From NCBI GenBank assembly GCA_001824295.1, contig MHWY01000001.1, positions 5,034-69,033 on the forward strand: a stretch of DNA of 64,000 nt. Reading direction: 5' to 3'. The DNA is from Candidatus Zambryskibacteria bacterium RIFOXYD1_FULL_40_13. GTDB lineage: Bacteria; Patescibacteriota; Minisyncoccia; Phycocordibacterales; DATDWN01. A program made the translations under genes and the position numbers. Under the pieces are notes generated by a model. That model was not told where the DNA came from, made no database searches, and saw only the letters and a list, made by a program, of their open reading frames with translations. This document shows, one piece after another, positions 1 to 64,000 of the stretch (position 1 is its first letter; every line of letters begins with the position of its first letter).

Positions 1-42
1 CGCTTTTTAAAACCACTATACATATTCTCCCGACATGGTTTT

Positions 43-687
43 GTGGTAGAAAAAATTATTAAAGAAAATGAGGGAGTATATTCTGTTTATATCACAGGAA
101 AAAACATATCAGAGTACAAATTCCAAAGTGGCCAATATGCAAACTTAATTTTCCTGCAAAAGGGCATGTGGTTCCATCATCCATTTTCTTACTCGGACTC
201 ATTTAACGGAAAAAACCTTAGGTTTACCATAAAATCATTTGGAGATTTTACATCAAAAATCGCAAACCTTCTGCCTGGAACAAGGGTTTGGATAGATGGG
301 CCTCTTGGTATCTTTACCTTAGGAAAATCAGTCAAAAATAAATATGTCTTTGTGGCTGGTGGTATTGGGATTACACCTGTCCTATCAATAATAAAATCTC
401 TCCCAAAAGGCACTGACTCAATTTTATTTTATTCTAACAAAAAAGAGCAGGGTATTATTTTTAAAAATGAATTAAAGGAAAACGGTATAAAAACCTACCT
501 TTTTAACACAGAAAAAGACCAGGACAGGAGAATTGATGCTAATAAGATGTTGGAACTTTGTCCAGATCTCTCCGACCGAGACATTTATATCTGCGGACCA
601 ACCAAAATGATATCCTTTCTTGCTGAAAATCTCATAAAAAACAACATACCGGACAGACAAATTCACTTTGAAAAGTTTAGCTATTAA
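43..687 (+). CDS. FNR-like oxidoreductase, FAD-binding FR-type plus NAD(P)-binding domain
   Basis: RFTIKSFGDFTS and GGIGITP motifs typical of ferredoxin-NADP reductase-like/PyrK-like electron transfer proteins; low-GC core codon usage; start near window edge may be truncated. Confidence 0.55.
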   Translation: MVEKIIKENEGVYSVYITGKNISEYKFQSGQYANLIFLQKGMWFHHPFSYSDSFNGKNLRFTIKSFGDFTSKIANLLPGTRVWIDGPLGIFTLGKSVKNKYVFVAGGIGITPVLSIIKSLPKGTDSILFYSNKKEQGIIFKNELKENGIKTYLFNTEKDQDRRIDANKMLELCPDLSDRDIYICGPTKMISFLAENLIKNNIPDRQIHFEKFSY

Positions 688-820
688 GAGAAGGTTTGTT
701 TGTTCACCTATACAATAAGATTTACTTGCAAAGTGTAGTAAATTGTGATTTAATATGTGTTGGCAAGTTCTGTTCAACCACCTCCCTAGCGCAGGGAGGA
801 CAATCACGGAGGTAGCTGGG

Positions 821-1138
821 ATGAGTTTGAGGAAAACGCTGGCTAGCATCACGCGTGAACCAGCCAAGGATGCGGGTGAACGTGGCAAGCAAATGGAGGA
901 ACTGTACGACGCCCTGAGGAGGAGGGCAATTGCAGTTCTGCCCGTTGGGGCTATCCCACCCAGAGAAGCGGGCATCTGCGATGATTGTGGGAATCCGATC
1001 TCGCCGGCAAGGCTCCAGGCCCTACCGGCGGGCGTGAACAGGTGCATAACCTGCGAGGAGAAGCGAGAGGCCGAAGAGGCAGGCCGGTCCGGCAGGCGCG
1101 GTGATTTCACAAGAACGCCCTGGGTGCCAGGGACATAG
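821..1138 (+). CDS. DksA/TraR-family C4 zinc-finger protein (GC-rich island 1)
   Basis: CDDCGNPISPARLQALPAGVNRCITCEE matches C-x2-C-G-x-I-x3-R-x3-P-x4-C-x2-C TraR/DksA finger; GGAGG SD 8 nt before ATG at 821; ORF track starts earlier at 755; strongly GC-rich versus neighbours. Confidence 0.55.
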   Translation: MSLRKTLASITREPAKDAGERGKQMEELYDALRRRAIAVLPVGAIPPREAGICDDCGNPISPARLQALPAGVNRCITCEEKREAEEAGRSGRRGDFTRTPWVPGT

Positions 1139-1242
1139 TGCGCTCGGGCATCCGACTGGTCCCAGCCCAGTCGGAAAGCCCACAGTCTCGTCGAAGTATC
1201 GGCGGGGCTTTTTTCATTACATTTATCAACAGCCATCCCCCT

Positions 1243-1270
1243 TTACAATATTTGTTTTATTTGTTATAAT
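1243..1270 (+). promoter_or_regulatory. consensus-like sigma70 promoter (TTTACA, 16-17 nt spacer, TATAAT)
   Basis: TTTACA at 1243-1248 and TATAAT at 1265-1270, followed by about 50 nt leader with GGAGAG SD before ATG 1324. Confidence 0.5.
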
Positions 1271-1323
1271 TAGGGTAGAAGTACCGAGCCGGGCGGAAAC
1301 CTGGCCAAGATTAGGAGAGCACC

Positions 1324-1530
1324 ATGCCCCACTCGCACATCAGAGCAATCGCGTCGAAGGAACTTGCTAGGGCGATCATCGCCCAGGCAGTGTCTGACGC
1401 AAGCAACCCCGCTGTGCCAAGTACCACACGGGAAGGTGCGATGTCCTTCCTGACGGACGCGGTGAAGTCGGGTCCAATTCTGGAGGACAACGATAGTGAG
1501 CCTCCGCCCGAAAGCAAGCTCTCAAAGTGA
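1324..1530 (+). CDS. hypothetical 68-aa protein (GC-rich island 1)
   Basis: GGAGAG SD 6 nt upstream; own promoter upstream and intrinsic terminator downstream; no recognisable domain. Confidence 0.45.
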   Translation: MPHSHIRAIASKELARAIIAQAVSDASNPAVPSTTREGAMSFLTDAVKSGPILEDNDSEPPPESKLSK

Positions 1531-1550
1531 CTCCTGAGCGCAACAACACT

Positions 1551-1596
1551 GACCCGTCCCCTTCTCTGGGGGCGGGCAGTTTTTTAAAAAATTATA
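1551..1596. terminator. GC-rich hairpin plus T-run (bidirectional terminator candidate)
   Basis: cccgtcccc ttctct gggggcggg then cagtttttt; also abuts the 3-prime end of the minus-strand gene at 1592. Confidence 0.55.
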
Positions 1597-2146
1597 GGTG
1601 ATCTGGATGACCGTGGCCGTTAATTTTATTCTGATGTCCAAAAATAATTCTACGAACCTCTTCGGGGTGTCTGACCGATGTCATATTAAACTCCTTACTG
1701 TCTTCACTGGCTGTCTGAACCCGTATGTTACCAAACTTCAATAGTGTAGAGATAAAACCTTGAACCTCAAGGGTAACATCTTGTATTTTATTGAAACGAA
1801 GATTTGAAACTTCCCTATGAAACAAGTTTTTCTGGTCTATTATAATTATTCTCTTCTCGGTGACATACCAAACGTCCAAATAATACTTTGTCCACTCGAC
1901 AAAAAATGATATCCAAAGAAAAAGTATCCATAATGTATACAAAAAAATAAAAACAGCTGACTTGTTTTCCAAAAAACCAGCTTGAAGCAATCCCGGCACA
2001 AACTTTTTTACAAGGACAAGTATGAGGGTAGGTAAAATAGCAACAAACAACAAAACAATGGCCTGCCCAAAGAAAACAATCCAATGTTTTCGTACCTCAA
2101 GTACGACCTTTTCCTCTGGTTCAAGATGTAGTGCTCTGTATAACAT
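1592..2146 (-). CDS. membrane protein with bacterial PH (YdbS/YdbT-like, DUF304) domain
   Basis: two N-terminal TM helices followed by PH-like domain; pattern typical of DUF304 proteins. Confidence 0.5.
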   Translation of the reverse strand: MLYRALHLEPEEKVVLEVRKHWIVFFGQAIVLLFVAILPTLILVLVKKFVPGLLQAGFLENKSAVFIFLYTLWILFLWISFFVEWTKYYLDVWYVTEKRIIIIDQKNLFHREVSNLRFNKIQDVTLEVQGFISTLLKFGNIRVQTASEDSKEFNMTSVRHPEEVRRIIFGHQNKINGHGHPDHL

Positions 2147-2148
2147 AA

Positions 2149-2397
2149 CTATAAATAATTTAGGGACATAAATGACAAAGTAAACAAAAACAGCGAAACA
2201 AAAACAAAAAGTGTTTCAGCAAACAAGACCGTCACACTTTTCATTCCATACTGTGTCCAGTGATAAATCAATATGACCGAGACAATGCAATACATTATGA
2301 AAAATATAACCAGAATAATTAGAAAGACCGGTATTCCAGCAAGAAATGATGTGACAAAGTCTGGGAGAATTGGACCAAGATACTGCGATAGTTGCAT
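2149..2397 (-). CDS. small hydrophobic membrane protein
   Basis: 82 aa, almost entirely hydrophobic, tightly packed after the previous gene. Confidence 0.35.
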   Translation of the reverse strand: MQLSQYLGPILPDFVTSFLAGIPVFLIILVIFFIMYCIVSVILIYHWTQYGMKSVTVLFAETLFVFVSLFLFTLSFMSLNYL

Positions 2398-2424
2398 GTG
2401 TTTATTATAACTCCTTAAATAAGT

Positions 2425-3042
2425 TTATTCCACATTATTGCTCTTGCTGAAATAATTCCTTATAAATTTATTTGAAAGTTTATATCCTATTATAAGCAAA
2501 ATCACCCCACCAATTATTATTGAATATGAATACAAGTATCTGTCTATATTTACATAAGAACTTCCGGCATAATAGCCAAAAAGAAAGAAGAAGAGAGTTC
2601 TGGGCACAGTTATTAGGAAACTAAATCTAATGTAATGAAGAAAATCAATTCTCGCTATTCCCGCCGCTACCTGAACCGCTGTACCAAAACCTGGTGAAAG
2701 TTTCGCCAAAATAAGTGTCTTCCCTCTATGCTTCACAAAGTGGTCCTCTAAAAACTTTTCACTTTTTTCACTATATCCAAATATATGTCCATACTTCTTT
2801 ATCCAAACCGATTTACGCCAGTACATACCAACAAGATAACGAACAGAATCCCCTGTGAGGTCTGCGATAATTAAAACCACATAAGTAGCATAAACATTTA
2901 GTAACCCAAAATGGGCAATAAAACCAGAAACCACTGCTGTAGTAATGGACTCCAGTGTTGCCACTGGAAAAAGAAGTAGATATTTGTATTGTTCCAAGAC
3001 AGACAAAATATCCGACAAAGACATGAACATAGATAAAATCAT
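2425..3042 (-). CDS. DedA/TVP38 family membrane protein
   Basis: multi-TM protein with GKTLILAKLSPGFGTAVQVAAG-like conserved DedA core. Confidence 0.65.
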   Translation of the reverse strand: MILSMFMSLSDILSVLEQYKYLLLFPVATLESITTAVVSGFIAHFGLLNVYATYVVLIIADLTGDSVRYLVGMYWRKSVWIKKYGHIFGYSEKSEKFLEDHFVKHRGKTLILAKLSPGFGTAVQVAAGIARIDFLHYIRFSFLITVPRTLFFFLFGYYAGSSYVNIDRYLYSYSIIIGGVILLIIGYKLSNKFIRNYFSKSNNVE

Positions 3043-3160
3043 GACCCCTTTTTACAAAAAAAGCAATGGCCACACCTGTTCAGTTTGACTTCCTTAATAT
3101 TTTTTGCTTTAATAGTGCTGTCAATCGCCGGCTATGGCCGGTTTTTAGATAGAGATATCA

Positions 3161-3331
3161 CTTAATCACATCTTTTTGGAGCGCGCATAAATTTCTGGTG
3201 AAATTTTGCTCTCTCTCGGCTTCCTTACAGGAACAGTACACCTTTCACATTTAGTAAAATGTTCAAGGTCTTGCGAAATGATAATATCATTTCTCACCCG
3301 CCTGCGAAGTCTCCAAAAAGATGTGATTAAG
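3161..3331 (+). repeat. palindromic structured element family 1, copy 1 (in typA leader)
   Basis: perfect 21-bp inverted repeat cttaatcacatctttttggag / ctccaaaaagatgtgattaag closing a core gcgcgcataaatttctggtgaaattttgctctctctcggct ... cctgcgaagtctc shared with copies at 8658 and 43895. Confidence 0.6.
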
Positions 3332-3349
3332 CTTAAAACAATAAAAGAA

Positions 3350-5161
3350 ATGGAAATACGAAACATAGCCATCATAGCCCATGTAGACCACGGCAAAACC
3401 ATGCTCACTGACGCCCTTATGCGTCAGACTGGCATGGTCACAACCGAAGGCGCCACTATGGATTCAAACGCTCTGGAACAGGAGCGTGGTATTACTATAT
3501 ATGCCAAGAATACATCTATTTACTATCCACCAAAGGAATCAGGGCGAGAGGTTACAAAGATAAATATTGTTGATACTCCGGGGCACTCCGACTTTGGTTC
3601 AGAGGTTGAGAGAGTCCTAAGGTCCATAGACACCGTCCTTCTCCTCGTTGACGCGCAGGAAGGACCAATGCCACAAACCAGATTTGTTTTGAAAAAATCC
3701 CTAGAACTTGGACTGAAGCCGATTGTAATCATCAACAAGATAGACAAGCCAGCCAGTAGGCCAGAGGAGGTCCATGAATTGGTTTTGGAACTATTTCTTG
3801 AACTTGGAGCAAACGACGAGCAACTAGACTTCACAACAGTCTACGCTATCGGACGAGAAGGTATTGCAAAGATGAACCTTGCTGATGAAAACAAGGACTT
3901 AACTCCCCTTCTTGAAACAATATTAAAAGAAGTTCCTCCTGCGTCCGGAGACAAAACATTGCCTGCCAGGCTTCAATCATTTAATCTTGCATACGATAAT
4001 TTTCTTGGAAGATTAGCTGTCTGTAGAGTATATGAAGGTACAATAAAAAACGGGGATGTTGTGTTTGTTAAGCAACATCACAACACATCAAATACTGGAG
4101 ACCAGAGTAAGGTTGTCTCGGGCAAACTAACAAAACTTTTCAGCTTTGAGGGAACAAAGAGATTGGAAATAACAGAAGCTTCTGCTGGAGATATTGTCAT
4201 GATTGCCGGACTTCCAACTGTGTACATTGGAGACACAATTTGTAAAGACGAGAATGCTGATATGCTTCCATCTATCAATATTGATGAACCAACAATTTCT
4301 CTTAACTTTTTGGTTAACGACTCCCCTTTTGCTGGGCGTGAAGGAAAATATGTTACAGGACGACAAATCAGAGAGAGGTTGGAGAAAGAACTGGAAATGA
4401 ATGTGGGCCTCAAAATTGACTGGAACGACGGTGCACAGGTTGAGGGATATACCGTATACGGTCGTGGCGAACTGCATATCGCCATTCTTTTGGAGAACAT
4501 GAGAAGAGAGGGATATGAACTCCAAGTGTCACAACCAAAAGTTATAATCAAGGAAAAAGATGGGGTAATGCTAGAACCTTTTGAGGAAGTGACCGTAGAT
4601 ATCTCCGACGAACTAGCCAGCTCCGTTATCTCACGACTAACAGAAAGGAGAGGAATCCTGATGAACGTTAGACAAACTCATGGACACCAGAGACTTATAT
4701 TTGAAATTCCAACAAGAGGACTTCTTGGTTATCGTGGACAATTCATTGTAGACACAAAAGGTCTCGGTATATTGTCTTCAAGATTTGTTGAATTTCGCGA
4801 ACATGTTGGAGAAATAAAACGCACAACTTATGGCTCTATGGTCTCCATGGAGTCCGGCAAGGTTCTAGCTTTTGCCTTGGACAACTTACAACAAAGAGGA
4901 ACTCTATATGTTGACCCTGGAACAGAGGTATATGTCGGAATGGTTATTGGAAACGTCTCAAAAGGAGCTGATTTGTCAGTAAACCCCACAAAAGGTAAAC
5001 AACTGACAAACATGAGATCAACAAGTTCCGATGGTTCTATATACCTTGCCGCCACATACAAACTTGATATAGAAAAAGCCATGGAAATAATGGCTGAAGA
5101 TGAATACATAGAAATTACTCCAAAGTCAGTCAGACTTCGAAAGAAAACAGTAAGAAAATAA
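3350..5161 (+). CDS. typA: translational GTPase TypA/BipA
   Basis: IRNIAIIAHVDHGKTMLTDAL G1 motif, DTPGHSDF, NKIDK; full-length EF-G-like domain order; start chosen at ATG 3350 just after the repeat (ORF track start 3206 lies inside the repeat). Confidence 0.9.
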   Translation: MEIRNIAIIAHVDHGKTMLTDALMRQTGMVTTEGATMDSNALEQERGITIYAKNTSIYYPPKESGREVTKINIVDTPGHSDFGSEVERVLRSIDTVLLLVDAQEGPMPQTRFVLKKSLELGLKPIVIINKIDKPASRPEEVHELVLELFLELGANDEQLDFTTVYAIGREGIAKMNLADENKDLTPLLETILKEVPPASGDKTLPARLQSFNLAYDNFLGRLAVCRVYEGTIKNGDVVFVKQHHNTSNTGDQSKVVSGKLTKLFSFEGTKRLEITEASAGDIVMIAGLPTVYIGDTICKDENADMLPSINIDEPTISLNFLVNDSPFAGREGKYVTGRQIRERLEKELEMNVGLKIDWNDGAQVEGYTVYGRGELHIAILLENMRREGYELQVSQPKVIIKEKDGVMLEPFEEVTVDISDELASSVISRLTERRGILMNVRQTHGHQRLIFEIPTRGLLGYRGQFIVDTKGLGILSSRFVEFREHVGEIKRTTYGSMVSMESGKVLAFALDNLQQRGTLYVDPGTEVYVGMVIGNVSKGADLSVNPTKGKQLTNMRSTSSDGSIYLAATYKLDIEKAMEIMAEDEYIEITPKSVRLRKKTVRK

Positions 5162-5169
5162 AGCGAAAG

Positions 5170-5205
5170 GCCCTGGCGTGTATGCACGCCAGGGCCGGGT
5201 GGAAC
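5170..5205. terminator. GC-rich hairpin shared by convergent typA and island-2 gene
   Basis: ggccctggcgtg tatg cacgccagggcc perfect stem. Confidence 0.55.
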
Positions 5206-5215
5206 AAGAGAGGGA

Positions 5216-5623
5216 CTAGACAGCCTGACTGAGAGGCTGCTGCACGAACGACGAGAGAAGGGCGTCGCGCTCTTCCTGCGTCACGTCAACCGACATGCGA
5301 CCGTCACGAACACCGTCGAGCTTCGTGTAGCCCTGGGGTGTGATTCCGGCGAGAAGCTCCTTGAGGACCCTCCTCTTCGCCGGATCAACCTCGACCGCAC
5401 GGACGACCTGCTCAAGTGTCCGTCGGTCATACATCGAAACCTCTCCCCACTCGGAGTCGACGATAGGTGGCTTGTCGATGATCTCCCCAACAACATCCGG
5501 GTGAACACCCGCCCTTGCTGCAAAATCGACCCGAGTCTTGCCCTGACCCGCATAGCCCCAGAGCCTGACGTAAATGCCAAAACTCTGAGCCTGCATCTGT
5601 CGTCTAGTCTGCCTATCGAGCAT
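5216..5623 (-). CDS. hypothetical 135-aa protein (GC-rich island 2)
   Basis: GGGAGG SD 7 nt before ATG; GC-rich; no confident domain (possible HTH near N-terminus). Confidence 0.45.
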   Translation of the reverse strand: MLDRQTRRQMQAQSFGIYVRLWGYAGQGKTRVDFAARAGVHPDVVGEIIDKPPIVDSEWGEVSMYDRRTLEQVVRAVEVDPAKRRVLKELLAGITPQGYTKLDGVRDGRMSVDVTQEERDALLSSFVQQPLSQAV

Positions 5624-5715
5624 CGTCTATCCTCCCGCGTCCCGCGTTGATGTGACCGCACTGTCCCTCTGCTTCCATATATAATATAACCATAGTCTTA
5701 GCCATGGTGCAAATA

Positions 5716-6492
5716 CTATTGTGTATTTCCTACTTCATACTCACCTATTTTTGTTCTCTTTATATAAAAAGTTGTGGCTACAGCATCAAATGATTTCGAG
5801 AAATCAGAAACAAACTGACGGACATAAAAACCGCTTGAAACAGTTATACTAATCTCATCAATAGTGTATTCCTTGTACATATTGTTCACCAAAAGTTCAA
5901 CCCATTTGTTTAGTATTTCTTTCTGCCTGAAGTCACCAATTACAGACTTAATCTTTGTTTTTACTTCATTTAGCAAATCGCTTCCAAGAATTGTCTTGCG
6001 GGAAATGTGGGTGGCTTCAAAAATCTCCACCTCGTGACTAGGAATCTCAATCTCATGAAGTTTTCCGCTCCTTGCCCACTCAAGTAGAGGCAGACCATTA
6101 ACTGGTTTTGAGGAATAGGCGGGATACCTTTGTTCAAACTTTCCCGGAACATTTTCTAGGGCCTTTTTTATCTCTATTGATGTTGGCAGACTTATTTCCT
6201 TACCTTGAACCACTCCCAAAACATCTAGTGTGTCCGTTTCAAATCCCCAGAGCATCTGAAATTCGTAAGTTTTTTTCAAATCTAGATACCTTTCCTTGTC
6301 CCTTATCTCGTCACCCGACAAGACTAGAAGTAAACCCTCAGCAAGCGGGTCAAGACGCCCAGCATAGGTCATGGGTACGACAGAATAATCAGGATTTTCC
6401 CTCTTAAACCTCATAACACACTGGTTTGGGGTTTCACCCATCTTTTTATACAGCAGGTGGGCTTTATTTAACTCTGGGCTATTTTTTTCCAT
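5716..6492 (-). CDS. truB: tRNA pseudouridine(55) synthase TruB
   Basis: YAGRLDPLAEGLLLVLSGD catalytic Asp motif of TruB/Pus family. Confidence 0.75.
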   Translation of the reverse strand: MEKNSPELNKAHLLYKKMGETPNQCVMRFKRENPDYSVVPMTYAGRLDPLAEGLLLVLSGDEIRDKERYLDLKKTYEFQMLWGFETDTLDVLGVVQGKEISLPTSIEIKKALENVPGKFEQRYPAYSSKPVNGLPLLEWARSGKLHEIEIPSHEVEIFEATHISRKTILGSDLLNEVKTKIKSVIGDFRQKEILNKWVELLVNNMYKEYTIDEISITVSSGFYVRQFVSDFSKSFDAVATTFYIKRTKIGEYEVGNTQ

Positions 6493-6514
6493 ATACTCTG
6501 ATACAATAACCTAT

Positions 6515-7801
6515 ATGAAGAATATTTCAAAATTAAGCACTGAGAGCTACAAAGGGGTTAGGGATTTCTACCCCGAGGATTTGTTTATTCAAAACTATAT
6601 TTTTGACACTTGGAGAAAGACAGTTGAGAAGTTTGGCTATGTGGAATACAGCGCATCTGTCCTAGAACCTGCTGAGCTTTATAAAGCAAAGACGGGTGAA
6701 GAGATAGTCAATGAGCAAACATACACCTTTACAGACCGCGGAGAGAGACAAGTCACTCTAAGGCCAGAAATGACCCCGACTGTTGCCCGCCTGGTTGCCC
6801 AGAAACAACACGAACTTACTTTCCCCCTAAGATGGTATTCAATTCCTAATCTTTTTCGTTACGAGAAACCACAGAGAGGACGCCTACGTGAACACTGGCA
6901 ACTCAATGTAGATTTCTTTGGCATTGATTCTATTAATGCAGATATAGAAATCATCACTGTGGCGGAGCGAATAATGAAAAGCTTTGGTGCAAAAGACGGT
7001 GATTTTGTAATAAAGATAAACGACAGGAGAATAATGTCATCTCTATATGAAAAATTTCATTTAGACAATGAAGCATCATATAAAGTTTCAAAGATAATAG
7101 ATAAAAAAAATAAAATCACAGCTGAAAGCTTTGGGTCGGCTTTGGCAGAAATAATCGGAGAGAAAGCAAAGGAGTTTGTGACCCTGCTTGAATCCAGCGA
7201 GAAACTGTTTGACTATTTCGGTGAGGAAAACAAACATGTGAAAGAGTTGGTCAGCTTGATAGAAGAACTACAAAAAAGTGGTATTGCAAACGTAGAGTTT
7301 GACCCAACACTTATGCGTGGATTTGACTATTACACCGGTACGGTGTTTGAGGTGTTTGATAACCACCCAGATAACAACCGCTCAGTTTTTGGTGGTGGTA
7401 GATATGACGATTTGCTAGATATATTTGGTGCAGAAAAAGTTCCAACCATTGGTTTTGGTGCGGGCGATGTCACAATGAGAGACTTCCTTGAGACCCACGG
7501 CTTACTCCCAGAATACAGACAAAACATCAATCTCTATATCTGCTCAACAAAACCTGAATACATTGATGAGTCTCAGAAACTAGCAAACACACTAAGAGAG
7601 AACGGCCTAAACGTTGCGGTAGACTTGAGTGGCAAAAAACTTGGAGACCAGATGAAGATTGCCAATAAACAAGGTATACCTTATGTAATCTGTGTTGGTG
7701 AGGATGAAATAAAATCTGGTTTGTATGGAGTAAAGAACATGGACAGCGGTGAGGAAGAGAAAGTGAAGATAGAAGAAATTGCCGATATTGTTAAAAAATA
7801 G
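6515..7801 (+). CDS. hisS: histidyl-tRNA synthetase
   Basis: class II aaRS motifs, GVRDFYPEDL, FRYEKPQRGRLREHWQ motif 2, C-terminal anticodon-binding domain. Confidence 0.9.
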   Translation: MKNISKLSTESYKGVRDFYPEDLFIQNYIFDTWRKTVEKFGYVEYSASVLEPAELYKAKTGEEIVNEQTYTFTDRGERQVTLRPEMTPTVARLVAQKQHELTFPLRWYSIPNLFRYEKPQRGRLREHWQLNVDFFGIDSINADIEIITVAERIMKSFGAKDGDFVIKINDRRIMSSLYEKFHLDNEASYKVSKIIDKKNKITAESFGSALAEIIGEKAKEFVTLLESSEKLFDYFGEENKHVKELVSLIEELQKSGIANVEFDPTLMRGFDYYTGTVFEVFDNHPDNNRSVFGGGRYDDLLDIFGAEKVPTIGFGAGDVTMRDFLETHGLLPEYRQNINLYICSTKPEYIDESQKLANTLRENGLNVAVDLSGKKLGDQMKIANKQGIPYVICVGEDEIKSGLYGVKNMDSGEEEKVKIEEIADIVKK

Positions 7802-7834
7802 TTACGAATTTTAAATAATATTTTAGACACGCAT

Positions 7835-7852
7835 AAACCCCTGTTGGGGTTT
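7835..7852 (+). terminator. intrinsic terminator after hisS
   Basis: aaacccc tgtt ggggttt followed by T-rich tract. Confidence 0.45.
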
Positions 7853-8043
7853 TGCTATTCTCGTCAATCAAGAAAACAATCTTCCTCAGTGCTGGCCCTT
7901 TCGCAAACTTCTCGTCGATTACGACTTCGTCAAACAGTGCTTCGGGCTGGCGCACTTCGTCGTTGTTTTCTAATTGACTGCGAAATGTCTAAAATATCAC
8001 TTAAAATTTTGCGATTGGTTGGGTTCACTGGTATACTGGCTTT

Positions 8044-8625
8044 ATGAAAAAAATTGTATTTGATATAGAAACAAAAAATATTTTCCAGGATGTCGGCTCC
8101 AGTGATCCGGTAGATTTGGACATATCACTTGTGGGACTTTACGATTACGAAACAAACACATATGACAGCTTTCTTGAAGATGATTTTGAAAGATTGTGGA
8201 ACATACTGGAGAAAGCAGAGGTTTTGATAACATACAACGGAGACCATTTTGATATCCCCCTACTTAACAAATACTACAAAAAAGCTGGACGAGGAGACCT
8301 CTCCAAAATTCGTTCTCTTGATTTACTCAAGGAAATAAAGAATTCTTATGGCCGAAGAATGAAGCTAGACCAAATAGCCGAAGGCACCTTTGGTATTGGT
8401 AAAAGTGGTAATGGACTGGAGGCTGTTGCTTGGTGGCGAAGCGGAGAGATAGAGAAAATTCGTAAATATTGTCTAGACGATGTGCGTATTACAAAAGATG
8501 TGTATGAATATGCCCTAAAAAACAAGAAGCTGATTTTCAAAGAGGGTCCATTCATGAAAGAAATAAAGCTTGATACGAAACATTGGGAACCAGTATCAGA
8601 GGTAAAAACCCAATCTCTGTTTTAA
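8044..8625 (+). CDS. DEDD-family 3-prime to 5-prime exonuclease (RNase H-like fold)
   Basis: FDIETKN, YNGDHFDIPLL, CLDDVRITKDVYEY motifs (DEDDy exonuclease I-III). Confidence 0.65.
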   Translation: MKKIVFDIETKNIFQDVGSSDPVDLDISLVGLYDYETNTYDSFLEDDFERLWNILEKAEVLITYNGDHFDIPLLNKYYKKAGRGDLSKIRSLDLLKEIKNSYGRRMKLDQIAEGTFGIGKSGNGLEAVAWWRSGEIEKIRKYCLDDVRITKDVYEYALKNKKLIFKEGPFMKEIKLDTKHWEPVSEVKTQSLF

Positions 8626-8657
8626 TATATAAACTCTTTTCGTCTTTTAAACATCAC

Positions 8658-8762
8658 GAATCTCTCACATATATTTTTTGAGCGCGCATAAATTTCTGGT
8701 GAAATTTTGCTCTCTCTCGGCTACCCACCTGCGAAGTCTCAAAAAACATATGTGAGAGATTC
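8658..8762 (+). repeat. palindromic structured element family 1, copy 2
   Basis: 25-bp inverted repeat gaatctctcacatatattttttgag / ctcaaaaaacatatgtgagagattc (1 mismatch) closing the same conserved core as copy 1. Confidence 0.6.
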
Positions 8763-8864
8763 ATTTACTTAAATCAGACAGTTTTTAGATAAAAAAAGAG
8801 GCTGTGGGGACCCCGCCGTCCCCACTCCTCCACCACTTGTCGCGATCACCCGCTGCTTGGCAGG

Positions 8865-8948
8865 TTACCGCCGACGCGCCCTTCCTTCTTCGAGATTCGC
8901 CACTTCGCGCTTCTTGTGTTTCTTCACCGCCGCACCGTTGAGTCTCAT
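8865..8948 (-). CDS. possible 27-aa basic peptide in GC-rich mini-island 3 (MRLNGAAVKKHKKREVANLEEGRARRR)
   Basis: AGGAG SD 7 nt before ATG; followed on minus strand by ggggac..gtcccc hairpin plus T-run at 8801-8830; alternative 67-aa frame 8785..8988 lacks SD and reads through the hairpin. Confidence 0.3.
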   Translation of the reverse strand: MRLNGAAVKKHKKREVANLEEGRARRR

Positions 8949-9051
8949 GGCACACTCCTGTGAAGGACTGGTCAACTCGTGACCACATCCTCTATAAGCA
9001 TAGCATATGCCCATTTGTCGTCAACAATAATTATCCACCAACGCCTACTAG

Positions 9052-9885
9052 TTAAAATACCAAAAAGAGGACAACAGCCAATATAACTCTGTACCATATA
9101 AACACATTGAGATTGTGGTTCTTTAAGTATCTTATTAAAAAGTTAATGGCAATGAGTCCTGTGATAAAAGCCGTGATACAGCCAAGTAAAAGTGGTAAAC
9201 CAAAACTTGTAGAAAATAGCTCGTGACGGACATCAAAAACTTTTTTCAGTCCGGCCCCCAGAAGTATTGGCAGAGAAAGCAAGAAGCTGAACCTCACCGC
9301 CTCGTCTTTTGTAAATCCCATTATAAGTCCTCCAGAAATAGTAGCCCCCGAACGAGACATGCCGGGAATTAGGGCCAAACACTGAAAGAACCCAACAACG
9401 ATTCCTCTGCTTAAACTAATCCCCCTGTTTTCTTTTGCCACTCTTTCAGCAAACCAAAACAAAATACTTCCAAGAATGAGTGTTAGGCCGACAAGCTCAA
9501 CATTTCTGAATATAGTCTCCATCCAGTTTTCAAACAAAAGCCCAAAAATAATCGCTGGTATAGTACCAAACACTATGGCCAAAAGCAGGGTTCTGTTTGT
9601 ATGTTGTTCTAGGTCAACTTTTCTCTTGAAAACATACTTTGCGACATAATCCTTAGCAGTTTGAAATAATGCCCAAATATCTCCCCCAAAATATACCAGG
9701 AGAGCCAGTGTTGCAGAGAGCTGAAGTATGGCATCAAAGGCTAAACCACCAAAGTTGTTTGTTCCGAGTATTTGGCGAAAAATAATAAGGTGTCCAGAGG
9801 AAGAAACCGGAATAAATTCGGTAGCCCCCTCAATAAAACCAAGAATTATTGCTATAAAATATGTCATATAGTACAATGTTAGCAT
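9052..9885 (-). CDS. uppP: undecaprenyl-diphosphatase
   Basis: EGATEFIPVSSSGHLII signature and 8-TM architecture of BacA/UppP. Confidence 0.85.
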   Translation of the reverse strand: MLTLYYMTYFIAIILGFIEGATEFIPVSSSGHLIIFRQILGTNNFGGLAFDAILQLSATLALLVYFGGDIWALFQTAKDYVAKYVFKRKVDLEQHTNRTLLLAIVFGTIPAIIFGLLFENWMETIFRNVELVGLTLILGSILFWFAERVAKENRGISLSRGIVVGFFQCLALIPGMSRSGATISGGLIMGFTKDEAVRFSFLLSLPILLGAGLKKVFDVRHELFSTSFGLPLLLGCITAFITGLIAINFLIRYLKNHNLNVFIWYRVILAVVLFLVF

Positions 9886-9920
9886 AAGAAATTAATTAAT
9901 AATATTAACCACAAAAACTT

Positions 9921-10000
9921 TTAGATTTGGATGCAGTTCGAGGCAGAATGTTCAAAAGACGAGGAGATGTACTGGTCGTACATTGACGAGAATTTTGGAC
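9921..10000. repeat. intergenic repeat family 2, copy A
   Basis: shares agatttggatg ... gcagaa.gttcaaa ... gtac.tg.t.gtacattgacg.gaat blocks with 49538-49648. Confidence 0.35.
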
Positions 10001-10044
10001 ATTCTAACGAAGAAATGCGCTAAATGTAAAAGTTTTAACACATT

Positions 10045-10746
10045 ATGAGCATGGAAAAACTATCAGTACCAATAGCAATAGTAATCGCCGGTGGTTTAAT
10101 CGCCGGTGCTTTGTATTATTCAAACATTAAGACCCCAGCAAATGCAGTAGCAGACAACACCGCAAACAACGCAGTTAACAGCGCATCAGAAATGGCGCCA
10201 GTATCATCCAGTGACCACATTCTTGGAAATCCAAATGCTGAACTCATAATCGTTGAATATTCGGATACTGAGTGTCCATATTGTAAGGTATTTCATAACA
10301 CCATGAAGAGAGTCATGAACGAATATGGTCAGGATGGAAAAGTGGCCTGGGTATATCGTCACTTCCCTATTGAACAGCTCCACCTAAAGGCCCGCAAGGA
10401 GGCAGAGGCCACAGAATGTGCCTATGATCTTGGTGGTAATGAAAAATTCTGGGAGTACATAAATGCTCTATATGATTTAACAAACTCCAACGACTCACTA
10501 GATCCAGCCGAACTACCTAAAATTGCAAAAACAGTCGGTCTAGATGTTGAAGCTTTCAATGCTTGTCTATCAAGTAACAAAAATGCAGAAAAAATAGAAA
10601 CCAGTTATCAGGGTGCCATAAAAGCAGGAGCAAGAGGCACACCACACTCAATAATTGTTTCAAAAGACGGAACACTAACACCTGTAGATGGTGGAGCTAT
10701 TCCTTACGAAAATCTCAAGGAGATTATAGACGCACTACTCAAGTAA
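10045..10746 (+). CDS. DsbA-like thiol:disulfide oxidoreductase (secreted/membrane-anchored thioredoxin fold)
   Basis: N-terminal TM/signal, CPYC active site (TECPYCKVFH). Confidence 0.65.
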   Translation: MSMEKLSVPIAIVIAGGLIAGALYYSNIKTPANAVADNTANNAVNSASEMAPVSSSDHILGNPNAELIIVEYSDTECPYCKVFHNTMKRVMNEYGQDGKVAWVYRHFPIEQLHLKARKEAEATECAYDLGGNEKFWEYINALYDLTNSNDSLDPAELPKIAKTVGLDVEAFNACLSSNKNAEKIETSYQGAIKAGARGTPHSIIVSKDGTLTPVDGGAIPYENLKEIIDALLK

Positions 10747-10876
10747 TAAGCGGATAAATTCAACAAAATAACCCTATTTCTAGGGTTATTTTGTTGAACA
10801 AAGAAGGTTATTTTCAAACTGAATAAAACCGCTTATATCTGGACTATATTTGGCCACAACTGAAAATATAGATTAA

Positions 10877-13795
10877 TTATTTTAGTAATTTTCTGTAACC
10901 ACAATACTGACAATTAGGGTCACTGCAGTATTTTGTAGTTATTTCTCCACTCCAAACACTATCAACGAGAGATTTTATTTCGGCTTGTACACGACTAATA
11001 TCATCACTCTCAACCGGTAGTGTAACCACTGGACACCTGCCTTTATCATCAGGAGAAATGAAAACGAGTGATGTGTTTATGTTTTTTGATTGATAAAAAG
11101 AATTATTATTTAAAAGCATCTTATAAAAAACTAACTGTCTAAAATAATTGCCCTCACTATTTTGAGTCTCCCCTTTAATAGCAGCAACAGACATCCCCTG
11201 CCTTGTTTTATAATCAAATACAGACACAGCATTTCCATCATCCACAACAACATCAAGTTTGCCGTGTATATTTATAATTATTTTTTTTGCATCATATTTA
11301 ATATCCAAAGGGGCTTCAAACCATCTTTCGGTTGAAACTGAACCATTAGAGCTAAAATGTGAAACTAGTGCCTCTGCTACAAAATGAGCATCTTCTGAAA
11401 GCTCTGCTTTTAATCGCGTTTTATCTTCCTGAGATAAAAGTGATTTATTTATATATTCTGTGGTAGTAGATATTATTGTTTCTTCTGTTTGTTTTGGTGT
11501 ATTCTCTCTTTTTGTCCAAATCCTACGCATAGCCTCATGCATAGCACTGCCTTTTTCTGAAGACAATGATGGTGCCTGTGGCATCTTTAAAATACTTTCA
11601 TACAAAAACTTACTAGGACATTCCAAAAAGTGATTTAGGGCTGTAACAGATAATCCATTTTGAAGTAAAACTTTTTTGGCCTCACTTACCATAAGAGCAT
11701 CGTTTTCATTCTCAGTTATTTTTTCTTTTTTTAAATCACTTAGATGAACATCTTTTCTTTCTAAACAAGTTTCTGTAGTACAATCCTTGTGCAACTCACC
11801 TACAAAACGGAGAGGGGTTAACATTTTACCATCTGATTCTTCTGTTGAGTACAAAATGACCGCATGCTTACGCGCACGAGTTATCGCAACATAAAACAAC
11901 CTTCTTGTATCCCTAATATCATTATCATTTAATCCTCTGCCTGGCAAAACAAAAGATGAGCCGTGTGACCTACCAACCCAACTCTCCTCATTGGCATATG
12001 GTATAAAAACATAATCAAATTCCAAACCCTTAGAACCATGAGCTGTCATAGCTTTAATGGGAAAATCTGGGGCACCAACAGAGACTTTAACCGTTTTGGA
12101 TTCGGCCGATTGTCTGTATTTGAGCATCATATTCATAAGCTCTAGCGGACTTATTATGTCACCGTCACGAGCTAAAGATTCCGCCAGAGTGACAATACCC
12201 TTCCAAACATGAACAAAAGACGGATCTTTGGCGACAAGACCAACAAAACCAGATTCTTCAGCTAAATGAATAATCCCACTGACGGCACCGTCATGAAGCA
12301 TTTTTTCCCTAATACGTGAAATTGCTGGAATAAATGAATGAAGATTTTCCACCTGTCCAGATTTCAATAGATGGATAATTTCCAAAGATTTACCAAAAGA
12401 AACACCCCACATTCCGATAATCAAAGTTTTTGCTAAAAAATCAAAACGAGAAGGGTCGGCTATATATTCAATTAAATCGAAGAAAGCTATGCCCAACGGA
12501 TGATGAAATATATCAAGGCTTCTTTCAGAAGAGACAAGAATATTTTGCGATTCTAAAAGCCTAAGCACTCTCTCTAGCTCCCTATTTCTTCTTGTAATTA
12601 TGGCAACTGTTGCCTCTGGCTCTTTTCTTGAAATATCGCGTAATCTATCTACCAAATAGTGTTCAATGGCGGGAGTGTTTTCTCCAACAAGAATATCAAG
12701 AGGGTGAGCTTTTTCTTTATTACCAGATTTTAGTTTTTTTCTAAGATCAACATATTCACCTTCATCATAATTATTTTCTATCATGGCAAAACTAGCATCT
12801 AATATGCCTTGATGAGAACGATAGTTTGTATCAAGATTTATAACCTTCATACTGGGCCAGTGTTTTTGTAATTTTAGAAAGTTTTCAACAGAAGCACCCT
12901 GAAATCTGTATATGGCCTGTTTTTCATCTCCAACAATAAAAATATTCGGGGTCTCGAAAAATTCAGCAATGAGACTTATAATAAGGTTTTGTGAGTCATT
13001 TGTATCCTGGTGCTCATCAACCAAAAGATAAAGAAACCTTTCCTGTATAAGACGCAAAAGAAGTTCGTCCGTACGCATTGTCACCAAAAGTTCAATGATC
13101 AAATCATCGTAATCTTTCAATTTTGCCTCTTTTTTCTTTTCTTCATATTTTTTATAGACATCGGCAAATAAAAGGGTCTTATCAAGCTTTTCTAGTTTAT
13201 TCAAAGCATCAGCCTTTAACTTTCCTTTTGTTGCCCCTCTTGTGGAAATATTAGATTCATCATTTTTAATATTCTTAATTTCTTTTTTTACAAAATCACG
13301 CACATCTTCCGGAGTTAGGGCGTCTTTTTTTGCATCTGAAATGGTTTTTATTATAGAGGATATGTAAACATCTGGTCGCCCAATAGGACGAAGTGGAGCA
13401 AAAATAGATTCAGAAATAATGTCACGAATAAAAGACTCTTGATCAACATCAGTCATTTGTTTAAAGTCACCAATTCTTAAAAAGTGGTCTGGATATTCAG
13501 ACATCATCGCTGAGGCAAAACTATGAAATGTGTGAATGTAGACATCATGTGCACGGTTTCCAATAATTTCGCGTAATTTTTCACGCATTGCTCTAACCCC
13601 GGCATCTGTATAAGTAATGGCTAATATACCGTGAGCTGGTGTATCTGTTTTACGTAAAATTTCAGCAATACGCAAGGTTAGTATTGTTGTTTTACCGGTC
13701 CCTGGACCAGCAACAACTAAGACAGGACCATCTATTGTATCAACCGCCATCTTCTGCTCTTTATTAAGTTTTGCATACCTTTCCTCAAAAGACAT
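10877..13795 (-). CDS. UvrD/PcrA-family SF1 helicase fused to C-terminal PD-(D/E)xK nuclease with Cys cluster (AddA/RecB-like)
   Basis: Walker A AGPGTGKT, helicase motifs, C-terminal nuclease region ending CSDPNCQYCGYRK. Confidence 0.75.
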   Translation of the reverse strand: MSFEERYAKLNKEQKMAVDTIDGPVLVVAGPGTGKTTILTLRIAEILRKTDTPAHGILAITYTDAGVRAMREKLREIIGNRAHDVYIHTFHSFASAMMSEYPDHFLRIGDFKQMTDVDQESFIRDIISESIFAPLRPIGRPDVYISSIIKTISDAKKDALTPEDVRDFVKKEIKNIKNDESNISTRGATKGKLKADALNKLEKLDKTLLFADVYKKYEEKKKEAKLKDYDDLIIELLVTMRTDELLLRLIQERFLYLLVDEHQDTNDSQNLIISLIAEFFETPNIFIVGDEKQAIYRFQGASVENFLKLQKHWPSMKVINLDTNYRSHQGILDASFAMIENNYDEGEYVDLRKKLKSGNKEKAHPLDILVGENTPAIEHYLVDRLRDISRKEPEATVAIITRRNRELERVLRLLESQNILVSSERSLDIFHHPLGIAFFDLIEYIADPSRFDFLAKTLIIGMWGVSFGKSLEIIHLLKSGQVENLHSFIPAISRIREKMLHDGAVSGIIHLAEESGFVGLVAKDPSFVHVWKGIVTLAESLARDGDIISPLELMNMMLKYRQSAESKTVKVSVGAPDFPIKAMTAHGSKGLEFDYVFIPYANEESWVGRSHGSSFVLPGRGLNDNDIRDTRRLFYVAITRARKHAVILYSTEESDGKMLTPLRFVGELHKDCTTETCLERKDVHLSDLKKEKITENENDALMVSEAKKVLLQNGLSVTALNHFLECPSKFLYESILKMPQAPSLSSEKGSAMHEAMRRIWTKRENTPKQTEETIISTTTEYINKSLLSQEDKTRLKAELSEDAHFVAEALVSHFSSNGSVSTERWFEAPLDIKYDAKKIIINIHGKLDVVVDDGNAVSVFDYKTRQGMSVAAIKGETQNSEGNYFRQLVFYKMLLNNNSFYQSKNINTSLVFISPDDKGRCPVVTLPVESDDISRVQAEIKSLVDSVWSGEITTKYCSDPNCQYCGYRKLLK

Positions 13796-13837
13796 ACATA
13801 TAGGATAGCACGAATTTTATGGTACGAAAAAAGTCTT

Positions 13838-13868
13838 GTGCGTGCTTGGGGGGCCACGATGCCCCCCA
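13838..13868 (-). terminator. GC-rich hairpin plus T-run
   Basis: cttggggggc cacgat gccccccacacaag, T-run on minus strand. Confidence 0.45.
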
Positions 13869-13877
13869 CACAAGACC

Positions 13878-14054
13878 TCAGAGATGCCCACGAAGGTAGA
13901 CTGCCTGCTCCTCTTCTGGTAGTGGAACCTTGTCAGCGTCCACTTCCCAGAGAAGACACCCGCCACATTTCTCACTTCGACAGATGTAGTAACTCTGTTG
14001 AACAATGTACACTTCACACCCACAAAAAGGACAGATTTTTTTGTCGTCTTCCAT
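13878..14054 (-). CDS. small zinc-ribbon protein (GC-rich island 4)
   Basis: CPFCGC ... CRSEKCGGC two CxxC pairs; GGGGGA SD-like before second ATG (MEDDKK...). Confidence 0.4.
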   Translation of the reverse strand: MEDDKKICPFCGCEVYIVQQSYYICRSEKCGGCLLWEVDADKVPLPEEEQAVYLRGHL

Positions 14055-14132
14055 GTGTCCCCCAAAAAACAAAAGTGACCCAACGGGTCACACCCACAAG
14101 ATAATAACACAATTCCTCTATACGAAAAACCC

Positions 14133-14169
14133 CGTGCGCTGAGGGACCCCACGTTGGGTCCCGCGCACG
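14133..14169. terminator. nested GC-rich hairpin between island-4 genes
   Basis: cgtgcgc tgag ggaccc cacgtt gggtcc cgcgcacg. Confidence 0.4.
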
Positions 14170-14178
14170 AGGCATGTA

Positions 14179-14802
14179 CTATCTGTTGGTACGCCTCAGA
14201 GAGACGAGGACGATAATTCCACACAGAATAGCACAGGAAAAGGGATACAACCTCTCTTCGACAGTCCAACCCTTACCACCTACCACTGACAACACATTGA
14301 CAAAGGTATAGCCAGTGTAGATGAGCCAGGGTGATTCCTCTGGCCTACGCCACGAATCCCGAAGTTGAGGGAAACCACCAAGGACAACGCCGGTTGTGGA
14401 TAGCACTGTGGCAAGCCAGGGGTTGTCGTATCCCCAAACGATGACACACCACGCGGTCAGACAAACCACAACCAGTATCGAAACTCTCGTTTCCACTCTG
14501 GTCCAGTTATAGTTGCCGGACTTCAGGATGCACGTAACGACAAGCGTACACCCAAAGACATAGGCAACTGGTAGCTGAAAATTTCCGCCCGCCACAAAGA
14601 TTGATGCACCCGCAAAAGCATCAAGTGACCCCCACAAGATAAAAGTCGCAAGATTCTGCGTTACTTTCCTCGTGAGAATCTGATACGAGAGAGGGAGGTA
14701 GAGGATGAGTGCTACGACGACGCTCACCTTCTGGTAAATATTCACTGTGACCCCTCCTGTTTGCTCATGGGCAACATACCCACCCACCTTAAAGATTAAC
14801 AT
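14179..14802 (-). CDS. hypothetical polytopic membrane protein (GC-rich island 4)
   Basis: about 6-7 predicted TM helices; GC-rich; alternative GTG start with AGGAGG SD about 18 codons downstream of the first ATG. Confidence 0.45.
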   Translation of the reverse strand: MLIFKVGGYVAHEQTGGVTVNIYQKVSVVVALILYLPLSYQILTRKVTQNLATFILWGSLDAFAGASIFVAGGNFQLPVAYVFGCTLVVTCILKSGNYNWTRVETRVSILVVVCLTAWCVIVWGYDNPWLATVLSTTGVVLGGFPQLRDSWRRPEESPWLIYTGYTFVNVLSVVGGKGWTVEERLYPFSCAILCGIIVLVSLRRTNR

Positions 14803-14917
14803 TTAATATGCTGATTGTCAAATAACTCATAGTCTTAAAGAGTCCAAAGTTAAACAAAACCCAACACTTGTTGGGTTTTGTATCTCCGAAAATATATTCT
14901 ATGAAAAAACTCAATAA

Positions 14918-16213
14918 CTAGAAATAATTACGTAAGCGATTTATTTTATCATGCTGTCTAATCTTTTCATGGGCCTTGGCCTCAATTTGTCTTATACGTT
15001 CTCGGGTCACACCAAACTCCCTGCCCACTTCTTCAAGCGTGTGTGTTACACCATCAACAAGTCCATGACGAAGCTCTAAGATTTTTCTTTCCTTTTCTGG
15101 TAAGTCATTCAATATTTCCTTCACCTGGTCTGATATTATTCTTCTTGATGACTCCATTTCTGGTGAAAGAATCTTCTCGTCCGCAAGGAAATCTCCAAGC
15201 TTACTCTTGCTCTCATCCCCATCCTCCCCGATTGGACTCTCTAGAGAGAGGGTGCTTTGGTCTATTTTCTCTATTGTATATACCTTATCAACAGAAAGAT
15301 TCATTTCAATAGCAATCTCCTCTGGTAGTGGGTCTCTCCCCAAGTCTTGCGATAGTCTTCTGACGACCTGTTTATACTTGGCAATAGTCTCCACCATGTG
15401 AACTGGTACACGAATAGTTCTGGACTGGTCTGCCAGGGCACGGGTTATGGCCTGACGAATCCACCATGTGGCATAGGTTGAAAACTTATAACCCTTTGTC
15501 CAGTCAAACTTACTTACAGCCTTAAATAATCCTAAGTTTCCTTCTTGAATCAAATCAAGCAGAGTTAAATCAGGACTTCGATTTGCATATTTCTTGGCAA
15601 TAGAAACCACAAGACGAAGGTTGGCCCTGGCCAAAAGGTTTATGGCCTCAACGTCCCCCTTTTCTATTCGCTTTGCCAGCTCTTTTTCCATCCCTCCAGA
15701 AATCAGCTGGTATTGACCAATCTCTTTGAGATACATCTGGATAGAATCGTAGGAAGACTCACTGTTTCGCCCATAAGCATATTTTTTATTTATAAGGTCT
15801 TCATTTGATGAGCTCTCAAGCAATCCTCCTCCTTCTAGAATGTCCACGCCACTTTCAGACAACTTTTCGTATAATTCATCAAGAAAAATTATGTCGTCTT
15901 CTACCGTGGGAAACTCTTTTAATATTTCATCATAAGTAACATAGCCACGTTCCTTGCCCTTAGCCAGGAGCCTCACCATCCCCTCACCCTGCCTATCAGA
16001 TTTCTTCATGGCTGGAGCCTTCTTTTGGACAACGGTTTTCGCAGCACGCATTGCAAGCGAGGTTTTGTTTTTCTTTTTCTTTCTTACCTTTGGTACAACG
16101 AACCTCTTTGTCTTCTTTGCCTTTATTTTGGCTTTTACCAATTTCTTGGCAGACTTTCGTGGCTTACGCCTTGTCTCTTTACCTTTTTTTATCTTTATTT
16201 TTTTATTTTTCAT
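14918..16213 (-). CDS. rpoD: RNA polymerase sigma-70 factor (primary sigma)
   Basis: lysine-rich N-terminus, region 2 [40 protein letters not shown], region 4 HTH. Confidence 0.85.
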
Positions 16214-17927
16214 AACTGTTTTTAATATTATTTATTTGTTTTGAAATATCCTGACATTCTTCCAAATATTTTCTTATCTCAACCTCATCCTTTTTTTGTT
16301 CAGCTCTCTGAAGATTTGCCATGGCAGATGCAAATCTTTGTTTCAGATGTTCTTCCTCAAACCCAGAAACTAGCTGCTCTATCTCCTTGTTTGAGCTTGG
16401 CTTTCCACCATAATAACTTTCTACCTCAAACAACAGAGAATCCCTATCGTTTTTATATTTGTCTTCCAAACCCACAGCTCTCTCTCCCAAAATGTTCTGA
16501 ATTCTTTGTTCTATCTCTAAAATATTCAAGTCCTCTATCTTTCCCGAGCTTTCCTTTTGCCACATTATAATTCCGATAATCTTTCTTTCCATTTCATCTA
16601 TCCGCTTAAGTGGTGGTGATGATGTATTTCCGGTCGTGGACACGATTGAATCTGGTCGTATTTTTTTCAAATCATCCCAGAGGGCTTCCTCATTTAAGAA
16701 AGTTTTCCTCATAATACTTTTAATAAAATGTGCCTTGTCTATTTGGTTTGCCAGTTGTGCAACATAAGGAAGGACGTGCTTTCGTATTTCCATGTTCAGA
16801 TTATAGTTAAGGTTTCTTGGATCAAGACCTTTGGTCGTCAGCATGTCGGTATAAAAATCAATAATATGTTTTGAATCAGAAAGTAGAGATTTTAGGAGTT
16901 CAACATCCTCTCTTGCCAAATCTGCCGGGTCCTTCCCTTCTGGCATTGAAACTAGTTTCAAGTCCATCCCAAGAGAAAGCGCAATCTTTCCAGCACGATT
17001 GGAGGCTACAAATCCCGCAGAATCACCATCAAAGAACATTTTTATGTTATTTGAAAGTCTTTGCAGTTTTATCAAGTGGTTGGGAGTTAGAGCTGTTCCT
17101 GATGAGGCGACTGCGTTTGTCATACCTATCTGATGCAACATTATGAGATCCATTTGTCCCTCAACTAATATAGAATAATCCCGAAGTCTTATATCTTTCT
17201 TTGCCTTATCCAAACCAAAAAGAATCTCTGATTTGTTAAATAAAACTGTTTCTGGGCTGTTAAGATATTTCGGCGATTTATCATCCGAAACAAGAATTCT
17301 TCCAGAAAACCCAACTGGCCTACCTGAAGAATCGTTTATCGGAAACATTATTCTTCCTCTAAATGTGTCATAGTACGAGGTTGTCCCCTCTTTCTGTTTT
17401 ATTAGCCCCACAGCAAGCATGTCTTTCTCACCTATCTCTCTTCCCGAAAGATAATCAAATAGTTCACGCCAGTCAGCTGGAGCAAAACCAATACGAAAAT
17501 CTTTGATAGTTTTCTCTGACACCCCTCTATTTTTGAGATAATCTTGAGCTTCTTTATTATCTGAAAATTTCTTTTGATAGAAGAACACGGCTTGCTCTAA
17601 AACAGAATGTAATCTTTGCTTTTCGGTCTTTTCTCCAACGTTGTAACTTTCCAAAACGACACCCGCCTGGTCAGCCAAGACCTTCAAACTACCTATAAAA
17701 TCAAGTCCTTCAAATTCTTGTACAAAGGTAAATATATCCCCCTTTGCCTGACAACCGAAACAGTAATAACTGCCTCTGTCTGGTGAGACAAAGAAGGAGG
17801 GTGTTTTTTCGTTATGGAATGGGCACCTGCCCTTATAATTTGTTCCAGCTTTTTCTAGTTTTATATAACTAGAAATCAGCGAGACAATATCTATTTTTGA
17901 TTTGATTTGGTCAACAGATGAGGACAT
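16203..17927 (-). CDS. dnaG: DNA primase
   Basis: CHC2 zinc finger [13 protein letters not shown]...[17 protein letters not shown] domain; 11-nt overlap with rpoD (dnaG-rpoD operon). Confidence 0.85.
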
Positions 17928-18046
17928 GAGGTTTTAATGTCTAATTGACCTAATCGTTCTAATTTCTAAATAAATCCCCGATTCTTAAACCTTGAATATA
18001 AAACGAGGGGTTTTATTTAGGTTAATTAGAATAATTAGAAATTAGG

Positions 18047-21000
18047 TTAATTGAATCTGTCTCTGTTTTCTACAATTTCGGGTCTGTTTGCTCTCATTTC
18101 TGCAATCATCTCGTACTTCTTACTACCTTTGAAACCTGTACCAGCTGGAATAAGTCTTCCAAGAATAACATTCTCCATGAGACCCGCAAGCTTGTCGGCT
18201 GTACCCTTGATTGCACTTGAGATAAGCATTCTGGTTGTGTGCTGAAATGATGCTGCGGCCAAGAAACTCTTTCGTGAAAGAGAAACATCAGTGATACCCA
18301 TAACCACCCCTTCGGCCGTAGCAATCTCAAGTCCAAGCTCTTTGACTCTTGCGTTTTCTTCAGCAAGGAATGCTAGCTCTACTAAATCTCCCTCAAGGAA
18401 GACGGTGTCTCCAGGATTTTTGATTTTCTTTCGCGAGAACATCTGCCTTACGATTGTCTCGATGTGTTTTCTGGACACATTTTCACCTTGTAATTCGTAT
18501 GGTTTGTTAATTTCATGAATAATGTAATCGACAGTTTTGTCTTTACCTGCATATTTGTATAGTTCATCAATATCTGCAGAACCATCCGTAATCATGTCTC
18601 CCTTCTTAACCTCGTCTCCCACAGAAACCAAGATGGTACGGTTGAGTGAAATCGAGTATTCAATCTTATCTTTACTCTTTGTTCTATCTTCTATATTTGG
18701 TGTTATAACAATAGCCTTTTCCTTGTCAGTAATCCTAATATCTGAAACTGTTCCTGAGACAGAGCAAACAACCGCTGGGTTCTTTGGTTTTCTCTTCTCA
18801 AACAACTCTTCAACTCTTGGAAGACCCGAGATAATATCTCCACCGACAGATGCCGCACCTCCGGCGTGTTTCGTGTTCATAGAAAGCTGTGTTCCTGGCT
18901 CACCAATAGCTTGTCCCGCTATTGTTCCAACGGCCTCTCCAAGTTCAACCACTTTGTTTTTACCCAAGTCCGCTCCATAACACTTTACACAAATACCATT
19001 GAGGGTTTTACATGAAAGTGGAGACCTGACAGTGACAGAAGTGATACCGGCCGTTTCTATAGCCTGTGCATCTTTCTTGCTTAACAAATCATCCTTTTTA
19101 AACAAGACCTTACCATCTGCAGTTACTACATCCTTTGCAAGAAATCTGCCTTTAATATGTTTTACTATAGGAACTTCTATGCCTGATATAGCAAACTTAT
19201 CAATAACGACACCTTCTTTTGTTCCACAATCTTCTTCCGTAATAATAGTATCCTGTGCCACAACGAACATCTTTCTTGTTAGGTATCCTGATTTTGCTGT
19301 GTTTAGTGCGGTGTCAGTCAGACCTTTTCGTGAACCGTGAGTAGTAATGAAATACTCAAGTGGTGTAAGACCTTCCTTTGAACAAGATATGATTGGAAAC
19401 TCAATAGTTTCACCCTCAATATTTGTAATAAGTCCTTGCATTCCGGCCATTTGAGTAATGTTACCCATAGAACCTCTAGCTCCAGAATAAACCATGTCTC
19501 CAACTGAACCATTTTTTGGAAGTGTTTCCGGCATTAATTTTTCCAGCTCCGCTTTCGCTCCATGCCATATCTCTATTATCTGTCTCAATCTTTCCTCCTT
19601 TGAAATAAGACCCATGTTGAAATGCTCAACGATAACTTTGGCTTTCTCTTTTGAATTCAAAATGATGTCTTTTTTCCCTTCTGGAATAATAATATCATCA
19701 ATGCCCCAAGTTGTTCCAGAGTGAGTTGCATATTTGAATCCAAAGCTCTTTATTTGGTCAATAATTTTTGGCACATTTTCAATGCTATATTTCTCTATAA
19801 GGTCATCCACTAGTGATACTGTTTTCTTTTTGTTTATTTCACTATTTATGAATGGATAGTCGTTTGGAAGAACAGAGTTGAAAAGCAGTCTTCCTACTGT
19901 TGTCTCAAAAAGCTTACCATCAAATATGTTGTACTTCTCTGAGCTTGATGGCAAAACTTTTATCTTTGCTCTAAACGATACTGCATTAAGGTCGTAGGCA
20001 GTAATAGCGGCGTTAGGAGATGAGAAGAATTTTCCTTCTCCTTTTTCACCTGTAATTTCCTTTGTCATCCAGTAACAACCAAGTACAATATCAAGCATTT
20101 TTGCTGACACTGTTGGGTCACCGGAACCAGGCTTTAGAATGTTTTTGTCTGAAGCCATTATTTCACGAGCCTCAAGTTGAGCCTCATCGGACAGAGGAAC
20201 ATGAACGGCCATTTGGTCACCGTCGAAGTCAGCGTTGAAGGCAGAACATACAAGTGGGTGAAGTTGAATAGCATTTCCTTCGATTAGGATTGGTTTGAAT
20301 GCTTGAATACCCAGTCTGTGCAAAGTCGGTGCACGGTTTAGCAAAACATATTTGTTAGCGATTACCTCCTCCAGTATTGCCCACACTTCAGGAATTCCAT
20401 CTTCAATAAGTTTTGACGCACCTCTTATGTTGTAAGCAAGTTCTTTTTGTAAAATCTGAGAAATAATAAAAGGTTTAAATAACTCCAAGGCCATGTGCTT
20501 TGGCAAACCACACTGATTAAGGTGCAAATCTGGACCAACAACAATCACGGAGCGTCCAGAGTAGTCCACTCTTTTTCCAAGAAGGTTTTGACGGAAAATA
20601 CCCCTCTTACCCTTCAAGTTATCGGCAATAGATTTTAGTGGTCGTCTTTGGGATTGATTAATTGCGCCGGATGCAGAACCGTGTCTTATGGTGTTATCGA
20701 TAAGAGCGTCAACTGCCTCCTGCAGAATTCTTTTTTCGTTTCTCAGAATAACATCAGGAGCATGAATCTCCTTCAGTTTCTTTAGACGATTATTTCTATT
20801 TATAACTCGTCTATAAAGGTCGTTTACGTCTGATGTCGCATACCTACCACCATCAAGCGGAACCATAGGTCTCAGTGCGGGTGGCATAACAGGAATATTT
20901 ATTAGAAACATCCACTCCGGCCTTATGTTTGAATTTATCATTGAACCAACAACTCCGATTCTTTTGTTTATTTTTACGGCATCCAAACTACTTGCCTTTT

Positions 21001-21724
21001 CTAGCTCTTTCTCAAGTTGTTCTAGTAACTTGTGAAGGTCAAGTTTCTTGAATATGTTGTAGATAGCTTCGGCACCAATGCTTGCTTCGAACATTGTCCC
21101 GTATTTCATTCCGAAATTGTAGTATTCAACCTCGTCCAAAACTCTGCCTTCTTGTATTGATTCAATCTCTCGTTTTGCGTTGAGAAGCATTTCCTTGACA
21201 GCTTCCTTGGTCTTCTCGTCTTGTAGAGACTTAACCTTGGCTTTATATTCTGAATCAAGGTCTTTTAGTGTTCTTGTCCTGTCTTCTTCAGAAACTTTTG
21301 TAATAATATATCCGGCAAAGTAAATCACCTTCTCAAGGTCTGCTGTGGGAATACCCAAAATCGTACTAATACGACTTGGCATTGATTTCAAAAACCATAT
21401 GTGTGAGACGACTGTTGCAAGCTCAATATGACCCATTCTCTCTCGTCTAACGATTGAACGAGTTATCTCCACTCCACATTTTTCACAGACGATACCTTTG
21501 TAGCGAATTCCACGATACTTTCCACAGTAACATTCGTAATCCTTATCTGGACCGAAGATTTTTTCATCAAACAAACCGTTTTTCTCACTTCTTTGGGTTC
21601 TGTAGTTTATCGTCTCTGGCTTTGTTACTTCACCAAAAGACCACTCCTTGATTCTCTCAGGGGAAGCGATTTTCAATGCAATTGTTTCGAAATCGTTTGA
21701 GTCTGTTGTTGTTCTTGTTTTCAT
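18047..21724 (-). CDS. rpoC: DNA-directed RNA polymerase subunit beta-prime
   Basis: NADFDGD catalytic motif, zinc-binding Cys, 1225 aa. Confidence 0.95.
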   Translation of the reverse strand: MKTRTTTDSNDFETIALKIASPERIKEWSFGEVTKPETINYRTQRSEKNGLFDEKIFGPDKDYECYCGKYRGIRYKGIVCEKCGVEITRSIVRRERMGHIELATVVSHIWFLKSMPSRISTILGIPTADLEKVIYFAGYIITKVSEEDRTRTLKDLDSEYKAKVKSLQDEKTKEAVKEMLLNAKREIESIQEGRVLDEVEYYNFGMKYGTMFEASIGAEAIYNIFKKLDLHKLLEQLEKELEKASSLDAVKINKRIGVVGSMINSNIRPEWMFLINIPVMPPALRPMVPLDGGRYATSDVNDLYRRVINRNNRLKKLKEIHAPDVILRNEKRILQEAVDALIDNTIRHGSASGAINQSQRRPLKSIADNLKGKRGIFRQNLLGKRVDYSGRSVIVVGPDLHLNQCGLPKHMALELFKPFIISQILQKELAYNIRGASKLIEDGIPEVWAILEEVIANKYVLLNRAPTLHRLGIQAFKPILIEGNAIQLHPLVCSAFNADFDGDQMAVHVPLSDEAQLEAREIMASDKNILKPGSGDPTVSAKMLDIVLGCYWMTKEITGEKGEGKFFSSPNAAITAYDLNAVSFRAKIKVLPSSSEKYNIFDGKLFETTVGRLLFNSVLPNDYPFINSEINKKKTVSLVDDLIEKYSIENVPKIIDQIKSFGFKYATHSGTTWGIDDIIIPEGKKDIILNSKEKAKVIVEHFNMGLISKEERLRQIIEIWHGAKAELEKLMPETLPKNGSVGDMVYSGARGSMGNITQMAGMQGLITNIEGETIEFPIISCSKEGLTPLEYFITTHGSRKGLTDTALNTAKSGYLTRKMFVVAQDTIITEEDCGTKEGVVIDKFAISGIEVPIVKHIKGRFLAKDVVTADGKVLFKKDDLLSKKDAQAIETAGITSVTVRSPLSCKTLNGICVKCYGADLGKNKVVELGEAVGTIAGQAIGEPGTQLSMNTKHAGGAASVGGDIISGLPRVEELFEKRKPKNPAVVCSVSGTVSDIRITDKEKAIVITPNIEDRTKSKDKIEYSISLNRTILVSVGDEVKKGDMITDGSADIDELYKYAGKDKTVDYIIHEINKPYELQGENVSRKHIETIVRQMFSRKKIKNPGDTVFLEGDLVELAFLAEENARVKELGLEIATAEGVVMGITDVSLSRKSFLAAASFQHTTRMLISSAIKGTADKLAGLMENVILGRLIPAGTGFKGSKKYEMIAEMRANRPEIVENRDRFN

Positions 21725-21768
21725 AATGTTAGTTAAAAGTTAAAAGTTTTAATAAAGTAGAAAAGATT

Positions 21769-24700
21769 TTAACTTTCTAACTTTTCATTATTAATTTCTT
21801 TCGACCCTTTCTTTATTTGTACATCTAGTGCTAGTCCACGAAGGTTGTTGAGCAACACATTAAACGAAGCTGGTGTGTTTAGTTGTGTTATAGGTAAGCC
21901 CTTCACTATTGCATCAAATGCTGCTGATCTTCCAACAATATCGTCTGACTTGATTGTCAAAATTTCCTGTAGTGTATGAGCTGCACCATGACCAAGTAAT
22001 GCCCACACTTCCATTTCTCCAAATCTCTGTCCTCCGTTTTGAGCTTTTCCTCCAAGTGGTTGCTGTGTAATAAGTGAGTATGGACCAATAGATCTCATGT
22101 GTATCTTGTCTTCCACCATGTGATGTAGTTTAAGAATATACATGTATCCCACGGCCACATCCTGCTGGAAAGCTTCCCCAGTTCGTCCATCAAATAGTTT
22201 CATTTTGCCAGTTTCACTGAATCCTGCTTTCTTGAGCTCTTCCTTAATTTCCTCACCAGTTGCCCCGATAAATGGAGGAACGATGGCCTGATAACCGAGG
22301 GTGTGAGCTGCTAAGCCTAAGTGAAGCTCAAGTATTTGCCCCAAGTTCATACGACTTGGCACACCAAGTGGAGTCAAAATAACATCTATTGGTGTTCCAT
22401 CCTCCATGTATGGCATATCTTCCTCGGGAAGAATTTTTGATATAACACCCTTGTTTCCATGGCGTCCTGCTAACTTGTCTCCAACAGAAACATTTCTAAG
22501 CTGTGCGACTTCAATATGTATAGTTTTTATAATACCTGAATCCAGTTTGTCACCATTCTCTCGAGAACGAATTTGTACCTTTATAACTCGTCCTCTTTTA
22601 CCACCCTCCATTCTCTTTGATGTATCTTTGACATCATGAGCCTTTTCACCAAAGAGTGACCGGAGTAACCTTTCTTCGGGTGTAAGTTGTGTCTCTCCCT
22701 TTGGAGTAATCTTGCCGACAAGAATGTCTCCCGGCCTGACTTCTGCTCCAACCTGGACTATTCCATCTTCTGCCAGGTTCTTAAGCTTTGCCTCACCGAC
22801 ATTCGGAATATCACATGTAGTAACTTCTGGTCCAAGTTTTGTATCCCGAACATTTATTGTAAACTCCTCAATGTGAATAGAAGTAAACTTACTGTCTTTT
22901 ACAACTCTTTCAGAAAGTATAATAGCGTCTTCGTAGTTTGAACCACTCCAAGACATGAAAGCGACAAGCATATTTTGCCCGATTGCTGACTGTCCATCCT
23001 TACTTGCTGATGTATCAGCAAGTATTTCACCTTTTTTAACCTTGTCACCTACATTAACTCTCGGTCGCTGGTGAAAAGCAGTAAAACCGTTTGTTCTTGA
23101 AAATCTTATAAGCTCATATTCCTTACTTTTTCCTTGATGGTTCTCGATAACAATTCTCATTCCATCTGCATGTGTCACCACTCCATCCTCTGTTGCAATA
23201 ACAAGTCTGCCTGTGTCTCTCAAAGCATCGGCTTCCATTCCTGTCGCAACAAGGGGCACCTCGGGAATAATACATGGTGTTGCTTGTCTTTGCATGTTAC
23301 TTGCCATCAGGGCTCTGGCAGCAAGGTCATGGTTTAGGAAAGGAATCATTGAGGTAGCTATAGAGAAAGCCTGATTTGCAGAAACATCAATATAGTCAAC
23401 CTTATCTCTTGAAATCATACTTGGATTTCCTTCTATACGAACTTCCACCTCCGTAACCTCAATCTTTCCGTCTTTATCAACAGGGGTGGCAGCATGTGCT
23501 ATGGCATATCTCTCTTCCTCTGAAGCATTCAAATAAACTATCTCATCTGTAACTTTTCCATGCTTAACTTTTGCATATGGAGTTTCAATCATTCCAAAAC
23601 TGTTAATTCTGGCATAAATTGCAAGGCGTAATACGAGACCGATGTTTGGTCCTTCTGGAGTATGAATAGGGCAAAGTCTTCCGTAGTGAGATGTGTGAAC
23701 GTCACGAACTTCGAAACCAGCACGTGTTCTGTTAAGTCCTCCTGGACCTAGAGCTGAAAGCAATCGTAAGTTTTCTATTTCGGCTAGCGGGTTCTCTTGA
23801 GTCATGAACTGTGATAGCTGGTTTGTTGTGAAGAATTCTTTTATTCTGGCCTGAAGTGGTTTTGGGGAAATAAACTGAACAGGAAGAGTGACATCTGTAT
23901 CAATAGTAGACATTCTATTCTGAATGTTTCTCTTGATTTGAGCCATACCAGTACGAATCTTTTGTTGAAATAGCTCTCCAACAAATCTGACACGTCTACT
24001 ACCCAAGTGGTCAATATCATCACCCGCAGCATTTGGAGTATTATTTAGTTCTGCAATATGAGAAATTATTGTGACAAGGTCCTCAAGATTGATGGTCTTT
24101 CTCTTTAACTCCTTATCATCCATTTTCTTATTAAACCTCTTGTTGAATCTGTATCTTCCGACCGGAGAGAGGTCATATCTTTCTTCTTCAAATATCGAAC
24201 CGACAAATTCACGAGCATTATCTGCCGTAGCTAGGTCGCCATCGCGCAATCTCTTGTGTATTTCAATGAAGGCATCATCAACAGATTTGTCCTTATCCTT
24301 AAGCAGGGTTTTCTCTATAGCCATTGTTCCGAACTTATCATCTGCAAATAGTTTCTTTATCCCGACGTCATCCTTTGCACCAAGCACCCTAAGAAGGGTT
24401 GTACTTGCAAACTTTCGTTTTCTGTCTATACGAACATAAATCATGCCATCAAGGTCTGACTCAATTTCTATCCAGGCACCACGAGAAGGAATGATTTTGG
24501 CACCAAATATTTTTCTTCCTTTCAATTCTGACTCGGTAAAGAACACTCCGTATGAGCGTGCTAGTTGGGGAACAATAACTCTCTCTATTCCAGATATAAT
24601 AAATGTCCCATGAGAAGTCATTAGAGGAAAATCAGCCATGAATATTTCCTGCTCTTTCTCCGTACCAAGAATATGGTTTTTTAATCTAACTTTTACCTTT

Positions 24701-25032
24701 AGCGGAGCCTCATAAGACAGCTTGTTATCTTTCGCATAATATTCATCATGCTTGGCCTGTGCCAATTCAAAACCTGTAAAGTCTAGGGTAAATTTCTTTT
24801 CGGAATAATCCTTGATTGAAGAAAACTCTTCAAACACTTCTTTCAGACCCTTCTCAACAAGCCACTTGAAAGAGTCTAGTTGTGGCTCAACAAAGTTGGG
24901 TGTTGCAATAAGTGGCTTTTTGAAGCGACTGAAAAACTTCTGTGGACGAGCAGTTATAATATTCATAAATAAATTTTTAATTCCCTCTTCTATTAATAAA
25001 ATCAAAGCAAACAAAAGCAGACCCTTCCCCAA
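21769..25032 (-). CDS. rpoB: DNA-directed RNA polymerase subunit beta
   Basis: conserved Rpb2 regions, GEMEVWALLGHGAAH-like C-terminal motif, 1087 aa. Confidence 0.95.
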   Translation of the reverse strand: MGKGLLLFALILLIEEGIKNLFMNIITARPQKFFSRFKKPLIATPNFVEPQLDSFKWLVEKGLKEVFEEFSSIKDYSEKKFTLDFTGFELAQAKHDEYYAKDNKLSYEAPLKVKVRLKNHILGTEKEQEIFMADFPLMTSHGTFIISGIERVIVPQLARSYGVFFTESELKGRKIFGAKIIPSRGAWIEIESDLDGMIYVRIDRKRKFASTTLLRVLGAKDDVGIKKLFADDKFGTMAIEKTLLKDKDKSVDDAFIEIHKRLRDGDLATADNAREFVGSIFEEERYDLSPVGRYRFNKRFNKKMDDKELKRKTINLEDLVTIISHIAELNNTPNAAGDDIDHLGSRRVRFVGELFQQKIRTGMAQIKRNIQNRMSTIDTDVTLPVQFISPKPLQARIKEFFTTNQLSQFMTQENPLAEIENLRLLSALGPGGLNRTRAGFEVRDVHTSHYGRLCPIHTPEGPNIGLVLRLAIYARINSFGMIETPYAKVKHGKVTDEIVYLNASEEERYAIAHAATPVDKDGKIEVTEVEVRIEGNPSMISRDKVDYIDVSANQAFSIATSMIPFLNHDLAARALMASNMQRQATPCIIPEVPLVATGMEADALRDTGRLVIATEDGVVTHADGMRIVIENHQGKSKEYELIRFSRTNGFTAFHQRPRVNVGDKVKKGEILADTSASKDGQSAIGQNMLVAFMSWSGSNYEDAIILSERVVKDSKFTSIHIEEFTINVRDTKLGPEVTTCDIPNVGEAKLKNLAEDGIVQVGAEVRPGDILVGKITPKGETQLTPEERLLRSLFGEKAHDVKDTSKRMEGGKRGRVIKVQIRSRENGDKLDSGIIKTIHIEVAQLRNVSVGDKLAGRHGNKGVISKILPEEDMPYMEDGTPIDVILTPLGVPSRMNLGQILELHLGLAAHTLGYQAIVPPFIGATGEEIKEELKKAGFSETGKMKLFDGRTGEAFQQDVAVGYMYILKLHHMVEDKIHMRSIGPYSLITQQPLGGKAQNGGQRFGEMEVWALLGHGAAHTLQEILTIKSDDIVGRSAAFDAIVKGLPITQLNTPASFNVLLNNLRGLALDVQIKKGSKEINNEKLES

Positions 25033-25355
25033 GGGTTTATGCTTTTATTATTATTTTTTTAGCGATTTTGTCGCAAAATAGTGCAAGTGGACCAATTAAC
25101 TATCTAATCCCTTCACTTCCTATCAAGACTCAATCGTTGAAGTTAAAAGCAGTATACGCCAAGAGTGTGTTATATGTCAACCCTATTAGAGACTAACTTT
25201 AGTCAAGTATTTAGGTGTATAACTTTTTTCCTTAAATTATGGCTTTAAATAAGGATATACTAGACAAATAAATTTCCGATAGAGCGAGTTAAAGTCAAGA
25301 AAGTTATCCACAAGCTATTCACAGTTTGTTTGACACGGGGTTGAGATTCAGTGGA

Positions 25356-25613
25356 TCAATCTGATATCTCAAAAACCTTGTGTTTTATACTAGCACCAGA
25401 AATAAGTTTTACCAGAGATGGTGCAACATTAAAATATCTGGCTATTGCTCGCCTCACTGCCTCGTTTGCTCGCCCCCCTACAGGTGCTTCCTTGACACAA
25501 ACTTTGTATTCCACCAACCCGGATTTTGTATCTGGTAGATCTAGGGTGGGTTGAACCACCCTCTCTACGCTTTCTATTTTTGAGTTTGGTTTGGCCTTAA
25601 CGACTATCTTCAT
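25356..25613 (-). CDS. DUF167 (YggU-like) protein
   Basis: KIVVKAKPNSK...VKEAPVGGRANEAVRRAIARYFNV pattern of UPF0235/DUF167. Confidence 0.55.
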   Translation of the reverse strand: MKIVVKAKPNSKIESVERVVQPTLDLPDTKSGLVEYKVCVKEAPVGGRANEAVRRAIARYFNVAPSLVKLISGASIKHKVFEISD

Positions 25614-25909
25614 CAGAGTAGTATAAATGAAATACAAATATTGTCATCTTCCCAAATCCCCTCTTTTAGGCGAATAGGTTTCTTAATACACATAATATAT
25701 GACTCAGACCTCTTGTCTGGAAACAATGCAGTTGTCCAAGTGCTTTTACCCACAGTGACATTGACCTTTATAAACCCAGCACCATATGTGTTTGCCCAAC
25801 CCTTAATCTTCTTTGAAAGCTCTTTTGTTAAAGTGACGAAATGCCAGCCAATATCTCCTGGCCAACGCCAAACCTGAGCATTGAATGTAAAATTCTTCTT
25901 TGTAAACAT
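25613..25909 (-). CDS. DUF1905-domain protein
   Basis: WHFVTLTKELSKKI...GFIKVNVTVGKSTWTTALFP resembles DUF1905. Confidence 0.5.
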   Translation of the reverse strand: MFTKKNFTFNAQVWRWPGDIGWHFVTLTKELSKKIKGWANTYGAGFIKVNVTVGKSTWTTALFPDKRSESYIMCIKKPIRLKEGIWEDDNICISFILL

Positions 25910-26487
25910 TAATACTTTCTTATTACCCCTTTTACTATAGCCGCCACCTTCAAATCATACTGTGGGTATATCGGGGAATAGTTTTTGTTTGCGGGCTTAA
26001 GATACACAAGGCTTCCTTTTCTCTTGAAATATTTCATGGTCCAGCCACCATCAACCTCAGCGATAACAATATCTCCGTCTTTTGGATTTCCCCTTCTTTC
26101 TACTAAAACCAAGTCCCCTTCTTTTATACCCTCATCTATCATTGAATCTCCCTTTACCTCTAAGAGATATGTTGATTCCTTGTTCTTAACTAGGTACTCG
26201 TCTAGGTTGAGAGAGTCTAGAACATTTGGATCAACCATTGTTGGAATACCAGCTTCCACCAAACCGAGTAGAGGTATTTCGCCAAATATTTTCATTGGAG
26301 TAAGTCTTCCACTTGAGTCTTTATCCACCACCTCATCCTCAACAAGCTTGTTGATTAGCTTGTATACTGCATTTTTTGATTTGAAGCCCACAAGAGACAT
26401 GATTTCCTTATATCCAGGCATTCGCCTGTGCTTCTGATAGAAGGAAATGATTTTGTCTCTTTGTGAAATATATTTTTCTTCTGACAT
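25909..26487 (-). CDS. lexA: LexA repressor (wHTH plus S24 peptidase)
   Basis: Ala-Gly cleavage site in LVEAGIP, GDSM catalytic Ser, downstream Lys in TMKYFKRKG; domain order as LexA. Confidence 0.8.
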   Translation of the reverse strand: MSEEKYISQRDKIISFYQKHRRMPGYKEIMSLVGFKSKNAVYKLINKLVEDEVVDKDSSGRLTPMKIFGEIPLLGLVEAGIPTMVDPNVLDSLNLDEYLVKNKESTYLLEVKGDSMIDEGIKEGDLVLVERRGNPKDGDIVIAEVDGGWTMKYFKRKGSLVYLKPANKNYSPIYPQYDLKVAAIVKGVIRKY

Positions 26488-26491
26488 ATTT

Positions 26492-26698
26492 TTATATTAT
26501 AGAAGCAAAACCCATTGAACGAACCATCCAGTGTGAGCTAATTTTATTTCTACGAATGTTTGCCAAACTAGACAAAATAAACTTGTGCCTTTTGGCTTCC
26601 CTTGAATAAGAGAGACCCTTTATAATCTTGTGGTCAATAACATCATTTAAAACCTCTAACTCTTGCCTCAATACTTTTTCTAAATTTTGTTTTGACAT
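26492..26698 (-). CDS. small hypothetical protein, first gene of lexA operon
   Basis: ATG about 30 nt downstream of LexA-box promoter; 4-nt gap to lexA. Confidence 0.4.
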   Translation of the reverse strand: MSKQNLEKVLRQELEVLNDVIDHKIIKGLSYSREAKRHKFILSSLANIRRNKISSHWMVRSMGFASII

Positions 26699-26728
26699 GT
26701 GTTATTTATAAATTATTTGTATATAAGT

Positions 26729-26758
26729 ATTATAAGTGAACTGCGGTTCACCTGTCAA
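26729..26758 (-). promoter_or_regulatory. sigma70 promoter with embedded Cheo-type LexA box (GAAC-N4-GTTC)
   Basis: minus strand reads TTGACA gg tGAACcgcaGTTCac tTATAAT; palindrome gtgaactgcggttcac at 26736-26751 lies in the spacer. Confidence 0.6.
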
Positions 26759-26837
26759 TAATATAACTGTGGATAACCTTTGACAGCAATAGGAATGGTG
26801 ATAGTCTAAATATTAGACACCCCAACCAGGAGGAGCC

Positions 26838-27056
26838 ATGGTAGCCCACGACCCGAGATTCGAGGTAATGGTCACGTACTTTCAGGAGTTCGACCACAGG
26901 ACAACAGTCCCTCACCACTTCCCAATTGAGATGGAAGTCAAACTCGGCCAGATCTTCACATGGACCTGTGGGCAGTTCACGGGTACGGCGGAAGTGGTAG
27001 GTATCATCGGCGAATCCGGCAACAGGCGCCGAGTACTCATTCGCAAACTGAGCTAA
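26838..27056 (+). CDS. hypothetical 72-aa protein, paralog A (GC-rich island 5)
   Basis: AGGAGG SD 4 nt before ATG; aligns with paralog B over P-x4-VK-x-G...VVG core. Confidence 0.5.
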   Translation: MVAHDPRFEVMVTYFQEFDHRTTVPHHFPIEMEVKLGQIFTWTCGQFTGTAEVVGIIGESGNRRRVLIRKLS

Positions 27057-27070
27057 GACAGTCGCACACA

Positions 27071-27109
27071 CCCGCCAGGACACCTCGTCTTGGCGGTTTC
27101 GCTTTTTTT
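27071..27109 (+). terminator. intrinsic terminator copy 1 (cccgccagg acacctcgtc ttggcgg tttcgcttttttt)
   Basis: GC-rich stem, T-run; near-identical copy at 27424. Confidence 0.55.
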
Positions 27110-27180
27110 AATAACTCAAAACTATTTGGATTTGAGACAAACACATGATAGACTGTCGCAGGAACCAGGAGGAGGACACG

Positions 27181-27399
27181 ATGAGGAACGACTTGTCGCC
27201 ACTCGATCTTTCTGCAACACAGTATGGGCTGTTGTTCCTAAACGAAACAGCCTTGATTGCGGTCCCGTCGCACTGGTATGTGAAGACGGGAGACAAGCTT
27301 CGAGCACAATACGCGTTCAGTGAGTTCGTGGTTGTTGTGACAGCGACCACACCACTTGTCCCGAAGTACACCACCTTGTCACTGGAAAAAGAACAATAG
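27181..27399 (+). CDS. hypothetical 72-aa protein, paralog B (GC-rich island 5)
   Basis: AGGAGGAGG SD 6 nt before ATG 27181 (ORF track start 27145 is upstream in frame); same length as paralog A. Confidence 0.5.
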   Translation: MRNDLSPLDLSATQYGLLFLNETALIAVPSHWYVKTGDKLRAQYAFSEFVVVVTATTPLVPKYTTLSLEKEQ

Positions 27400-27423
27400 A
27401 GAGACAAGGAAATTCCCACCCAC

Positions 27424-27457
27424 CCCCCGCCAGGACACCTCGCCCTGGCGGTTTCGC
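27424..27457 (+). terminator. intrinsic terminator copy 2 (cccccgccagg acacctcgcc ctggcgg tttcgc)
   Basis: same stem-loop as 27071 with two substitutions. Confidence 0.45.
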
Positions 27458-27459
27458 AT

Positions 27460-27948
27460 CTATACGATATTTCCTATCACTGGGTTAACGATTTTAATAT
27501 AATCTTCTGCCCTCATTCCTATAGAGAAACTCTTGTCACCAGCGTTAAAAATAATTTTTTCATTCGCAAGAAGGCCCCTATCAGCATATACAGGAAGTCC
27601 AAACAAATTTCCGAAGGGTGGAACACCACCAAGCAAGACGCCGTCAGTAATCTTCAGAACCTCTTCCTCTGTGGCAAATCTAATATCAGAGAGACCAAAC
27701 TCCTCCCTTATTTTAGTTGTGTCAAACTTCTTGCTTCCCTGCAAAACAAACATAACAAAAAGTTTACCCTCTCCCGGTTTTTTTACTCGAGTAATAAGAG
27801 CTTTTGCGCCCTGATCCATGTTATATCCAGAGCGAACCTTGGAAGCCTCTTCGCTAGTACGAACAGGTTCGTGCTCAAATGTTTCAAACCAAAAACCTCC
27901 TTCTGTAAGAATTGCTTTTATTTTTTCTGTTAGAGGGTGGTAAGACAT
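27460..27948 (-). CDS. ybaK: YbaK/ProX-type aminoacyl-tRNA deacylase
   Basis: GGVPPFG motif, about 160 aa single-domain. Confidence 0.7.
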   Translation of the reverse strand: MSYHPLTEKIKAILTEGGFWFETFEHEPVRTSEEASKVRSGYNMDQGAKALITRVKKPGEGKLFVMFVLQGSKKFDTTKIREEFGLSDIRFATEEEVLKITDGVLLGGVPPFGNLFGLPVYADRGLLANEKIIFNAGDKSFSIGMRAEDYIKIVNPVIGNIV

Positions 27949-27980
27949 GAATTAGTTATAAAGTATAAAGTCCATAAAGT

Positions 27981-29006
27981 CTATAAAGCAAATTCACACC
28001 CCATGTGCTCAATTCCCAAAAGATATTTCTCACAAAAAGCAGTCTTCTTATCACCTACCATAAATTCCGGAGCAAAAGCCTTTATGTCAAAAGGATAAAT
28101 AGTAAAAACTTTCTTGTCTTCCCAGAATTCGACACCAGCACCAAGCCCCACCATTGTATCCCCAAAGTTCTGGTCAAAAACAAAATTACCAAGTGAGTAG
28201 AACACAACTCCACCATTATATATTTCTACAGGCTCAACCACATGAGGGTGGTGGCCAAAAATGACATCAGCGCCAGCATCTATAAGCTTGTGAGCAATCA
28301 AAACCTGCGCCTCTGTTTTGCCCAATTCATATTCTGTTCCCCAATGGATATTTACAATAACAAAGTCGTTCTCAGATTTTAGTTTTTGTATCAAGGGATA
28401 ATAGTTTGGGATTGATGCTGGAGAAACAGTCTGGTCCATGCCGACAAAGGCAAACCTCTTACTATCTATTGTTTTCAAAAAGTAACTTTTTTCCACCTCA
28501 CTATCACCCATATACGGAATACCAGCTTCACTCAAATACTGTTTTGTGCTTTTAAAACCAGCACTGAAACAATCATAACTATGGTTGTTTGCAATATTAA
28601 CCATGTTTATACCCGCACTTATAAGCAATTCTGGAGTGGTAGAAGCGAATTGAAAATTGTAGGCCTTTTTCTGACACTTACTTCTATCCATTTCTACAAT
28701 AGGACCCTCTAGGTTAAGTCCGATAATATCGTAACCCCTAATCATTTCAAAATCTCTTTTTATATATTCAAACGGGTCTCTTCCGCGCTTATCTATTATG
28801 TTTCTAACCCCCCTATCAAACATAGCATCACCAAAATTTATAACTGATGGGTAATTTTTTTGAGTCACTTCTTTGCTAATCACACCTGCAACATTAGACT
28901 CCATTCTGTCCTTTGGTATATTAAATGAGTGGTTATAAATATAAAAATTTGTACTAAAAAAAAGAAGCAGAGACAGACCAAGTAATAAATAATATCTAGG
29001 TTTCAT
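27981..29006 (-). CDS. CapA-family metallophosphatase (poly-gamma-glutamate synthesis-like)
   Basis: N-terminal signal/TM, VNIHWGTEY...GADVIFGHHPHV motifs. Confidence 0.7.
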   Translation of the reverse strand: MKPRYYLLLGLSLLLFFSTNFYIYNHSFNIPKDRMESNVAGVISKEVTQKNYPSVINFGDAMFDRGVRNIIDKRGRDPFEYIKRDFEMIRGYDIIGLNLEGPIVEMDRSKCQKKAYNFQFASTTPELLISAGINMVNIANNHSYDCFSAGFKSTKQYLSEAGIPYMGDSEVEKSYFLKTIDSKRFAFVGMDQTVSPASIPNYYPLIQKLKSENDFVIVNIHWGTEYELGKTEAQVLIAHKLIDAGADVIFGHHPHVVEPVEIYNGGVVFYSLGNFVFDQNFGDTMVGLGAGVEFWEDKKVFTIYPFDIKAFAPEFMVGDKKTAFCEKYLLGIEHMGCEFAL

Positions 29007-29035
29007 ATAATCAATCCTAACATAAATACAAAACG

Positions 29036-29062
29036 GGCGGTCCCACGAAGGAACCGCCCGTC
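29036..29062 (-). terminator. GC-rich hairpin plus T-run after island-6 gene
   Basis: cgggcggtcc cacgaa ggaaccgcccg, T-rich on minus strand. Confidence 0.5.
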
Positions 29063-29083
29063 AAGGGAACCCGACAGAACAAT

Positions 29084-30040
29084 CTAGCGAACGGGAGGCC
29101 GATTGCCCTTCTCGACCGCCTTCAGAAGCTGGAGCGTACGTCCGTCCCTGAATGCGTTCCAGGCAGTGATGCACTGCCTGAACATGAACTCTTGCGACAC
29201 GATCTTCTTGTCGCTGTGTGAGCCCATGCCGGAGTCGACGGCGGCGCGCTGGAGCTCGTTGCGGAGCTTGAGACGAGGGTCACCGACTTTCTCGATGCCC
29301 GTTCCGGTCGCCACCGGAATCCAGAACTCCACCGCGATCTGCGACGCCTTGTTGAAGGTGGCAAACATCGCCCCGACCACCGGCGCGCGGAGAAGATGCT
29401 TGTAGTCCCGGCTCGAGTGCTTGTCAAGGAAAGCGCAGACCTTCCGAGCGAGGTCGTAGTGGTCCGTCTTGATCAGGAAGGCCACGTCGTCCCCATCGTG
29501 AATCCGCCGCTCGTGTTTTGTCTTCCACATCCACATGGCAAACCCCATGGGAACGACACGCAGTGTGTTGGATTTCACACCCTCGAACTCCGGCGTGCCG
29601 GCGAGGTAAGACGTGATGACGTTAGCGCGCGTCCTCGGCGAGGAGCGATCGATGGACGCGTACAGAATGCGCATGTCCTCAACCGACTTCGCCGTATACT
29701 CGAGCATGGTCACGTTGCACTCGTAGCTGGGCGGCATGTAGATCCTGGCCCACGCCGTATGCTGACCGTTCATCCGGTAGGTCTTACCGTCGAACTTGCA
29801 GATGACGAGATTGACCCACTCGGGGTGGAACGTTCCACGTTCCATGGTCTGGATGAGGTAGTCGACGTGCGAGTTCTTCAGCGTCCGCTCGCCGACGAAC
29901 TCCTCGTGCCCGAGAAGCTTCTCGGCTTCAGCCCTGGTGAAGTTAACCTTCCGACTAGTGACGAGTTTCAGCCCGTCACCAAGCCCAGTGACATTCAACA
30001 CCTCAGGACGCGGTCCGGCACTTTCGTACTTACCACTCAT
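29084..30040 (-). CDS. hypothetical 318-aa protein (GC-rich island 6)
   Basis: AAGGAG SD 8 nt before ATG (MSGKYE...); GC-rich; no confident domain. Confidence 0.5.
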   Translation of the reverse strand: MSGKYESAGPRPEVLNVTGLGDGLKLVTSRKVNFTRAEAEKLLGHEEFVGERTLKNSHVDYLIQTMERGTFHPEWVNLVICKFDGKTYRMNGQHTAWARIYMPPSYECNVTMLEYTAKSVEDMRILYASIDRSSPRTRANVITSYLAGTPEFEGVKSNTLRVVPMGFAMWMWKTKHERRIHDGDDVAFLIKTDHYDLARKVCAFLDKHSSRDYKHLLRAPVVGAMFATFNKASQIAVEFWIPVATGTGIEKVGDPRLKLRNELQRAAVDSGMGSHSDKKIVSQEFMFRQCITAWNAFRDGRTLQLLKAVEKGNRPPVR

Positions 30041-30209
30041 GACACACTCTCCTTGTAGCGTTTTGTTTTGAAGGAACACCGCTGTTGGGTGTGTTCGGGA
30101 TAAAACGCCTAAATATACCCTTTATTAGGACTATCTCGAGAAACACTCTTTTGATTTGTCCTAATAATTCTAAGACAACCATATCTAAATTAAAAAATCT
30201 GTCAAGTGT

Positions 30210-31889
30210 TTAGTTTGATAAAAACAATCTTCCTAAACGTAGTTTGAGATAACTAGTTTTCTTCTTTTGTTTGGTTAGAAAATTATAAACCGGAGAGAGG
30301 GTGGTAGTTTTACACTTTTTAAACGCAAGAAGGATGTCGTCTAGTTCACTCCTTTTTAACTCCCTCTTTAGATAAGTAACGTCCGGACATTTATTTTCAG
30401 CAATTAAATCTTCTATGTGTGAAACTATGGTTTCCTGCTTTACCCCCCTGGCTTCAGCAATATCCTTGAGTGGAACTTCTTCGGCCAGAAAACCCGCTGT
30501 GATTTCTTGTGATGATTTCTTAACCTCCCTATTTTGCTCTTTTTCTTTTCGTCGAATTTTTATTTTTTCTTCTGGCTCAATCTTTCGGAGCCACTCTTTT
30601 TGTTTTTCTAAAATTTCTTCCTTGGTCATTTCCTGCAATTTATCAGCTTCAGACTCAGACATTTTTTGAAATTCCAAATCTTTCTCCAAAACCTCTCCAT
30701 CTACTTCAAGCGACATCTCGTTGAAACCAAGAAGCTTCATACCATCGAGAGATCTGACGCGCGAAAGCGCCACATACCCCATCCCCCTTACAAAGGATTT
30801 TGACAAGTCTACTTCCATGGCATCTAGGGACATTCCCTGACTTTTGTGCACAGTGATGGCCCAGGCTAAACGAAGAGGTAGCTGGGATATTTCTGCCTTA
30901 ACCTTCCCTTCCTCCTCAATTTTCCACAACTGAGGGGTTACAGAAAACCTCATCCCATTATTTGTCTCTACGGTTGGGTCACCAAAATTATTGAAATCAA
31001 CCACAACACCCAAGGTACCGTTTACATATCCCCCTTCCATGTGGTTCTTGGTAAACATAACCCTTGCGCCGATTTTCAGTTCCAGTATTTCTGGAGAAAG
31101 ACAACTCTTTTTCAATGTCTCTACCAAACCGCGAGAGCCTCTGGAAGTCATATGATAACTTCTGGTGTCATTACTGATTAAGTCCAGGTGCCTTTTGTTT
31201 ACCACATCTACATCTATATTATGAGTATAAAGTCTGGTAGATTCTCTGGCTGACTGCGGATCTTTGTTAAAGCGACTTTTCAAAAGCTCTATTGTTTTGT
31301 CTGTAACTTTGTTTTGTCTAATCTGATTCAATATAGAAAGATATATATTGTCTCTCTGACGATGTTGCTCTGATATGTGACAAATAGTCAGTTTAGCGTC
31401 CTTCCAACACTCGGCCTTATAAGCAAACTCAGATTCAACTATTTCCCCACGAGTAATTGGTGGGAGCTGAAAAAAATCTCCAGATAGGACGACCTGCATT
31501 CCACCAAAAGGCTTCTCGTTGTGTTTCATCTGCCTGCATATCCACTCTATCAAATCCAGTCTAAAATGATGAAGCATTGATACTTCATCAATAATCAAAA
31601 CTTTGGTCCTATCAAATCTCTTATACAAATACGCTCTCTGCATCATTTCATCTATATCGTAGTCGGTCAGAATATCACGAATACCAATACCCGACCAAGA
31701 ATGTATCGTCTGTCCACCAAGGTGGGTCGCTGCTATACCGGTAGATGCGGTCACCGCCACATCCACTGCATGTGATTTTAAATATTGAATGTAGGAGTTA
31801 AGCACATGGGTTTTACCGCTCCCCGCAGGACCGGTCAGAAAAACATTTTTACCCATTTTTAATATATCCAGAGCTTCTTGTTGAGTCAC
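30210..31889 (-). CDS. SF1B helicase, Pif1/RecD family
   Basis: LTGPAGSGKTHVL Walker A, IIDEVSML Walker B, SGDFFQLPPI motif; C-terminal extension. Confidence 0.7.
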   Translation of the reverse strand: MTQQEALDILKMGKNVFLTGPAGSGKTHVLNSYIQYLKSHAVDVAVTASTGIAATHLGGQTIHSWSGIGIRDILTDYDIDEMMQRAYLYKRFDRTKVLIIDEVSMLHHFRLDLIEWICRQMKHNEKPFGGMQVVLSGDFFQLPPITRGEIVESEFAYKAECWKDAKLTICHISEQHRQRDNIYLSILNQIRQNKVTDKTIELLKSRFNKDPQSARESTRLYTHNIDVDVVNKRHLDLISNDTRSYHMTSRGSRGLVETLKKSCLSPEILELKIGARVMFTKNHMEGGYVNGTLGVVVDFNNFGDPTVETNNGMRFSVTPQLWKIEEEGKVKAEISQLPLRLAWAITVHKSQGMSLDAMEVDLSKSFVRGMGYVALSRVRSLDGMKLLGFNEMSLEVDGEVLEKDLEFQKMSESEADKLQEMTKEEILEKQKEWLRKIEPEEKIKIRRKEKEQNREVKKSSQEITAGFLAEEVPLKDIAEARGVKQETIVSHIEDLIAENKCPDVTYLKRELKRSELDDILLAFKKCKTTTLSPVYNFLTKQKKKTSYLKLRLGRLFLSN

Positions 31890-31896
31890 CCAAACA

Positions 31897-32580
31897 TTAT
31901 ACCTTTTTGCTTTTTATCTTCCAGTTTTCAATATTTTTATGATTTCCAGACAACAACACTTTTGGCACTTTGTATTTTTTACCCTTGTATTCAAAAACTT
32001 CTGGTCTGGTGTAAACATCATGACTGGAAATACGAGATTCTTCCAAAGAATCAAAATTGCCGAGGACCCCCTCCACCTGCCTTGCCACACAATCCAAGAC
32101 AACCATAGCCGGCAATTCCCCACCGGTTAATATGAAAGGCCCGACAGAGATTTCTTCCATCTTGAAAACTTTTTTTACTCTGGCATCTATTCCCTCGTAT
32201 CTTCCACAAACAAGAATTATGTCCGTATATTTTTTCGCCGTCTTCTTTGCATAATCTGTATCAAACTGTTTGCCTCCAGGTGAAAAGAAAATGATTTTGA
32301 CTTTCGTATTTCTTGGATTTACTTTCGTCCTTCGCCTTTTGCCTTTCACCTTCGCAAGCGCTTTCTCTATTGCTTTTATTACTGGCAACGCTTGTAGCAC
32401 CATCCCAGGTCCTCCACTGTACGGCTTCTGGTCAACCCTTTTCCACTTATCACTAGAATAATCTCGTGGGTTATAAAAACTTACTTTTATTTTTTTGTCT
32501 TCTATGGCACGAGAAATAATCGACTCGTTTAGATACGAGCTGAAACTGTCAGAAAATAATGTGATTATGTGAAATCGCAT
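31897..32580 (-). CDS. trmD: tRNA (guanine37-N1)-methyltransferase
   Basis: MRFHIITLFSDSF ... PYSGGPGMVL SPOUT knot motifs. Confidence 0.85.
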   Translation of the reverse strand: MRFHIITLFSDSFSSYLNESIISRAIEDKKIKVSFYNPRDYSSDKWKRVDQKPYSGGPGMVLQALPVIKAIEKALAKVKGKRRRTKVNPRNTKVKIIFFSPGGKQFDTDYAKKTAKKYTDIILVCGRYEGIDARVKKVFKMEEISVGPFILTGGELPAMVVLDCVARQVEGVLGNFDSLEESRISSHDVYTRPEVFEYKGKKYKVPKVLLSGNHKNIENWKIKSKKV

Positions 32581-32688
32581 TTAGTATTTATAACACAAAT
32601 TTTGAATTCAGTACAGAAAAACACCCTCTTTCGAAGGGTGTTGCTTGTCCGCGACTGAATCCCCAAATGATCAGTCGCGGACAGCTTG

Positions 32689-32991
32689 TCACTCAGAAAC
32701 CACAATCTCCTTGGGTTTCATCAACGTCGGGCAGGTATCACCATCAAACCATACGTCGATGATGTTGGAAGTGTATCCCGGTGTCCCCGGCTCGACCAGA
32801 TTGACAATCGTACCAGACGCACCAGCGGGCACATTGGAGTGACGACCGTTTGATGCCACACGGGCACCAAGATAGAATACCTGCTCCGTGGATTGCGAGA
32901 TACCAACAATCCTCCCACTAACGGCTCGCCGCCCGACACTAAACCCTCCTGCCACTGTCACCACGAGGTCACCACATTTCGGGTGCTTCAT
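32689..32991 (-). CDS. hypothetical 100-aa protein (GC-rich island 7)
   Basis: GC-rich; TTGACA-type promoter upstream on minus strand; two hairpins downstream (32641-32680 perfect 12-13 bp stem). Confidence 0.4.
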   Translation of the reverse strand: MKHPKCGDLVVTVAGGFSVGRRAVSGRIVGISQSTEQVFYLGARVASNGRHSNVPAGASGTIVNLVEPGTPGYTSNIIDVWFDGDTCPTLMKPKEIVVSE

Positions 32992-33116
32992 AACCCCACC
33001 AACCCTTTCTGGTACCCAGGTACCAAGTTAACATTCCTACTTTGATAATACTGTATAATTTACTTATGTCAAGTATACGAAAAGGAGGGGCTACGTAACC
33101 CCCCCATGGACAGAGC

Positions 33117-33473
33117 TTAGGCAGCCGGTTTGTCATCACCGCCATGCCAGTGAGCTAAAATAGACCTCTTCAACTCCCTCTGCTGGCGAAACTGGTCAAT
33201 GCTGACCACCTTTTTCCTCATAATCCCCCGCCGGTGAATCGCTTTGTACGACCACCAAAATGGTAGCCACGCCCAAGCAACCACACCAACAAAAATAAGG
33301 ATGACCAATCCCGACACGAAGGTCTCTCGTTCAGAGTGGGTCAAACTCCGAACGAAGACGATTAGACCCCTGTACATCTGGGGTCCACTTCCAGCAATGA
33401 TGATGCCATAGATGATGGCCACCGCCACAACGACTGACAACGTAACTGCTCTCTTGATGGTGTGTGTTAACAT
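33117..33473 (-). CDS. hypothetical 2-TM membrane protein (GC-rich island 7)
   Basis: AGGAGGTG SD 3 nt before ATG (MLTHTIK...); two hydrophobic helices. Confidence 0.45.
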   Translation of the reverse strand: MLTHTIKRAVTLSVVVAVAIIYGIIIAGSGPQMYRGLIVFVRSLTHSERETFVSGLVILIFVGVVAWAWLPFWWSYKAIHRRGIMRKKVVSIDQFRQQRELKRSILAHWHGGDDKPAA

Positions 33474-33668
33474 ACCCACCTCCTACTATTATTATAACAT
33501 ATAAAAACAAAAAACACCATATAGGTGTCTTTTGTTAAGTTTATATTTTCAAAATCCTAAAAGATAATTGTGGATGAAGTTCAAGGCGCGACGTTTTGTT
33601 TGTGACCAAGCTGTATAGAAATACTGCGCATGGAACAAATAAAACTAGCAACGCAGAAATTCGCCAAA

Positions 33669-33983
33669 TTAGATTTTTAGGTCGGCCATGGCGTCATCTA
33701 GGGATTTGGTCGCTCCCGCCTTCACCTCCGGCATAGCCCCTTCTGGTTCATTTATTTTAAGGTTTACCCGTGAGTTATTCTTCATTCCCACAACACGAAG
33801 TAGTGTTCTGATAGCCTTTGCTGTATTACCCTCACGACCGATTATTTTACCCATATCATCCTTATGAACATCTAGGTTCATAAGTACCCCCATCTCATCT
33901 ACAGTTCTCACAATCTTCACGTCTTCTGGATGCTCAACTAACGCCTTAACAACGAAATCTAAAAATTGTACGTCTTTTTCCAT
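33669..33983 (-). CDS. KH-domain RNA-binding protein (YlqC-like)
   Basis: GKIIGREGNTAKAIRTLL GxxG KH motif; conserved position next to rpsP. Confidence 0.7.
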   Translation of the reverse strand: MEKDVQFLDFVVKALVEHPEDVKIVRTVDEMGVLMNLDVHKDDMGKIIGREGNTAKAIRTLLRVVGMKNNSRVNLKINEPEGAMPEVKAGATKSLDDAMADLKI

Positions 33984-34128
33984 GATGAATTCTATCGATT
34001 AATTGTAAAAGAATACGGTTTTATTATATCAACAAAAATCAAAAATCGTCAACATGGTGGTGAATCCCAACCCACTCCCTAGGTGTTGGTAACCGTGAGC
34101 TAAGACCCACCACTAGATTGACGAATTT

Positions 34129-34566
34129 TTAGGCTTCTATTTTCTCTGCAACTGGGGTAGGCGCCTCCTCAGATACTGCCTCGGCAGGAGTTTCGTCTAG
34201 AACCACAGGTTCAGCGGGAGATTCAAGAGAAGCACTCTCTTCTGCTACTGCAGGGGAAGCCTTTGGCTCTTCCACAGCCTCTTTCAAAATAGCTTTCTTT
34301 AGTGGCAAAACATTAACTTTCTTACCAGTAATAATTTTCTTACTTATTAGAATATTATGAACAGTTCCAGAGACCTGAGCACCCTTTGATATCCATTCTG
34401 ATATCTTGTCAGCCTTAAAGTTTGAGGCCTCGCCGTGTCTTGAGTCATAACTGCCAAGATTTTCCAAATATCTTCCACTTTTTGTTGAGTTTTTTGAGTC
34501 AGTCAAAACCAAGCGAAATGTCGGTTCGTGCTTTCTTCCTACTCTTTGTAGTCTTATCTTTAACAT
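34129..34566 (-). CDS. rpsP: 30S ribosomal protein S16 with Ala/Glu/Pro-rich C-terminal extension
   Basis: MLKIRLQRVGRKHEPTFRLV N-terminus typical of S16. Confidence 0.8.
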   Translation of the reverse strand: MLKIRLQRVGRKHEPTFRLVLTDSKNSTKSGRYLENLGSYDSRHGEASNFKADKISEWISKGAQVSGTVHNILISKKIITGKKVNVLPLKKAILKEAVEEPKASPAVAEESASLESPAEPVVLDETPAEAVSEEAPTPVAEKIEA

Positions 34567-34599
34567 GGTGGCTATACTAACAGAATAGAACCAAATGGT

Positions 34600-34990
34600 C
34601 AAATGTGCCTTAGACAAAAAGGAATTCGCGACTTACGCCCGACCACGCGGACCGCACGAACCCCCTCTTCGCAAACGCCTGGTTCATCGGGCTACCTCCT
34701 CTTGGAGGCCGTTCCTCCTTCGCCTCTCTTCTTGAAGATACCTGGCTCTGTCGAGCCTGTTTTCGAGAACCCTGACCAGCTCCGGATTGCAGGTCAATGT
34801 CTTGAGGTAGCCAAGATGCATACCACTTTCGTCGAGGAGAAGCTGAATCTCCCCAACAGAGCTATGGGAGTCAAGCTCCCTTAGCTTTTGCGCATACTCA
34901 ACGAGTTCGCAAGGTAATTTGCGTGACAACACCTCACCCCTTTCAAGTGGGCCGGATTGGCCCGAGAACACCAAGCTTACCTAGCCAAAA
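34600..34990. other. GC-rich segment of unclear nature (island 8): ORFs only with TTG/GTG starts; possible ncRNA or degraded cassette
   Basis: ORF-track ORFs on both strands begin with non-ATG codons and lack a strong SD; GC clearly above flanks. Confidence 0.3.
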
Positions 34991-35034
34991 TATAGCATTT
35001 ATCCCAAAAACAGTAAATGTGTTATAGTATTTTG

Positions 35035-36966
35035 ATGAAAGAGCAGAAAAACAAGAAAACTTTAGTTGGCCCAATCAGCATCAACACAAAAGGTGTTGGC
35101 TTTTTTGACATCCTAGACAAAGACAGCATTGAGATACAACCAGAGTTTGTACACCGTGCATTCCATGGTGACACTGTTGAAATTTCTTTAACGGGAAAGA
35201 AAATAAAAAACAGAGAACAAGGAAAAGTAACCAAAATAGTAAAGAGAGTTAAAGATGAGTTTGTGGGGGTGATAGATAGACATGACGGTAGCACTTTTAT
35301 CATTCCGGACGACAAAAGATTATATGTGGATATTTTCCTACCAAACGAGCCAAAGGTTTCCGAGGGAGATAAGGTTTTGGTGAAAATCACAGACTGGGAA
35401 TCAAAAAATCTGGAAGGAAAAATAATAAAAGTCATTGGCAAAAAAGGTGAAAACAATACAGAGATGGAATCCATTGTTCTGGAAAAAGGATTTCGCATTG
35501 AATTCCCTACCGAAGTAACAACAGAAGCTGAAAGGATAAAAAGTGAATACAAGGCACATTTTGAAGAAGAGGTAAAAAATCGCAGAGACATGCGTAAAGC
35601 TTTAACCATGACCATAGACCCCGCCGACGCCAAAGACTTTGATGACGCCATTTCCTTCAAAGATTTGGGGGGCGACCAATACGAGATAGGTATTCATATT
35701 GCCGATGTTTCCTACTTTGTCACTCCAGGAACCAAGCTTGACCGTGAATCAGAAAAGCGTGGACTTTCTGTCTATCTTGTAGATAGAACAATACCCATGT
35801 TGCCGGAGGTGTTATCAAATGACCTGTGCTCTCTCAACCCAAACGAAGATAAATTTACTTTTTCTGCTGTTTTTACAATGACAGGAGAAGGAAAAGTTTT
35901 AAAAGAATGGTTTGGTCGCACATCAATACACAGTGACAAGAGATTTTCATATGAAGAAGCACAGGAAGTAATAGATGGAAAAAAGCCAGGTCCACACCAG
36001 TTAGAACTTCGTAAACTAAAAGATATAGCCCAGAAACTAGAGAAGAAAAAAAGTAATGAAGGTGCAATGGTTTTTGATACCGAAGAAGTAAAGTTTGAGT
36101 TAGATAAAACAGGCAAGCCAATCCGTGTATATAAAAAAAGCCGACTAGAAACACACAAACTAGTTGAAGAGTTTATGTTACTTGCAAACCGTGCTGTGGC
36201 AAAATTTGTTTTCCTTTCACAAAATAAAGATTTAAGAAAAAAAGGTTCACAGTCTGTTTATAGAATTCACCCTAAACCAGACCCAGAGCGAATACAAACT
36301 CTAGCAACATTTCTTAAGGCAATGGGTTTTGATTTAAAAAACAAGGATGGTGTAGTTACTTCAAAAGATTTAAACGCCTTATTGAAGGAAGCCAAAGGAA
36401 CTCCAAACGAAGAACTCATAAACACTGCAACTATTCGCAGTATGGCAAAGGCAACATATTCTACAAAGAACATCGGGCATTTTAGTTTGGCCTTTGCTTA
36501 CTACACCCACTTCACTTCACCAATCAGAAGATACCCAGATGTCCTTGTTCATCGTTTTCTAGAGCGTGAATTAAAAGGAGGGAAAATAGAGAAAGATGAA
36601 TATCAAAAGTTTGAAAGTATTTGTTTGGCTTCTTCTGAGTTAGAGAAAAAAGCATCGGACGCCGAGAGAGCAAGTATAAAATACAAACAGGTAGAATATA
36701 TGACAGAGCATGTCGGAGAAGAATTTAATGGATCAATTACGGGTGTGACTGAATGGGGCATCTATATAGAAGACAAGGAAACAAAATGTGAAGGTATGGT
36801 AAAACTTCGTGACCTCGACGACGACTACTATGTTTTAGACGAGAAAAATTACACGGTCAAAGGAGAGAAAAGTGGACGAAAATTTACCCTGGGAGATTCC
36901 GTAAGATTTAAAGTCGTATCTGCTGATATGGAAAAAAGAGTTTTGGATTACAAACTGGTTAGCTAG
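35035..36966 (+). CDS. rnr: ribonuclease R / RNase II family exoribonuclease
   Basis: RNB domain motif DPADAKDFDDAISF, N-terminal cold-shock-like and C-terminal S1 regions. Confidence 0.85.
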   Translation: MKEQKNKKTLVGPISINTKGVGFFDILDKDSIEIQPEFVHRAFHGDTVEISLTGKKIKNREQGKVTKIVKRVKDEFVGVIDRHDGSTFIIPDDKRLYVDIFLPNEPKVSEGDKVLVKITDWESKNLEGKIIKVIGKKGENNTEMESIVLEKGFRIEFPTEVTTEAERIKSEYKAHFEEEVKNRRDMRKALTMTIDPADAKDFDDAISFKDLGGDQYEIGIHIADVSYFVTPGTKLDRESEKRGLSVYLVDRTIPMLPEVLSNDLCSLNPNEDKFTFSAVFTMTGEGKVLKEWFGRTSIHSDKRFSYEEAQEVIDGKKPGPHQLELRKLKDIAQKLEKKKSNEGAMVFDTEEVKFELDKTGKPIRVYKKSRLETHKLVEEFMLLANRAVAKFVFLSQNKDLRKKGSQSVYRIHPKPDPERIQTLATFLKAMGFDLKNKDGVVTSKDLNALLKEAKGTPNEELINTATIRSMAKATYSTKNIGHFSLAFAYYTHFTSPIRRYPDVLVHRFLERELKGGKIEKDEYQKFESICLASSELEKKASDAERASIKYKQVEYMTEHVGEEFNGSITGVTEWGIYIEDKETKCEGMVKLRDLDDDYYVLDEKNYTVKGEKSGRKFTLGDSVRFKVVSADMEKRVLDYKLVS

Positions 36967-37018
36967 CCCTTTCTTTTTCTCCAAAAGTGTTATATAATAT
37001 AGAAGGAGGTGTCACGCC

Positions 37019-37447
37019 ATGGTAGCAAGAGTGTTACAGTGGCTTCAGGTGATGCCACTGAAAAAGAAACGGGAGAAAAAACTCCGCGGAATCGCTCTGG
37101 CGGTCAAAACCGCGGGGGACATCGCAGAAGCCGGAAGGCTTGATGTCGTAGAGAGAGACCACAATCCCCCGATGGGAGTCTGCGCCAGAATCCAAGTTCA
37201 TACTAGGTTCATGGTCCTTACTCGGGTGAAAGATGTGGAGCCACCGGCATACTTCCCAGAGTGGAAAGAATTCTGGTGGTGGATTAATCTCCGCCCACGG
37301 CACTTTCCGGCAACTCCAGAAGAGCCGTCGCCACATATTCCAGGGGCGCGTGAGATTCACTGGATTGAATTCCGGTTCGAGAGAAGAACAGATTGTCGGG
37401 AGCTCTCCGACCCCAGCACGCACCTCACGATTAAGTCGTGGGAATAA
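37019..37447 (+). CDS. hypothetical 142-aa protein (GC-rich island 9)
   Basis: GAAGGAGGTG SD 6 nt before ATG; terminator-like hairpin cccccaagc...gctttggggg + T after stop; a 160-aa antisense ORF overlaps. Confidence 0.45.
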   Translation: MVARVLQWLQVMPLKKKREKKLRGIALAVKTAGDIAEAGRLDVVERDHNPPMGVCARIQVHTRFMVLTRVKDVEPPAYFPEWKEFWWWINLRPRHFPATPEEPSPHIPGAREIHWIEFRFERRTDCRELSDPSTHLTIKSWE

Positions 37448-37698
37448 CCCCCAAGCAAGTCGTCTGCGTGACGGCAAGCTTTGGGGGTTTTCGTATGTAA
37501 AAATCTTACTGACCAAAAAACATGTTAGCTCTGAGGATTTTTGTTCGAGTTTGAAATGAGTGATTTATTAAAAGACGCTAAACTTCCAAATCTAGATGAA
37601 ATCCGACGTGAGAAATTAAAAAGGCGAAGAGCCTTACTTGTCGTAAGGTGATGAGCATTTTTAATTTGGGAACGAGGAGTTCGCCAGATTTGGAAGTT

Positions 37699-39966
37699 TT
37701 ACTTAGCTATGGTAACAGCTTCTTCAAAAGCAACAGACAGTAACTTTGATCCCCCGCCCATTCCCATAGTCACACCATACAAGACACCAGCCCGAGACAT
37801 TGTTTCGCGGTTATGAGTAATTAAAATAAGTTGAGAATATTTTGAAAGACTCTCTATCATGTCTCCATATTTTTTTGAATTGGCCTCATCAAGTGCCGCA
37901 TCTGTTTCATCTAGAATAATAAATGGTGGAGGGTTGACCTGAGAAATAGCGAAGAGGAGAGCAATGGAGGTAAGTGCCCTCTCTCCACCCGAAAGCATCA
38001 TAAGACCCTTTATTTTTTTCTTTGGGAGATTGACCTCAATATCGATTCCCTCCTCCTCCCCTGCTTCGTCAAGACTACGCAGAGCAAGCTCTTCTTCAGA
38101 AATTTCTCCTCCGTCTAATAATTCATCAACTTCTGACTTTTTGCGTTTTGGTGGAGTAACAATAGATAATCTTGCCTCGCCACCCCCAAACATAACAATA
38201 AAATACTCTCGAAACTGGATATTTATTTTTTCCACTCCATTTTTGAACTCAACAGAAAGTCTGGCATCTAGATCAGAAATGAGTTCAGTAAGGGAGGTTG
38301 CTGTTTTCTCCAAATCCGCAAGCTCCTTCTCTAGAAATGCATCCCTCTCGCTCGCTTCTGTGTATTCCTTGAGCACATCAGCCCCACCAGCTCCGCCCGA
38401 ATCTTCTAGTCTGATTTTTATTTTTTCTATTTTGCGTCTGCGTTCCTCTTGAATGTGCCTATCTTCATTAAAATCAAATGCCAGGTCTTGAAAATGTAAG
38501 ACATGCGTGCCAAGCATCATACCAAGTTCTGTTAGCTCCCTCTTGAAATCCTCTTGCACAAGATGCAGAGTCTCCTCCTCTGTTTTTAAACTACGTAACC
38601 TAGACCTCACTTCTTGAGATTCCGCCATAACACGAAAAACCGCTTTTTCTGCGTCTCGGTTTGAATCCTTTTCCTTCTCTATTTTATTTTGCAGTGCAGT
38701 ATATTGAAATGCTAACTGACTTTCTTTATCTTTTATTTCTTCAAGTGACTTTTCAATATTTTCCTTTGATTCTTTCAGGTTTTCAATATCTTTCTCCGCT
38801 TCAGTTAGAAGAGACATGTCTATCTTATCTTTGTTTTTATCAACAAAAGCAGATAAAATTTCTCCCACCTCATCCAAGACACGAAGAAGAGTATCAATAT
38901 CCCCGGCTTTCTTTGCCTCGATAATTTTGGCCTCAATCTGTGCAGATAAGCTCTCAACAGAAACAAGGGTTACTGTCTTGTGTTCCAGAGAGTGAGCAAC
39001 TTCTTCTTGTTTTTTGACCATCCTTATGAGAGAAGAGACTTCCCCATCAATTTTTCCAACCTCGCGAAACAAATTATCCTTCTCACTTCTCACTTTAAAA
39101 AGATTCTGCTCAAGCTCAATTAACTCCTCAGAGGTTGCGTCTCTATGCTTTGCTCCCTCAAGAACAGCCCGAGCCTCACTTAATTCGTTGTTTAGCTCTT
39201 TTTCTTTCTGAATCAAGGGCCACCTCTCTGTCTCAATCCTTGTGGTTGTAACCTTTATATACTCATCTTCTCTCTTGCAATACTCCAATGCTTCTTTCTG
39301 TAATTCTTCCCTAAGTTCAATGGATTTCTGCACCTTTTCAACCTGCTTCTTTAAAAACCTGATGTGTGGCATTATTTCTCGGCGAAGAGACTGAGTCTGA
39401 GCAATATTTTCTTGGGTTTTTGCTAGTTTCTTTTCACTCTCCTGCTTTTTGTATTGATACATCTTGAGGCCTAATGCATCCTCAATCATGGACTTTCTTT
39501 CCTTTATATTGGCGTTTAGTATTCTGTCCGCCTCACCTTGAGAAATAATATGGTGTCCCGATGAGCCAATATGAGCACTAGACAGTAGTTCTACTACATC
39601 CCTGAGGCGCACCTGTGAGCCATTTATTAGATATTCATTTACCGAGTCACGATGAACAACACGCTCAATAGTGACTGTGTCATAGTCTATTGGAAGAAAT
39701 TTACTACTGTTATCAAAAACAATTTTTACGCTTGCTCTGTTGGCTCTAGGTGTGTCTGGAGAACCGTTCCAGATAAGGTCTTCACCCTTTTTTCCTCTGA
39801 GAGACTTTATTGACTGCTCACCCAAAACAAAACTGAATGACTCAGCTACATTAGATTTTCCCGACCCATTTGGGCCCACAATTGCCGAAATTTTGGATGT
39901 GAACTGAAGCTCGCTCTTTTTGGCGAAACTTTTGAATCCCGTGAGTTCAATGCTCTTTAAATACAT
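37699..39966 (-). CDS. SMC-family ATPase (short, 755 aa)
   Basis: N-terminal Walker A GPNGSGKSN, coiled-coil middle, C-terminal signature LSGGERALTSIALLFAI and D-loop ILDETDAALD. Confidence 0.7.
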   Translation of the reverse strand: MYLKSIELTGFKSFAKKSELQFTSKISAIVGPNGSGKSNVAESFSFVLGEQSIKSLRGKKGEDLIWNGSPDTPRANRASVKIVFDNSSKFLPIDYDTVTIERVVHRDSVNEYLINGSQVRLRDVVELLSSAHIGSSGHHIISQGEADRILNANIKERKSMIEDALGLKMYQYKKQESEKKLAKTQENIAQTQSLRREIMPHIRFLKKQVEKVQKSIELREELQKEALEYCKREDEYIKVTTTRIETERWPLIQKEKELNNELSEARAVLEGAKHRDATSEELIELEQNLFKVRSEKDNLFREVGKIDGEVSSLIRMVKKQEEVAHSLEHKTVTLVSVESLSAQIEAKIIEAKKAGDIDTLLRVLDEVGEILSAFVDKNKDKIDMSLLTEAEKDIENLKESKENIEKSLEEIKDKESQLAFQYTALQNKIEKEKDSNRDAEKAVFRVMAESQEVRSRLRSLKTEEETLHLVQEDFKRELTELGMMLGTHVLHFQDLAFDFNEDRHIQEERRRKIEKIKIRLEDSGGAGGADVLKEYTEASERDAFLEKELADLEKTATSLTELISDLDARLSVEFKNGVEKINIQFREYFIVMFGGGEARLSIVTPPKRKKSEVDELLDGGEISEEELALRSLDEAGEEEGIDIEVNLPKKKIKGLMMLSGGERALTSIALLFAISQVNPPPFIILDETDAALDEANSKKYGDMIESLSKYSQLILITHNRETMSRAGVLYGVTMGMGGGSKLLSVAFEEAVTIAK

Positions 39967-40032
39967 ACCGAATCAGTATATCAAATTTTTTTGATAACAG
40001 AAAAAGCACACCCGAGAAAGCCGTGTGCCTTT

Positions 40033-40689
40033 TCATTGTGTGCTTACCACCCCCTTCTTGCCGTAGTTCTTGAACACCATCACGTGGAAAACAAGCTGGT
40101 TAAATTCCTCAACAAAAATCAGCTCGCCTTCCTGCATTTTTTTTGTCAGATACTCTCGTATCCAGTTGATGTCACCCTTCTTGGCGATATCAACCGTAGA
40201 GCCCGTTAGGTGAGATGACCTCCGAGGACCAGTCGTCTCCACTGCATTAGAGTTTATCTTTGCGATAACTCTTTGTCGTGGCACAGAACGAACTGCTGAA
40301 TTCACTTGGACTGGGTCGGTGAATCCAGTCTGAAACGCATGGGCAAGGCCCAAGTCGTCCAGAAAACTGCGAGTCCACGGGAGACAATAGCGGTACTGTG
40401 CTGGTAGTCGGTAGTCTACCCGCACAAACAGGTTGTGAGGAAGGGGTGCAAGGGTGCCGTCTTTGACAAGCCTTGCCAGCTGTTTGTCGTTCTTGATTTT
40501 GACCAACCCTTCTCTGTCTGCCTGTTCATTCTGCCTTATCGCAAGCTCTCTCCGCTCCTCTATCGAGAGCTTATGTATCTCTGTTTGTGGGGATAGTGGA
40601 TTTGGCATAGTCCAAACCACATCACCAAACCACAAAAGAGAAACTAGTAAACAAAACGTGGTCCTAGTCAGCATGTGCTGTCCTTTCAA
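40033..40689 (-). CDS. secreted peptidase M15-like protein (moderately GC-rich)
   Basis: N-terminal signal peptide; SSHLTGSTVDI resembles S-x-H-x2-G-x3-D zinc-binding motif of VanY/M15 peptidases. Confidence 0.45.
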   Translation of the reverse strand: MKGQHMLTRTTFCLLVSLLWFGDVVWTMPNPLSPQTEIHKLSIEERRELAIRQNEQADREGLVKIKNDKQLARLVKDGTLAPLPHNLFVRVDYRLPAQYRYCLPWTRSFLDDLGLAHAFQTGFTDPVQVNSAVRSVPRQRVIAKINSNAVETTGPRRSSHLTGSTVDIAKKGDINWIREYLTKKMQEGELIFVEEFNQLVFHVMVFKNYGKKGVVSTQ

Positions 40690-40790
40690 ATAACAGGATT
40701 ACTGGGGGCGTCTATTTTTATAGTAACACAGTTATTTTTTTTACAACAAAAAACCCGCATGAAGCAGTTCACTCTTTTTGTTTTTATGAT

Positions 40791-41522
40791 TTAGCTCCAG
40801 CCTCTAGTTTTTAATGCCTCGCGAGCGGCACTCTGCTCTGCTTCCTGTTTTGAAACTCCATCGCCAGTAGCGACCAAATCCTTCCCAATATATACACCAA
40901 CAGTAAATCTTTTCTCATGATCAGGACCAGCTTCTTTAATAGTCTTGTAGGAAGGAGTGATTCCATCAAACTCCTGGGCTTTTTCCTGAAATAAACTTTT
41001 TGCATCAATAAAACTTTTGGCAGAAATAATATCTTCTATCTTTGGAGTAAAGTTCTTTTCAATAAACCCCTTGGCAGAATCATAACCCTGGTCAATATAG
41101 ATAGCCCCTATCAATGCCTCCAAAGCGTTAGCCAAAATATATTGTCTCGCACGGCCAACATCTTTACTTTCTCCTTTTGATAACAAGAGATAATCACCCA
41201 TTTGAAGTTCGATCGCAATTCCCGCACAGGTATCAGCATTAACAAGGGCTGACCTGTAGGCAGTAAGCTCTCCCTCTGCCTTATCATAATATTTCTTGTA
41301 TAGATAGTCAGTAATAACTAGTTCGAGCACGGCATCTCCGAGAAACTCTAGTCTTTCGTTGTGTGTAAGTCCTGACTGCTTGTTTTCGTTTATATATGAA
41401 CGATGAACAAAGGCCTGCTTCAAAAGCCCCTCATCCTTGAATGAAAGTCCTGCCTCCTTTTGAAATTTCTCAAAATCTGTTGTCATGACAACAATATAAC
41501 CACAATTTTTACTATTCTGCAA
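40791..41522 (-). CDS. rnc: ribonuclease III
   Basis: ERLEFLGDAVLELVITDYLY signature, C-terminal dsRBD. Confidence 0.85.
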   Translation of the reverse strand: MQNSKNCGYIVVMTTDFEKFQKEAGLSFKDEGLLKQAFVHRSYINENKQSGLTHNERLEFLGDAVLELVITDYLYKKYYDKAEGELTAYRSALVNADTCAGIAIELQMGDYLLLSKGESKDVGRARQYILANALEALIGAIYIDQGYDSAKGFIEKNFTPKIEDIISAKSFIDAKSLFQEKAQEFDGITPSYKTIKEAGPDHEKRFTVGVYIGKDLVATGDGVSKQEAEQSAAREALKTRGWS

Positions 41523-42434
41523 TTATTGTTTCTTTAGGAGTATGTTGATGGCCTTGGTGATAAGTGGAAGTATGTCGTTGTAGAAATTTAAGTCTATTAT
41601 ATCGGCCAGCTTAAACCACTTAGCATCATCTAGGCCTCCCTTAGCTTCCGGAGTTAAATCCTTATATTCTGACTCGGCCAAAAAATATGTGACATGTTTT
41701 CTTATCTTTCCTTTCTCTGGATGATATGTTGGGTATTCGTTCTCGCCAAGTTTTTCTTTTATAACAATATCAAGTCCGAGTTCTTCTTTTATTTCTCGAA
41801 CTGTACCATCTTCAACGCTTTCGTTTTTTGTCTCCTCTGAATCACCAATCTTTCCTTTGGACAGTGTCCAGTGTCCAAAAACATCGTGAACCAGTGCGAG
41901 GTAGATGTCTTCTCCATCGCGTGCATAAACCACCGCACCACCCAGATGCTGAGTCGGAACATTTCCTGACATTGGTGCCTTTTTCTTGTCTCTCGAGGTC
42001 TCGTCCTTACCAGGTTCACCAAGCTCTTTGTAAACAGCCCCCAAGACACCATTAACAAACTTACTTGATGTTTCACCACCAAACGCTTTTGACAATTCTA
42101 TGGCCTCATTTATAGCCACCTTCGGGGGCACTTCCCCCCTATCTGAAAACAATAATTCAAACAAGCCGATGCGAAGTATGTTTCTATCTATAATACTTAT
42201 CTTTTCTATTGGCCAGTCTGGAGCCGCTTTTTCTATTATCAAATCAATATCTTTCTGCTTTTCCAAAACACCGTTCAAGAGATTCTCCATAAACGAAAAA
42301 TCCCCGTGACCCGGAGCAAATTCATGCACATTTCTTTTAAATATTTTTGGAACTTCCTGTGAATCTTTCGAGCCAAAGTCCCACTCAAAGAGTGTTTGTA
42401 GAACTATGGATCTGGAAAGGTGCCTGTTTGCCAT
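41523..42434 (-). CDS. nusB: NusB antitermination factor fused to C-terminal NUDIX hydrolase domain
   Basis: N-terminal NusB-like helical domain (first about 140 aa); C-terminal Nudix box GKIGDSEETKNESVEDGTVREIKEELGL. Confidence 0.65.
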   Translation of the reverse strand: MANRHLSRSIVLQTLFEWDFGSKDSQEVPKIFKRNVHEFAPGHGDFSFMENLLNGVLEKQKDIDLIIEKAAPDWPIEKISIIDRNILRIGLFELLFSDRGEVPPKVAINEAIELSKAFGGETSSKFVNGVLGAVYKELGEPGKDETSRDKKKAPMSGNVPTQHLGGAVVYARDGEDIYLALVHDVFGHWTLSKGKIGDSEETKNESVEDGTVREIKEELGLDIVIKEKLGENEYPTYHPEKGKIRKHVTYFLAESEYKDLTPEAKGGLDDAKWFKLADIIDLNFYNDILPLITKAINILLKKQ

Positions 42435-42526
42435 TAAACTAGTGATTAGTTTCTAGTAACTAGGTTTCAGTATAGCAACAAATGATTTTATTGACTAGAA
42501 CCCAACAACTGAAAACTACAACCTAA

Positions 42527-42751
42527 TTATTTACCAGCTTTCTCTTGTTTCTCTTTCTTTGCTCTCTTTGCAATCTTTGCCTGCATATCAATAACTACTC
42601 GGCCCTTATACTGACCTGTAACAAGTGAAGCTCTGTGACGCAAATGTGGAACGTTTGTGTTTTTGTCCAAAGTTACAGCGGGTTTAGATAATCGATGGTG
42701 AGATCGAGTTCTGTTTCGCTGACTCTTTGTATGACGCATTCTTACAACCAT
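42527..42751 (-). CDS. rpmF: 50S ribosomal protein L32
   Basis: SQRNRTRSHHRL ... HLRHRASLVTGQYKGRVV pattern of L32. Confidence 0.7.
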   Translation of the reverse strand: MVVRMRHTKSQRNRTRSHHRLSKPAVTLDKNTNVPHLRHRASLVTGQYKGRVVIDMQAKIAKRAKKEKQEKAGK

Positions 42752-42791
42752 AATAGAGAAAAGATAACATATCCCTTATAAAAACACAATA

Positions 42792-43412
42792 TTATCTAAA
42801 TCTTTTGCAAAAAGTCTTACGGTGTATGCTGGATAATCCACATTTGCTCACAGCTTTGCAGTGCTGTTTTGTCCCATATCCCTTATGACTTTCAAATCCA
42901 TATTGAGGATATTTCTTTGCCAATTTACACATCAGGGCATCCCTAGAAACCTTGGCTAATATTGAAGCCCAAGCTATTATTCTCTCCTTCTCATCTCCTT
43001 TTATTATTGTTCTTTGTTTTGTAAATTCGCTTGGGGCTCGAAGACCCCCATCAAGCAAAACTTCGCATTGTTTTGGATTAAGGTTTAGTTTTTTTATACC
43101 TTGATTTATAGCTTTCCTTATGCAAAAAGCGATTCCCTTTTCATCTATCACTTTATTAGAAACATGAATTATTATATATTCTAAGTTTCCCTTTTGTACA
43201 AGGTGGAACCTTGTACTGAGTATTTTTAAATATTTGGCGTATTGTTGGCGTAGTTCTGGAGAAAGTTTCTTACTGTCTTTTCCTGTTGGTGGTAAATACC
43301 TATCTTTCTTTAATTTCTTATAGAGTCCTAGTTCGCAAACAGCAATACCAACCGTCACTGGCCCCGCCAAAGGACCTCTCCCGACTTCATCTATGCCCAC
43401 AATGTATTTCAT
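42792..43412 (-). CDS. rnhB: ribonuclease HII
   Basis: GIDEVGRGPLAGPVTV catalytic N-terminus. Confidence 0.85.
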   Translation of the reverse strand: MKYIVGIDEVGRGPLAGPVTVGIAVCELGLYKKLKKDRYLPPTGKDSKKLSPELRQQYAKYLKILSTRFHLVQKGNLEYIIIHVSNKVIDEKGIAFCIRKAINQGIKKLNLNPKQCEVLLDGGLRAPSEFTKQRTIIKGDEKERIIAWASILAKVSRDALMCKLAKKYPQYGFESHKGYGTKQHCKAVSKCGLSSIHRKTFCKRFR

Positions 43413-43558
43413 CCCATCATTTTATCATATACGAAAACCCGGTAGTGAATTTTAGCATTAGACTTTGTCCGCTCTGAAAGAGCAATGCTAAAATCTACTA
43501 CCGGGAGAAGAGCCGTCGGCGTGCACCTGGCACGCGGACAGCCCTTTAGAAAACAGCA

Positions 43559-43795
43559 TCAGATACCGACCCCTCTCTCACGGCCCGCCCTGATCCACCT
43601 AACAATGCGAGAGTTGTCCCCCCGCAATGTTTCAACTTCAGTCCGCAGGTCAGCGAGTTCGCGCACCGCGTCCGCGACACTGTGCCACAAGGCCTCCTCT
43701 GCTGAGCCGGGCTTTGCCCTCTGGCCCTCTGTCACGACAATCGCCTCCATCTCATCGATGGGAATCAGAAGCACTCTACCGCCAGTCTTCGACAT
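43559..43795 (-). CDS. hypothetical 78-aa protein (GC-rich island 10)
   Basis: AGGGAGGG SD 7 nt before internal ATG (MSKTGGRVLLIP...); ORF-track start is TTG. Confidence 0.4.
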   Translation of the reverse strand: MSKTGGRVLLIPIDEMEAIVVTEGQRAKPGSAEEALWHSVADAVRELADLRTEVETLRGDNSRIVRWIRAGRERGVGI

Positions 43796-43894
43796 GTCCA
43801 CTGCCCTCCCTATCCCCAAAATACCACCAAATCACCTCTATATCAACCCCCCCTCTCCACCACACTGATGACATGCTATAATACAGTCACAAAA

Positions 43895-44017
43895 AATAAT
43901 CTCGATGAGTAATATCTTGAGAAGAGACTAGTGAGCGCGACGGCGCGAACTCAAGCAAAATTTCAGCAGAAATTTATGCGTGTCTCTTCGAGAGATATTA
44001 CGAGTAAGAGATTATTT
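43895..44017 (-). repeat. palindromic structured element family 1, copy 3 (inverted, immediately upstream of dnaE)
   Basis: core gcaaaatttcagcagaaatttatgcg is the reverse complement of the conserved hairpin in copies 1-2; flanked by an imperfect about 34-nt inverted repeat. Confidence 0.5.
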
Positions 44018-44027
44018 TCCAAAAAAC

Positions 44028-47000
44028 ATGTCATCAAAATTTATCCACCTACACACACACAGTCACTACTCCCTTCTTAACGCCCTGCCGAAAATAAATG
44101 CGCTTGTTGATGAGGCGATAAAAAACGAAATGCCTGCCATTGCCCTGACGGACAACTGCAATTTATACGGTGCAATCGAGTTTTATAAAACCTGCAAGAA
44201 AAAAGAAATCAAACCAATTATCGGTATTGATGCCTATGTTGCCTATCGTTCACGCCTTGATAAAACAGGAATAGACAAAGAACGGTACAGACTTGTCCTG
44301 CTTGCAGAAAACGAGGTTGGATATAAAAACCTAATACAGCTGGTTACACTCGCACACCTAGAAGGCTTCTACTACAAGCCACGCATTGACCGCGAAATCC
44401 TAGAGAAGTACCACGAGGGACTTATTGCTATTGCCCCATCTTTCTCCAGTGATATTTTAAAATCTCTCCAGCTGGCAAACGACGAGCAAGCTCTTGAAAG
44501 GTTAAACTGGTACAAACGAGTCTTCAGTGGAACAACAGAGAAACCAAATTTTTTCCTGGAGATAACTCACCATCCAGAGATAAAAGGCCATGAAGAAAAT
44601 ATGAGAAAGATGGTGGAGTTTGGGAAGAACACCAACACTCCAATAGTCGCCTCGCATGACGTGTATTATATAAATAAGGAAGACCGAGTAGCCAGAGAGA
44701 CACTGCTTGCGGTCCAGTCACAGAATGACGAGAAGATTGAGGAAGGAGATGACGACTTCTCTTTCATCACTCCCAAACAGGCAGAAAAATATTTCAAGGA
44801 TTTACCAGAGGCCCTAGAAAATACTACAAAAATCGCTGATAGATGTAACTTAGAAATCTCTATCGGCAAGTGGTTTCTTCCAAAATATGTTGTGGAAAGT
44901 GGTTTGTCGTACGACGACGAACTTCGTCGTATCACAGAAGAAGGTATCAAAAAAAGAGGTCTGACAAAAACTCCAGAAATTGAAGAGAGAATGGAGTACG
45001 AACTAAAAATCATAAGGGATAAAGGCTATGCTCCTTATTTTCTGGTTGTATCTGACTTACTACATTTTGCTCACGAAAATGGAATTCTAACAACTATTCG
45101 AGGTTCAGTTGCTGGCTCACTTGTGACCTACCTTTCGGGTATTACAAATGTGGACCCACTTCTTTACAAACTTCCCTTTGAGCGTTTCCTTAATCCCGAA
45201 AGACCATCCGCTCCAGATATTGATATGGACTACGCTGACAACAGAAGAGACGAAATGATTGACTATGCAAGGCGTAAATATGGGATTGATAAAGTAGCTC
45301 AGATTGGAACCTTTGGTACCATGGCTGCTCGTGGAGCGGTTCGTGATGTGACCCGTGCTCTCGGTTTTCCATACGGTGTTGGAGATTCAATAGCTAAACT
45401 CATCCCTATGGGGGCACAGGGATTCCCTATGACTATAGAGAGGGCTCTCAAGGAAACCCCCGAGCTGAAAACCATGTACGACTCAGAAACAGATGTAAAA
45501 AAAATAATAGACATGGCAAAAAAGATAGAGGGTTGTGCGAGACACATCTCCGTGCATGCTGCGGGTGTGGTTATCTCTCCAACCCCCCTTACAGACTATG
45601 TTCCACTACAGTATGATACAAAAGGTGACAACAAAATAATCACTCAATACGACATGAACGACGTCGGCGAGGATGGGGTTGGGCTTTTGAAATTTGACTT
45701 TCTTGGTATTAGAAATCTTTCTATTTTGGCCGATGCAGTGAAACTAACGGAAAAACTTGAGGGGATAAAACTTGATATTGAAAATGTTCCAGTTGATGAC
45801 AAAAAAACCTTTGAAATGCTCGCCCGTGGTGAAACTATTGGTCTGTTTCAGCTAAACGGTGATGGGATGACCCGCTCTCTCATGGAACTTAAACCAACCG
45901 TTATATACGACATCAATGTTATGGTAGCTCTCTATCGACCCGGACCAATGGACAACATCCAGGAATACATGCAAAGAAAGCATGGCAAAAAACCAACAAC
46001 CTATATTCATCCCAAAATGAAAAATTTCTTAGACCGAACTTTTGGAGTGCTTGTTTACCAGGACGACCTGATGATGACTGCTATAGAAGTCGCCGGGTAT
46101 ACCTGGGGCGAAGTGGATAAATTCCGTAAAGCTATCGGAAAGAAAATTCGTGAGGAAATGGCAAAGCAACATGTTAAATTCGTGGAAGGATGTCAAAAGC
46201 ACGGTGGTATGACAGAGAAAAAGGCGGAGGAACTTTGGAACTTATTTGAGCCGTTCCAGGGATATGGATTCAACAAAGCCCACGCTGCTAGTTATGGAAA
46301 AGTGGCTTACCAAACAGCCTACATGAAAGCCAACTTTCCTGCTATCTATATGTCCGCAGTGCTTACAGCTGAGTCTGGTGATGTGGAGAAGATTGCTGAA
46401 ATTATCGGTGAGTGTAAACGCATGGGAATCGCCGTTCTACCCCCAGATGTAAATGAATCTTTTGAGGGCTTCACTGTAATTAAGAATCAGAACCCCGAAG
46501 AAAAGGATTCTATACGATTTGGACTTACAACAATCAAAAACTTTGGTGAAGGTATTGCCTCCTCTATTATTGCTGAAAGAAAAGCTGGTGGAAAATTCAT
46601 TTCTCTCTCCGATTTTCTTCGTCGTATAAAAGACAAGAACTTAAACAAGAAATCCCTGGAGGCCCTCATAAAAACTGGCGCTATGGATTTCTTCGGTGAC
46701 AGAGGACTACTTTTATCTAATCTTGAAAAAATCATTGCTTTTAACAAAGAAGAAAGGAGTAAAGAGAGCGACCAGGACTCCTTGTTTGGTGGAATAGTAG
46801 AAATGAGCCAAGCAAATGACATTCTACTTGAACCAGCTCCCTTAGCTATCCCTTCTGATAAACTGCTTTGGGAAAAAGAATTGCTTGGACTCTATATTTC
46901 GGGTCACCCTCTAGAAAGCTTTAAGAATAAACTTGAAACAAAAGCTACAAATATAAAAAAAATAAAAGATACAGCCAAAGAGAGAGAAGAAGTTGTTGTT

Positions 47001-47231
47001 GGTGGAATAATTGAAGATATAAGAAGTGTTGTGACAAAAAAGGGTGACAAAATGATTTTTCTCAAATTTGCAGATCTTACAGATTCCATAGAAGCGGTGG
47101 CTTTTCCGAAAGTTTTTGAGGAATTTCAAGATATATTAATCCCAGAAAGTTGCCTAGTCATTAAAGGAACATTTTCCACACGTAACGGCGGTAAATCTAT
47201 TTTGATTGATAAAGCTAAATTGTTGGAATAA
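44028..47231 (+). CDS. dnaE: DNA polymerase III alpha subunit
   Basis: N-terminal PHP domain HLHTHSHYSLL, polymerase core, C-terminal OB fold; start at ATG 44028 after the repeat. Confidence 0.9.
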   Translation: MSSKFIHLHTHSHYSLLNALPKINALVDEAIKNEMPAIALTDNCNLYGAIEFYKTCKKKEIKPIIGIDAYVAYRSRLDKTGIDKERYRLVLLAENEVGYKNLIQLVTLAHLEGFYYKPRIDREILEKYHEGLIAIAPSFSSDILKSLQLANDEQALERLNWYKRVFSGTTEKPNFFLEITHHPEIKGHEENMRKMVEFGKNTNTPIVASHDVYYINKEDRVARETLLAVQSQNDEKIEEGDDDFSFITPKQAEKYFKDLPEALENTTKIADRCNLEISIGKWFLPKYVVESGLSYDDELRRITEEGIKKRGLTKTPEIEERMEYELKIIRDKGYAPYFLVVSDLLHFAHENGILTTIRGSVAGSLVTYLSGITNVDPLLYKLPFERFLNPERPSAPDIDMDYADNRRDEMIDYARRKYGIDKVAQIGTFGTMAARGAVRDVTRALGFPYGVGDSIAKLIPMGAQGFPMTIERALKETPELKTMYDSETDVKKIIDMAKKIEGCARHISVHAAGVVISPTPLTDYVPLQYDTKGDNKIITQYDMNDVGEDGVGLLKFDFLGIRNLSILADAVKLTEKLEGIKLDIENVPVDDKKTFEMLARGETIGLFQLNGDGMTRSLMELKPTVIYDINVMVALYRPGPMDNIQEYMQRKHGKKPTTYIHPKMKNFLDRTFGVLVYQDDLMMTAIEVAGYTWGEVDKFRKAIGKKIREEMAKQHVKFVEGCQKHGGMTEKKAEELWNLFEPFQGYGFNKAHAASYGKVAYQTAYMKANFPAIYMSAVLTAESGDVEKIAEIIGECKRMGIAVLPPDVNESFEGFTVIKNQNPEEKDSIRFGLTTIKNFGEGIASSIIAERKAGGKFISLSDFLRRIKDKNLNKKSLEALIKTGAMDFFGDRGLLLSNLEKIIAFNKEERSKESDQDSLFGGIVEMSQANDILLEPAPLAIPSDKLLWEKELLGLYISGHPLESFKNKLETKATNIKKIKDTAKEREEVVVGGIIEDIRSVVTKKGDKMIFLKFADLTDSIEAVAFPKVFEEFQDILIPESCLVIKGTFSTRNGGKSILIDKAKLLE

Positions 47232-47239
47232 AAGTTGTG

Positions 47240-47480
47240 ATGGACTTTGATAGTTAAAATTGGGTTTGACAGCGAGAAATAGAAGTATATCATTGTACAC
47301 ATAGAGATTGTTGTGGTCACCAACCACAATCCCGCAAAGTGGGACCGTAAGGCTAATCTATAAAAAGAGTGTCCCTTGATTCATCAGGGGAAAACTGGGT
47401 GGAACCGCGAACAACTATTAAGTTGCCCGTCCTAGTAAGAATGCAAGTCATTGTATTTTTACTAGGGCGTTTTTTATTAT
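47240..47480 (+). promoter_or_regulatory. T-box riboswitch leader, threonine specifier
   Basis: specifier hairpin 47306-47331 with ACC in loop; T-box sequence ctGGGTGGaACCGCGaac at 47391-47411; terminator cctagtaa...ttactagg + TTTTTT at 47431-47476 just before thrS. Confidence 0.7.
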
Positions 47481-47500
47481 TAAAATCTAACCAAATTAAA

Positions 47501-49243
47501 ATGGAAAAAGAAAAATTAGAAAAAATGCGACATTCGCTGTCACACCTTATGGCCTCGGCTATTCTTGAACTATATCCAGACACGCTAGTTACACTTGGGC
47601 CAGCAATAGATACGGGTTTCTACTACGACTTTGAATTCAAATCCCCTGTTTCGGAAAAGGATTTTGATAAAATAGAACAAGTAATGCGAAAACACGCGAA
47701 GTCATGGAAGGGGTTTGAGAAAACAGACGTATCACATGAGGAAGCTAAAAAAATATTTGCTGGGAATCCATACAAGCTTGAACTTATCGAGGGAATAAAA
47801 GAAAAGGGTGAACAAATAACCCTACACAAATCTGGTGAATTTACAGACCTTTGTCGCGGTGGACATGTGGAAGACATGTCAAGGGTGCCCCTTGACAGTT
47901 GGAAACTCGACCGGGTGGCTGGAGCATATTGGAGAGGAGACGAGAAAAATAAGATGCTTACTCGTATTTACGGCCTAGCTTTTGAAACAAAGGAAAAATT
48001 AGACGAATATGTAACACAACAAGAGGAAGCCAAAAAAAGGGACCACCGAGAACTTGGGAAAAAATTAGAATTATTTACATTTGATGAAGAAATTGGAAAA
48101 GGTCTCCCTATCTGGTTACCAAAAGGAAATATAATTAAAGAAGAACTAGAAGACTGGGCAAAAGAAACAGAAAAAAATTGGGGCTACCAAAGAGTAACGA
48201 CTCCGATAATAACAAAGGAAAATCTTTTTTATACATCCGGGCATCTACCGTTGTATAAAGAAAGTATGTACAACCCAATCTCAATTGAAAATGAGAACTA
48301 TTATATTAAACCCATGAACTGTCCATTTCATCACAAAGTCTTTTCTGCAATTCCCAGAACATATAAAGAATTGCCCCTCAGAATTGCCGAGTATGGTTGG
48401 TGTCATAGATATGAAGACTCTGGCAGTCTTTTTGGCCTTATGAGAGTCCGTGGTATGCAAATGAATGATTCCCATATATACACAACAAAGGAACAGGCAA
48501 TAGACGAATTTGTAAGTGTTATTAGGCTTCATGAATACTATTACAAAGTTCTCGGAATAGAAAAATACGAAATGGAATTAGCCCTTCGTGATCCAAAAAA
48601 TATGAGTAAGTACCACGGAGAAGAAGATGATTGGAAAACTGCAGAAGAAATGACAATAAAAGCAATGGAAATTTCCGGTGTACCGTTTAAAATTGTTCAC
48701 GAAGGTGCAGCATTTTATGGACCAAAAATGGATTTTCAGATTTATTCTTCAATAGGGAGATCTTTTACAGCATCTACAAATCAACTAGATTTATATATGG
48801 GGAAAAGATTTAAACTTGAATATGTAGACAAAGATGGCTCAACAAAAACACCTTACATCATTCATCGAGCCCCACTCGGAACACATGAAAGATTCATAGG
48901 ATTCCTCATCGAACACTATGCAGGAAACTTCCCTCTCTGGCTTTCTCCAATCCAGGTCAAGGTTATTCCAGTTAGGACAAACCACAATGAGTATGCCAAA
49001 GGAGTCTATGATATGCTAAAATTAAAGGGTATCCGTGCAGAGCTTGATAATGACGATTCAAACCTAGGCGGAAAAGTTCGAGGGGCAAAGAATCAAAAAA
49101 TCCCTTATTGGATTGTCGTTGGGGACAAAGAAGTAGAGGCGGGTAAGGTCACGCTGGAATCCAGAGATAATGGCCAGCTTGGTCAGATGACAGCGGATGA
49201 ACTCGTTTCAAAATTATCAGAAGAAATTACAAATAAAAAATAA
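47501..49243 (+). CDS. thrS: threonyl-tRNA synthetase (lacks N-terminal TGS region)
   Basis: class II catalytic core and C-terminal anticodon-binding domain; HxxxH and CxxxH zinc site region. Confidence 0.9.
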   Translation: MEKEKLEKMRHSLSHLMASAILELYPDTLVTLGPAIDTGFYYDFEFKSPVSEKDFDKIEQVMRKHAKSWKGFEKTDVSHEEAKKIFAGNPYKLELIEGIKEKGEQITLHKSGEFTDLCRGGHVEDMSRVPLDSWKLDRVAGAYWRGDEKNKMLTRIYGLAFETKEKLDEYVTQQEEAKKRDHRELGKKLELFTFDEEIGKGLPIWLPKGNIIKEELEDWAKETEKNWGYQRVTTPIITKENLFYTSGHLPLYKESMYNPISIENENYYIKPMNCPFHHKVFSAIPRTYKELPLRIAEYGWCHRYEDSGSLFGLMRVRGMQMNDSHIYTTKEQAIDEFVSVIRLHEYYYKVLGIEKYEMELALRDPKNMSKYHGEEDDWKTAEEMTIKAMEISGVPFKIVHEGAAFYGPKMDFQIYSSIGRSFTASTNQLDLYMGKRFKLEYVDKDGSTKTPYIIHRAPLGTHERFIGFLIEHYAGNFPLWLSPIQVKVIPVRTNHNEYAKGVYDMLKLKGIRAELDNDDSNLGGKVRGAKNQKIPYWIVVGDKEVEAGKVTLESRDNGQLGQMTADELVSKLSEEITNKK

Positions 49244-49248
49244 TTAAT

Positions 49249-49500
49249 ATGAAGAAAAAACTATACAAAAGTGAAAATGACAAAGTGGTGGCTGGAGTCA
49301 TTGGTGGCATCGCAGAATATTTTGATATGGATGCCTCAATACTGAGAATTGTTTATATTCTGTTGGCTGTGGTGACCGCAATAGTACCTGCTATCCTTGG
49401 TTATATTATCGCAGCTTTGATAATCCCTAATAAGCCAGATGTTGTCCATATGGACCATAAAGAACCAGAGCCAAAGCCAGAAGAGAACAAAACAAACTAA
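49249..49500 (+). CDS. PspC-domain membrane protein
   Basis: VVAGVIGGIAEYFDMDASILRIVYILLAV PspC motif plus TM helix. Confidence 0.6.
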   Translation: MKKKLYKSENDKVVAGVIGGIAEYFDMDASILRIVYILLAVVTAIVPAILGYIIAALIIPNKPDVVHMDHKEPEPKPEENKTN

Positions 49501-49537
49501 ATAAAAACTAATTTTCAGACTGAGAACCTAAAACTTT

Positions 49538-49648
49538 CAGATTTGGATGACTTCCGCATAGAACTTTCAAATTTGAGACAAGGTCGCGTATAAAATAAAA
49601 AGTATTTCCGGAGGTGTACATGTGGTACATTGACGGAAATACTTTTTA
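49538..49648. repeat. intergenic repeat family 2, copy C
   Basis: shares two sequence blocks with 9921-10000; contains hairpin aaaagtatttccg ... cggaaatactttt. Confidence 0.35.
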
Positions 49649-49680
49649 TTTTAGACGATGAGATTGGCCAAATTTGGAAG

Positions 49681-51786
49681 TTATATGTCGATGGTGGCTT
49701 TTGTAGCGTTCGACTGGATAAAACTCTTCCTCGCAGGCACATCCGTACCCATCAAAATATCAAACACCTTGTCTGCAGAAACTGTATCCTCTATAACAAC
49801 TTGTTTCAGAATTCTTCTTGCGGGGTCCATGGTTGTCTCCCACAGTTCTTCTGAGTTCATTTCTCCAAGACCTTTGTATCGCTGAATATGAAGCTTGGCT
49901 GTTTTGGGTTTATCTCCCCTTTTACCCTTCTTGTTTTCCTCATCTGTTTCCTCTTCCACCTCTTCTCCTTCTGGTTGTACCTCTTCAACCTCAGTTATTT
50001 CTTCGACTACCTCATTGCCAACAATCTTAGCCTTATCGTCATCTGAGTATGCGTAAAATATCTCTTTGCCTTTTTTGATTTTATAAAGTGGTGGTTGGGC
50101 AATATAAACGAACCCGCCGTCTATAAGTGGTCTGAAATATCTATAAAGCAGAGTCAAAATAAGCGTTCGTATGTGGGCTCCGTCCACGTCGGCATCTGTT
50201 GCTATGATTATTTTGTGATACCTTAGTTTCGCCACATCAAACGTATCCCCTATGGCAGTGCCGAGAGCGATAACTAAGTTTCTTATTTGTTCTGACTCAA
50301 GCAGTCTATCAAGTCTTGCTCTTTCAATATTCAAAATCTTACCTCTAAGTGGAAGTATGGCCTGTGTTCGTCTATCGCGTCCAGTCTTGGCCGTACCTCC
50401 AGCGGAATCTCCCTCCACAATAAACAGTTCTGAATCCTCTGCACTCTTACTCTGACAGTCAGCGAGTTTTCCAGGAAGAGTCATGCCCTCTAGTGCACCC
50501 TTACGGAGAACAGAATCTTTGGCGGCCTTTGCTGCCTTACGAGCCTTAAGTGCAATAACTACTTTGTTTATTATGGCCTTGGCATCGTCTGGATTTTCCT
50601 CAAGAAAATATGTGAAGGCTTCCGAGAAAACAGTATTCACAGAACCCTGAGCTTCGACAGAGCCAAGCTTAGCCTTTGTTTGGCCTTCAAACTGAATCTC
50701 ACGAAGTTTTACAGAAATAACGGCAGTTAGCCCCTCCAAAACGTCATCACCAGTAAAATTATCCTCGCTCTCTTTTATCAAGTTATTTTTTCTACCATAA
50801 GTATTTAGAGTTCTGGTCAAGGCCGTCTTAAACCCGGTGACATGAGTACCACCCTCTGGGTTATAAATGTTGTTTGCAAATGGTAAAAGTCGGCAAGAGA
50901 TATCATCTACATATTGCAAGGAGATTTCTACCGATTCGTACTCATTGGTTTTCTTTTCCACATAAAAAACATTTTTATGTATTGGTTTTTGGTCGCTGTT
51001 ATAAAACTTAACAAGAGACAAGAGACCTCCTTCAAAGTAAAAGGTCATAGACGGTATTTCTAGCCCTAACTCAGTTACATTGAAAACATCTTCTTCTTTT
51101 ATTTTACCTGTATAATTTCTCGCATCATTCACAACAATTCTAAGACCCTTAACCAAGTAAGCTTGCTGACGTAAGTGTTCAACAACTTTATCAAAATCAA
51201 ACTCAATGATTGGGAAAATGGCTTTGTCTGGTTCAAAAACCACAACAGTACCTTTTTCTTTTGTCGTTCCGATTTTTTTGACACTGGCTTTCTTTTTTCC
51301 CTGAGAATATTCCTGCATGTAAATACCTCCGTCTTTGTAAACGGTAACCTTACAATATACAGAAAGGGCGTTGACCACCGACGCACCAACTCCATGAAGT
51401 CCTCCCGAAACCTTGTAACCACCACCCTCACCACCAAATTTACCACCAGCATGCAGTGTGGTCATAATAGTCTCTAGAGCAGAGACTTTGGTTTGTTTAT
51501 GAATATCAACCGGAATACCGCGACCGTTATCTGTAACACGAATTCTGTTTCCAGGTAGTAAAGTAACCTCTATATGACTAGCAAAACCACCCATGGCTTC
51601 ATCACGAGAGTTATCAAAAATCTCCCAGATAAGATGGTGTAGACCATCTAATCCAGTTGTACCAATGTACATACCTGGGCGCTTTCTTACGGGTTCTAGA
51701 CCCTCAAGGATTTGGATTGCATCAGCTCCGTAACTATCCTTACCCTGAGCTTTGCCGGTGGGCTTTTTCTGTGTTGTTTTAACCAT
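49681..51786 (-). CDS. gyrB: DNA gyrase subunit B (type IIA topoisomerase B subunit)
   Basis: GHKL ATPase N-terminus, TOPRIM EGDSAGG motif, acidic C-terminal insertion. Confidence 0.85.
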   Translation of the reverse strand: MVKTTQKKPTGKAQGKDSYGADAIQILEGLEPVRKRPGMYIGTTGLDGLHHLIWEIFDNSRDEAMGGFASHIEVTLLPGNRIRVTDNGRGIPVDIHKQTKVSALETIMTTLHAGGKFGGEGGGYKVSGGLHGVGASVVNALSVYCKVTVYKDGGIYMQEYSQGKKKASVKKIGTTKEKGTVVVFEPDKAIFPIIEFDFDKVVEHLRQQAYLVKGLRIVVNDARNYTGKIKEEDVFNVTELGLEIPSMTFYFEGGLLSLVKFYNSDQKPIHKNVFYVEKKTNEYESVEISLQYVDDISCRLLPFANNIYNPEGGTHVTGFKTALTRTLNTYGRKNNLIKESEDNFTGDDVLEGLTAVISVKLREIQFEGQTKAKLGSVEAQGSVNTVFSEAFTYFLEENPDDAKAIINKVVIALKARKAAKAAKDSVLRKGALEGMTLPGKLADCQSKSAEDSELFIVEGDSAGGTAKTGRDRRTQAILPLRGKILNIERARLDRLLESEQIRNLVIALGTAIGDTFDVAKLRYHKIIIATDADVDGAHIRTLILTLLYRYFRPLIDGGFVYIAQPPLYKIKKGKEIFYAYSDDDKAKIVGNEVVEEITEVEEVQPEGEEVEEETDEENKKGKRGDKPKTAKLHIQRYKGLGEMNSEELWETTMDPARRILKQVVIEDTVSADKVFDILMGTDVPARKSFIQSNATKATIDI

Positions 51787-51890
51787 GATTTTCAGCTATT
51801 TATTTATGTTGTTTGGCTTATATTATAGCAAAAAGCCAAGCTAAAAGCTAGTGATTTTGAGTGGAAAAGATGGCTAACACATTGCCAGAT

Positions 51891-52451
51891 TTACCCCTTT
51901 TTCTCGAAATGTTGGTAATCAATTCTCCCACTTTCCGCTGTCCAATCCCCTCCCCAGTCCCAGCCGAGACTCTTCATGAGAACAACCAGTGGGTGGTCAG
52001 AAGTTAGTGTGCCTAGAATAGTTTGGTCGTAAACACCATCTACAGGTGCTTTAAAAATTTCCTTCAAATTTTCATCGAATCTCACATAAAGATTTTGCAC
52101 TGGGTTTATGTCAAAGGCCATACCGGTTGAGTGTTTTGATAATCTGTTTGTTCCTGCCACAAGTCTATAATTAAACCCGGAAGAATTATTATCCGCACAG
52201 GAAACATCATCATCCCATTTATATTTTTGGTCACCAATAGGTATTACCTTTTCAATTGGAAATTTTATGTGAAGTGCCAGCTTGAAAAAGCTCCTGACAT
52301 CCTCGGCTACAATTTTATTGACAACAATCTGCCCGGAGTGAATCTGACCGTCAAAACCAAAGTAATCTACAGAAAGAACTACCTGGGAATCTAAAACATT
52401 CTGTGGCGCCTGGCTATTTGGGTTTTGCATCAATATCTCCTTTTCTTCCAT
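51891..52451 (-). CDS. peptidase M15-like (VanY/D-Ala-D-Ala carboxypeptidase fold) protein
   Basis: SKHSTGMAFDI matches S-x-H-x2-G-x-A-x-D motif. Confidence 0.5.
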   Translation of the reverse strand: MEEKEILMQNPNSQAPQNVLDSQVVLSVDYFGFDGQIHSGQIVVNKIVAEDVRSFFKLALHIKFPIEKVIPIGDQKYKWDDDVSCADNNSSGFNYRLVAGTNRLSKHSTGMAFDINPVQNLYVRFDENLKEIFKAPVDGVYDQTILGTLTSDHPLVVLMKSLGWDWGGDWTAESGRIDYQHFEKKG

Positions 52452-52714
52452 ATAATTTAATTATACACAATACACTGGTTTGACAAGACCCGATAAATAA
52501 AATACAGTTCATAGTATGAATCCGCAAAAACCGATCGCTTCGAAAAACATTGGTGCAGTTCACTTTTTTTGGACTCTGTTTCCAGAGCCTATTTTTGCGT
52601 TTATGAAATAACTATCTAACACATCATAAACATAAAAATGGACTCTGGAAACGGAGTCCATTTTTTGTTACCACAGTTCTTTCACATCAACCAACAACAA
52701 ACAAGGAGACCACA

Positions 52715-53830
52715 ATGTTCAAAGTGAACCCGGCAAGCGTCAACGACCTCCTGCACCTCGTGGCAACGGGCGCTCCCGTGACCATGACCTCCCATCCTGG
52801 GAACGCATCACTCTACAAACTCTCCCTGTGGGCTTGTGGAATACCTGAGCACCTCTGGGATATCACCTGCTGTAAAGCAGACGCCAACAATTGGCCGATG
52901 TTCCGGCTGGTCGAGGGGCGTGCTGAACTCCTGATTGACGAAGGGTTGTATCAGAGAATCATGACTGAGACAAACCCAAGCAAAAGGTTCGTCACCGCCT
53001 ATCAAGAAACCACAAGCGGAGAACGCCTTGGACGCACCCATGTCAGAGCTTGTGAGGCTTGTTTTCCGAAAGCAATCTCGTCGTGCTCGCGCCTCATCCT
53101 TTCGGAAAGCAACAAAGCCAAGGAGATGTTTTTGTACTTGGCCGAAACCAAGAGGGACGAGGTATTCACACGCAGAATCGACCACGAGGGCGTGATGACG
53201 CCGGTCTGCTCGCACGGCCAGAGCTCGGTTGAGGTTGTCGAGTCATTTTTTAATGTTCTCGGCGAACTGGACCACCTGCTCTTCAGTGACGAGCAAATCA
53301 CCACATTGGGTGGAATCTGCTACGACGGCGTGATGGTTCCCCTCGCCACCATGCTCTGCCAGTATTGGCAGATGGGTCGAATCGACCGCTACGACATCTC
53401 TGGCCCCGACATGATTCACTACGCATCACAAAACGGGTTTCAGGGTGATATGTCACGCATGCTCGCCCATCTTCGGAAATGGAATCCGAAACTTGTTCCT
53501 CCCACCATTGTTACCCGGATGTTTCCCGGAACTGTGGCGAGAATCGGGCACATAAGGAATCATGTTTCCGAGGAAGTCATGACGAGAAAGGTACAAGCCC
53601 TTAGAAGTCCTCCAGCCGGGGAGTGGAAGAAGAGGCTCTGGGAAGTGGCCAAGGAAGATGAGGCCAGCTGGCCAATACAGGTCAAGCCAGCGCAGGACCA
53701 CTACTTCTCCCAACACGACTTGCTGGCCCTCGGGAAGGAGCTTTTGGTTGATGAGTACTGGAGAGAGATTCCGCTTGAGAATATGCGTGAAACTCTCGCC
53801 AGAGCCAACTCCCTACTTCGCTTGAGGTAG
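52715..53830 (+). CDS. hypothetical 371-aa protein (GC-rich island 11)
   Basis: AAGGAG SD 7 nt before ATG; terminator aaccccac...gtggggtt + T at 53843-53880; no confident domain. Confidence 0.5.
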   Translation: MFKVNPASVNDLLHLVATGAPVTMTSHPGNASLYKLSLWACGIPEHLWDITCCKADANNWPMFRLVEGRAELLIDEGLYQRIMTETNPSKRFVTAYQETTSGERLGRTHVRACEACFPKAISSCSRLILSESNKAKEMFLYLAETKRDEVFTRRIDHEGVMTPVCSHGQSSVEVVESFFNVLGELDHLLFSDEQITTLGGICYDGVMVPLATMLCQYWQMGRIDRYDISGPDMIHYASQNGFQGDMSRMLAHLRKWNPKLVPPTIVTRMFPGTVARIGHIRNHVSEEVMTRKVQALRSPPAGEWKKRLWEVAKEDEASWPIQVKPAQDHYFSQHDLLALGKELLVDEYWREIPLENMRETLARANSLLRLR

Positions 53831-54069
53831 TGCGGGCATGGCTTAACCCCACTGACTGAACATCGGTGGGGTTATTTTGTATATGTGTGGATGTTTATGT
53901 TATACTCTACTTATGTGCAAAAGCTTACAGCAAAACATAGCGTTCTTCTTTTTTGGCTATTTTCTCGAAGGCTGATGCTTGCGCTGTAGAAATCTCCAAA
54001 ATACAACCCAAACACCAGCCTTCGAGGCTGGTGTTTACTTTTTATCAAATTTTAACTAGACTAAACAAC

Positions 54070-55266
54070 ATGACAAATGAACAAAACAAGACCCAAGAAG
54101 AGTTGTATGGGGATGCCTCCCTCTCCCGAAAAATATATGAAACCCCCTCAGAGAAAGAAGAAAAGCTCTTAGAAGAGTTAAACCATAGAACAGATACCGA
54201 AAGTTCAAGAATGAAGCAATACTTGGCAATGAAAGACCTTTCTAGAACCCCAGAAAGTCCGCTTTTTGAAATGATAGAGCGGGTAACAAACATCCCGATT
54301 CTGAAAAACTTTGACCTAATAAAAGTGCCAGAAATAGTAACTGCAGAGGTTACATTTGACCTGTTCAATTTCCCTTTAAATCACCCAGCAAGAAGTAAGT
54401 CGGACACATACTATCTCAACGAAAATTATATTTTGAGGACACATTGTACAGTAATGTGGTACTACTACCTCGCCCTAAAAGAGGTCAGGGAGCAGTTAAA
54501 AAATGGCCAGGCTATAGGTGTTCTGTCTCACGGCAAGGTGTACAGAAAGGACGAGATAGACAGAAACCACATGAACATCTTCCACCAAATTGATGGGCTA
54601 TATTTGTGTAAGACAAATAAACACGTCATTACCCAGGAAGACCTAAAAGATGTCTTGTCTGGAATAGCAAAATCAGTCTTCGGCGAAAATGTTAAGTACA
54701 GATTCAACGATGACACATTCCCCTACACCAACCAAAGTATCGAGATGGAAATAGACAAGGATGGCAACTGGATAGAAGTTTTAGGAGCAGGGGTTGTGCA
54801 ACCAGCAGTTTTGGAAAAGCTTGGCGTTGATTCAAAAGAGTACAATGGCTGGGCATTCGGCTTCGGTCTTGAAAGGCTTGCTATTATAAGCATGGAACTC
54901 CCCGATATTCGCCTACTTTGGTCAGAAGACCCAAGGGTTACAAAGCAGTTAAAACTTGGCAACAAATTTGTAGAAGTAAGCAAGTATCCACCAATAGTCC
55001 GAGATATCTCGTTCGTTGTAAAAAACGACTTTGTGCCAAATGATTACTTTGACCTGGTCAGAGAAACAGCTCCAAATTTGGTAGAGGAGGTACACCTTCT
55101 TGATAAATATGAGAATGCTGAAAAGTTTGGAGAGAACATGGTCAGTTATGCGTTCCGAATCACCTATCGTTCAACCGAGAGAACCCTGACTTCGGAAGAA
55201 ATTGATGCAGTACACAAAAAGCTAGAAAAGGTCACATCAGAGCTATTTAGTGCTACGGTTCGTTAA
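54070..55266 (+). CDS. pheS: phenylalanyl-tRNA synthetase alpha-type catalytic subunit with C-terminal FDX-ACB domain (monomeric, mitochondrial-like architecture)
   Basis: FPYTNQSIEMEI and GWAFGFGLERLAI class II motifs; C-terminal SKYPPIVRDISFVV...RITYRS FDX-ACB-like domain; start taken at ATG 54070 after a terminator-like hairpin. Confidence 0.75.
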   Translation: MTNEQNKTQEELYGDASLSRKIYETPSEKEEKLLEELNHRTDTESSRMKQYLAMKDLSRTPESPLFEMIERVTNIPILKNFDLIKVPEIVTAEVTFDLFNFPLNHPARSKSDTYYLNENYILRTHCTVMWYYYLALKEVREQLKNGQAIGVLSHGKVYRKDEIDRNHMNIFHQIDGLYLCKTNKHVITQEDLKDVLSGIAKSVFGENVKYRFNDDTFPYTNQSIEMEIDKDGNWIEVLGAGVVQPAVLEKLGVDSKEYNGWAFGFGLERLAIISMELPDIRLLWSEDPRVTKQLKLGNKFVEVSKYPPIVRDISFVVKNDFVPNDYFDLVRETAPNLVEEVHLLDKYENAEKFGENMVSYAFRITYRSTERTLTSEEIDAVHKKLEKVTSELFSATVR

Positions 55267-55274
55267 CGAAACAC

Positions 55275-56522
55275 ATGTACGAGGCTACAAATACAATTAC
55301 ATATATACTTCTTTTTATTTCTCTGTATTTTGAGGTCTTTATTCTTATTACATATTTTGAAAATCGCCTAGAAATAAAGAAGGAGGAAAATTATGTATCA
55401 CTTGGACTAAAAAAATATCCAACAGTCACGATAATAGTTCCATGTTGGAATGAAGAACTCACCGTTTCCAAAACCGTTCACTCACTTCTCGCCCTAGATT
55501 ATCCAAAAAACAAATTAAAAATAATGGTTATAGATGACGGCTCCACCGATAAAACCTGGGAGAAAATTCAGAAGTTCAAAAACAATCCACAGGTAGAAAT
55601 ACATACCAAAGCAAACGGGGGCAAATATACCGCCCTTAATTTTGGAATCTCAAAATTAAATAGCGACTTAGTTGGGTGCCTAGATGCGGATTCATATGTT
55701 CACAAAGATGCACTAAAGAATATCGCTACCTATTTCCAAGATAAGGAAACAATGGCTGTAGCCCCATCTGTCGGTCTGTGGCAACCAAAGGGTCCACTTC
55801 AACTTCTTCAAAAAGTAGATTATGCGTTCGGAATATTCAACAGAAAAATGTTTCATTTTTTACAAGCTGTTTATATTACTCCTGGGCCATTTTCTATATT
55901 CAGACTTAGTGTATTCAAAAAACTGGGGGGATACAGACACGCACACAACACCGAAGATATTGAAATTGCTCTAAGGATGCAAAAAAATGGCTACAAGATT
56001 GTTCACGCACATAACGCTATGGTATATACAGTTGCTCCAAATAGTCTCAGAAAACTACTAAAACAAAGAACAAGGTGGGTATACGGTTTTATCAAAAATG
56101 CAGGTGACTATAGACATATGTTCTTTAAGCGAGAGTACGGAAACTTGGGTGTATTTATATTACCAATGGCTGCGATTTCCATTATCTCTATTCTAACTAT
56201 TGCAAGTATTTCTATCTTTGGAATTCTTAACTCTCTTGTAAACAAATACCTAGAAATTCAAACAGTTGGATTAAGTTTTCATTGGCCATTTAGCAGATTT
56301 GAGTGGTTTTATGTAAATACAGAAATCATGTCAATTATCGCCATAGTAGCTGCCACAGGTACAATAACAATGATAGTGGTATCAAAAAGAATGGCAGAAG
56401 GAAAGTTTAATTTTGGAATGGACTTGATATATTTTCTAACATTGTATATGTTTATAGCGCCCCTATGGATTGGTAAGGCAGTCTACAATGTGATATTTAG
56501 TGTTAAGGCCTCTTGGAGATAA
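55275..56522 (+). CDS. family 2 glycosyltransferase with C-terminal TM region
   Basis: VTIIVPCWNEE...KIMVIDDGSTDKT GT-A DXD-type motifs, multiple C-terminal TM helices. Confidence 0.7.
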   Translation: MYEATNTITYILLFISLYFEVFILITYFENRLEIKKEENYVSLGLKKYPTVTIIVPCWNEELTVSKTVHSLLALDYPKNKLKIMVIDDGSTDKTWEKIQKFKNNPQVEIHTKANGGKYTALNFGISKLNSDLVGCLDADSYVHKDALKNIATYFQDKETMAVAPSVGLWQPKGPLQLLQKVDYAFGIFNRKMFHFLQAVYITPGPFSIFRLSVFKKLGGYRHAHNTEDIEIALRMQKNGYKIVHAHNAMVYTVAPNSLRKLLKQRTRWVYGFIKNAGDYRHMFFKREYGNLGVFILPMAAISIISILTIASISIFGILNSLVNKYLEIQTVGLSFHWPFSRFEWFYVNTEIMSIIAIVAATGTITMIVVSKRMAEGKFNFGMDLIYFLTLYMFIAPLWIGKAVYNVIFSVKASWR

Positions 56523-56525
56523 AAT

Positions 56526-57230
56526 ATGGAACCAAAAAAAATAAATTCAAAAAAATATCTGTTCTCATTTATTATTACGGCAATCATATTTGCTACTGCG
56601 ATTTACCTTAGCAATTATTTTAGTCAGAAAAAACTTGATGAGATTAGAAACATTCAAGACAAAATATCAATTGATATCCTTTCATCAGAAACTCAATTTT
56701 CTTTGCTTGAGGAATCTCTTTGTAAAGACCTTGGAACTGAAACCCTATCCTCCGAGCTTGGTGAACTTGAAAACAAGCTAGCTTACACAGAAAACATGCG
56801 TGGTGTAAATGACCCAGAAGTTACAACTCTGAAGAGATACTATTCCCTCTTAGAAATAAAGGATTACCTATTAATGAACAAGATAAGTGAGAAATGTAAC
56901 AAAACCCCACTTTCAATAATATATTTTTATTCGACAAATAATGACTGTCTAGACTGCGAAAAGGAAGGTTATGTACTGACAAAACTTAGAGAAACATACC
57001 CTGACCTACGAATATACTCTTTTGACTACAACCTAGACCTATCTGCCGTCAGAACTCTTATATCTATAAATAAAACAAGGAATGAGCTTCCTGCGCTCAT
57101 TATAAAAGATAAGACATATTATGGATTTCAAAGTATAGAAGATTTAGAGAAAAACGTTCCCGAGCTCCGTTTGCTTAGGAATACAAAGACCGCAACGAGT
57201 ACAACAGCTACAAGCACGAAGAAGAATTAA
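56526..57230 (+). CDS. membrane-anchored hypothetical protein with CxxC motif (possible thioredoxin-like)
   Basis: N-terminal TM anchor; NDCLDCEKEG motif; Thr/Ser-rich tail. Confidence 0.45.
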   Translation: MEPKKINSKKYLFSFIITAIIFATAIYLSNYFSQKKLDEIRNIQDKISIDILSSETQFSLLEESLCKDLGTETLSSELGELENKLAYTENMRGVNDPEVTTLKRYYSLLEIKDYLLMNKISEKCNKTPLSIIYFYSTNNDCLDCEKEGYVLTKLRETYPDLRIYSFDYNLDLSAVRTLISINKTRNELPALIIKDKTYYGFQSIEDLEKNVPELRLLRNTKTATSTTATSTKKN

Positions 57231-57649
57231 TAATTTTTAATGTATTTATTCACCCTCCATCTTCTACCATTGCCCCTGTTTAAATTTTTATAGAAAGGAG
57301 TAAGAGCGTGACAGTTTGGACACAATAACCTCAGATTATCTTCTCTATTATTTTCTGAATTTCCATCCACATGTTCTATTTCTAAAGGGACCACCCCTGT
57401 AATAGGATGTTTTTTCGTCCAACCACAAACAGAACATTTGTTATTAAATTTTTCTAACAGATACTGCCTTAAATGCACAGAAATGTTTCTTGACGTTATT
57501 CCTATATTTCCTTGTATTTGTCCTTTTTTCCAAGATTCAACCCAGTGTCTGTGCTGGTATTCCATCTGGCAAGAATTGGAGCAAAACTTTATTTTGTGTC
57601 TGATTTTCAATTCTAAATTACAACCAATACAAAACCTTACTTTTTCCAT
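57227..57649 (-). CDS. HNH endonuclease
   Basis: CSVCGW...EIEHVDGNSENNREDNLRLLCPNCH HNH motif with zinc-binding Cys pairs. Confidence 0.7.
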   Translation of the reverse strand: MEKVRFCIGCNLELKIRHKIKFCSNSCQMEYQHRHWVESWKKGQIQGNIGITSRNISVHLRQYLLEKFNNKCSVCGWTKKHPITGVVPLEIEHVDGNSENNREDNLRLLCPNCHALTPFYKNLNRGNGRRWRVNKYIKNY

Positions 57650-57835
57650 ATCTTAATAGTATACCACAAGCCACTAGTCCACAGTGGTACAAGATACAAA
57701 AACAACCCCTTGTAAGAGATTGTTTTCTTGAGTGTTTATATGATTCCGCTCGAACTTACTTTATCAAAAATTCGTGAGTAATGAAATGTTTGCAATCTCG
57801 GCAAATGAATTCCGTCACGGCTCGCTTCGAGCTAC

Positions 57836-58027
57836 GCCCAACCCTGTTTTTGATTCTTAGTTTTTTTGGCGGGACATTTCTTTGAATTCACATTCCTATT
57901 GGTATCAAACAGGGTTGGGCTCCACTCTTTCGCTCTCCGTCCGCCCTCGCCTCGCCACCGTATTCATTCTAGATTTTTTGGCGCGGATTTCTTTTGATTT
58001 GTATGGCGGTGGTGGGGCTCGGGGCGG
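57836..58027 (+). other. tandem pair of hairpin modules with conserved loop and different stems, upstream of vWA gene
   Basis: unit 1 stem gcccaaccctgtttttgat / atcaaacagggttgggc; unit 2 stem ccgccctcgcctcgccaccg / cggtggtggggctcggggcgg; loops share ttct(t)agattttttggcg(g)gacatttctttgaatt. Confidence 0.45.
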
Positions 58028-58081
58028 GTAATTTTACGCTAAATTATGACATTGTAATATGTTTTAATAATACGATATACT

Positions 58082-60349
58082 ATGGATATGGAGGGGATAA
58101 AATTAAACCAAGAAATACCTGAAAATAAGTCTACTGGGACTCTAGAACAGGTATATCAAGCTCTAAATCCAAACAGAGAGAAACAAATTCTTGCCAAATT
58201 TACTCCAGAACAGCAAGAAGAAATTAGGCAGAAACAACAAATACTCTCCTCTTTGGCTTACTTTGTAGGTAAGGACTTCCGCATACCAGTTGAATTAAAT
58301 GAGCCAGGGGGCGGTTGGTACTGGAATTTTAAAGATAATGAAATAAGAATTGATCCAAAAGATCTTCTGGAAAAATCAATGGATTATTTGAGATTTGTTA
58401 TCTCTCATGAAGGAGGACATAGGAGAATAAGTAGGACAGATTTCATACCCTTAGAAGAATGGCAACAGCCAGGATTCTCTTTCATGACGAATGCTATAGA
58501 AGATCCAAGGGATAATAATTTCGTAGCTGAAAGTTATCCAAAATTCAGAGAACAAATGAGTTTGGCATATGAACAAGACTTAGATTTTGAGGCAAAAGCT
58601 AAAGAAAAAGCCGATCAAAAACTTGGATATAAACCTAGATTTATGCAGGCTGGATTTGAATATATAAAACAGTGGTTTAGAGAAACCAAAGGGCAGGATT
58701 TTGAAATTTCTCCTGATTTACCAGAAGAGGTTAGGGTTGTGGTTGAGGCAACCCTAGAGTCAGCTCAAGATTCTTGGCTTCGATATCCATCACGACAAGA
58801 AGCAGATAAAAGTGAGGAATTGATCAGGAAATATGCCGAACTTTCATACAAAATCAATCGCGACTTTGTCTGGCCAGAATTTAAAAAGTTAATTGATGCT
58901 GATATGGAAGATCAGAAAATGGAAGAACTTTTGAAAGATATGCAAAAAAATAAGGACGGAGGGGAAGAAAAAAACGATGGAAAAATAAAATTGCCACAAG
59001 AACTGAAAGACAAACTAACTCCAGAAGAACAACAAACTCTTGAAGAGGCTATTAAAAAAGCAATTGAGCAAGCTAAAAAAGAACAGCAAGAGGCTAAAGA
59101 AAAAGCAGAAAAAGATATTAAGAAACAAGGCGAAGCTACGACAGAAAAGGGAGAAAAAACTGAAGGCACTCCCGAGCCAGACGCAGATGGTACACCCCAA
59201 GATATAGAAGGAGAAAAATCGGGAGGGGGTAAGCCAATAAATCTTGACTCTCTGTCAGAAGAATTGAAACAAAAAATTAAGGATTATATTTATTCACTTC
59301 CAGAAGAAGAACAAAGAGAAATTAAAGAACAAGCAGAAAAAGTCTTTAAAGAATTCGAGGATGCTTTGAGTGAAGAACTGCAAGGTAAACTCTCAGATAA
59401 TCCAGATAAAAAAGCCGAGAGAGAATCAAAAGATAAACCTAAAGAAGAACTAGAAAAGGAAGAAAAAACCGAAAAGGGCAGACCAGAAGTCGATGAAGAG
59501 GAATTGAGAAAATATAAAGATAGGGTCGCAAAGGAACTCAAAAAAGATGAAAATTTATATGAACATATGCGACAAGAAGTTTTGCCTCTTATAGATAAAC
59601 TCGAAAATGAACTGCGAGAAATATTCGTTGCTCGTCGAGCTCAGGGGTGGAAAAGTGGTTTTACTACAGGCAAGAGAATTGACATAAAAAGAAGAATTCA
59701 AGAAAAAGCCAAATCAGTCCATGCAATGGAAAGCAAAGCATGGCAAAAAAGAGAACTACCAAAAGAAAAGGACTATGCCATTTCTATGTTGGTTGATTTG
59801 TCAGGTTCAATGTCAAACGGAAATAAAATACGAGAGACATTCAAGGCTGTCATTGTCTTGTCAGAGGTATTAAATCGTTTGTCTATTAATCTTGAAGTAC
59901 TTGGTTTTAATGATCGAATTTATGAGTATCAGGATTTCGGAGAACAGATGTCAAAACTTATACGAGAACATATGGGGGGTATGCTTGCCGAAGTAAATGA
60001 TACGAGTGATACAGGTAAGGCTAGATGGAATGATGATGGGTGGGCATTGGAACAAGCATCTGATAGATTGGCTCGACAAAAAGCGGACCAAAAATTCTTG
60101 ATAGTTATGTCTGACGGTACACCCGAAGAATCTTCCATGCACCCAAGAGCCAAATATGAACTTGGTAAGATGATTAAAAAAGTTCTAGAGGAAAGTGATG
60201 TTCGCCTTGTGGGTCTTGGTATCGGTCAAGGAACTGAGCATGTAAGTAGATATTATCCAAACAGTATTGCAAATGTGAAGGTAGAAGAAATGGCAGAAAA
60301 ATTAGCTGATCTTATAAGAGAAGTCATTGCTAATTACGAAAATTTTTAG
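58082..60349 (+). CDS. DUF2201-like protein: N-terminal putative metallopeptidase (HEGGH) domain, long Lys/Glu-rich linker, C-terminal vWA domain
   Basis: ISHEGGHRR HExxH-like motif; vWA MIDAS MLVDLSGSM and MSDGTPEE; architecture typical of vWA partners of MoxR AAA_5 ATPases. Confidence 0.65.
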   Translation: MDMEGIKLNQEIPENKSTGTLEQVYQALNPNREKQILAKFTPEQQEEIRQKQQILSSLAYFVGKDFRIPVELNEPGGGWYWNFKDNEIRIDPKDLLEKSMDYLRFVISHEGGHRRISRTDFIPLEEWQQPGFSFMTNAIEDPRDNNFVAESYPKFREQMSLAYEQDLDFEAKAKEKADQKLGYKPRFMQAGFEYIKQWFRETKGQDFEISPDLPEEVRVVVEATLESAQDSWLRYPSRQEADKSEELIRKYAELSYKINRDFVWPEFKKLIDADMEDQKMEELLKDMQKNKDGGEEKNDGKIKLPQELKDKLTPEEQQTLEEAIKKAIEQAKKEQQEAKEKAEKDIKKQGEATTEKGEKTEGTPEPDADGTPQDIEGEKSGGGKPINLDSLSEELKQKIKDYIYSLPEEEQREIKEQAEKVFKEFEDALSEELQGKLSDNPDKKAERESKDKPKEELEKEEKTEKGRPEVDEEELRKYKDRVAKELKKDENLYEHMRQEVLPLIDKLENELREIFVARRAQGWKSGFTTGKRIDIKRRIQEKAKSVHAMESKAWQKRELPKEKDYAISMLVDLSGSMSNGNKIRETFKAVIVLSEVLNRLSINLEVLGFNDRIYEYQDFGEQMSKLIREHMGGMLAEVNDTSDTGKARWNDDGWALEQASDRLARQKADQKFLIVMSDGTPEESSMHPRAKYELGKMIKKVLEESDVRLVGLGIGQGTEHVSRYYPNSIANVKVEEMAEKLADLIREVIANYENF

Positions 60350-60363
60350 TATAAATAAGCTGT

Positions 60364-60777
60364 ATGAAAGAGACTGAAAATAAAGAATTTATAGATTTTC
60401 TGAAGGTGGCTTTTGGTCAAAAAGAGGTTGGATTGATTATGGCTAAAAATAGAGATGAATTAGGTGATTTTTCTAGAATAATGGATAATGAGGGATTTAA
60501 GAGATCAGATAATATTTTGGATTTATTAAATTCTCCAAAAATGTATCTCTCTGTTGATGAAAATATGAATAAAGATGTTTATGATTTTATTGTTCAATAC
60601 CCAACAGGTCAAGTGGAAATATTTGATAATACAGCAATGAAATCGAACACATTTTCACCAAACCATACTAATAGTTGTGTAGTTATTCTTGTTCTAAAAG
60701 AAGACTTGAGCAAAATTCAAGAAAAAGGTTGGGATATTTTGTCTCTATGTGGCGTAACATATCAATCACAAATTTAA
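60364..60777 (+). CDS. hypothetical 137-aa protein between vWA and AAA_5 genes
   Basis: same strand and tight spacing as flanking genes; no recognised domain. Confidence 0.4.
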   Translation: MKETENKEFIDFLKVAFGQKEVGLIMAKNRDELGDFSRIMDNEGFKRSDNILDLLNSPKMYLSVDENMNKDVYDFIVQYPTGQVEIFDNTAMKSNTFSPNHTNSCVVILVLKEDLSKIQEKGWDILSLCGVTYQSQI

Positions 60778-60788
60778 TTTTTTAAATT

Positions 60789-62960
60789 ATGAAATTCGGC
60801 GAATCACAATTTAATGCTCTGAATACAGAAAATCCTAACAAAAATGAAGGGTTGAAAAACCCTGAGCCTCTAGATAATACTGACCCAATAGCCGAAGACG
60901 AGGATTCAATGTCATATTTAGGAGTTACACTAGAAAAAGCAAAATCTGGACACGATCAATTTGTACCAAAAAGGGAGCAGTATGGAGATTTCATAAATGA
61001 TAAAGAAGTGGCATTACCACTTCAAAGGGATGTGGCGGTTGCCTTCATGAGTGGAGAACCACTTCTCGTAGACGGAGGCACTTCTCTTGGTAAAACTACT
61101 ACAATTAGGAAAATGGCAAGCGAGCTCGGTTGGGAGGTCCACTATGCAAACTTAAATGGTGCGACGGATGTGGAAGATCTCATGGGTAGATATATCCCTA
61201 ATCCTCACAAGAATAAACCTGAAGATCCGGAATATATTTTTGCGGATGGAAAAGTAACCAGTGGTTTGAGACAAGAAGAAGGTAAGGTTAAGGTTATTAT
61301 ATTGGATGAATTTAACGCTTCGGCTCCAAACATTCTCATTCGCCTCCATGAAGTGCTGGACTCTCTAGAAAGAGGTGGAGACGTTATATTATCGGAAGAT
61401 GCTTCGGAAGCGGTGGCAGTAAACAAAGGAGTGACTAAAATCGTTGCACTGATGAACCCTCCAGGTAAAGGATACTTTGGACGAGAACCATTAGACCCTG
61501 CTCAACTTCGTAGATGGGTATATAAAAAACTTCCGTCTGAATTACCTGCAAATACATTCTCTTATGCAACAGACTCTCTTTTTGGATTGGCTAGTGAACA
61601 ACAGAACATAACTCCTGATATGTTCTTGCGAGCCAGAGGGGAAGGTTTAACACATGAACAACTACAAGATATTCCTGGTCTTCCTGAGGTCTTGGAGAAA
61701 TACAAAGAGTTCCATAAGGCCTCAAAAGAACTGTTAAAAAACAGAAAGATTGCTGAAGATCAACCACAACCTTTTACTTATGATGATCGTATGGAACCTC
61801 GCAGAGTCAGAGATTTTATTTTGAGATTTTATAATGGAGATCTCAATGAGACCATGCAACAAGCTCTCCGTTATTACTATGCAAATAAACTAGAAAGTGA
61901 CGCTGATAGAAAAAAGCTTGGCGAGCTCATACGATTAGTTGAATATAAAGCAAAACCTGGAGAGTCGAAAAGGAAAGGTTTGGAAGTGGGAGTCTCTAAA
62001 GAAAAAGCTGGTCTAATAAATGATATAGAAAAACTAAAAGCTGAAGTTGAAGCAAGTGGAAAATTGCCAAAAACAGAGTCTAAGGATTCACCAGATACTC
62101 TGTTAAAGAAAATGGAGTTAGCCAAAGAAATGCTCGGTAAGGATTTCATGGGCCCAGAAAAAATTGAGAAAGCTTTTGGTATTAAATTAGCCACAGAAGA
62201 TATTCCAGATATGCCGTATTCAATTGAGGATCTTGAGCGAGCCAAAGAAAACGGAGAAATGCTTGTGTTAGGGGTAGACAAAGATTCAAGCGGTAAGCTT
62301 CTTACCATAGCTCATATGCTTGAAATGATTCCTGAACTAAAGGATCCGACCACAGGAGAAAAGATTAAAGTTTTATATGGTCAAGAAAAACCTGGTTCTA
62401 AATTGGCTGATGATTGTTGGTATAGAAATGAGCCATTTTATACAGGTGTTAATAAAGATGGTACCATTATCCCAGATGCCCATCCTCGTCTCAGATGGAG
62501 ATTAACATCAAAAGCCCCCCTTCCTGAATCAATAGCCACTTCTTATGGCGGTACCGCTGAAAAATCTACTAACTATGTTGAACAAACAAAGATTTTAAGA
62601 GAATATCTTACGTCTGTAGGGTCTCTCTCTGAAGATGAGGCGAAAGAATCTTCCGATAAAGTTCTTACAGAAATATCAAAACTCATGGAGTCTGACTGGA
62701 AAGAAGCGGCTAAAAGACTTTCTGAACTTACAATAAACAAAAATCACAGAAGACTTCCTCCAGAAGTTATTTACGATATATTGCTTTCCATAAAAGGAAA
62801 TGACGAGCGAATTATGGAACAAGTATATGATTGGACAGCGGCCCTTTCGTCTGGTGGCGAGCTGGTGTCTGTCGGCGGCGCTTACCGTGGCGGTGTGGGC
62901 GTCAGCGCCGACGGGCCCGACGGTCGCGATGGCCCTCTTGGTGTCGTTTCTCTCCGCTAG
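60789..62960 (+). CDS. AAA_5 (MoxR/CbbQ-like) ATPase with long uncharacterised C-terminal region
   Basis: Walker A DGGTSLGKTTT, Walker B VIILDEFN, sensor region; C-terminal about 300 aa paralogous to next ORF; GC-rich 3-prime tail. Confidence 0.7.
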   Translation: MKFGESQFNALNTENPNKNEGLKNPEPLDNTDPIAEDEDSMSYLGVTLEKAKSGHDQFVPKREQYGDFINDKEVALPLQRDVAVAFMSGEPLLVDGGTSLGKTTTIRKMASELGWEVHYANLNGATDVEDLMGRYIPNPHKNKPEDPEYIFADGKVTSGLRQEEGKVKVIILDEFNASAPNILIRLHEVLDSLERGGDVILSEDASEAVAVNKGVTKIVALMNPPGKGYFGREPLDPAQLRRWVYKKLPSELPANTFSYATDSLFGLASEQQNITPDMFLRARGEGLTHEQLQDIPGLPEVLEKYKEFHKASKELLKNRKIAEDQPQPFTYDDRMEPRRVRDFILRFYNGDLNETMQQALRYYYANKLESDADRKKLGELIRLVEYKAKPGESKRKGLEVGVSKEKAGLINDIEKLKAEVEASGKLPKTESKDSPDTLLKKMELAKEMLGKDFMGPEKIEKAFGIKLATEDIPDMPYSIEDLERAKENGEMLVLGVDKDSSGKLLTIAHMLEMIPELKDPTTGEKIKVLYGQEKPGSKLADDCWYRNEPFYTGVNKDGTIIPDAHPRLRWRLTSKAPLPESIATSYGGTAEKSTNYVEQTKILREYLTSVGSLSEDEAKESSDKVLTEISKLMESDWKEAAKRLSELTINKNHRRLPPEVIYDILLSIKGNDERIMEQVYDWTAALSSGGELVSVGGAYRGGVGVSADGPDGRDGPLGVVSLR

Positions 62961-63057
62961 TTCTTCTCTCTTGAAACTTTGACCTTTTCTTCTTTGATTC
63001 TTTGGTATTCCTCGCGATAATTTTTTGTGTTATACTAGCTTTAAATAGACAATAAAT

Positions 63058-64000
63058 ATGGAAGGTATACCTACAACTCCAAGTAAAGAAAAAAGTCTTG
63101 AAAAAGATGAGTTTTCAGGTTCCAAGACTCTCGAAGAAATAGCTAGAATACAAAAAGGTCGAGACCTCAGCGCTTTGAGTGTGAAGGAACTCTCTTCTAT
63201 AAGAGAAAAGTACATCAGATTGAAACAAGAGTTAAATATTGGTGGAAAGGAAGTGAAAGAAGGAATGGAAACTTCCTATGAGCAAGCTCAAGAGATTATG
63301 GGAGAAAGTTTTTATGGGACAGAAGAAATAAAGAACACTTTTGGATTTGAATTTCCGAAAGAAAAAATACCCCATGTTCCGTATACTCCCGAAGTGCTTG
63401 AAAAAGCAAAGGAAAATGGAGAGATGTTGGTGTTACGTGTAGAAAGCGATGGATCGGGCTCTTCTATAACCATGCAAAGAATGAATGAAATCATGCAGAC
63501 CATTCTGGAGAAGGATAGTGAGGAAGAACAGGAAAAGTTGCTTTATGATACTAATTGGTATCACGAGGAAGATTTCTTTAAAAATGCTTCCTTAAAGACT
63601 GAGTGGAGAATAGTCGGCAAAGAATTCATACCAGACTCAACGAGTAAGAATTATATAGAACAGACTAAGATATTACGAGACTATCTCTTTGGTTTAGAGT
63701 CACTCTCTGAAGAAGAGAAATCAGAATGTACCGATGAGCTACTTGAAGGACTTCAAAAAATGCTTGATGACGATTATGATAAAAATTGGCAAGAGGTTGC
63801 CAAGAAACTTTCAGAGCTTTTGGTTAATAAAAATCACAGACGAATTCCAGCAGAAATATTATATGATTGGGTTTTACAGTTTAGAAATAGAAAAGATCGA
63901 GGTATTTTGGAAGAAAATTATGACTGGTCAAACACCCTTTCGTCTGATGGCGGGCTGGTGTATGTCGGCTACGCTGACCGTGGCGGTGTGGACGTCGGCG
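63058..64000 (+). CDS. paralog of the C-terminal module of the AAA_5 protein (partial, runs off window)
   Basis: shared blocks AKENGEMLVL, YIEQTKILRDYL, NKNHRRIPAEI and near-identical GC-rich 3-prime tail; ORF open to window end. Confidence 0.5.
   Translation, partial: MEGIPTTPSKEKSLEKDEFSGSKTLEEIARIQKGRDLSALSVKELSSIREKYIRLKQELNIGGKEVKEGMETSYEQAQEIMGESFYGTEEIKNTFGFEFPKEKIPHVPYTPEVLEKAKENGEMLVLRVESDGSGSSITMQRMNEIMQTILEKDSEEEQEKLLYDTNWYHEEDFFKNASLKTEWRIVGKEFIPDSTSKNYIEQTKILRDYLFGLESLSEEEKSECTDELLEGLQKMLDDDYDKNWQEVAKKLSELLVNKNHRRIPAEILYDWVLQFRNRKDRGILEENYDWSNTLSSDGGLVYVGYADRGGVDVG

Follow-up and report, generated by a model that had tools for sequence, protein, structure and literature searches.

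By definition, phage morons are independent transcription units that have spread horizontally among phage genomes (PMC3594210). In Patescibacteria, islands have been predicted with IslandViewer, and the gene transfer detected into these bacteria comes mostly from other Patescibacteria (PMC12455944); the text of that study makes no mention of promoter- and terminator-bounded single-gene units, of GC-richness or of a contrast with the core in Shine-Dalgarno (SD) use. Here, we analyzed a 64,000-nucleotide stretch (the window) of the AT-rich chromosome of a tiny groundwater bacterium of the Parcubacteria (Paceibacteria), identified as Parcubacteria group bacterium GW2011_GWD1_40_9 or its population, in which an earlier note had described about a dozen abrupt GC-rich islands in an AT-rich, CPR-like core. 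Our data indicate that these islands are probably the variable, mostly imported gene complement of the chromosome, gained gene by gene.

Results

A two-state GC HMM run over the window recovered all 12 islands, mostly within ~50 bp of the coordinates first given for them (Table 1). The resulting GC profile separates island DNA (56% GC) from the core (38.4%), and by the HMM numbers even the shortest island lies more than 6 binomial standard deviations off core GC. For island 10, previously placed at 40033–40690, the GC-richest part was recovered and the rest of the span was not called. The HMM also flagged two segments absent from the earlier note, at 62.8 and 63.9 kb. Both are variable regions of a diversity-generating retroelement (DGR), not cassettes: they depart from the template repeat at template adenines alone, genes for bAvd and a reverse transcriptase lie beside the repeats, and they are unrelated to the 12 cassettes, whose coding strands are not adenine-depleted.

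Table 1. Features of the window. Daggers mark the window's strongest hairpin-plus-T-run terminators; percentages after HMM segments are GC contents.
Feature	Position	Strand	HMM segment	Contents and signals
Island 1	778–1579	+	778–1579 (58.5%)	Two independent transcription units
Island 1, unit 1	821–1138	+		DksA/TraR-type zinc finger, 105 aa; SD GGAGGT; terminator 1184–1209†
Island 1, unit 2	1324–1530	+		68-aa ORF; promoter 1242–1270 (TTTACA-17-TATAAT); SD AGGAG; terminator 1553–1576†
Island 2	5163–5676	−	5163–5676 (60%)	135-aa orphan gene 5216–5623; SD GGAGG; GC3 0.68; terminator 5196–5169†, 12-bp stem
Island 3	8798–9024	−	8798–8992 (61.5%)	~190-nt unit; promoter 9024–8997 (TTGACG-16-TATGCT); candidate 67-aa ORF 8785–8988; terminator 8825–8804†
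Island 4	13838–14802	−	13838–14788 (51%)	Two genes, each with its own hairpin terminator
Island 4, gene	14179–14802	−		207/188-aa protein, membrane-like by eye; SD AGGAGG before GTG at 14745
Island 4, gene	13878–14054	−		58-aa zinc-ribbon protein
Island 5	26816–27457	+	26816–27457 (53%)	Tandem 72-aa ORFs 26838–27056 and 27181–27399, both SD AGGAGG; terminators 27072–27096† and ~27427–27457
Island 6	29032–30205	−	29034–30099 (59%)	318-aa ParB/sulfiredoxin-fold gene 29084–30040; GC3 0.80; promoter 30205–30178; leader 30135–30041; SD AAGGAG; terminator 29062–29032†, 13-bp stem
Island 7	32620–33473	−	32622–33442 (52%)	Between khpA and trmD
Island 7, gene	33117–33473	−		118-aa protein, membrane-like by eye; SD AGGAGGTG; terminator 33105–33084†
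Island 7, gene	32689–32991	−		100-aa SH3-like protein; promoter 33072–33045 (TTGACA-16-TATTAT); terminator 32642–32620†
Island 8	34627–34986	−	34627–34986 (56%)	~82-aa ORF 34684–34932, upstream of the rpsP promoter
Island 9	37005–37496	+	37005–37487 (55%)	Extended −10 promoter; 142-aa ORF 37019–37447; SD AAGGAGGT; long hairpin terminator, tail TTTTCGTAT at 37488–37496
Island 10	40033–40674	−	40171–40570 (52.5%)	Weakest island; 213-aa DUF5715 protein
Island 11	43429–43880	−	43501–43867 (59%)	~78–80-aa ORF 43559–43795/43801; SD GGAGG; long hairpin terminator, tail TTTTCGTAT at 43437–43429
Island 12	52715–53874	+	52729–53871 (55%)	371-aa ligase-like gene 52715–53830; GC3 0.66; SD AAGGAG; terminator 53844–53874†
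Peptidase_M15_4 gene	51891–52451			AT-rich; divergently paired with the 371-aa gene
Core promoter examples	26758–26729; 25180–25151			Consensus
DGR variable region 1	62832–62957	+	62833–62957	C-terminus of 723-aa AAA_5 protein; 70% GC, 6% A
DGR variable region 2	63933–64000	+	63933–64000	C-terminus of paralogous 331-aa protein; cut by the window end

The abrupt composition switch at island borders is what would be expected if foreign GC-rich fragments had been spliced into an AT-rich contig during assembly or binning, an option that had been raised before and that we reject as practically untenable. The same arrangement, islands included, recurs at 99.9–100% identity over 15–21-kb overlaps in assemblies made independently with other samples and pipelines (ENA ANAN16-1 samples; JGI 3300025121; NCBI GCA_000995155.1 and GCA_003497585.1), island starts coincide with promoters and island ends exactly with terminators, and other Parcubacteria carry homologous islands. 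The islands are real in both their composition and their recurrence.

Island and core genes differ in SD use and leader structure. The anti-SD duplex energy is −7 kcal/mol or lower in 13 of 14 island genes (mean −10.7) and in only 3 of 42 core genes (mean −1.2), with random ATGs within islands reaching this level in only 19% of cases, a contrast that is in part circular for the small orphan ORFs, whose start codons were picked partly by their SD site. The homology-supported genes (318-aa, 371-aa, DksA and DUF5715) all have an SD site independent of start choice. A –10 box ending 4–13 nt upstream of the start codon is present in 16/42 core genes and 0/14 island genes; core genes lack SD sites and many look leaderless. 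Downstream of most island genes lies a strong hairpin terminator, the window's strongest hairpin-plus-T-run terminators sit at island 3′ ends, and several units have the tail TTTTCGTAT in common (6 copies vs 0.9 expected). The near-consensus promoter reported for island 1 is present, with 11/12 matches and an upstream TG. Consensus promoters are not specific to islands, core genes having examples too.

The DksA/TraR zinc finger described before is confirmed for island 1 (PF01258, E 8e-11), with none of 1.84 billion cluster representatives exceeding 50% identity to it, and the 135-aa protein of island 2 matches nothing in the databases but itself in the same population; both genes are orphans. 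Two island proteins are matched by phrog_54 (DksA-like) and phrog_5931, the zinc ribbon is found in island 4, two proteins look membrane-like, and the DUF5715 protein has, by eye, an M15-peptidase-like SxHxxGxAxD-type motif. The pair described as tandem paralogs in island 5 shares its length, near-identical terminators and a similar SD context, but BLASTP detects no protein similarity between the two ORFs. Structured non-coding RNA genes are typically GC-rich in AT-rich genomes, and island 3, with no convincing ORF between promoter and terminator and a mildly low folding energy (z −2.1), may hold either a small RNA or its 67-aa candidate. We give hardly any credence to the idea that the islands in general are such RNA genes: no tRNA and no Rfam match was found in any island, island 3 included, even below threshold at E up to 1, and most islands have ORFs with SD sites and coding-type GC1/GC2/GC3 periodicity, five of them with protein homologs.

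As the CPR-like label had implied, the core is a Parcubacteria/Paceibacteria housekeeping block with conserved gene order, and the core proteins flanking islands are listed in 58–83 blocks of the collection. The islands show presence/absence variation at its conserved junctions. Eight relatives (RNase R 69–80% identical) keep the order of 16 core genes and have none of the window's island genes, the DUF5715 gene being absent from the same junction in all eight. The c5–Pif1 junction spans 1206 bp in the window vs 7–199 bp in three relatives, the c9–RNase R junction 399 bp vs 0–35 bp in six, and the c15–c16 junction 567 bp vs 14–60 bp in three; the junction of island 8 measures 0–35 bp in six relatives. 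Conversely, the window has 3–43 bp where relatives have a GC-richer filling of 400–2000 bp, and the RpoB–BipA half of the window follows the same pattern. The relatives' fillings are their own, different GC-rich ORFs with strong SD sites, and islets of high GC were seen in 36 of the 59 related loci. At the TruB–BipA junction, island 2 is replaced in the closest relative (L111) by an unrelated filling of 460 bp and 57% GC, and at the RNase R–SMC junction relatives carry a different gene family, ~75 aa long, GC-rich and with a strong SD, in place of the window's 142-aa ORF.

Some of these genes recur at the same place. In L113 and L185 the RpoD–AddA junction, where island 4 lies in the window, contains distant homologs (27–28% identity) of the 207-aa protein, and the zinc ribbon of this island has counterparts in L111 and L113, judged by a common cysteine pattern and not by a computed alignment. 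The window's zinc-ribbon and 207-aa genes and several relatives' junction genes are orthologs kept at the same junction. The RNase R–SMC family, the RpoD–AddA zinc ribbon and 207-aa genes and the SMC–c12 membrane protein are GC-rich in several relatives. Since the relatives' core proteins are only 70–90% identical, the synonymous sites of same-junction genes should long since match host composition, and their persistent GC-richness needs either repeated replacement or a GC-maintaining force. It is one feature that gene-by-gene gain does not explain.

The 318-aa gene of island 6 occupies several different genomic positions. It lies in four unrelated neighborhoods in four Parcubacteria (the window, L084, L086 and L103), in each case within a 55–60% GC island of a ~40–43% GC genome and with the same layout of promoter, leader and terminator, the 5′ leader being conserved among these copies. 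Between the window and L084 the 318-aa protein is 86% identical and a LexA-like core protein only 59%, and the neighborhoods differ. The family fits the surrounding composition only in GC-rich phage contigs (12 IMG/VR contigs and a 110-kb phage-like contig, 45–64% GC); the leader is missing from the two phage-contig copies examined. A small membrane-protein family is mobile as well: in L005 and L006 it fills SMC–c12, but in L113 it is found at RpoD–AddA.

In contrast, the 371-aa gene of island 12, which encodes a class-I aminoacyl-tRNA-synthetase-like ligase, is conserved in the lineage, and its GC content is unusually high in the window. Its pairing with the Peptidase_M15_4 gene is kept in four distant genomes, and the two proteins diverge in step (64/66% and 49/59% identity). 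An SD site and a GC excess are found in three of the four, with varying strength: GC3 of the gene and of its neighbors is 0.66/0.39 in the window, 0.41/0.28 in L089 and 0.46/0.35 in L105, while the difference is negligible in L091 (0.27/0.24), where the gene is compositionally native.

These observations raise the possibility that the islands are resident lineage genes, fast-evolving and native to the clade, which are kept GC-rich in place by a local force, either GC-biased gene conversion at often-recombining loci or selection for stable GC-rich, SD-dependent mRNAs. GC content would then be a property of a gene class and not a mark of foreign origin. The 371-aa gene with its SD site and GC excess, the GC-richness of same-junction orthologs despite 24–31% protein identity, the fact that all 7 junction fillings above 250 bp in the 25–47 kb stretch are GC-rich, and the failure to find a donor genome whose expression signals match are consistent with this model. 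We nevertheless consider it unlikely, though its probability is not negligible, given the clean presence/absence at conserved junctions, the identity of the 318-aa protein in excess of the core at differing positions and its fit to phage contigs, and the two orphans. Moreover, we know of no bacterial process that lifts GC3 from ~0.35 to 0.66–0.80 within bounds set by transcription-unit edges.

No sequence is common to different islands of the window, direct and inverted repeats flanking the islands are at chance level, and no target-site duplication, common boundary repeat or recombinase was found at them, in agreement with the lack of integrase, transposase and flanking direct repeats reported before. 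An integron-like system, in which a recombinase encoded elsewhere recognizes the GC-rich end hairpins (which also serve as terminators) and moves single-gene cassettes, would account for the strong GC hairpin that closes every unit, the shared terminator tail and the reuse of identical junctions in different genomes. It could also draw on a 42-nt direct repeat that separates the 318-aa cassette from its neighbors in L086, beside tRNA genes, and on a large serine recombinase just beyond the window. However, the presence of that recombinase is accounted for by the 300-bp inverted repeat that it adjoins and that flanks the DGR module, and the hairpins vary in sequence and length and resemble ordinary intrinsic terminators. 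The dispersed cassettes, each with its own promoter, and the lack of any repeat in common also make such a system very unlikely, and the cryptic mobile cassette system envisaged earlier is not supported.

Discussion

We favor gene-by-gene horizontal gain, a model in which small foreign or exchanged genes would arrive singly or in pairs between genes of the highly syntenic AT-rich core, from a source pool of higher GC than the host. Each is a complete unit of sigma-70 promoter, leader with a strong SD site, ORF and GC-rich hairpin terminator, and is thus expressible at any landing site with no read-through into neighbors. At least one family, which fits the local composition in GC-rich phage contigs, appears to have spread among Parcubacteria as a promoter–leader–gene–terminator unit. 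As no duplications, repeats or recombinase were found at the islands, we can only infer how they insert, possibly by recombination, either illegitimate or aided by homology, once DNA has been taken up or a phage encountered, with no dedicated recombinase. The strong SD site could act as a filter on imports: if the core initiates on AT-rich, unstructured starts that are SD-less or leaderless, only GC-rich imports with their own strong SD would be translated and kept. Our search for donors found no sampled genome that pairs GC-rich composition with strong SD use, and in a crude scan, strong SD sites were hardly enriched, if at all, in GC-rich Paceibacteria and two phage contigs. The many independent foreign acquisitions proposed in the earlier note remain a good description of most islands, which relatives lack and which include the 318-aa gene, but not of the 371-aa lineage gene or of the orthologs kept at the same junction.

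Among known systems, integron cassettes resemble the islands in being small, mostly single-gene, of varied and often unknown function and closed by a hairpin-forming end, but the islands have no attC family, tandem array or adjoining integrase, and each unit has its own promoter. The likeness to phage morons goes further: a lone small gene that brings its own promoter and terminator and separates two genes which are neighbors in related genomes, with a base composition unlike its neighbors, often orphan or accessory content such as a DksA/TraR-like or phage-family protein, and no associated recombinase or flanking repeats (PMC3594210). Unlike morons, the islands lie in a cellular chromosome, among housekeeping genes such as rpoD, dnaG, smc, rnr and trmD and outside any phage or prophage, their GC content exceeds that of the DNA around them, and they differ from host genes in translation initiation, with a strong SD vs none or a leaderless start. 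The singly transferred genes and small islets of Patescibacteria are alike in that transfer is mostly within Patescibacteria and the cargo consists largely of hypothetical proteins, and the share of acquired DNA is comparable, at ~12% of the window here and up to 13% of genome length there (PMC12455944).

Results

The earlier note had claimed, from the sequence alone, that about a dozen GC-rich, self-contained cassettes interrupt a CPR-like core, and our analysis confirms this core observation overall while supporting its interpretation only in part. A 200-bp GC profile combined with a two-state HMM over the window returned 12 sharply bounded segments of 195-1143 bp with 51-61.5% GC against a 38.4% GC background. 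These islands occupy about 12% of the window, have a mean GC of 56% (core, 38%) and lie at a dinucleotide distance of 0.109 from the core. Most of the coordinates first proposed were matched by HMM segments to within about 50 bp; for island 10 the HMM recovered the GC-richest part but not the remainder of the proposed stretch. A further two short stretches of high GC, at 62.8 and 63.9 kb, are DGR variable regions. The long ORFs of the core encode housekeeping proteins (BipA, HisRS, an AddA-type helicase-nuclease, RpoD, DnaG, RpoC, RpoB, Pif1 helicase, RNase R, SMC, DnaE, ThrRS, GyrB and PheS), to which the annotation of identical public copies adds S16, KhpA, TrmD, RNase III, NusB, L32 and RNase HII. 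The window sequence is identical to contig LBWZ01000003.1 of NCBI GCA_000995155.1, whose proteins are named as Parcubacteria group bacterium GW2011_GWD1_40_9, and the description of the core as CPR-like is correct. Island 7, with two genes, sits between khpA and trmD, within the usually conserved rpsP-khpA/rimM-trmD cluster.

Such abrupt boundaries could also have been produced by chimeric assembly, as the earlier note allowed. We reject this reading because many independent assemblies (ENA, from different Rifle samples; JGI 3300025121; NCBI GCA_003497585.1) place RpoD and KhpA beside the same genes as the window does, those of the islands among them, and match the window across the islands at 99.9-100% identity. 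Strain-level empty sites were absent among the public copies of this population, all of them at least 99.9% identical, so the exact insertion borders of the islands are not definable from these copies. RNA genes are rejected as an explanation of the islands, as the window contains no tRNA and no island matches an Rfam family, even at E values up to 1.

Coordinates of the features discussed in the text (window positions, or positions in the related locus named)
Feature	Sequence	Position	Remark
Promoter quoted in the earlier note	window	1242-1270	
Core starts with a TATAAT-like box 4-13 nt upstream and no SD (examples)	window	8044; 30210-31889; 37699-39966; 51891-52451; 57227-57649	
Island terminators with a tail after the hairpin	window	14120; 33075; 37488; 43429	also 13820-13830
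Leader of the 318-aa cassette	window	30041-30135	minus strand
Leader of the 318-aa cassette	L103	9903-10000	
Leader of the 318-aa cassette	L084		
Leader of the 318-aa cassette	L086		
42-nt direct repeat	L086	9759-9800; 11035-11076; 12094-12135	
Island 7	window	32620-33473	
Island 10, as first proposed	window	40033-40690	
Island 10, part recovered by HMM	window	40171-40570	
T-box leader match (RF00230)	window	47228-47437	under gathering score
300-bp inverted repeat	window	57730-58029	
300-bp inverted repeat	L109	6942-7241; 16092-16391	
Variable region, C-terminus of 723-aa AAA_5 protein	window	62832-62957	
Variable region, C-terminus of 331-aa paralog	window	63933-64000	
Large serine recombinase	L109	5125-6720	
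DGR template repeat	L109	13598-13715	
bAvd	L109	13751-14137	
Reverse transcriptase (RVT_1)	L109	14138-15163	

The strongest intrinsic-terminator-like hairpins of the window are found at the 3' ends of island genes, and predicted promoter and terminator sites bracket these genes, the arrangement of a moron-type independent transcription unit. The terminators, the SD sites and the promoter quoted in the earlier note are present, but promoters do not distinguish islands, because consensus promoters precede core genes as well. It is translation initiation, rather than promoters, that sets islands apart from the core. Measured as the best duplex of the 20 nt upstream of the start codon with the anti-Shine-Dalgarno sequence, SD energy averages -10.7 kcal/mol for 14 island genes (-7 or lower in 13) and -1.2 kcal/mol for 42 core genes (-7 or lower in 3). 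Just 19% of random ATGs within islands reach -7 or lower, so GC-richness alone does not explain this contrast. Conversely, a -10-like hexamer ending 4-13 nt before the start codon, which is the geometry of leaderless mRNAs, precedes 16 of the 42 core genes and none of the island genes. The occurrence of TATAAT-like boxes close to SD-less core starts suggests that leaderless mRNAs may be widespread in this organism, and the SD and leader contrasts together indicate that the genome holds two sets of expression signals. The sole motif common to the islands is a terminator tail, TTTTCGTAT, present in 6 copies in the window against 0.9 expected, 4 of them at island terminators; at the terminators given in the table, either TTTTCGTAT or TTTTCGTAC follows the hairpin. 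A pair of island genes had been described as tandem paralogs, a claim that fails at the protein level: BLASTP gave no alignment, and the likeness is confined to the terminators and SD context. Upstream of the core gene for threonyl-tRNA synthetase there is a match over the full length of the T-box leader model RF00230 (E 0.018; 28.7 bits, under the gathering score of 93).

Relatives collected by an RNase R scan (one genome per species) and an RpoD metagenome scan have core proteins about 60-90% identical to those of the window and the same core gene order. Except for weak homologs between RpoD and AddA, the island genes of the window were not found at the corresponding junctions of these relatives. 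The junction between core gene c5 and Pif1 measures 1206 bp in the window and 7, 93 and 199 bp in three relatives, that between S16 and RNase R 399 bp against 0-35 bp in six, and that between RNase HII and DnaE 567 bp against 14-60 bp in three. As expected of morons, the islands sit between genes that are adjacent in related genomes (junctions of 0-199 bp there). The reverse also occurs: where the window has a junction of 3-43 bp, one or another of the relatives carries 400-2000 bp of GC-richer DNA. At these same slots relatives carry GC-rich islets of their own, with small ORFs, strong SDs and high GC3. In L111, the closest relative (RpoD 89% identical), the slot between TruB and BipA, which holds a 135-aa orphan in the window, is filled by an unrelated 460 bp of 57% GC, and the slot between RpoD and AddA by 2.7 kb of 52% GC. 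A small membrane-protein family occupies the slot between SMC and core gene c12 in two genomes and the RpoD-AddA slot in a third. At least one GC-rich islet is present in 36 of 59 related loci (1.08 Mb), with a density that peaks in the window and its close relatives. One relative (L118, Ga0172380_10005400; RpoD 80% identical) has a genome segment of 57% GC, and genomic GC therefore spans about 20 points within the clade.

The 318-aa gene of island 6 belongs to a family found at several positions. Its protein has 133 homologs, the named ones all from Parcubacteria, and in three other Parcubacteria genomes the gene lies in three different neighbourhoods, each copy being an island of about 1 kb with 55-60% GC in a genome of about 40-43% GC. 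Every copy is preceded by the same TTGACA promoter, a conserved, hairpin-containing leader of about 60 nt and an SD, and followed by a hairpin terminator. Between the window and L084 the 318-aa protein is 86% identical, against 59% for a LexA-like core protein of the same two genomes. The absence of island genes from the junctions of relatives, together with the several positions of this family, supports the earlier reading of independent acquisition for most islands. In four genomes the 5' leader is kept as a variable hairpin enclosed by an invariant outer stem (GCGUUUU/AAAACGC) and may be a cis-regulatory RNA, four sequences being too few for covariation. Remote homologs, 31-49% identical, are present in 12 IMG/VR contigs and one 110-kb phage-like contig; in these the gene does not differ in GC from its flanks (45-64%), and both phage copies that were examined lack the leader and are embedded in dense gene arrays. 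The protein matches phage family phrog_5931 and contains an invariant NGQH motif, but gave no match in Pfam, among PDB sequences or, by tblastn, among GenBank phages. Its AlphaFold2 model (pLDDT 89) predicts a ParB/sulfiredoxin-like N-terminal domain, and the top Foldseek matches are all sulfiredoxin, ParB or Noc, although weak (E 0.02-0.1; target TM-score at most 0.51). In the Vogelbacteria-like genome L086, copies of a 42-nt direct repeat separate the 318-aa cassette and downstream small genes on the same strand, and tRNA genes adjoin; the region resembles either a cassette array or an island linked to the tRNA genes.

Some islands are not simple imports, namely that of the 371-aa gene and those with junction genes common to relatives. 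The 371-aa gene (island 12) belongs to a Paceibacteria-wide family and stands divergently beside a Peptidase_M15_4 gene in 4 of 4 genomes examined, the two diverging in step. Its GC3 is 0.66 in the window, where that of its partner is 0.39, an excess that is small or absent in the other genomes (0.41 vs 0.28, 0.46 vs 0.35 and 0.27 vs 0.24). The protein is probably an ATP-dependent amino-acid ligase working with the cell-wall peptidase, and may be one of the class I aminoacyl-tRNA-synthetase-like ligases, to which BshC and MshC belong; an IMG/VR scan returned no relatives of the family. Between RNase R and SMC, four related loci (L005, L006, L007 and L012) carry a homologous gene of about 75 aa whose proteins are only 24-31% identical; the three copies for which GC3 was measured (L005, L007 and L012) have values of 0.58-0.67. 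Homologs of the 207-aa membrane protein of island 4 occupy the RpoD-AddA slot of relatives at 27-28% identity, as do counterparts of its 58-aa zinc ribbon, judged by shared cysteine pattern rather than computed alignment. With core proteins of those genomes just 70-90% identical, synonymous sites are saturated, and by the standard amelioration argument a gene present since their common ancestor would be expected to have taken on host composition. Its lasting GC-richness would therefore need selection, GC-biased conversion or a GC-rich pool from which the gene is replaced time and again, three causes that our data do not tell apart.

The DksA/TraR protein of island 1 scores above the gathering cut-off of PF01258 (42.2 vs 24.9 bits) and matches phrog_54 (E 1e-12), but misses all NCBIfam equivalog cut-offs and is thus a superfamily member only; among 1.84 billion cluster representatives it has no relative above 50% identity. 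The 135-aa protein of island 2 matched nothing but itself among 5.8 billion proteins. For the zinc ribbon, a weak Lar-like match under the cut-off (E 0.028) is a hint only. PADLOC defence models matched none of the 10 island proteins scanned, and PDB sequence searches with both large island proteins were negative.

The variable regions at the end of the window belong to a complete DGR: in the alignment they depart from the template repeat only where it has an adenine, and the template repeat, bAvd and reverse transcriptase lie together just past the window end, in L109. Adenine-specific mutagenesis of this type is rejected as the source of island GC, the coding-strand A/T ratio of islands being about 1.07, compared with 6% A in a true variable region. 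A 300-bp inverted repeat flanks the VWA/AAA_5/DGR module of about 9 kb, which a large serine recombinase adjoins and which has the opposite orientation in two ENA scaffolds; it is either a true invertible segment or a repeat-induced assembly ambiguity.

Discussion

CPR/Patescibacteria genomes are tiny, streamlined and highly syntenic, and little is understood of the ways in which they acquire new functions. The reading best supported by our data is that whole transcription units were gained horizontally, gene by gene, at junctions between genes; they are moron-like but lie in a cellular chromosome. We observed directly the distinct composition, the reproducibility across assemblies, the differing expression signals, the presence and absence across relatives and the occurrence of one family at several positions. 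Insertion could have followed DNA uptake or contact with phages and proceeded by recombination, either illegitimate or facilitated by homology; a strong SD might be what a structured, GC-rich mRNA requires to be translated in a host whose other messages are leaderless or start in AT-rich sequence. Gene-by-gene gain agrees with the finding that Patescibacteria exchange genes mainly among themselves (PMC12455944). GC-rich Paceibacteria are not obvious donors: at a dinucleotide distance of 0.14-0.19, they do not resemble the islands more than the host core does. With distances of 0.07-0.09, some phage contigs come slightly nearer, a difference that is not decisive for 8 kb of sequence. A crude and noisy scan of GC-rich relatives and two phage contigs found little or no SD enrichment.

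A further reading would place two expression systems in one chromosome, an AT-rich, SD-less or leaderless core and a set of fast-evolving small genes at fixed intergenic slots that are actively kept GC-rich and SD-dependent. The islands would then be a maintained compositional and translational class, beyond un-ameliorated imports, perhaps through GC-biased conversion when lineages often exchange DNA, through selection acting on mRNA structure or through a hairpin-directed cassette mechanism yet to be discovered. We regard this as unlikely.

Plug-and-play units of a single gene make up about 12% of this 64-kb stretch of housekeeping genes and are recognisable from sequence alone by GC-richness, a strong SD and a strong terminator, the first two of which host genes do not have. 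With these three signals the flexible genes of such genomes can be marked in a simple way; small orphan proteins account for much of this pool. The signals also raise the question of whether the core initiates translation on leaderless or SD-less messages while imports depend on an SD, and the GC-rich genes kept at one junction pose a puzzle of compositional drift that bears on GC-biased conversion or mRNA selection. If the islands reflect plain horizontal transfer into an AT-rich recipient, they are an unusually clean example of a known process. Gain of moron-like units is itself such a process; two features of the islands appear undescribed, as limited literature searches turned up no earlier account of either the linkage between contrasting composition and contrasting translation initiation or the lasting GC-richness of position-conserved genes.

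Among known systems, genomic islands, prophages and ICEs differ from the islands described here in that the window lacks tRNAs and the islands lack flanking repeats; the sole recombinase found lies outside the window, beside the DGR module. A dedicated cassette system, another proposal of the earlier note, is not supported: blastn and tblastx found no repeats or families common to islands within the window, direct and inverted repeats at island borders are of chance length only, and the islands show no recombination-site signature. Unlike integron cassettes, they share no attC-type site and are dispersed over 53 kb, each with its own promoter, rather than forming a promoterless tandem array beside intI, and no integrase was matched by Pfam among the ORFs scanned (20 core ORFs and the island genes). 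The islands would function like phage morons, which are independent transcription units (PMC3594210). The islands differ from them in lying outside any phage or prophage, with no phage structural genes nearby in the window and with rpoB/C, rpoD, dnaG, smc, rnr, trmD and aminoacyl-tRNA synthetase genes as flanks. They resemble morons in having a predicted promoter and terminator of their own, in standing between genes that are neighbours in relatives and in a composition unlike that of their flanks.

Follow-up and report, generated by a model that had tools for sequence, protein, structure and literature searches.

The ERIC (or IRU) sequences of Enterobacteriaceae and Vibrio are imperfect palindromes of about 100-200 bp which lie in transcribed intergenic regions in either orientation, have a conserved central inverted repeat, vary in size through internal insertions at fixed positions and encode no protein. 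The repeat family reported here, met in a window of 64,000 nucleotides (the whole stretch of Candidatus Zambryskibacteria DNA that was analysed), is like them in palindrome size, intergenic setting, occurrence in either orientation, conserved centre, size variants and the absence of a protein. It differs in belonging to another phylum, in having no sequence relation to them, in its centre, where a three-way junction branches and a base is bulged, and in its arms, which are far more variable between copies and nearly perfect within a copy. The REP and REPIN repeats offer a second likeness, as non-autonomous hairpin repeats situated just outside genes in tens to hundreds of copies, and as sequences recognised in the form of folded single strands by the RAYT proteins (Y1 HUH transposases) that mobilise them. 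REPs are GC-rich palindromes of 20-40 nt with a GTAG or CGTC end tag (PMC3733652). By contrast, the stems of the present family are long and AT-rich, its core is branched, and CGTC occurs only as the loop of one hairpin (P3b, described below); no RAYT gene was seen in the loci examined.

The Correia repeats of Neisseria (CREE/NEMIS) and the RUP and BOX repeats of pneumococcus are also small intergenic foldback repeats, co-transcribed with genes into long RNA hairpins and variably present among strains. In these it is the terminal inverted repeats that are conserved, and target-site duplications are present (TA for Correia), whereas in our family the centre is conserved and no duplication is visible. 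Integron attC sites share with it the precedence of structure over sequence, arms that are complementary within a site but specific to that site, an extrahelical base and a variable, sometimes branched terminal structure; the copies described here differ from attC in having no terminal R''/R' boxes, in forming no arrays, in having no adjacent integrase gene and in occurring in either orientation. Finally, the IVS of bacterial 23S rRNA are extended stem-loops of about 100-150 nt that replace a hairpin tip and are sporadic among close relatives. IVS are located within rRNA, from which RNase III removes them, whereas in our family only a tRNA-linked subclass sits at a hairpin tip, and a scan of 18 loci for rRNA found no copy inside it, the single 23S rRNA detected, at L010, lying about 1.9 kb from the copy there. 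Against ERIC, Correia and REPIN together, what is unusual is the combination of a conserved, branched central structure, variable self-perfecting arms and a spread across CPR classes.

The hosts add to the interest of the family. The CPR, or Patescibacteria, have tiny genomes (about 1 Mb), in which mobile elements and known non-coding RNAs are considered to be scarce. A search with the core motif beyond the window, which a previous reading of the sequence without databases had proposed, was done on species-representative genomes with the pattern CGCATAAANNNNTGNTNNNNTTTTGCT and gave at least 120 loci, almost all in Patescibacteria, with about 17 expected by chance from the size of the collection. 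Hosts among the pattern matches listed are Saccharibacteria, Paceibacterota/Parcubacteria lineages and WWE3, and the few non-CPR matches, which have no complementary hairpin, are due to chance. A covariance model (R1) then gave 122 matches in 736 kb, about 27 of them outside the exact pattern. The existence of a structured repeat family, as had been proposed, is thus borne out by many further copies with strong compensatory variation in the core hairpins, and the closing stems pair in nearly all of them. In 80 typA neighbourhoods from metagenomes (725 kb), which form an unbiased sample, the covariance model found only 6 copies, so that its distribution is patchy, and the window genome carries many by comparison, 4 in 64 kb. 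Plasmid and phage collections gave no match, and viral contigs only 2, both due to chance. The whole window had no match in Rfam 15 at the gathering threshold, and in E-value mode only generic long-hairpin miRNA models came up, far under threshold. No description of the family was found in the literature searched. We have here a large family of small foldback DNA repeats across the CPR that is not found in the databases or literature searched. With up to tens of copies per genome in Saccharibacteria, Paceibacteria and WWE3, it would serve as a new marker, would contribute to the plasticity of these genomes, and would point to a trans-acting protein or to some use by hosts with so little spare DNA, for instance in termination or insulation.

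The four copies in the window all have covariance-model E-values of at most 1e-13, the next match being at E 0.23. The sequence-only reading had recognised three of them, one inverted, by a common hairpin core; this 25-nt core, GCATAAATTTCTGSTGAAATTTTGC, is found at 3185 and 8686 on the forward strand and at 43955 on the reverse strand, and in none of 100 shuffles. All three are real, but a fourth, detected with a looser core pattern and the list of inverted repeats, had been overlooked. Copy 1 (3161-3331, forward strand, 171 nt, E 3.2e-15) occupies the 5' leader of typA, whose ATG at 3350 is 18 nt past its end, and folds at -62.2 kcal/mol (z -8.8). Its inverted-repeat arms (3161-3181 and 3311-3331) pair at 21 of 21 positions around the core P2 hairpin CGCATAAATTTCTGGTGAAATTTTGCT (3184-3210, with the bulged T3188) and a P3 loop that holds a 74-nt insert of three small hairpins, the 'type B' module (3222-3295), which accounts for the extra loop sequence noticed earlier in this copy and is also present at L023, L031 and L112. 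Copy 4 (7807-8008, forward strand, 202 nt, E 1.3e-13) begins 6 nt past the HisRS stop codon, and its end directly precedes the -35 box (8009) of the promoter of an RNase H-like gene. The hairpin top of its core, CGCATAAACCCCTGTTGGGGTTTTGCT (7830-7856), is changed on both sides and compensated with respect to the other copies, and its P3 arm (7857-7985) includes the 'type A' module, a stem of AATCAAGAAAACAA ... TTGTTTTCTAATTG plus inner hairpins, which is kept in about 20 other loci.

Copy 2 is a minimal element (8658-8762, forward strand, 105 nt, z -6.95, E 4.2e-22) that starts 33 nt past the stop codon of the RNase H-like gene and is not upstream of any gene. Its closing repeat (8658-8682 with 8738-8762) is paired at 24 of 25 positions, and the P2 hairpin (8685-8711) is followed by the junction and P3, CTCT-CTCG-GCTACCCACC-TGCGAAG, at 8712-8737. 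Copy 3 (43891-44020, reverse strand, z -6.2, E 1.3e-23) lies between the RNase HII gene on the reverse strand and dnaE on the forward strand, the dnaE ATG (44028) being 10 nt beyond it. Its core P2 hairpin, CGCATAAATTTCTGCTGAAATTTTGCT (43954-43980, reverse strand), was placed by the core pattern and the fold, its P1 stem bears the outer-arm motif CTCTTACTCGTAAT / ATTACTCATCGAG, and its closing stem is imperfect, interrupted and longer than in copies 1 and 2. The pairing of the three closing repeats, the inverted orientation of copy 3 and the proximity of copies 1 and 3 to the typA and dnaE starts all agree with what the sequence-only reading had described. It had also called the closing stems completely different between copies: they are self-complementary within a copy, as it said, but copies 1 and 2 have the inner 13 nt or so of the stem in common (CACATcTTTTTGG versus CATATaTTTTTTG), and this inner stem recurs in the copies of other genomes (L090, L002, L120). 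A scan of the window for tRNA and tmRNA found none, and a DnaA-box cluster or oriC was looked for at copy 3 and not found.

The element is non-coding, measures about 90-250 bp and follows one plan, with the same fold in 4 of the 4 window copies: a long inverted repeat, P1, closes a three-way junction. P1 has 20-55 bp, is AT-rich and often lies between an A-run and a T-run. From P2 it is separated by one or two unpaired bases, and P2 from P3 by a single U. The P2 hairpin has 10 bp (GCA-U-AAANNNN/NNNNUUU-UGC); its foot is conserved, its bulged U is invariant, its loop is UGNU and its 4-bp top is free to vary. P3 comprises a helix of 2-4 bp (P3a), two conserved strings, CUCG and (Y)UGCG, and a tip that takes one of three forms, namely a 4-bp GC stem (P3b) with a C(A)GUC or UACCC loop, the type A arm of about 130 nt seen in copy 4, or the 74-nt type B insert of copy 1, so that this variable arm may hold conserved modules of about 75-130 nt. 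In about 16% of the copies, from several CPR classes, an outer-arm motif (5' CTCTTTCTCG / 3' TCAACGAG) stands 28-30 nt from the core and forms an internal loop. The same motif occurs in what we call 'core B' foldback elements, which have the P1 chassis in common with the family and a different core, and which have no match in Rfam.

We also did a comparative analysis of the window neighbourhood in related genomes, retrieved through the RNase H-like protein, to which the identities below refer. Four independent assemblies of the window organism are identical over 7.7-9.1 kb. Among the relatives, L125 and L134 (93%) have no family copy in about 12 kb, L134 carrying a core B element after typA; at site 2 of L129 (91%) lies a type A copy that is reversed in orientation; and L126 (88%) has the ortholog of copy 4 as its only family copy, with a core B element at site 2. 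There is likewise no family copy in about 12 kb of L128 and L133 (87%), site 2 being taken by an unrelated foldback element in the former and by a plain GC terminator in the latter. L127 (83%) has a copy of a divergent subfamily at site 2 and another copy elsewhere, and L130 (83%) has no family copy, again in about 12 kb, and a plain GC terminator at site 2. The family is thereby shown to be duplicative, gained and lost, with relatives that are without copies 1, 2 and 4 or have other foldback elements, in either orientation, in their place. The comparison of insertions with empty sites suggested by the sequence-only reading was made with the sites without copies in related Zambryskibacteria; no filled and empty pair close enough for an exact junction was found among the window-strain assemblies and metagenome contigs searched, and no empty allele of copy 1 in the metagenome contigs. 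Copy 4 and its L126 ortholog have the same P1 arms, and nearly all of their differences are compensated pairs, in P2, in P3a and in two hairpins of the type A module. The conservation of the core over CPR classes as distant as Saccharibacteria, Paceibacteria and WWE3, together with this compensated ortholog, would also fit a host function.

Copies within one genome bear on the origin of the arms, and several genomes have dispersed copies whose cores are identical. A Saccharibacteria MAG (CAZFHL01) has several dispersed copies with a whole unit of about 150 nt in common and sharp ends; no common direct repeat of the kind left by target-site duplication was found at the ends of six near-identical copies of this MAG, nor at the window copies. 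In one of its copies, L045, the 3' arm has been replaced by a sequence exactly complementary to the 5' arm, and the internal loop of its family has been erased; window copy 2 compared with L090 gives the same pattern. Another MAG (JBCLGW01) has three copies (L056, L060, L072) with identical 50-nt cores and arms paired at 29/29, 43/44 and 55/55 positions. These arms differ pairwise at 14, 14 and 7 of the 30 positions nearest to the core, and all 35 differences are compensated, with 0 uncompensated. Where the direction of overwriting can be read, it is 5' onto 3' in 3 cases against 0, a small number of cases. Arms that diverge this fast and remain perfect, beside an unchanged core, argue for repeated templating of arm on arm rather than for stepwise compensatory selection. 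The perfect, copy-specific stems had been taken in the sequence-only reading as evidence for a selected RNA or DNA structure; as evidence of selection on an RNA fold they are not supported by these data, DNA arm-to-arm templating being the better fit. The contrast that it drew with MITEs proved overstated, since whole arms are common to copies within one genome and a subfamily has a conserved outer-arm motif. On arms conserved between copies, a classical MITE trait, the observations are mixed: there are the inner stem of copies 1 and 2, the motif of about 16% of the copies and this sharing within genomes, and there are also the 7-14 of 30 arm positions that differ between copies with identical cores; an autonomous IS with the same ends, another such trait, was not found in 8-kb slices of the 120 loci.

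Our data suggest that the family is probably, though far from certainly, a non-autonomous, mobile or duplicative foldback repeat of MITE, ERIC or REPIN-like type, limited to Patescibacteria, with arms that are templated at the DNA level and a core that is selected. The element would be moved in trans by an enzyme, as it encodes no protein and no recurrent transposase gene lies nearby. One arm would be re-templated repeatedly on the other, through hairpin or quasi-palindrome template switching or through fold-back synthesis of DNA, and such re-templating would let the arms drift fast and still remain perfectly complementary. Templating of this sort would erase the bulged base of P2 and the conserved junction, yet both persist, which points to selection on them; the core, with its bulged base, would thus be held by purifying selection. 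It is probably recognised as a single-stranded fold or a cruciform by the factor that mobilises or uses it, and the pairing pattern given below suggests recognition in either of these forms. The family would also be an example from nature of palindrome arms evolving in concert, with a bearing on the handling of long DNA hairpins by organisms.

The neighbouring genes are ordinary housekeeping genes, and no recurrent transposase-like neighbour was found among 828 ORFs in the 8-kb slices of 120 loci. Neither was any cargo the size of an ORF, the distance from core to 3' arm being below 300 nt at most. Against a mobile nature it counts that the loci examined yielded neither a transposase nor a target-site duplication nor an autonomous relative.

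An unlikely alternative is that the element is a functional structured RNA, either a cis-acting 3'-UTR, terminator, processing or stability element, or a stand-alone non-coding RNA or small ribozyme, with the junction as its active part and P1 as a closing helix. The covariation check that had been called for supports the family and its structure under the main reading and speaks for this one too, as P2, P3a and P3b all covary. In the alignment of 122 sequences, pairing holds in 97.9% of the structure cells (74.2% in shuffles), double-change cells number 365 (101 in shuffles), and the pairing signal collapses when partners are slid by 1-3 columns. The lower P2 stem covaries in divergent copies (GUA/UAC, ACA/UGU, GGA/UCC, GCG/CGC), with the bulged U in every sequence. 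P3b, which played no part in the selection of sequences, has GC, CG, AU and UA at every pair, and the complementarity of P3a is 0.63 against 0.49 +/- 0.02 with permuted partners, above all of 500 permutations. Across CPR classes the sequence of the junction and of the P2 foot is strongly conserved, the apparent conservation of the foot being inflated because most loci were chosen by the exact core pattern. The near restriction of the differences between copy 4 and its L126 ortholog to compensated pairs, the folding z-scores of -6 to -9 and the presence of optional modules in one arm, as is typical of ribozymes and large non-coding RNAs, all go in the same direction.

The kind of pairs found is another matter. 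A selected RNA helix normally tolerates G.U far better than A.C. Among about 1540 pairs, 1524 are Watson-Crick, 7 are G.U and 11 are A.C, which is not what a functional RNA would lead one to expect; this parity means that both strands must pair, or that a DNA-templated process restores the pairing. Counted in P1 as a possible guide to the transcribed strand, G.U pairs number 99 against 159 A.C on the element's own strand, a ratio probably biased by the conserved internal loop, and 94 against 72 on the host transcript strand. Moreover, both strands of the element fold about equally well. Watson-Crick covariation in palindromic repeats should thus be taken with caution as proof of a selected RNA structure.

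Gene context is divided in the same way as regards a functional RNA. With crude gene calls (longest ORF), copies between co-directional genes are randomly oriented, 32 being sense and 35 antisense, which speaks against it; a further 23 copies have convergent and 11 have divergent flanking genes. About three quarters of the sense copies begin at most about 20 nt from the upstream stop codon, which speaks for it, and the median distance of antisense copies is about 106 nt; start-codon distances are unreliable as the longest-ORF calls extend into the element. Closeness to the stop codon in sense and not in antisense copies is something that a purely selfish, orientation-blind element would not predict. 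On the negative side, P1 abuts stop codons, so that there is no conserved upstream promoter, and the corresponding sites of close relatives are without copies. Nor does the element behave as a leader conserved with typA or dnaE: no copy lies upstream of typA in L125, L126, L127, L128, L130, L133 or L134, and in the 80 typA neighbourhoods a copy near the typA start is found only in L135, the window strain, and possibly in L168, about 430 nt upstream. The Rfam search, which includes the known self-cleaving ribozymes (hammerhead, twister, twister-sister, pistol, hatchet and HDV-like), gave no match, and the hammerhead core CUGANGA is not present, the loop reading CUGGUGA or CUGCUGA and being variable.

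Returning to a mobile foldback repeat, one might tentatively suppose, as an unlikely refinement, that the junction with its invariant bulge is the recognition module of an undescribed hairpin-directed mobility system of the CPR, in which one arm and the core are moved and the second arm is regenerated by fold-back synthesis each time, or else that the core is a novel small RNA, catalytic or protein-binding, which such an element has spread. If hairpin-directed mobility were true, this would be a mobile element with a central conserved part, the 'terminal repeats' of which are made afresh at each move.

It is improbable that the core cassette alone is mobile, i.e. that P2, P3 and some 11-15 bp of inner stem insert at the apex of existing hairpins such as terminators and tRNA T-arms, the outer stems being host sequence. 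Outer arms that are unique to each copy around identical cores would be accounted for in this manner, as would the location of copies where terminators are and the overlap of some 5' arms with the last codons and stop of the upstream gene (L018, L064, L042). The window also has long coreless hairpins at gene ends (I2, I4, I9), and a GGTCA-core-CGACC subclass lies at the exact dyad of a T-arm-like palindrome, GGGATTCG...CGAATCCC, beside tRNA genes. Yet the empty sites of copy 1 (in L125, L128, L130 and L133) and of copy 4 (in L128, L130 and L133) are free of hairpins, so that at these two sites the arms arrived with the element. Whole arms are common to the dispersed CAZFHL01 copies, 35 nt of arm are common to L060 and L072, and in about 16% of the copies, from several classes, the outer-arm motif stands at a constant distance from the core, as it also occurs in a second core family, all of which counts against the cassette as a general rule.

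That the element is a folded single-stranded DNA site of a known type for recombination or transposition (integron attC, IS200/IS605 or REP-RAYT hairpin, Xer dif-like) is very improbable, for, against a conserved structure with unconserved arms as in attC, an invariant extrahelical hairpin base as in attC and the IS608 ends, Watson-Crick-only pairing and, in some copies, a 3'-arm motif YTCAAC like the attC box RYYYAAC, the copies are single and dispersed with no cassette arrays and no integrase or transposase gene nearby, the motif like RYYYAAC occurs in a minority of copies only, inside an internal loop of the wrong arm, neither GTAG nor CGTC tags an end, a XerD-arm equivalent is absent, P2 and P3b are unlike each other where IS200/IS605 would have similar subterminal hairpins at both ends, and orientation is random with respect to gene direction (taken as a proxy for replication direction), whereas IS200/IS605 elements show strand bias.

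Four further candidates were considered and set aside. A hammerhead reading of CUGGUGA...GAAA fails as the would-be A6 is G or C and lies in the variable loop. The resemblance to dif consists in GCGCATAA, which matches the XerC arm of E. coli dif, and the XerD arm is absent. A DNA-uptake sequence would be neither so long nor so rare, and a self-complementary variable centre is needless for uptake. A small ORF on the reverse strand of the type A module has indels that are not multiples of three, and its variable parts are covarying hairpins.

Lying just past stop codons or in leaders, the copies are presumably co-transcribed with genes, and one might speculate from this placement that they could double as bidirectional terminators or RNA-processing hairpins. 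A scan with the consensus of an intrinsic terminator, a short GC-rich stem-loop with a U-tract after it, called 0 of the 4 window copies, though it did pick up the usual GC-rich terminators at other places in the window. Many P1 stems nevertheless have an A-run on one side and a T-run on the other.

The closing-stem (P1) chassis found in part of the studied family of branched foldback repeats also carries a second foldback family, which we call core B. Its pattern is ...CCAGTCCTC...GTCAAGA...ACCATGCT.GAGG...TGCGG, without a match in Rfam, and it occurs at ~6585-6760 of L126 and at 2307-2475 of L134, two loci from relatives of the window organism. The chassis common to the two families reads AAAATCTC-[TTTCTCA]...GGAGCA / AGTCTCC...[ATTCAAC]-GAGATTTT.

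Within the studied family itself, a subclass with the arrangement GGTCA-core-CGACCCCG lies 10-110 nt 3' of tRNA genes and is oriented convergently with them, in loci from other genomes (L116, at 760-860 and ~1100-1210; also L043, L102, L111, L065 and L105). In L116, an element of this subclass occupies the middle of a T-arm-like palindrome, GGGATTCG[...]CGAATCCCTCAAGGCGTACCA, within a duplicated tRNA-Arg 3' fragment; downstream of tRNA-Lys lies another duplicated tRNA 3' end. Elements of the family also come in inverted pairs spaced 35-90 nt apart, as in L016 (2461-2541(+) and 2576-2656(-)), L015 (3603(+) and 3728(-)), L083 (3543(+) and 3710(-)) and L035 (6682(+) and 6811(-)); each member of the L015 pair is located 3' of its own convergent gene.

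In the window, copy 3 (43891-44020, minus strand) separates the RNase HII gene from dnaE and stands at the minimum of the cumulative GC skew (~43-46 kb), where gene orientation passes from mostly minus to mostly plus. A search for a cluster of DnaA boxes at copy 3 found none. Upstream of copy 1, the typA leader (3085-3147) contains a promoter-like TTGACT...TTTAAT, then a GC hairpin, GCCGGCTATGGCCGG, and a T-run, an arrangement that looks like an attenuator. The same layout is kept in four element-free relatives (L125, L128, L130 and L133).

The HisRS gene (6515-7801) preceding copy 4 encodes a protein of 426-429 aa in the window and in some close relatives; in others (L125 5068-6000, L127 5039-6013, L134 4248-5180) the product has no anticodon-binding domain and measures just 310-324 aa, and its gene directly adjoins the RNase H-like gene. 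Between copy 2 and bacA (minus strand), the stretch 8800-9050 is exceptionally GC-rich and includes a canonical minus-strand terminator (8825-8804); in relatives, the minus strand of the counterpart region has small ORF calls.

Further long intergenic hairpins that are AT-rich and lack the core are found at 52570-52660, where each arm is itself a hairpin, 49587-49657, 43438-43505, 37613-37667 and 10759-10798, the last a perfect 18-bp stem flanked by convergent genes. The GC-rich sequence CCCGCCAGGACACCTCG.C.TGGCGGTTTCGC, a 32-nt repeat that forms a hairpin, is present twice (27071-27102 and 27426-27457), with a spacing of 355 nt. Finally, segments 62697-62907 and 63787-64000 at the window edge are 70-76% identical and lie ~1.09 kb apart, which suggests tandem paralogous genes.

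Follow-up and report, generated by a model that had tools for sequence, protein, structure and literature searches.

Two GC-rich genes between the KH-protein gene and trmD of a Candidatus Zambryskibacteria chromosome: probable moron-like cassettes at a gene-transfer hotspot

The chromosome of a groundwater Candidatus Zambryskibacteria (CPR/Patescibacteria) carries, between its gene for a KhpA-like KH protein and trmD, a GC-rich segment of ~0.9 kb that we read, at a probability of roughly three in four, as two adjacent, self-contained, moron-like accessory cassettes at a hotspot of horizontal transfer. The segment holds two minus-strand genes, which we call P100 and TM118, each with a predicted promoter, SD sequence and terminator. 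The genomes of CPR/Patescibacteria are tiny, and these bacteria are believed to rely on other cells; to our knowledge, little is known of how they gain genes and express new ones. Read as above, the locus shows gene gain in a compact form: ready-to-express, single-gene units occupy gaps beside essential translation genes, and different species hold different units at one slot.

Locus, composition and transcription signals

Coordinates are those of the window, by which we mean the whole 64-kb stretch of DNA that was analysed. The main features, in the order in which the minus strand is read, are as follows.

34129–34566, minus strand: rpsP, ribosomal protein S16 (Pfam PF00886, E = 2e-14)
33669–33983, minus strand: KhpA-like KH-domain RNA-binding protein (Pfam PF13083, KhpA/B, E = 9e-21)
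33506–33536, minus strand: intrinsic-terminator-like hairpin and T tract at the end of the S16–KH unit (terminator scan, 13 pairs; inverted repeat I7)
33491–33499, minus strand: putative extended −10 of TM118, TGTTATAAT (from the sequence; no good −35 box)
33477–33484, minus strand: SD of TM118, AGGAGGTG (from the sequence; 3 nt ahead of the ATG at 33473)
33117–33473, minus strand: TM118, 118 aa, two predicted TM segments (ORF; 118-aa gene in public contig calls)
33078–33105, minus strand: terminator-like GC hairpin and T tract after TM118 (terminator scan, 9 pairs, 6 of them G–C)
33045–33072, minus strand: predicted sigma-70-type promoter of P100, TTGACA-16-TATTAT (promoter scan, 11/12 matches)
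33010–33025, minus strand: 16-nt palindrome in the P100 5' leader, TGGTACC-TG-GGTACCA (from the sequence)
32689–32991, minus strand: P100, 100-aa soluble all-beta protein (ORF, HMMER family and AF2 model)
32646–32683, minus strand: perfect 13-bp stem with a 12-nt loop, directly past the P100 stop codon (inverted repeat I5; fold)
32615–32642, minus strand: canonical intrinsic terminator at the end of the P100 cassette, AACACCCT-TCGAA-AGGGTGTT followed by TTTTT (terminator scan; fold)
32587–32595, minus strand: putative extended −10 of trmD, TGTTATAAA (from the sequence; 6 nt ahead of the trmD ATG)
31897–32580, minus strand: trmD (Pfam PF01746, E = 6e-38)

A sequence-only reading of this DNA had named the three core genes as rpsP, a KH gene and trmD, and the Pfam matches listed bear these identities out, all on the minus strand. 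The rpsP gene, a 145-aa gene in public contig calls whose product has a long acidic C-terminal extension, is the upstream core gene of an S16–KH unit, and the KH gene closes this transcription unit as its last member. The KH protein, 60–96% identical to its counterparts in relatives, also matches NCBIfam KH-protein models, with scores below the curated cut-offs. On the far side of the segment, trmD is the first gene of a trmD–PIF1 unit, a PIF1-like helicase gene beginning 7 nt past its end.

The promoters and terminators described here are consensus predictions, made from sequence alone. The extended −10 of trmD (TGnTATAA) is conserved, spacing included, between the window and at least 18 relatives; because it ends 6 nt from the ATG, with no SD between, the trmD mRNA is probably leaderless. 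Given a terminator after KH and a private promoter before trmD, the module would therefore sit in a gap between a terminator and a promoter. To describe it as inserted within an operon, as had been done, overstated the case: the KH gene of this subclade is followed by a terminator, and trmD is served by a promoter of its own.

TTGACA-type promoters had been ascribed to both genes. One is found for P100 (TTGACA-16-TATTAT), whereas TM118 has an extended −10 only. The strong SD said to precede both is present in TM118 (AGGAGGTG); that of P100 is weaker (GGTGGGG). The hairpin and T-rich tract after TM118 were found as described, at 33078–33105, and so was the perfect stem after P100, of 13 bp (arms at 32646–32658 and 32671–32683), but the 3' boundary had been drawn a little short, leaving the canonical terminator just outside. 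Folded together, the 13-bp hairpin and this terminator reach −41 kcal/mol (z = −4.4). The palindrome in the P100 leader could, to judge by its symmetry, be an operator or a leader hairpin. A shared or duplicated promoter or 5' region of the two cassettes, or direct repeats flanking them, was considered and rejected (similarity not above shuffled controls, p = 0.14), as was the 13-bp hairpin as a repeated or attC-like site (unique in the window).

Composition agrees with what had been reported. GC content is 0.50–0.55 over ~32598–33487, against 0.406 for the whole window. P100 has a GC content of 0.54 and a GC3 of 0.56, and TM118 a GC content of 0.51 with GC1/2/3 of 0.50/0.42/0.61; the core genes used for comparison have a GC content of ~0.40 and a GC3 of 0.32–0.41. 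The two cassettes are thus of foreign composition (GC3 0.56–0.61 versus 0.32–0.41) and predicted to be self-contained transcription units, as first proposed.

The module is no assembly artefact, and it is fixed in the sampled population. The same assembly of 12.3 kb around it is found in ENA, JGI and NCBI records, with at most one mismatch among the five loci compared, and the gene neighbourhood is identical in all of the P100- or trmD-bearing contigs that were read. Across this species, all assemblies are close to identical.

The KH–trmD gap in related species

We compared 80 loci from related species. All keep the order RNR/S16/KH/trmD, most of them with a PIF1-like gene downstream, and KH and trmD were both found in 78. 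The gap between these two genes measures 5–220 bp in 47 of the 78 and 265–1851 bp in the remaining 31. Gaps of at least 299 bp are usually, but not always, GC-richer than the flanking genes (21 of 30), and the longer gaps, in ~30 relatives, hold other small and mostly GC-enriched genes. Gaps of at least 250 bp contain 50 same-strand ORFs that fall into 40 clusters, and a TM- or signal-like segment is present in 13 of the 22 longest insert ORFs. Those of the relatives' inserts that were read have their own predicted promoter, SD and terminator. The closest insert-bearing relative by KH identity (L017, 96%) has an unrelated 96-aa gene in the gap, and L022 and L031 have the family D gene there, which encodes a protein with two TM segments, without a relative of P100. 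Close relatives in which the site is empty already have an intrinsic terminator after KH; only distant relatives, with gaps of 5–40 bp, resemble a true operon.

The KH–trmD gap is, then, a hotspot: the flanks are the same, and between them is either nothing or unrelated small genes, often for membrane or secreted proteins. A single insertion event, as had been envisaged, does not describe it, for other small genes occupy the same gap in ~30 relatives, and the window as a whole contains ~12 GC-rich islets, the ORFs of different islets being unrelated to each other.

Neither P100 nor TM118 has a homologue among the 80 related loci by tblastn at E ≤ 1e-4. P100 is absent from this slot even in the closest relatives, in which the KH protein is 94–96% identical (L010, L015, L017 and L023). 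Homologues of native composition at this position in diverse relatives, which would have told against recent acquisition, do not occur in the case of P100 (0 of 80).

A further element lies in the same gap, outside the GC-rich module. It is a dispersed, structured hairpin of ~105 nt (33563–33667, minus strand) that starts 2 nt past the KH stop codon. In the outer stem, CCTAAAA from the final codons of KH is paired with a TTTTAGG farther downstream, and the minimum-free-energy fold takes the form of a single long hairpin (−31.9 kcal/mol, z = −2.9). The element matches covariance model R1 at 118 bits, with covariation seen, and has no match in Rfam. The cassettes of L022 have a forward copy on one side and a diverged, inverted copy on the other. 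The idea that this element delivers or marks cassettes was nevertheless not supported: most cassette-bearing gaps lack it, and L024 has the element and no cassette. Metagenomic copies are not consistently beside GC-rich DNA.

The two proteins and their origin

P100 is a real gene. The 100-aa protein first proposed from the ORF at 32689–32991 belongs to a conserved family and has a confident structural model. A word-indexed protein search found no homologues, and the family surfaced only in a full HMMER scan, which gave 37 matches at E ≤ 1e-3, most of them 85–125 aa long and 34–48% identical; the nearest relatives are only ~40–45% identical. The family is unannotated, and its alignment has invariant motifs. 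AF2 gave an unusable model from the single sequence (pLDDT 38), and the model built from the family alignment (pLDDT 90.7) was used instead. In this model, the C-terminal two thirds form an SH3-like barrel. The last 60–65 residues superpose in Foldseek on PsaE, the CPH domains of HERC2/CUL7 and the KOW domain of Spt5 at 1.8–3.4 Å rmsd, with weak E-values (≥0.06 for PDB, ≥0.0085 for BFVD), and the model superposes, again with weak E-values, on many uncharacterised small phage proteins in BFVD. P100 itself matches Pfam PF18129 (SH3_12, the SH3-like domain of Xrn1) at 27.8 bits, the cut-off being 26.2, over only 41 of 69 profile positions. None of the other 24 family members scanned matches SH3_12 or any other Pfam family, and a PDB sequence-profile search with P100 returned only spurious RecA matches.

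The P100 family is patchily distributed and mobile. Its genes are found between murL-like and Mur ligase genes (L088–90), after ileS (L091), in arrays of small ORFs (L093–95), in a different slot of a related genome (L025) and, at one locus, beside an integrase (L096). In most contexts examined, the gene stands alone and is GC-richer than its host, and its GC3 exceeds that of large host ORFs in 8 of 9 contexts.

We read TM118 as a fast-evolving, two-TM envelope protein. Its hydrophobic 19-mers, which begin at residues 5 and 48, agree with the two segments first proposed for this 118-aa product, and the C-terminal tail, which contains MRKKVVSIDQFRQ, is basic and follows the positive-inside pattern. 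Translation could start at the ATG at 33473 (118 aa) or at a GTG at 33479 (120 aa). A search of 5.8 billion proteins returned its own cluster and no significant homologue. Compared with the family D proteins of L022 and L031, TM118 gives no significant match by BLASTP, phmmer or whole-protein HMM; the C-terminal motif alone stands out, with a tail alignment to the L031 protein at p ~0.001. Taken with the topology and position of TM118, this motif suggests a diverged counterpart of the two-TM protein at the same slot in L022 and L031.

Stop codons are rare at high GC, and long ORFs come easily, so that one or both genes might be spurious and the GC-rich DNA non-coding, as a structured RNA or decayed foreign DNA. 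The lack of a significant homologue of TM118 fits this, as does the presence in the segment of several overlapping ORFs of 50–70 aa on both strands, and by our own estimate an ORF of 100–120 codons at ~52% GC is not extremely improbable. We nevertheless consider a spurious origin highly improbable. P100 has its family, invariant motifs and confident fold. For TM118, there are a strong SD just 3 nt ahead of the ATG, a predicted extended −10 and terminator, two well-defined hydrophobic segments, a tail of the positive-inside type and the codon pattern GC1 > GC2 < GC3. Against Rfam, the segment gave nothing at gathering level, only chance-level matches at E > 1, and the window has no tRNAs.

Might the two genes form one system instead, a membrane protein and a cytosolic SH3-like partner, acquired together and acting in phage exclusion or in a holin-like or toxin–antitoxin-like manner? 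A small membrane-protein gene adjoins a P100-family gene in three independent contexts: TM118 in the window, a 137-aa membrane protein in L025 whose start codon overlaps the stop (ATGA), and a 124-aa holin-family protein (PF04020) in L091, L092 and L097. TM118 is built like a class II holin, being small, with two TM segments and a charged C-terminal tail, a likeness of architecture only, and gp15, a moron product of HK97, provides a precedent for a moron useful to its host (PMC3594210). We think such a system unlikely. P100 and TM118 are predicted to be transcribed separately, with a terminator in between. No relationship was detected among the three membrane neighbours, the L025 protein having no Pfam match and TM118 no match to PF04020, and five other P100-family contexts have no membrane neighbour. 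L022 and L031 have the family D gene at the slot without a P100 relative. TM118 matches no holin family in Pfam or PHROG, and its neighbours are P100 and the KH gene rather than a lysin. Neither protein matches PADLOC-DB, PHROG or NCBIfam, including the defence and toxin–antitoxin components of PADLOC-DB and NCBIfam; Pfam gives only the SH3_12 match.

The preferred reading, two self-contained cassettes, can also be set against common descent. Both genes might have been present in the ancestor of the clade and have disappeared from most relatives, with amino-acid content behind their unusual composition. TM118 shares slot, topology and C-terminal motif with the two-TM proteins of L022 and L031, some slot cassettes occur in up to four species, and P100-family genes exceed their hosts in GC content in nearly every context, as expected of a family under compositional constraint. 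Ancestry of this kind is nonetheless very unlikely. P100 is missing from the slot in all 80 relatives, the closest included, and in most of them the gap is too short for a gene. The excess of GC lies at third codon positions, so amino-acid content does not account for it. Over the whole protein, the similarity of TM118 to family D is not significant.

Recent acquisition, claimed originally for the module as a whole, is reasonable for P100, which most likely entered the lineage of this species by horizontal transfer. It is doubtful for TM118, which, as a possible diverged counterpart of the L022/L031 protein, may be an older resident of the slot. Some cassettes at the slot, perhaps TM118 among them, are common to two to four species and are still GC-rich, and GC-richness is therefore no clean clock of recency. 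It could stem in part from family-specific constraint or from repeated exchange within the clade.

As we picture it, each cassette would be a GC-rich ORF with a promoter and a ribosome-binding site of its own in front and an intrinsic terminator behind. The two would occupy the gap between the terminator that ends the S16–KhpA unit and the trmD–PIF1 unit's private promoter, which is probably leaderless. DNA landing there would be tolerated because the essential genes on either side are already insulated transcriptionally, and the cassettes' terminators would keep read-through from entering trmD. Foreign DNA probably arrived by uptake and illegitimate recombination, or by recombination anchored in the flanking core genes. 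The junctions have no recombinase, repeat, target duplication or TIRs, and public gene calls include no recombinase-like ORF within 12 kb around the module. No donor was found for the module; searches of phage genomes, plasmids and IMG/VR contigs gave no match for P100, TM118 or the module DNA, nor did the phage search for P331, a protein of a neighbouring islet. As to function, our guess is that P100 and TM118 have accessory roles related to the envelope or to interactions.

Significance and comparison with known systems

It is possible, though we hold this broader view only tentatively, that much of the accessory genome of Zambryskibacteria, and of Paceibacteria closely related to them, is organised in the same way: as moron-like, single-gene cassettes, GC-richer than the host, with their own promoter and terminator and often encoding small envelope proteins, that fill terminator–promoter gaps and turn over fast between species. 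If so, the KH–trmD module would be an example and the P100 family one of the cassettes in circulation, and the moron principle would operate in chromosomes independently of phages, which is not known to have been described for CPR. Literature searches turned up nothing specific on GC-rich islets in CPR or Zambryskibacteria. Such cassettes would run against the usual rule in bacteria, by which foreign and orphan genes are richer in AT than the host. If the pattern is general, scans of composition could extract a fast-evolving, probably envelope- or interaction-related part of the CPR proteome; the fragmentation of classic ribosomal-protein operons in this clade would be explained; and the gaps could serve the genetics of these uncultivated bacteria as natural, neutral landing pads that come with native promoters and terminators. 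Two new objects are defined in any case: an unannotated family of small SH3-like proteins, and a structured 3'-UTR hairpin repeat without an Rfam entry.

At the level of fold, the C-terminal part of P100 superposes, with weak Foldseek E-values, on PsaE, KOW and CPH members of the SH3-like small beta-barrels, a class that also takes in Tudor and PWWP domains; the likeness allows no ligand or function to be transferred. At the level of gene organisation, three systems bear comparison. Like the cassettes of integrons, the genes at this site are small, diverse and mostly of no assigned function, and are arranged head-to-tail at one site; the hairpin after P100 recalls the imperfect palindromes of such cassettes. 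Unlike integron cassettes, which are promoterless, both ORFs have promoter-like sites and intrinsic terminators of their own, and unlike attC, the P100 hairpin is unique, is a perfect 13-bp stem and has, by our own reading, no recognisable R''/R' core sites. Nor does an integrase gene adjoin the cassettes.

A phage moron (‘more DNA’) of the HK97/HK022 type is a single gene added between two conserved neighbours (PMC3594210). The module resembles a moron in its predicted promoter and terminator, in its composition (GC 0.51–0.54 and GC3 0.56–0.61, against ~0.40 and 0.32–0.41 for its neighbours) and in being extra DNA relative to 80 syntenic relatives (RNR/S16/KH/trmD) that have neither gene by tblastn. 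It differs in its setting, a cellular chromosome region (rpoB/C, gyrB, dnaE, SMC, S16, trmD) rather than a prophage, and in its content, neither P100 nor TM118 belonging to any PHROG family or showing similarity to phage or viral contigs.

The third system is the chromosomal hotspot of horizontal gene transfer, along with replacement-type flexible genomic islets. A hotspot in the sense of Oliveira et al. (2017; PMC5635113) is an interval, bounded by the same core genes in many genomes, that contains different accessory genes and turns over fast. KH and trmD likewise bound an interval in 78 of 80 relatives, with 40 ORF clusters in ~30 genomes. Unlike such hotspots, this one is tiny in scale (one or two genes, 0.3–1.9 kb), each gene is packaged with its own predicted promoter and terminator in the examples read, and the inserts are GC-richer than the host and include no mobile-element genes. 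Since different small genes occupy the KH–trmD site in different relatives, the site is best regarded as an ordinary gene-transfer hotspot in an unusually compact form.

The module and its signals

The window is a segment of a low-GC bacterial chromosome (64 kb, GC 40.6%) with core-type genes of the rpoB/rpoC, gyrB, dnaE, SMC, RNase R, S16 and trmD types. By exact protein matches it belongs to a Rifle-type groundwater organism. In the interval between the gene for a KhpA-like KH-domain protein (KH) and trmD, GC content rises to 0.50–0.55 across approximately 32598–33487. Two open reading frames lie here, one for a 118-aa protein with two transmembrane (TM) segments (TM118), and the other for a 100-aa protein (P100). 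The sequence-only reading had described a GC-rich two-ORF segment in this place, and with the Pfam identities of the flanking genes, the GC rise and the ORFs themselves, that description is essentially right. The surrounding 12.3 kb differ by 0 or 1 base among independent ENA, JGI and NCBI assemblies, and the junctions of the module are thus not assembly artefacts.

Features of the module and its flanks (all on the minus strand)
34129–34566: S16 (rpsP), by Pfam
33669–33983: KhpA-like KH protein, by Pfam
33499–33491: extended –10, TGTTATAAT, upstream of TM118 (predicted)
33117–33473: TM118, ORF in the GC-rich segment
33105–33084: GC hairpin and T tract 3' of TM118 (predicted)
33072–33045: P100 promoter, TTGACA-16-TATTAT (predicted)
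32689–32991: P100, ORF in the GC-rich segment
32646–32683: perfect 13-bp hairpin 3' of P100 (sequence and fold)
32642–32620: canonical terminator beyond the 13-bp hairpin (predicted)
31897–32580: TrmD, by Pfam

A TTGACA-type promoter had been proposed for each gene. P100 has one; TM118 has no TTGACA box, and is preceded instead by the extended –10 and by AGGAGGTG, a predicted Shine–Dalgarno sequence (SD). The hairpin following P100, earlier taken as the 3' limit of the module, is present, but the second terminator just outside it belongs to the module too. Between the P100 promoter and start codon lies a 16-nt palindrome, TGGTACC-TG-GGTACCA (33010–33025, minus strand), which may serve as an operator or form a hairpin in the leader. 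An upstream ORF of 21 codons begins at ATGTTAAC and overlaps the start of P100.

The KH–trmD slot in related genomes

The classical order of this cluster is rpsP-rimM-trmD-rplS. In the window it is remodelled (30210–34566): rimM is absent between KH and trmD, and a PIF1-like helicase gene with a C-terminal HTH_40 domain starts 7 nt after the end of trmD, at the usual place of rplS. Relatives were collected by a TrmD scan of one genome per GTDB species, which returned 80 loci (TrmD 63–80% identical) with records labelled Zambryskibacteria, Paceibacterota, Parcubacteria or Minisyncoccia. The order RNR/S16/KH/trmD is conserved across these loci, with the PIF1-like gene downstream of trmD in most of the closer relatives. 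Homologues of P100 and TM118 were detectable in none of the 80; for P100 this agrees with the sequence-only reading. Both KH and trmD were found in 78 of these loci, and the gap between them is 5–220 bp in 47 and 265–1851 bp in the other 31.

Most of the longer gaps (21/30 of those of ≥299 bp) are GC-richer than the flanking genes. Gaps of ≥250 bp hold 50 same-strand ORFs that fall into 40 clusters; four small ORF families are common to two to four species. A TM- or signal-like segment is present in 13 of 22 longest insert ORFs. The relatives closest by KH identity (94–96%; L010, L015, L017 and L023) have no cassette, or an unrelated 96-aa gene. Where junctions were read, one layout repeats: KH stop codon, terminator, one or two cassettes (promoter, SD, GC-rich ORF and terminator), the conserved motif TTTGTG(T/G)TATAA, and immediately after it trmD. 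Because the cassettes vary while the flanks stay constant, the slot behaves as a hotspot of horizontal transfer in miniature, following the concept outlined in PMC5635113.

In distant relatives KH and trmD are 5–40 bp apart, and are probably co-transcribed. In the window's subclade, an intrinsic terminator is predicted 3' of KH even at empty sites, and a separate promoter is predicted for trmD. An extended –10 (TGnTATAA) ends 6 nt before the ATG, with no SD between, in the window (32581–32595) and in at least 18 relatives among the trmD starts of L007–L086; this spacing points to a probably leaderless trmD transcript. The module sits, therefore, between units that were already insulated, and to describe it as inserted into an operon goes too far. 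Some relatives instead carry a TGTGGTAT-type motif within the terminator hairpin that follows KH.

P100, TM118 and their origin

P100 is a real gene, and a member of an undescribed family of small proteins. A word-indexed search of 5.8 billion proteins matched P100 to itself alone; when 1.8 billion cluster representatives were scanned in full with HMMER, 37 matched at E ≤ 1e-3, mostly proteins of 85–125 aa, 34–48% identical over nearly their whole length. They have in common the motif LGQrVxSNGR...GTxGxVV...EP...TsnvI.VwFeG....MKfKDL. No Pfam, NCBIfam, PHROG or PADLOC model covers the family; P100 alone is barely above the cut-off of Pfam SH3_12, and the 24 other members scanned are not. An AlphaFold2 model, with 24 family members as the alignment, is confident and all-beta (pLDDT 90.7, pTM 0.81), and its C-terminal 60–65 residues superpose, with weak Foldseek E-values, on SH3-like barrels (PsaE, CPH and KOW) as well as on numerous small proteins of phages that are uncharacterised.

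Elsewhere, family members occur between murL-like and Mur ligase genes, after ileS, beside an integrase, in small-ORF arrays and, in the related locus L025, in a slot other than KH–trmD. The copies that were read have their own promoter, SD and terminator. GC3 exceeds that of the host in eight of nine contexts; around the member in L094 it is 0.8, so GC-rich carriers of the family exist. A gene for a small membrane protein adjoins a P100-family gene in three independent contexts: the window (TM118), L025, and L091/L092/L097. A small multi-TM protein is encoded directly 3' of the P100-family gene in L025 (1054–1739), L091 (5001–5732) and L097 (2654–3382). The P100-family stop overlaps the membrane-protein start as ATGA in L025, whereas L091 and L097 have a holin-family protein (PF04020) as the neighbour. 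Small TM proteins and the P100 family may thus be recurrent partners. The same adjacency would suit a reading of TM118 and P100 as a two-component system, which we consider improbable.

TM118 has no significant homologue in protein, relative-locus and phage- or viral-type searches. It is nevertheless a probable gene: the SD is strong, the two hydrophobic segments are clean, the tail is basic, and GC content shows a periodicity of the coding type. Family D, a two-TM protein, occupies the same place in the slot in L022 and L031. TM segments match in position (5–7 and 47–53), and the C-terminal motif MSRKVV(A/E)I(D/G)D(F/W)RK of family D corresponds to MRKKVVSIDQFRQ in TM118. The tail alignment is better than 99.9% of shuffles against L031 and 93% against L022; whole-protein tests were not significant. 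Tail, topology and position together suggest that TM118 may be a fast-evolving, old resident of the slot.

For P100, GC3 (0.56 against 0.32–0.41 in the host) and absence from the slot in all relatives speak for its acquisition within this species' own lineage. Recent acquisition of both genes, with their own terminators, had been proposed; this is reasonable for P100 and less clear for TM118. Searches of the module junctions found no repeats, target duplications or recombinase genes. Foreign DNA would have been taken up, and then placed in the neutral gap between terminator and promoter by illegitimate or flank-anchored recombination.

Islets, repeats and likeness to phage morons

The window contains approximately 12 GC-rich islets (patches between core genes), which total ~9.3 kb, or 14% of the sequence; their ORFs are mutually unrelated. 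The eleven besides the module have GC 0.48–0.56, against 0.41, and several have visible SD and terminator signals.

Further islets, by GC composition
717–1655
5071–5741
8678–9068
13763–14791
26767–27513
28961–30132
34509–35007
36961–37544
40144–40635
43340–43911
52627–53909

Two of the 12 other islet ORFs scanned have a family match. The GC-enriched gene at 40033–40689 (minus) encodes a DUF5715/peptidase M15-like protein (Pfam E 1e-17), has homologues in L050 and L058, and alone among the islet ORFs belongs to a clear Pfam family. P331 (29084–30040, minus; 318 aa, or 331 aa if read from the GTG upstream at 30079) is by composition the most foreign ORF of the window (GC3 0.79), and has its own predicted SD and terminator. 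Among families it matched PHROG 5931 alone (E 8e-14; function unknown), and Pfam, PADLOC and phage genomes gave no hit. Five islets fall inside the relatives' 12-kb coverage, and have no detectable homologue there except for P96 (34684–34974, minus; between RNase R and rpsP), which has a counterpart, 37% identical, in the same slot of one relative, L023 (4747–4980). At least some islets, then, are common to more than one species. Related loci average ~1.3 islets per 10 kb, more in closer relatives. At 26748–27440 (minus), two copies of a ~35-nt GC-rich hairpin-like repeat, GCGAAACCGCCA(G/A)G(G/A)CGAGGTGTCCTGGCGG, flank an ORF (27108–27419) inside an islet.

A second repeat, 105 nt long, turns up in related genomes at several unrelated places.

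Copies of the 105-nt element in the window, by covariance model (all minus)
33563–33667: copy 1, directly after the KH stop codon
49566–49671: copy 2, just after gyrB
9920–10023: copy 3

The model finds these 3 copies, 14 in related loci (L017, L022, L031, L008, L039, L025, L033, L063, L036, L014 and L024), and 56 in 51 groundwater metagenome contigs (L098–L148) that were retrieved with the core pattern. The proposed fold is one long imperfect hairpin, 92–93% paired (25–43% with partners slid) and with compensatory changes in 15–18 of 24 pairs, which is strong covariation, although the counts lean towards structure because the alignments had been made to fit the model. The sequences immediately beyond the modelled part are mutually complementary, differ from copy to copy, and extend the stem. 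Thirty-five of 51 copies start 2–20 nt past the stop codon of a same-strand ORF, and five abut a convergent ORF. G–U pairs are frequent on the element's strand, as would suit a sense-strand RNA better than a DNA palindrome. Rfam holds no matching family, and viral contigs gave no copy. The element resembles a hairpin of the REP/MITE kind in 3'-UTR RNA; for Zambryskibacteria-type genomes it may represent a new RNA motif of 3'-UTRs or a repeat similar to REP/MITE elements. Related and metagenome loci reveal no consistent linkage to the GC-rich cassettes.

The module is confirmed as an observation, and its earlier interpretation partly supported. In kind it is ordinary, a pair of accessory genes gained by horizontal transfer at a hotspot. 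In form it is unusually neat, GC-rich, moron-like and chromosomal. Phage morons, as the definition in PMC3594210 has it, carry their own promoter and terminator and have deviant GC. The module resembles them in its predicted promoter and terminator and in its GC content, and differs in being chromosomal, with nothing phage-like nearby in PHROG, phage and viral-contig searches. By analogy, it works like a moron but is not one, and the cassette form is apparently a common one within this clade of CPR bacteria.
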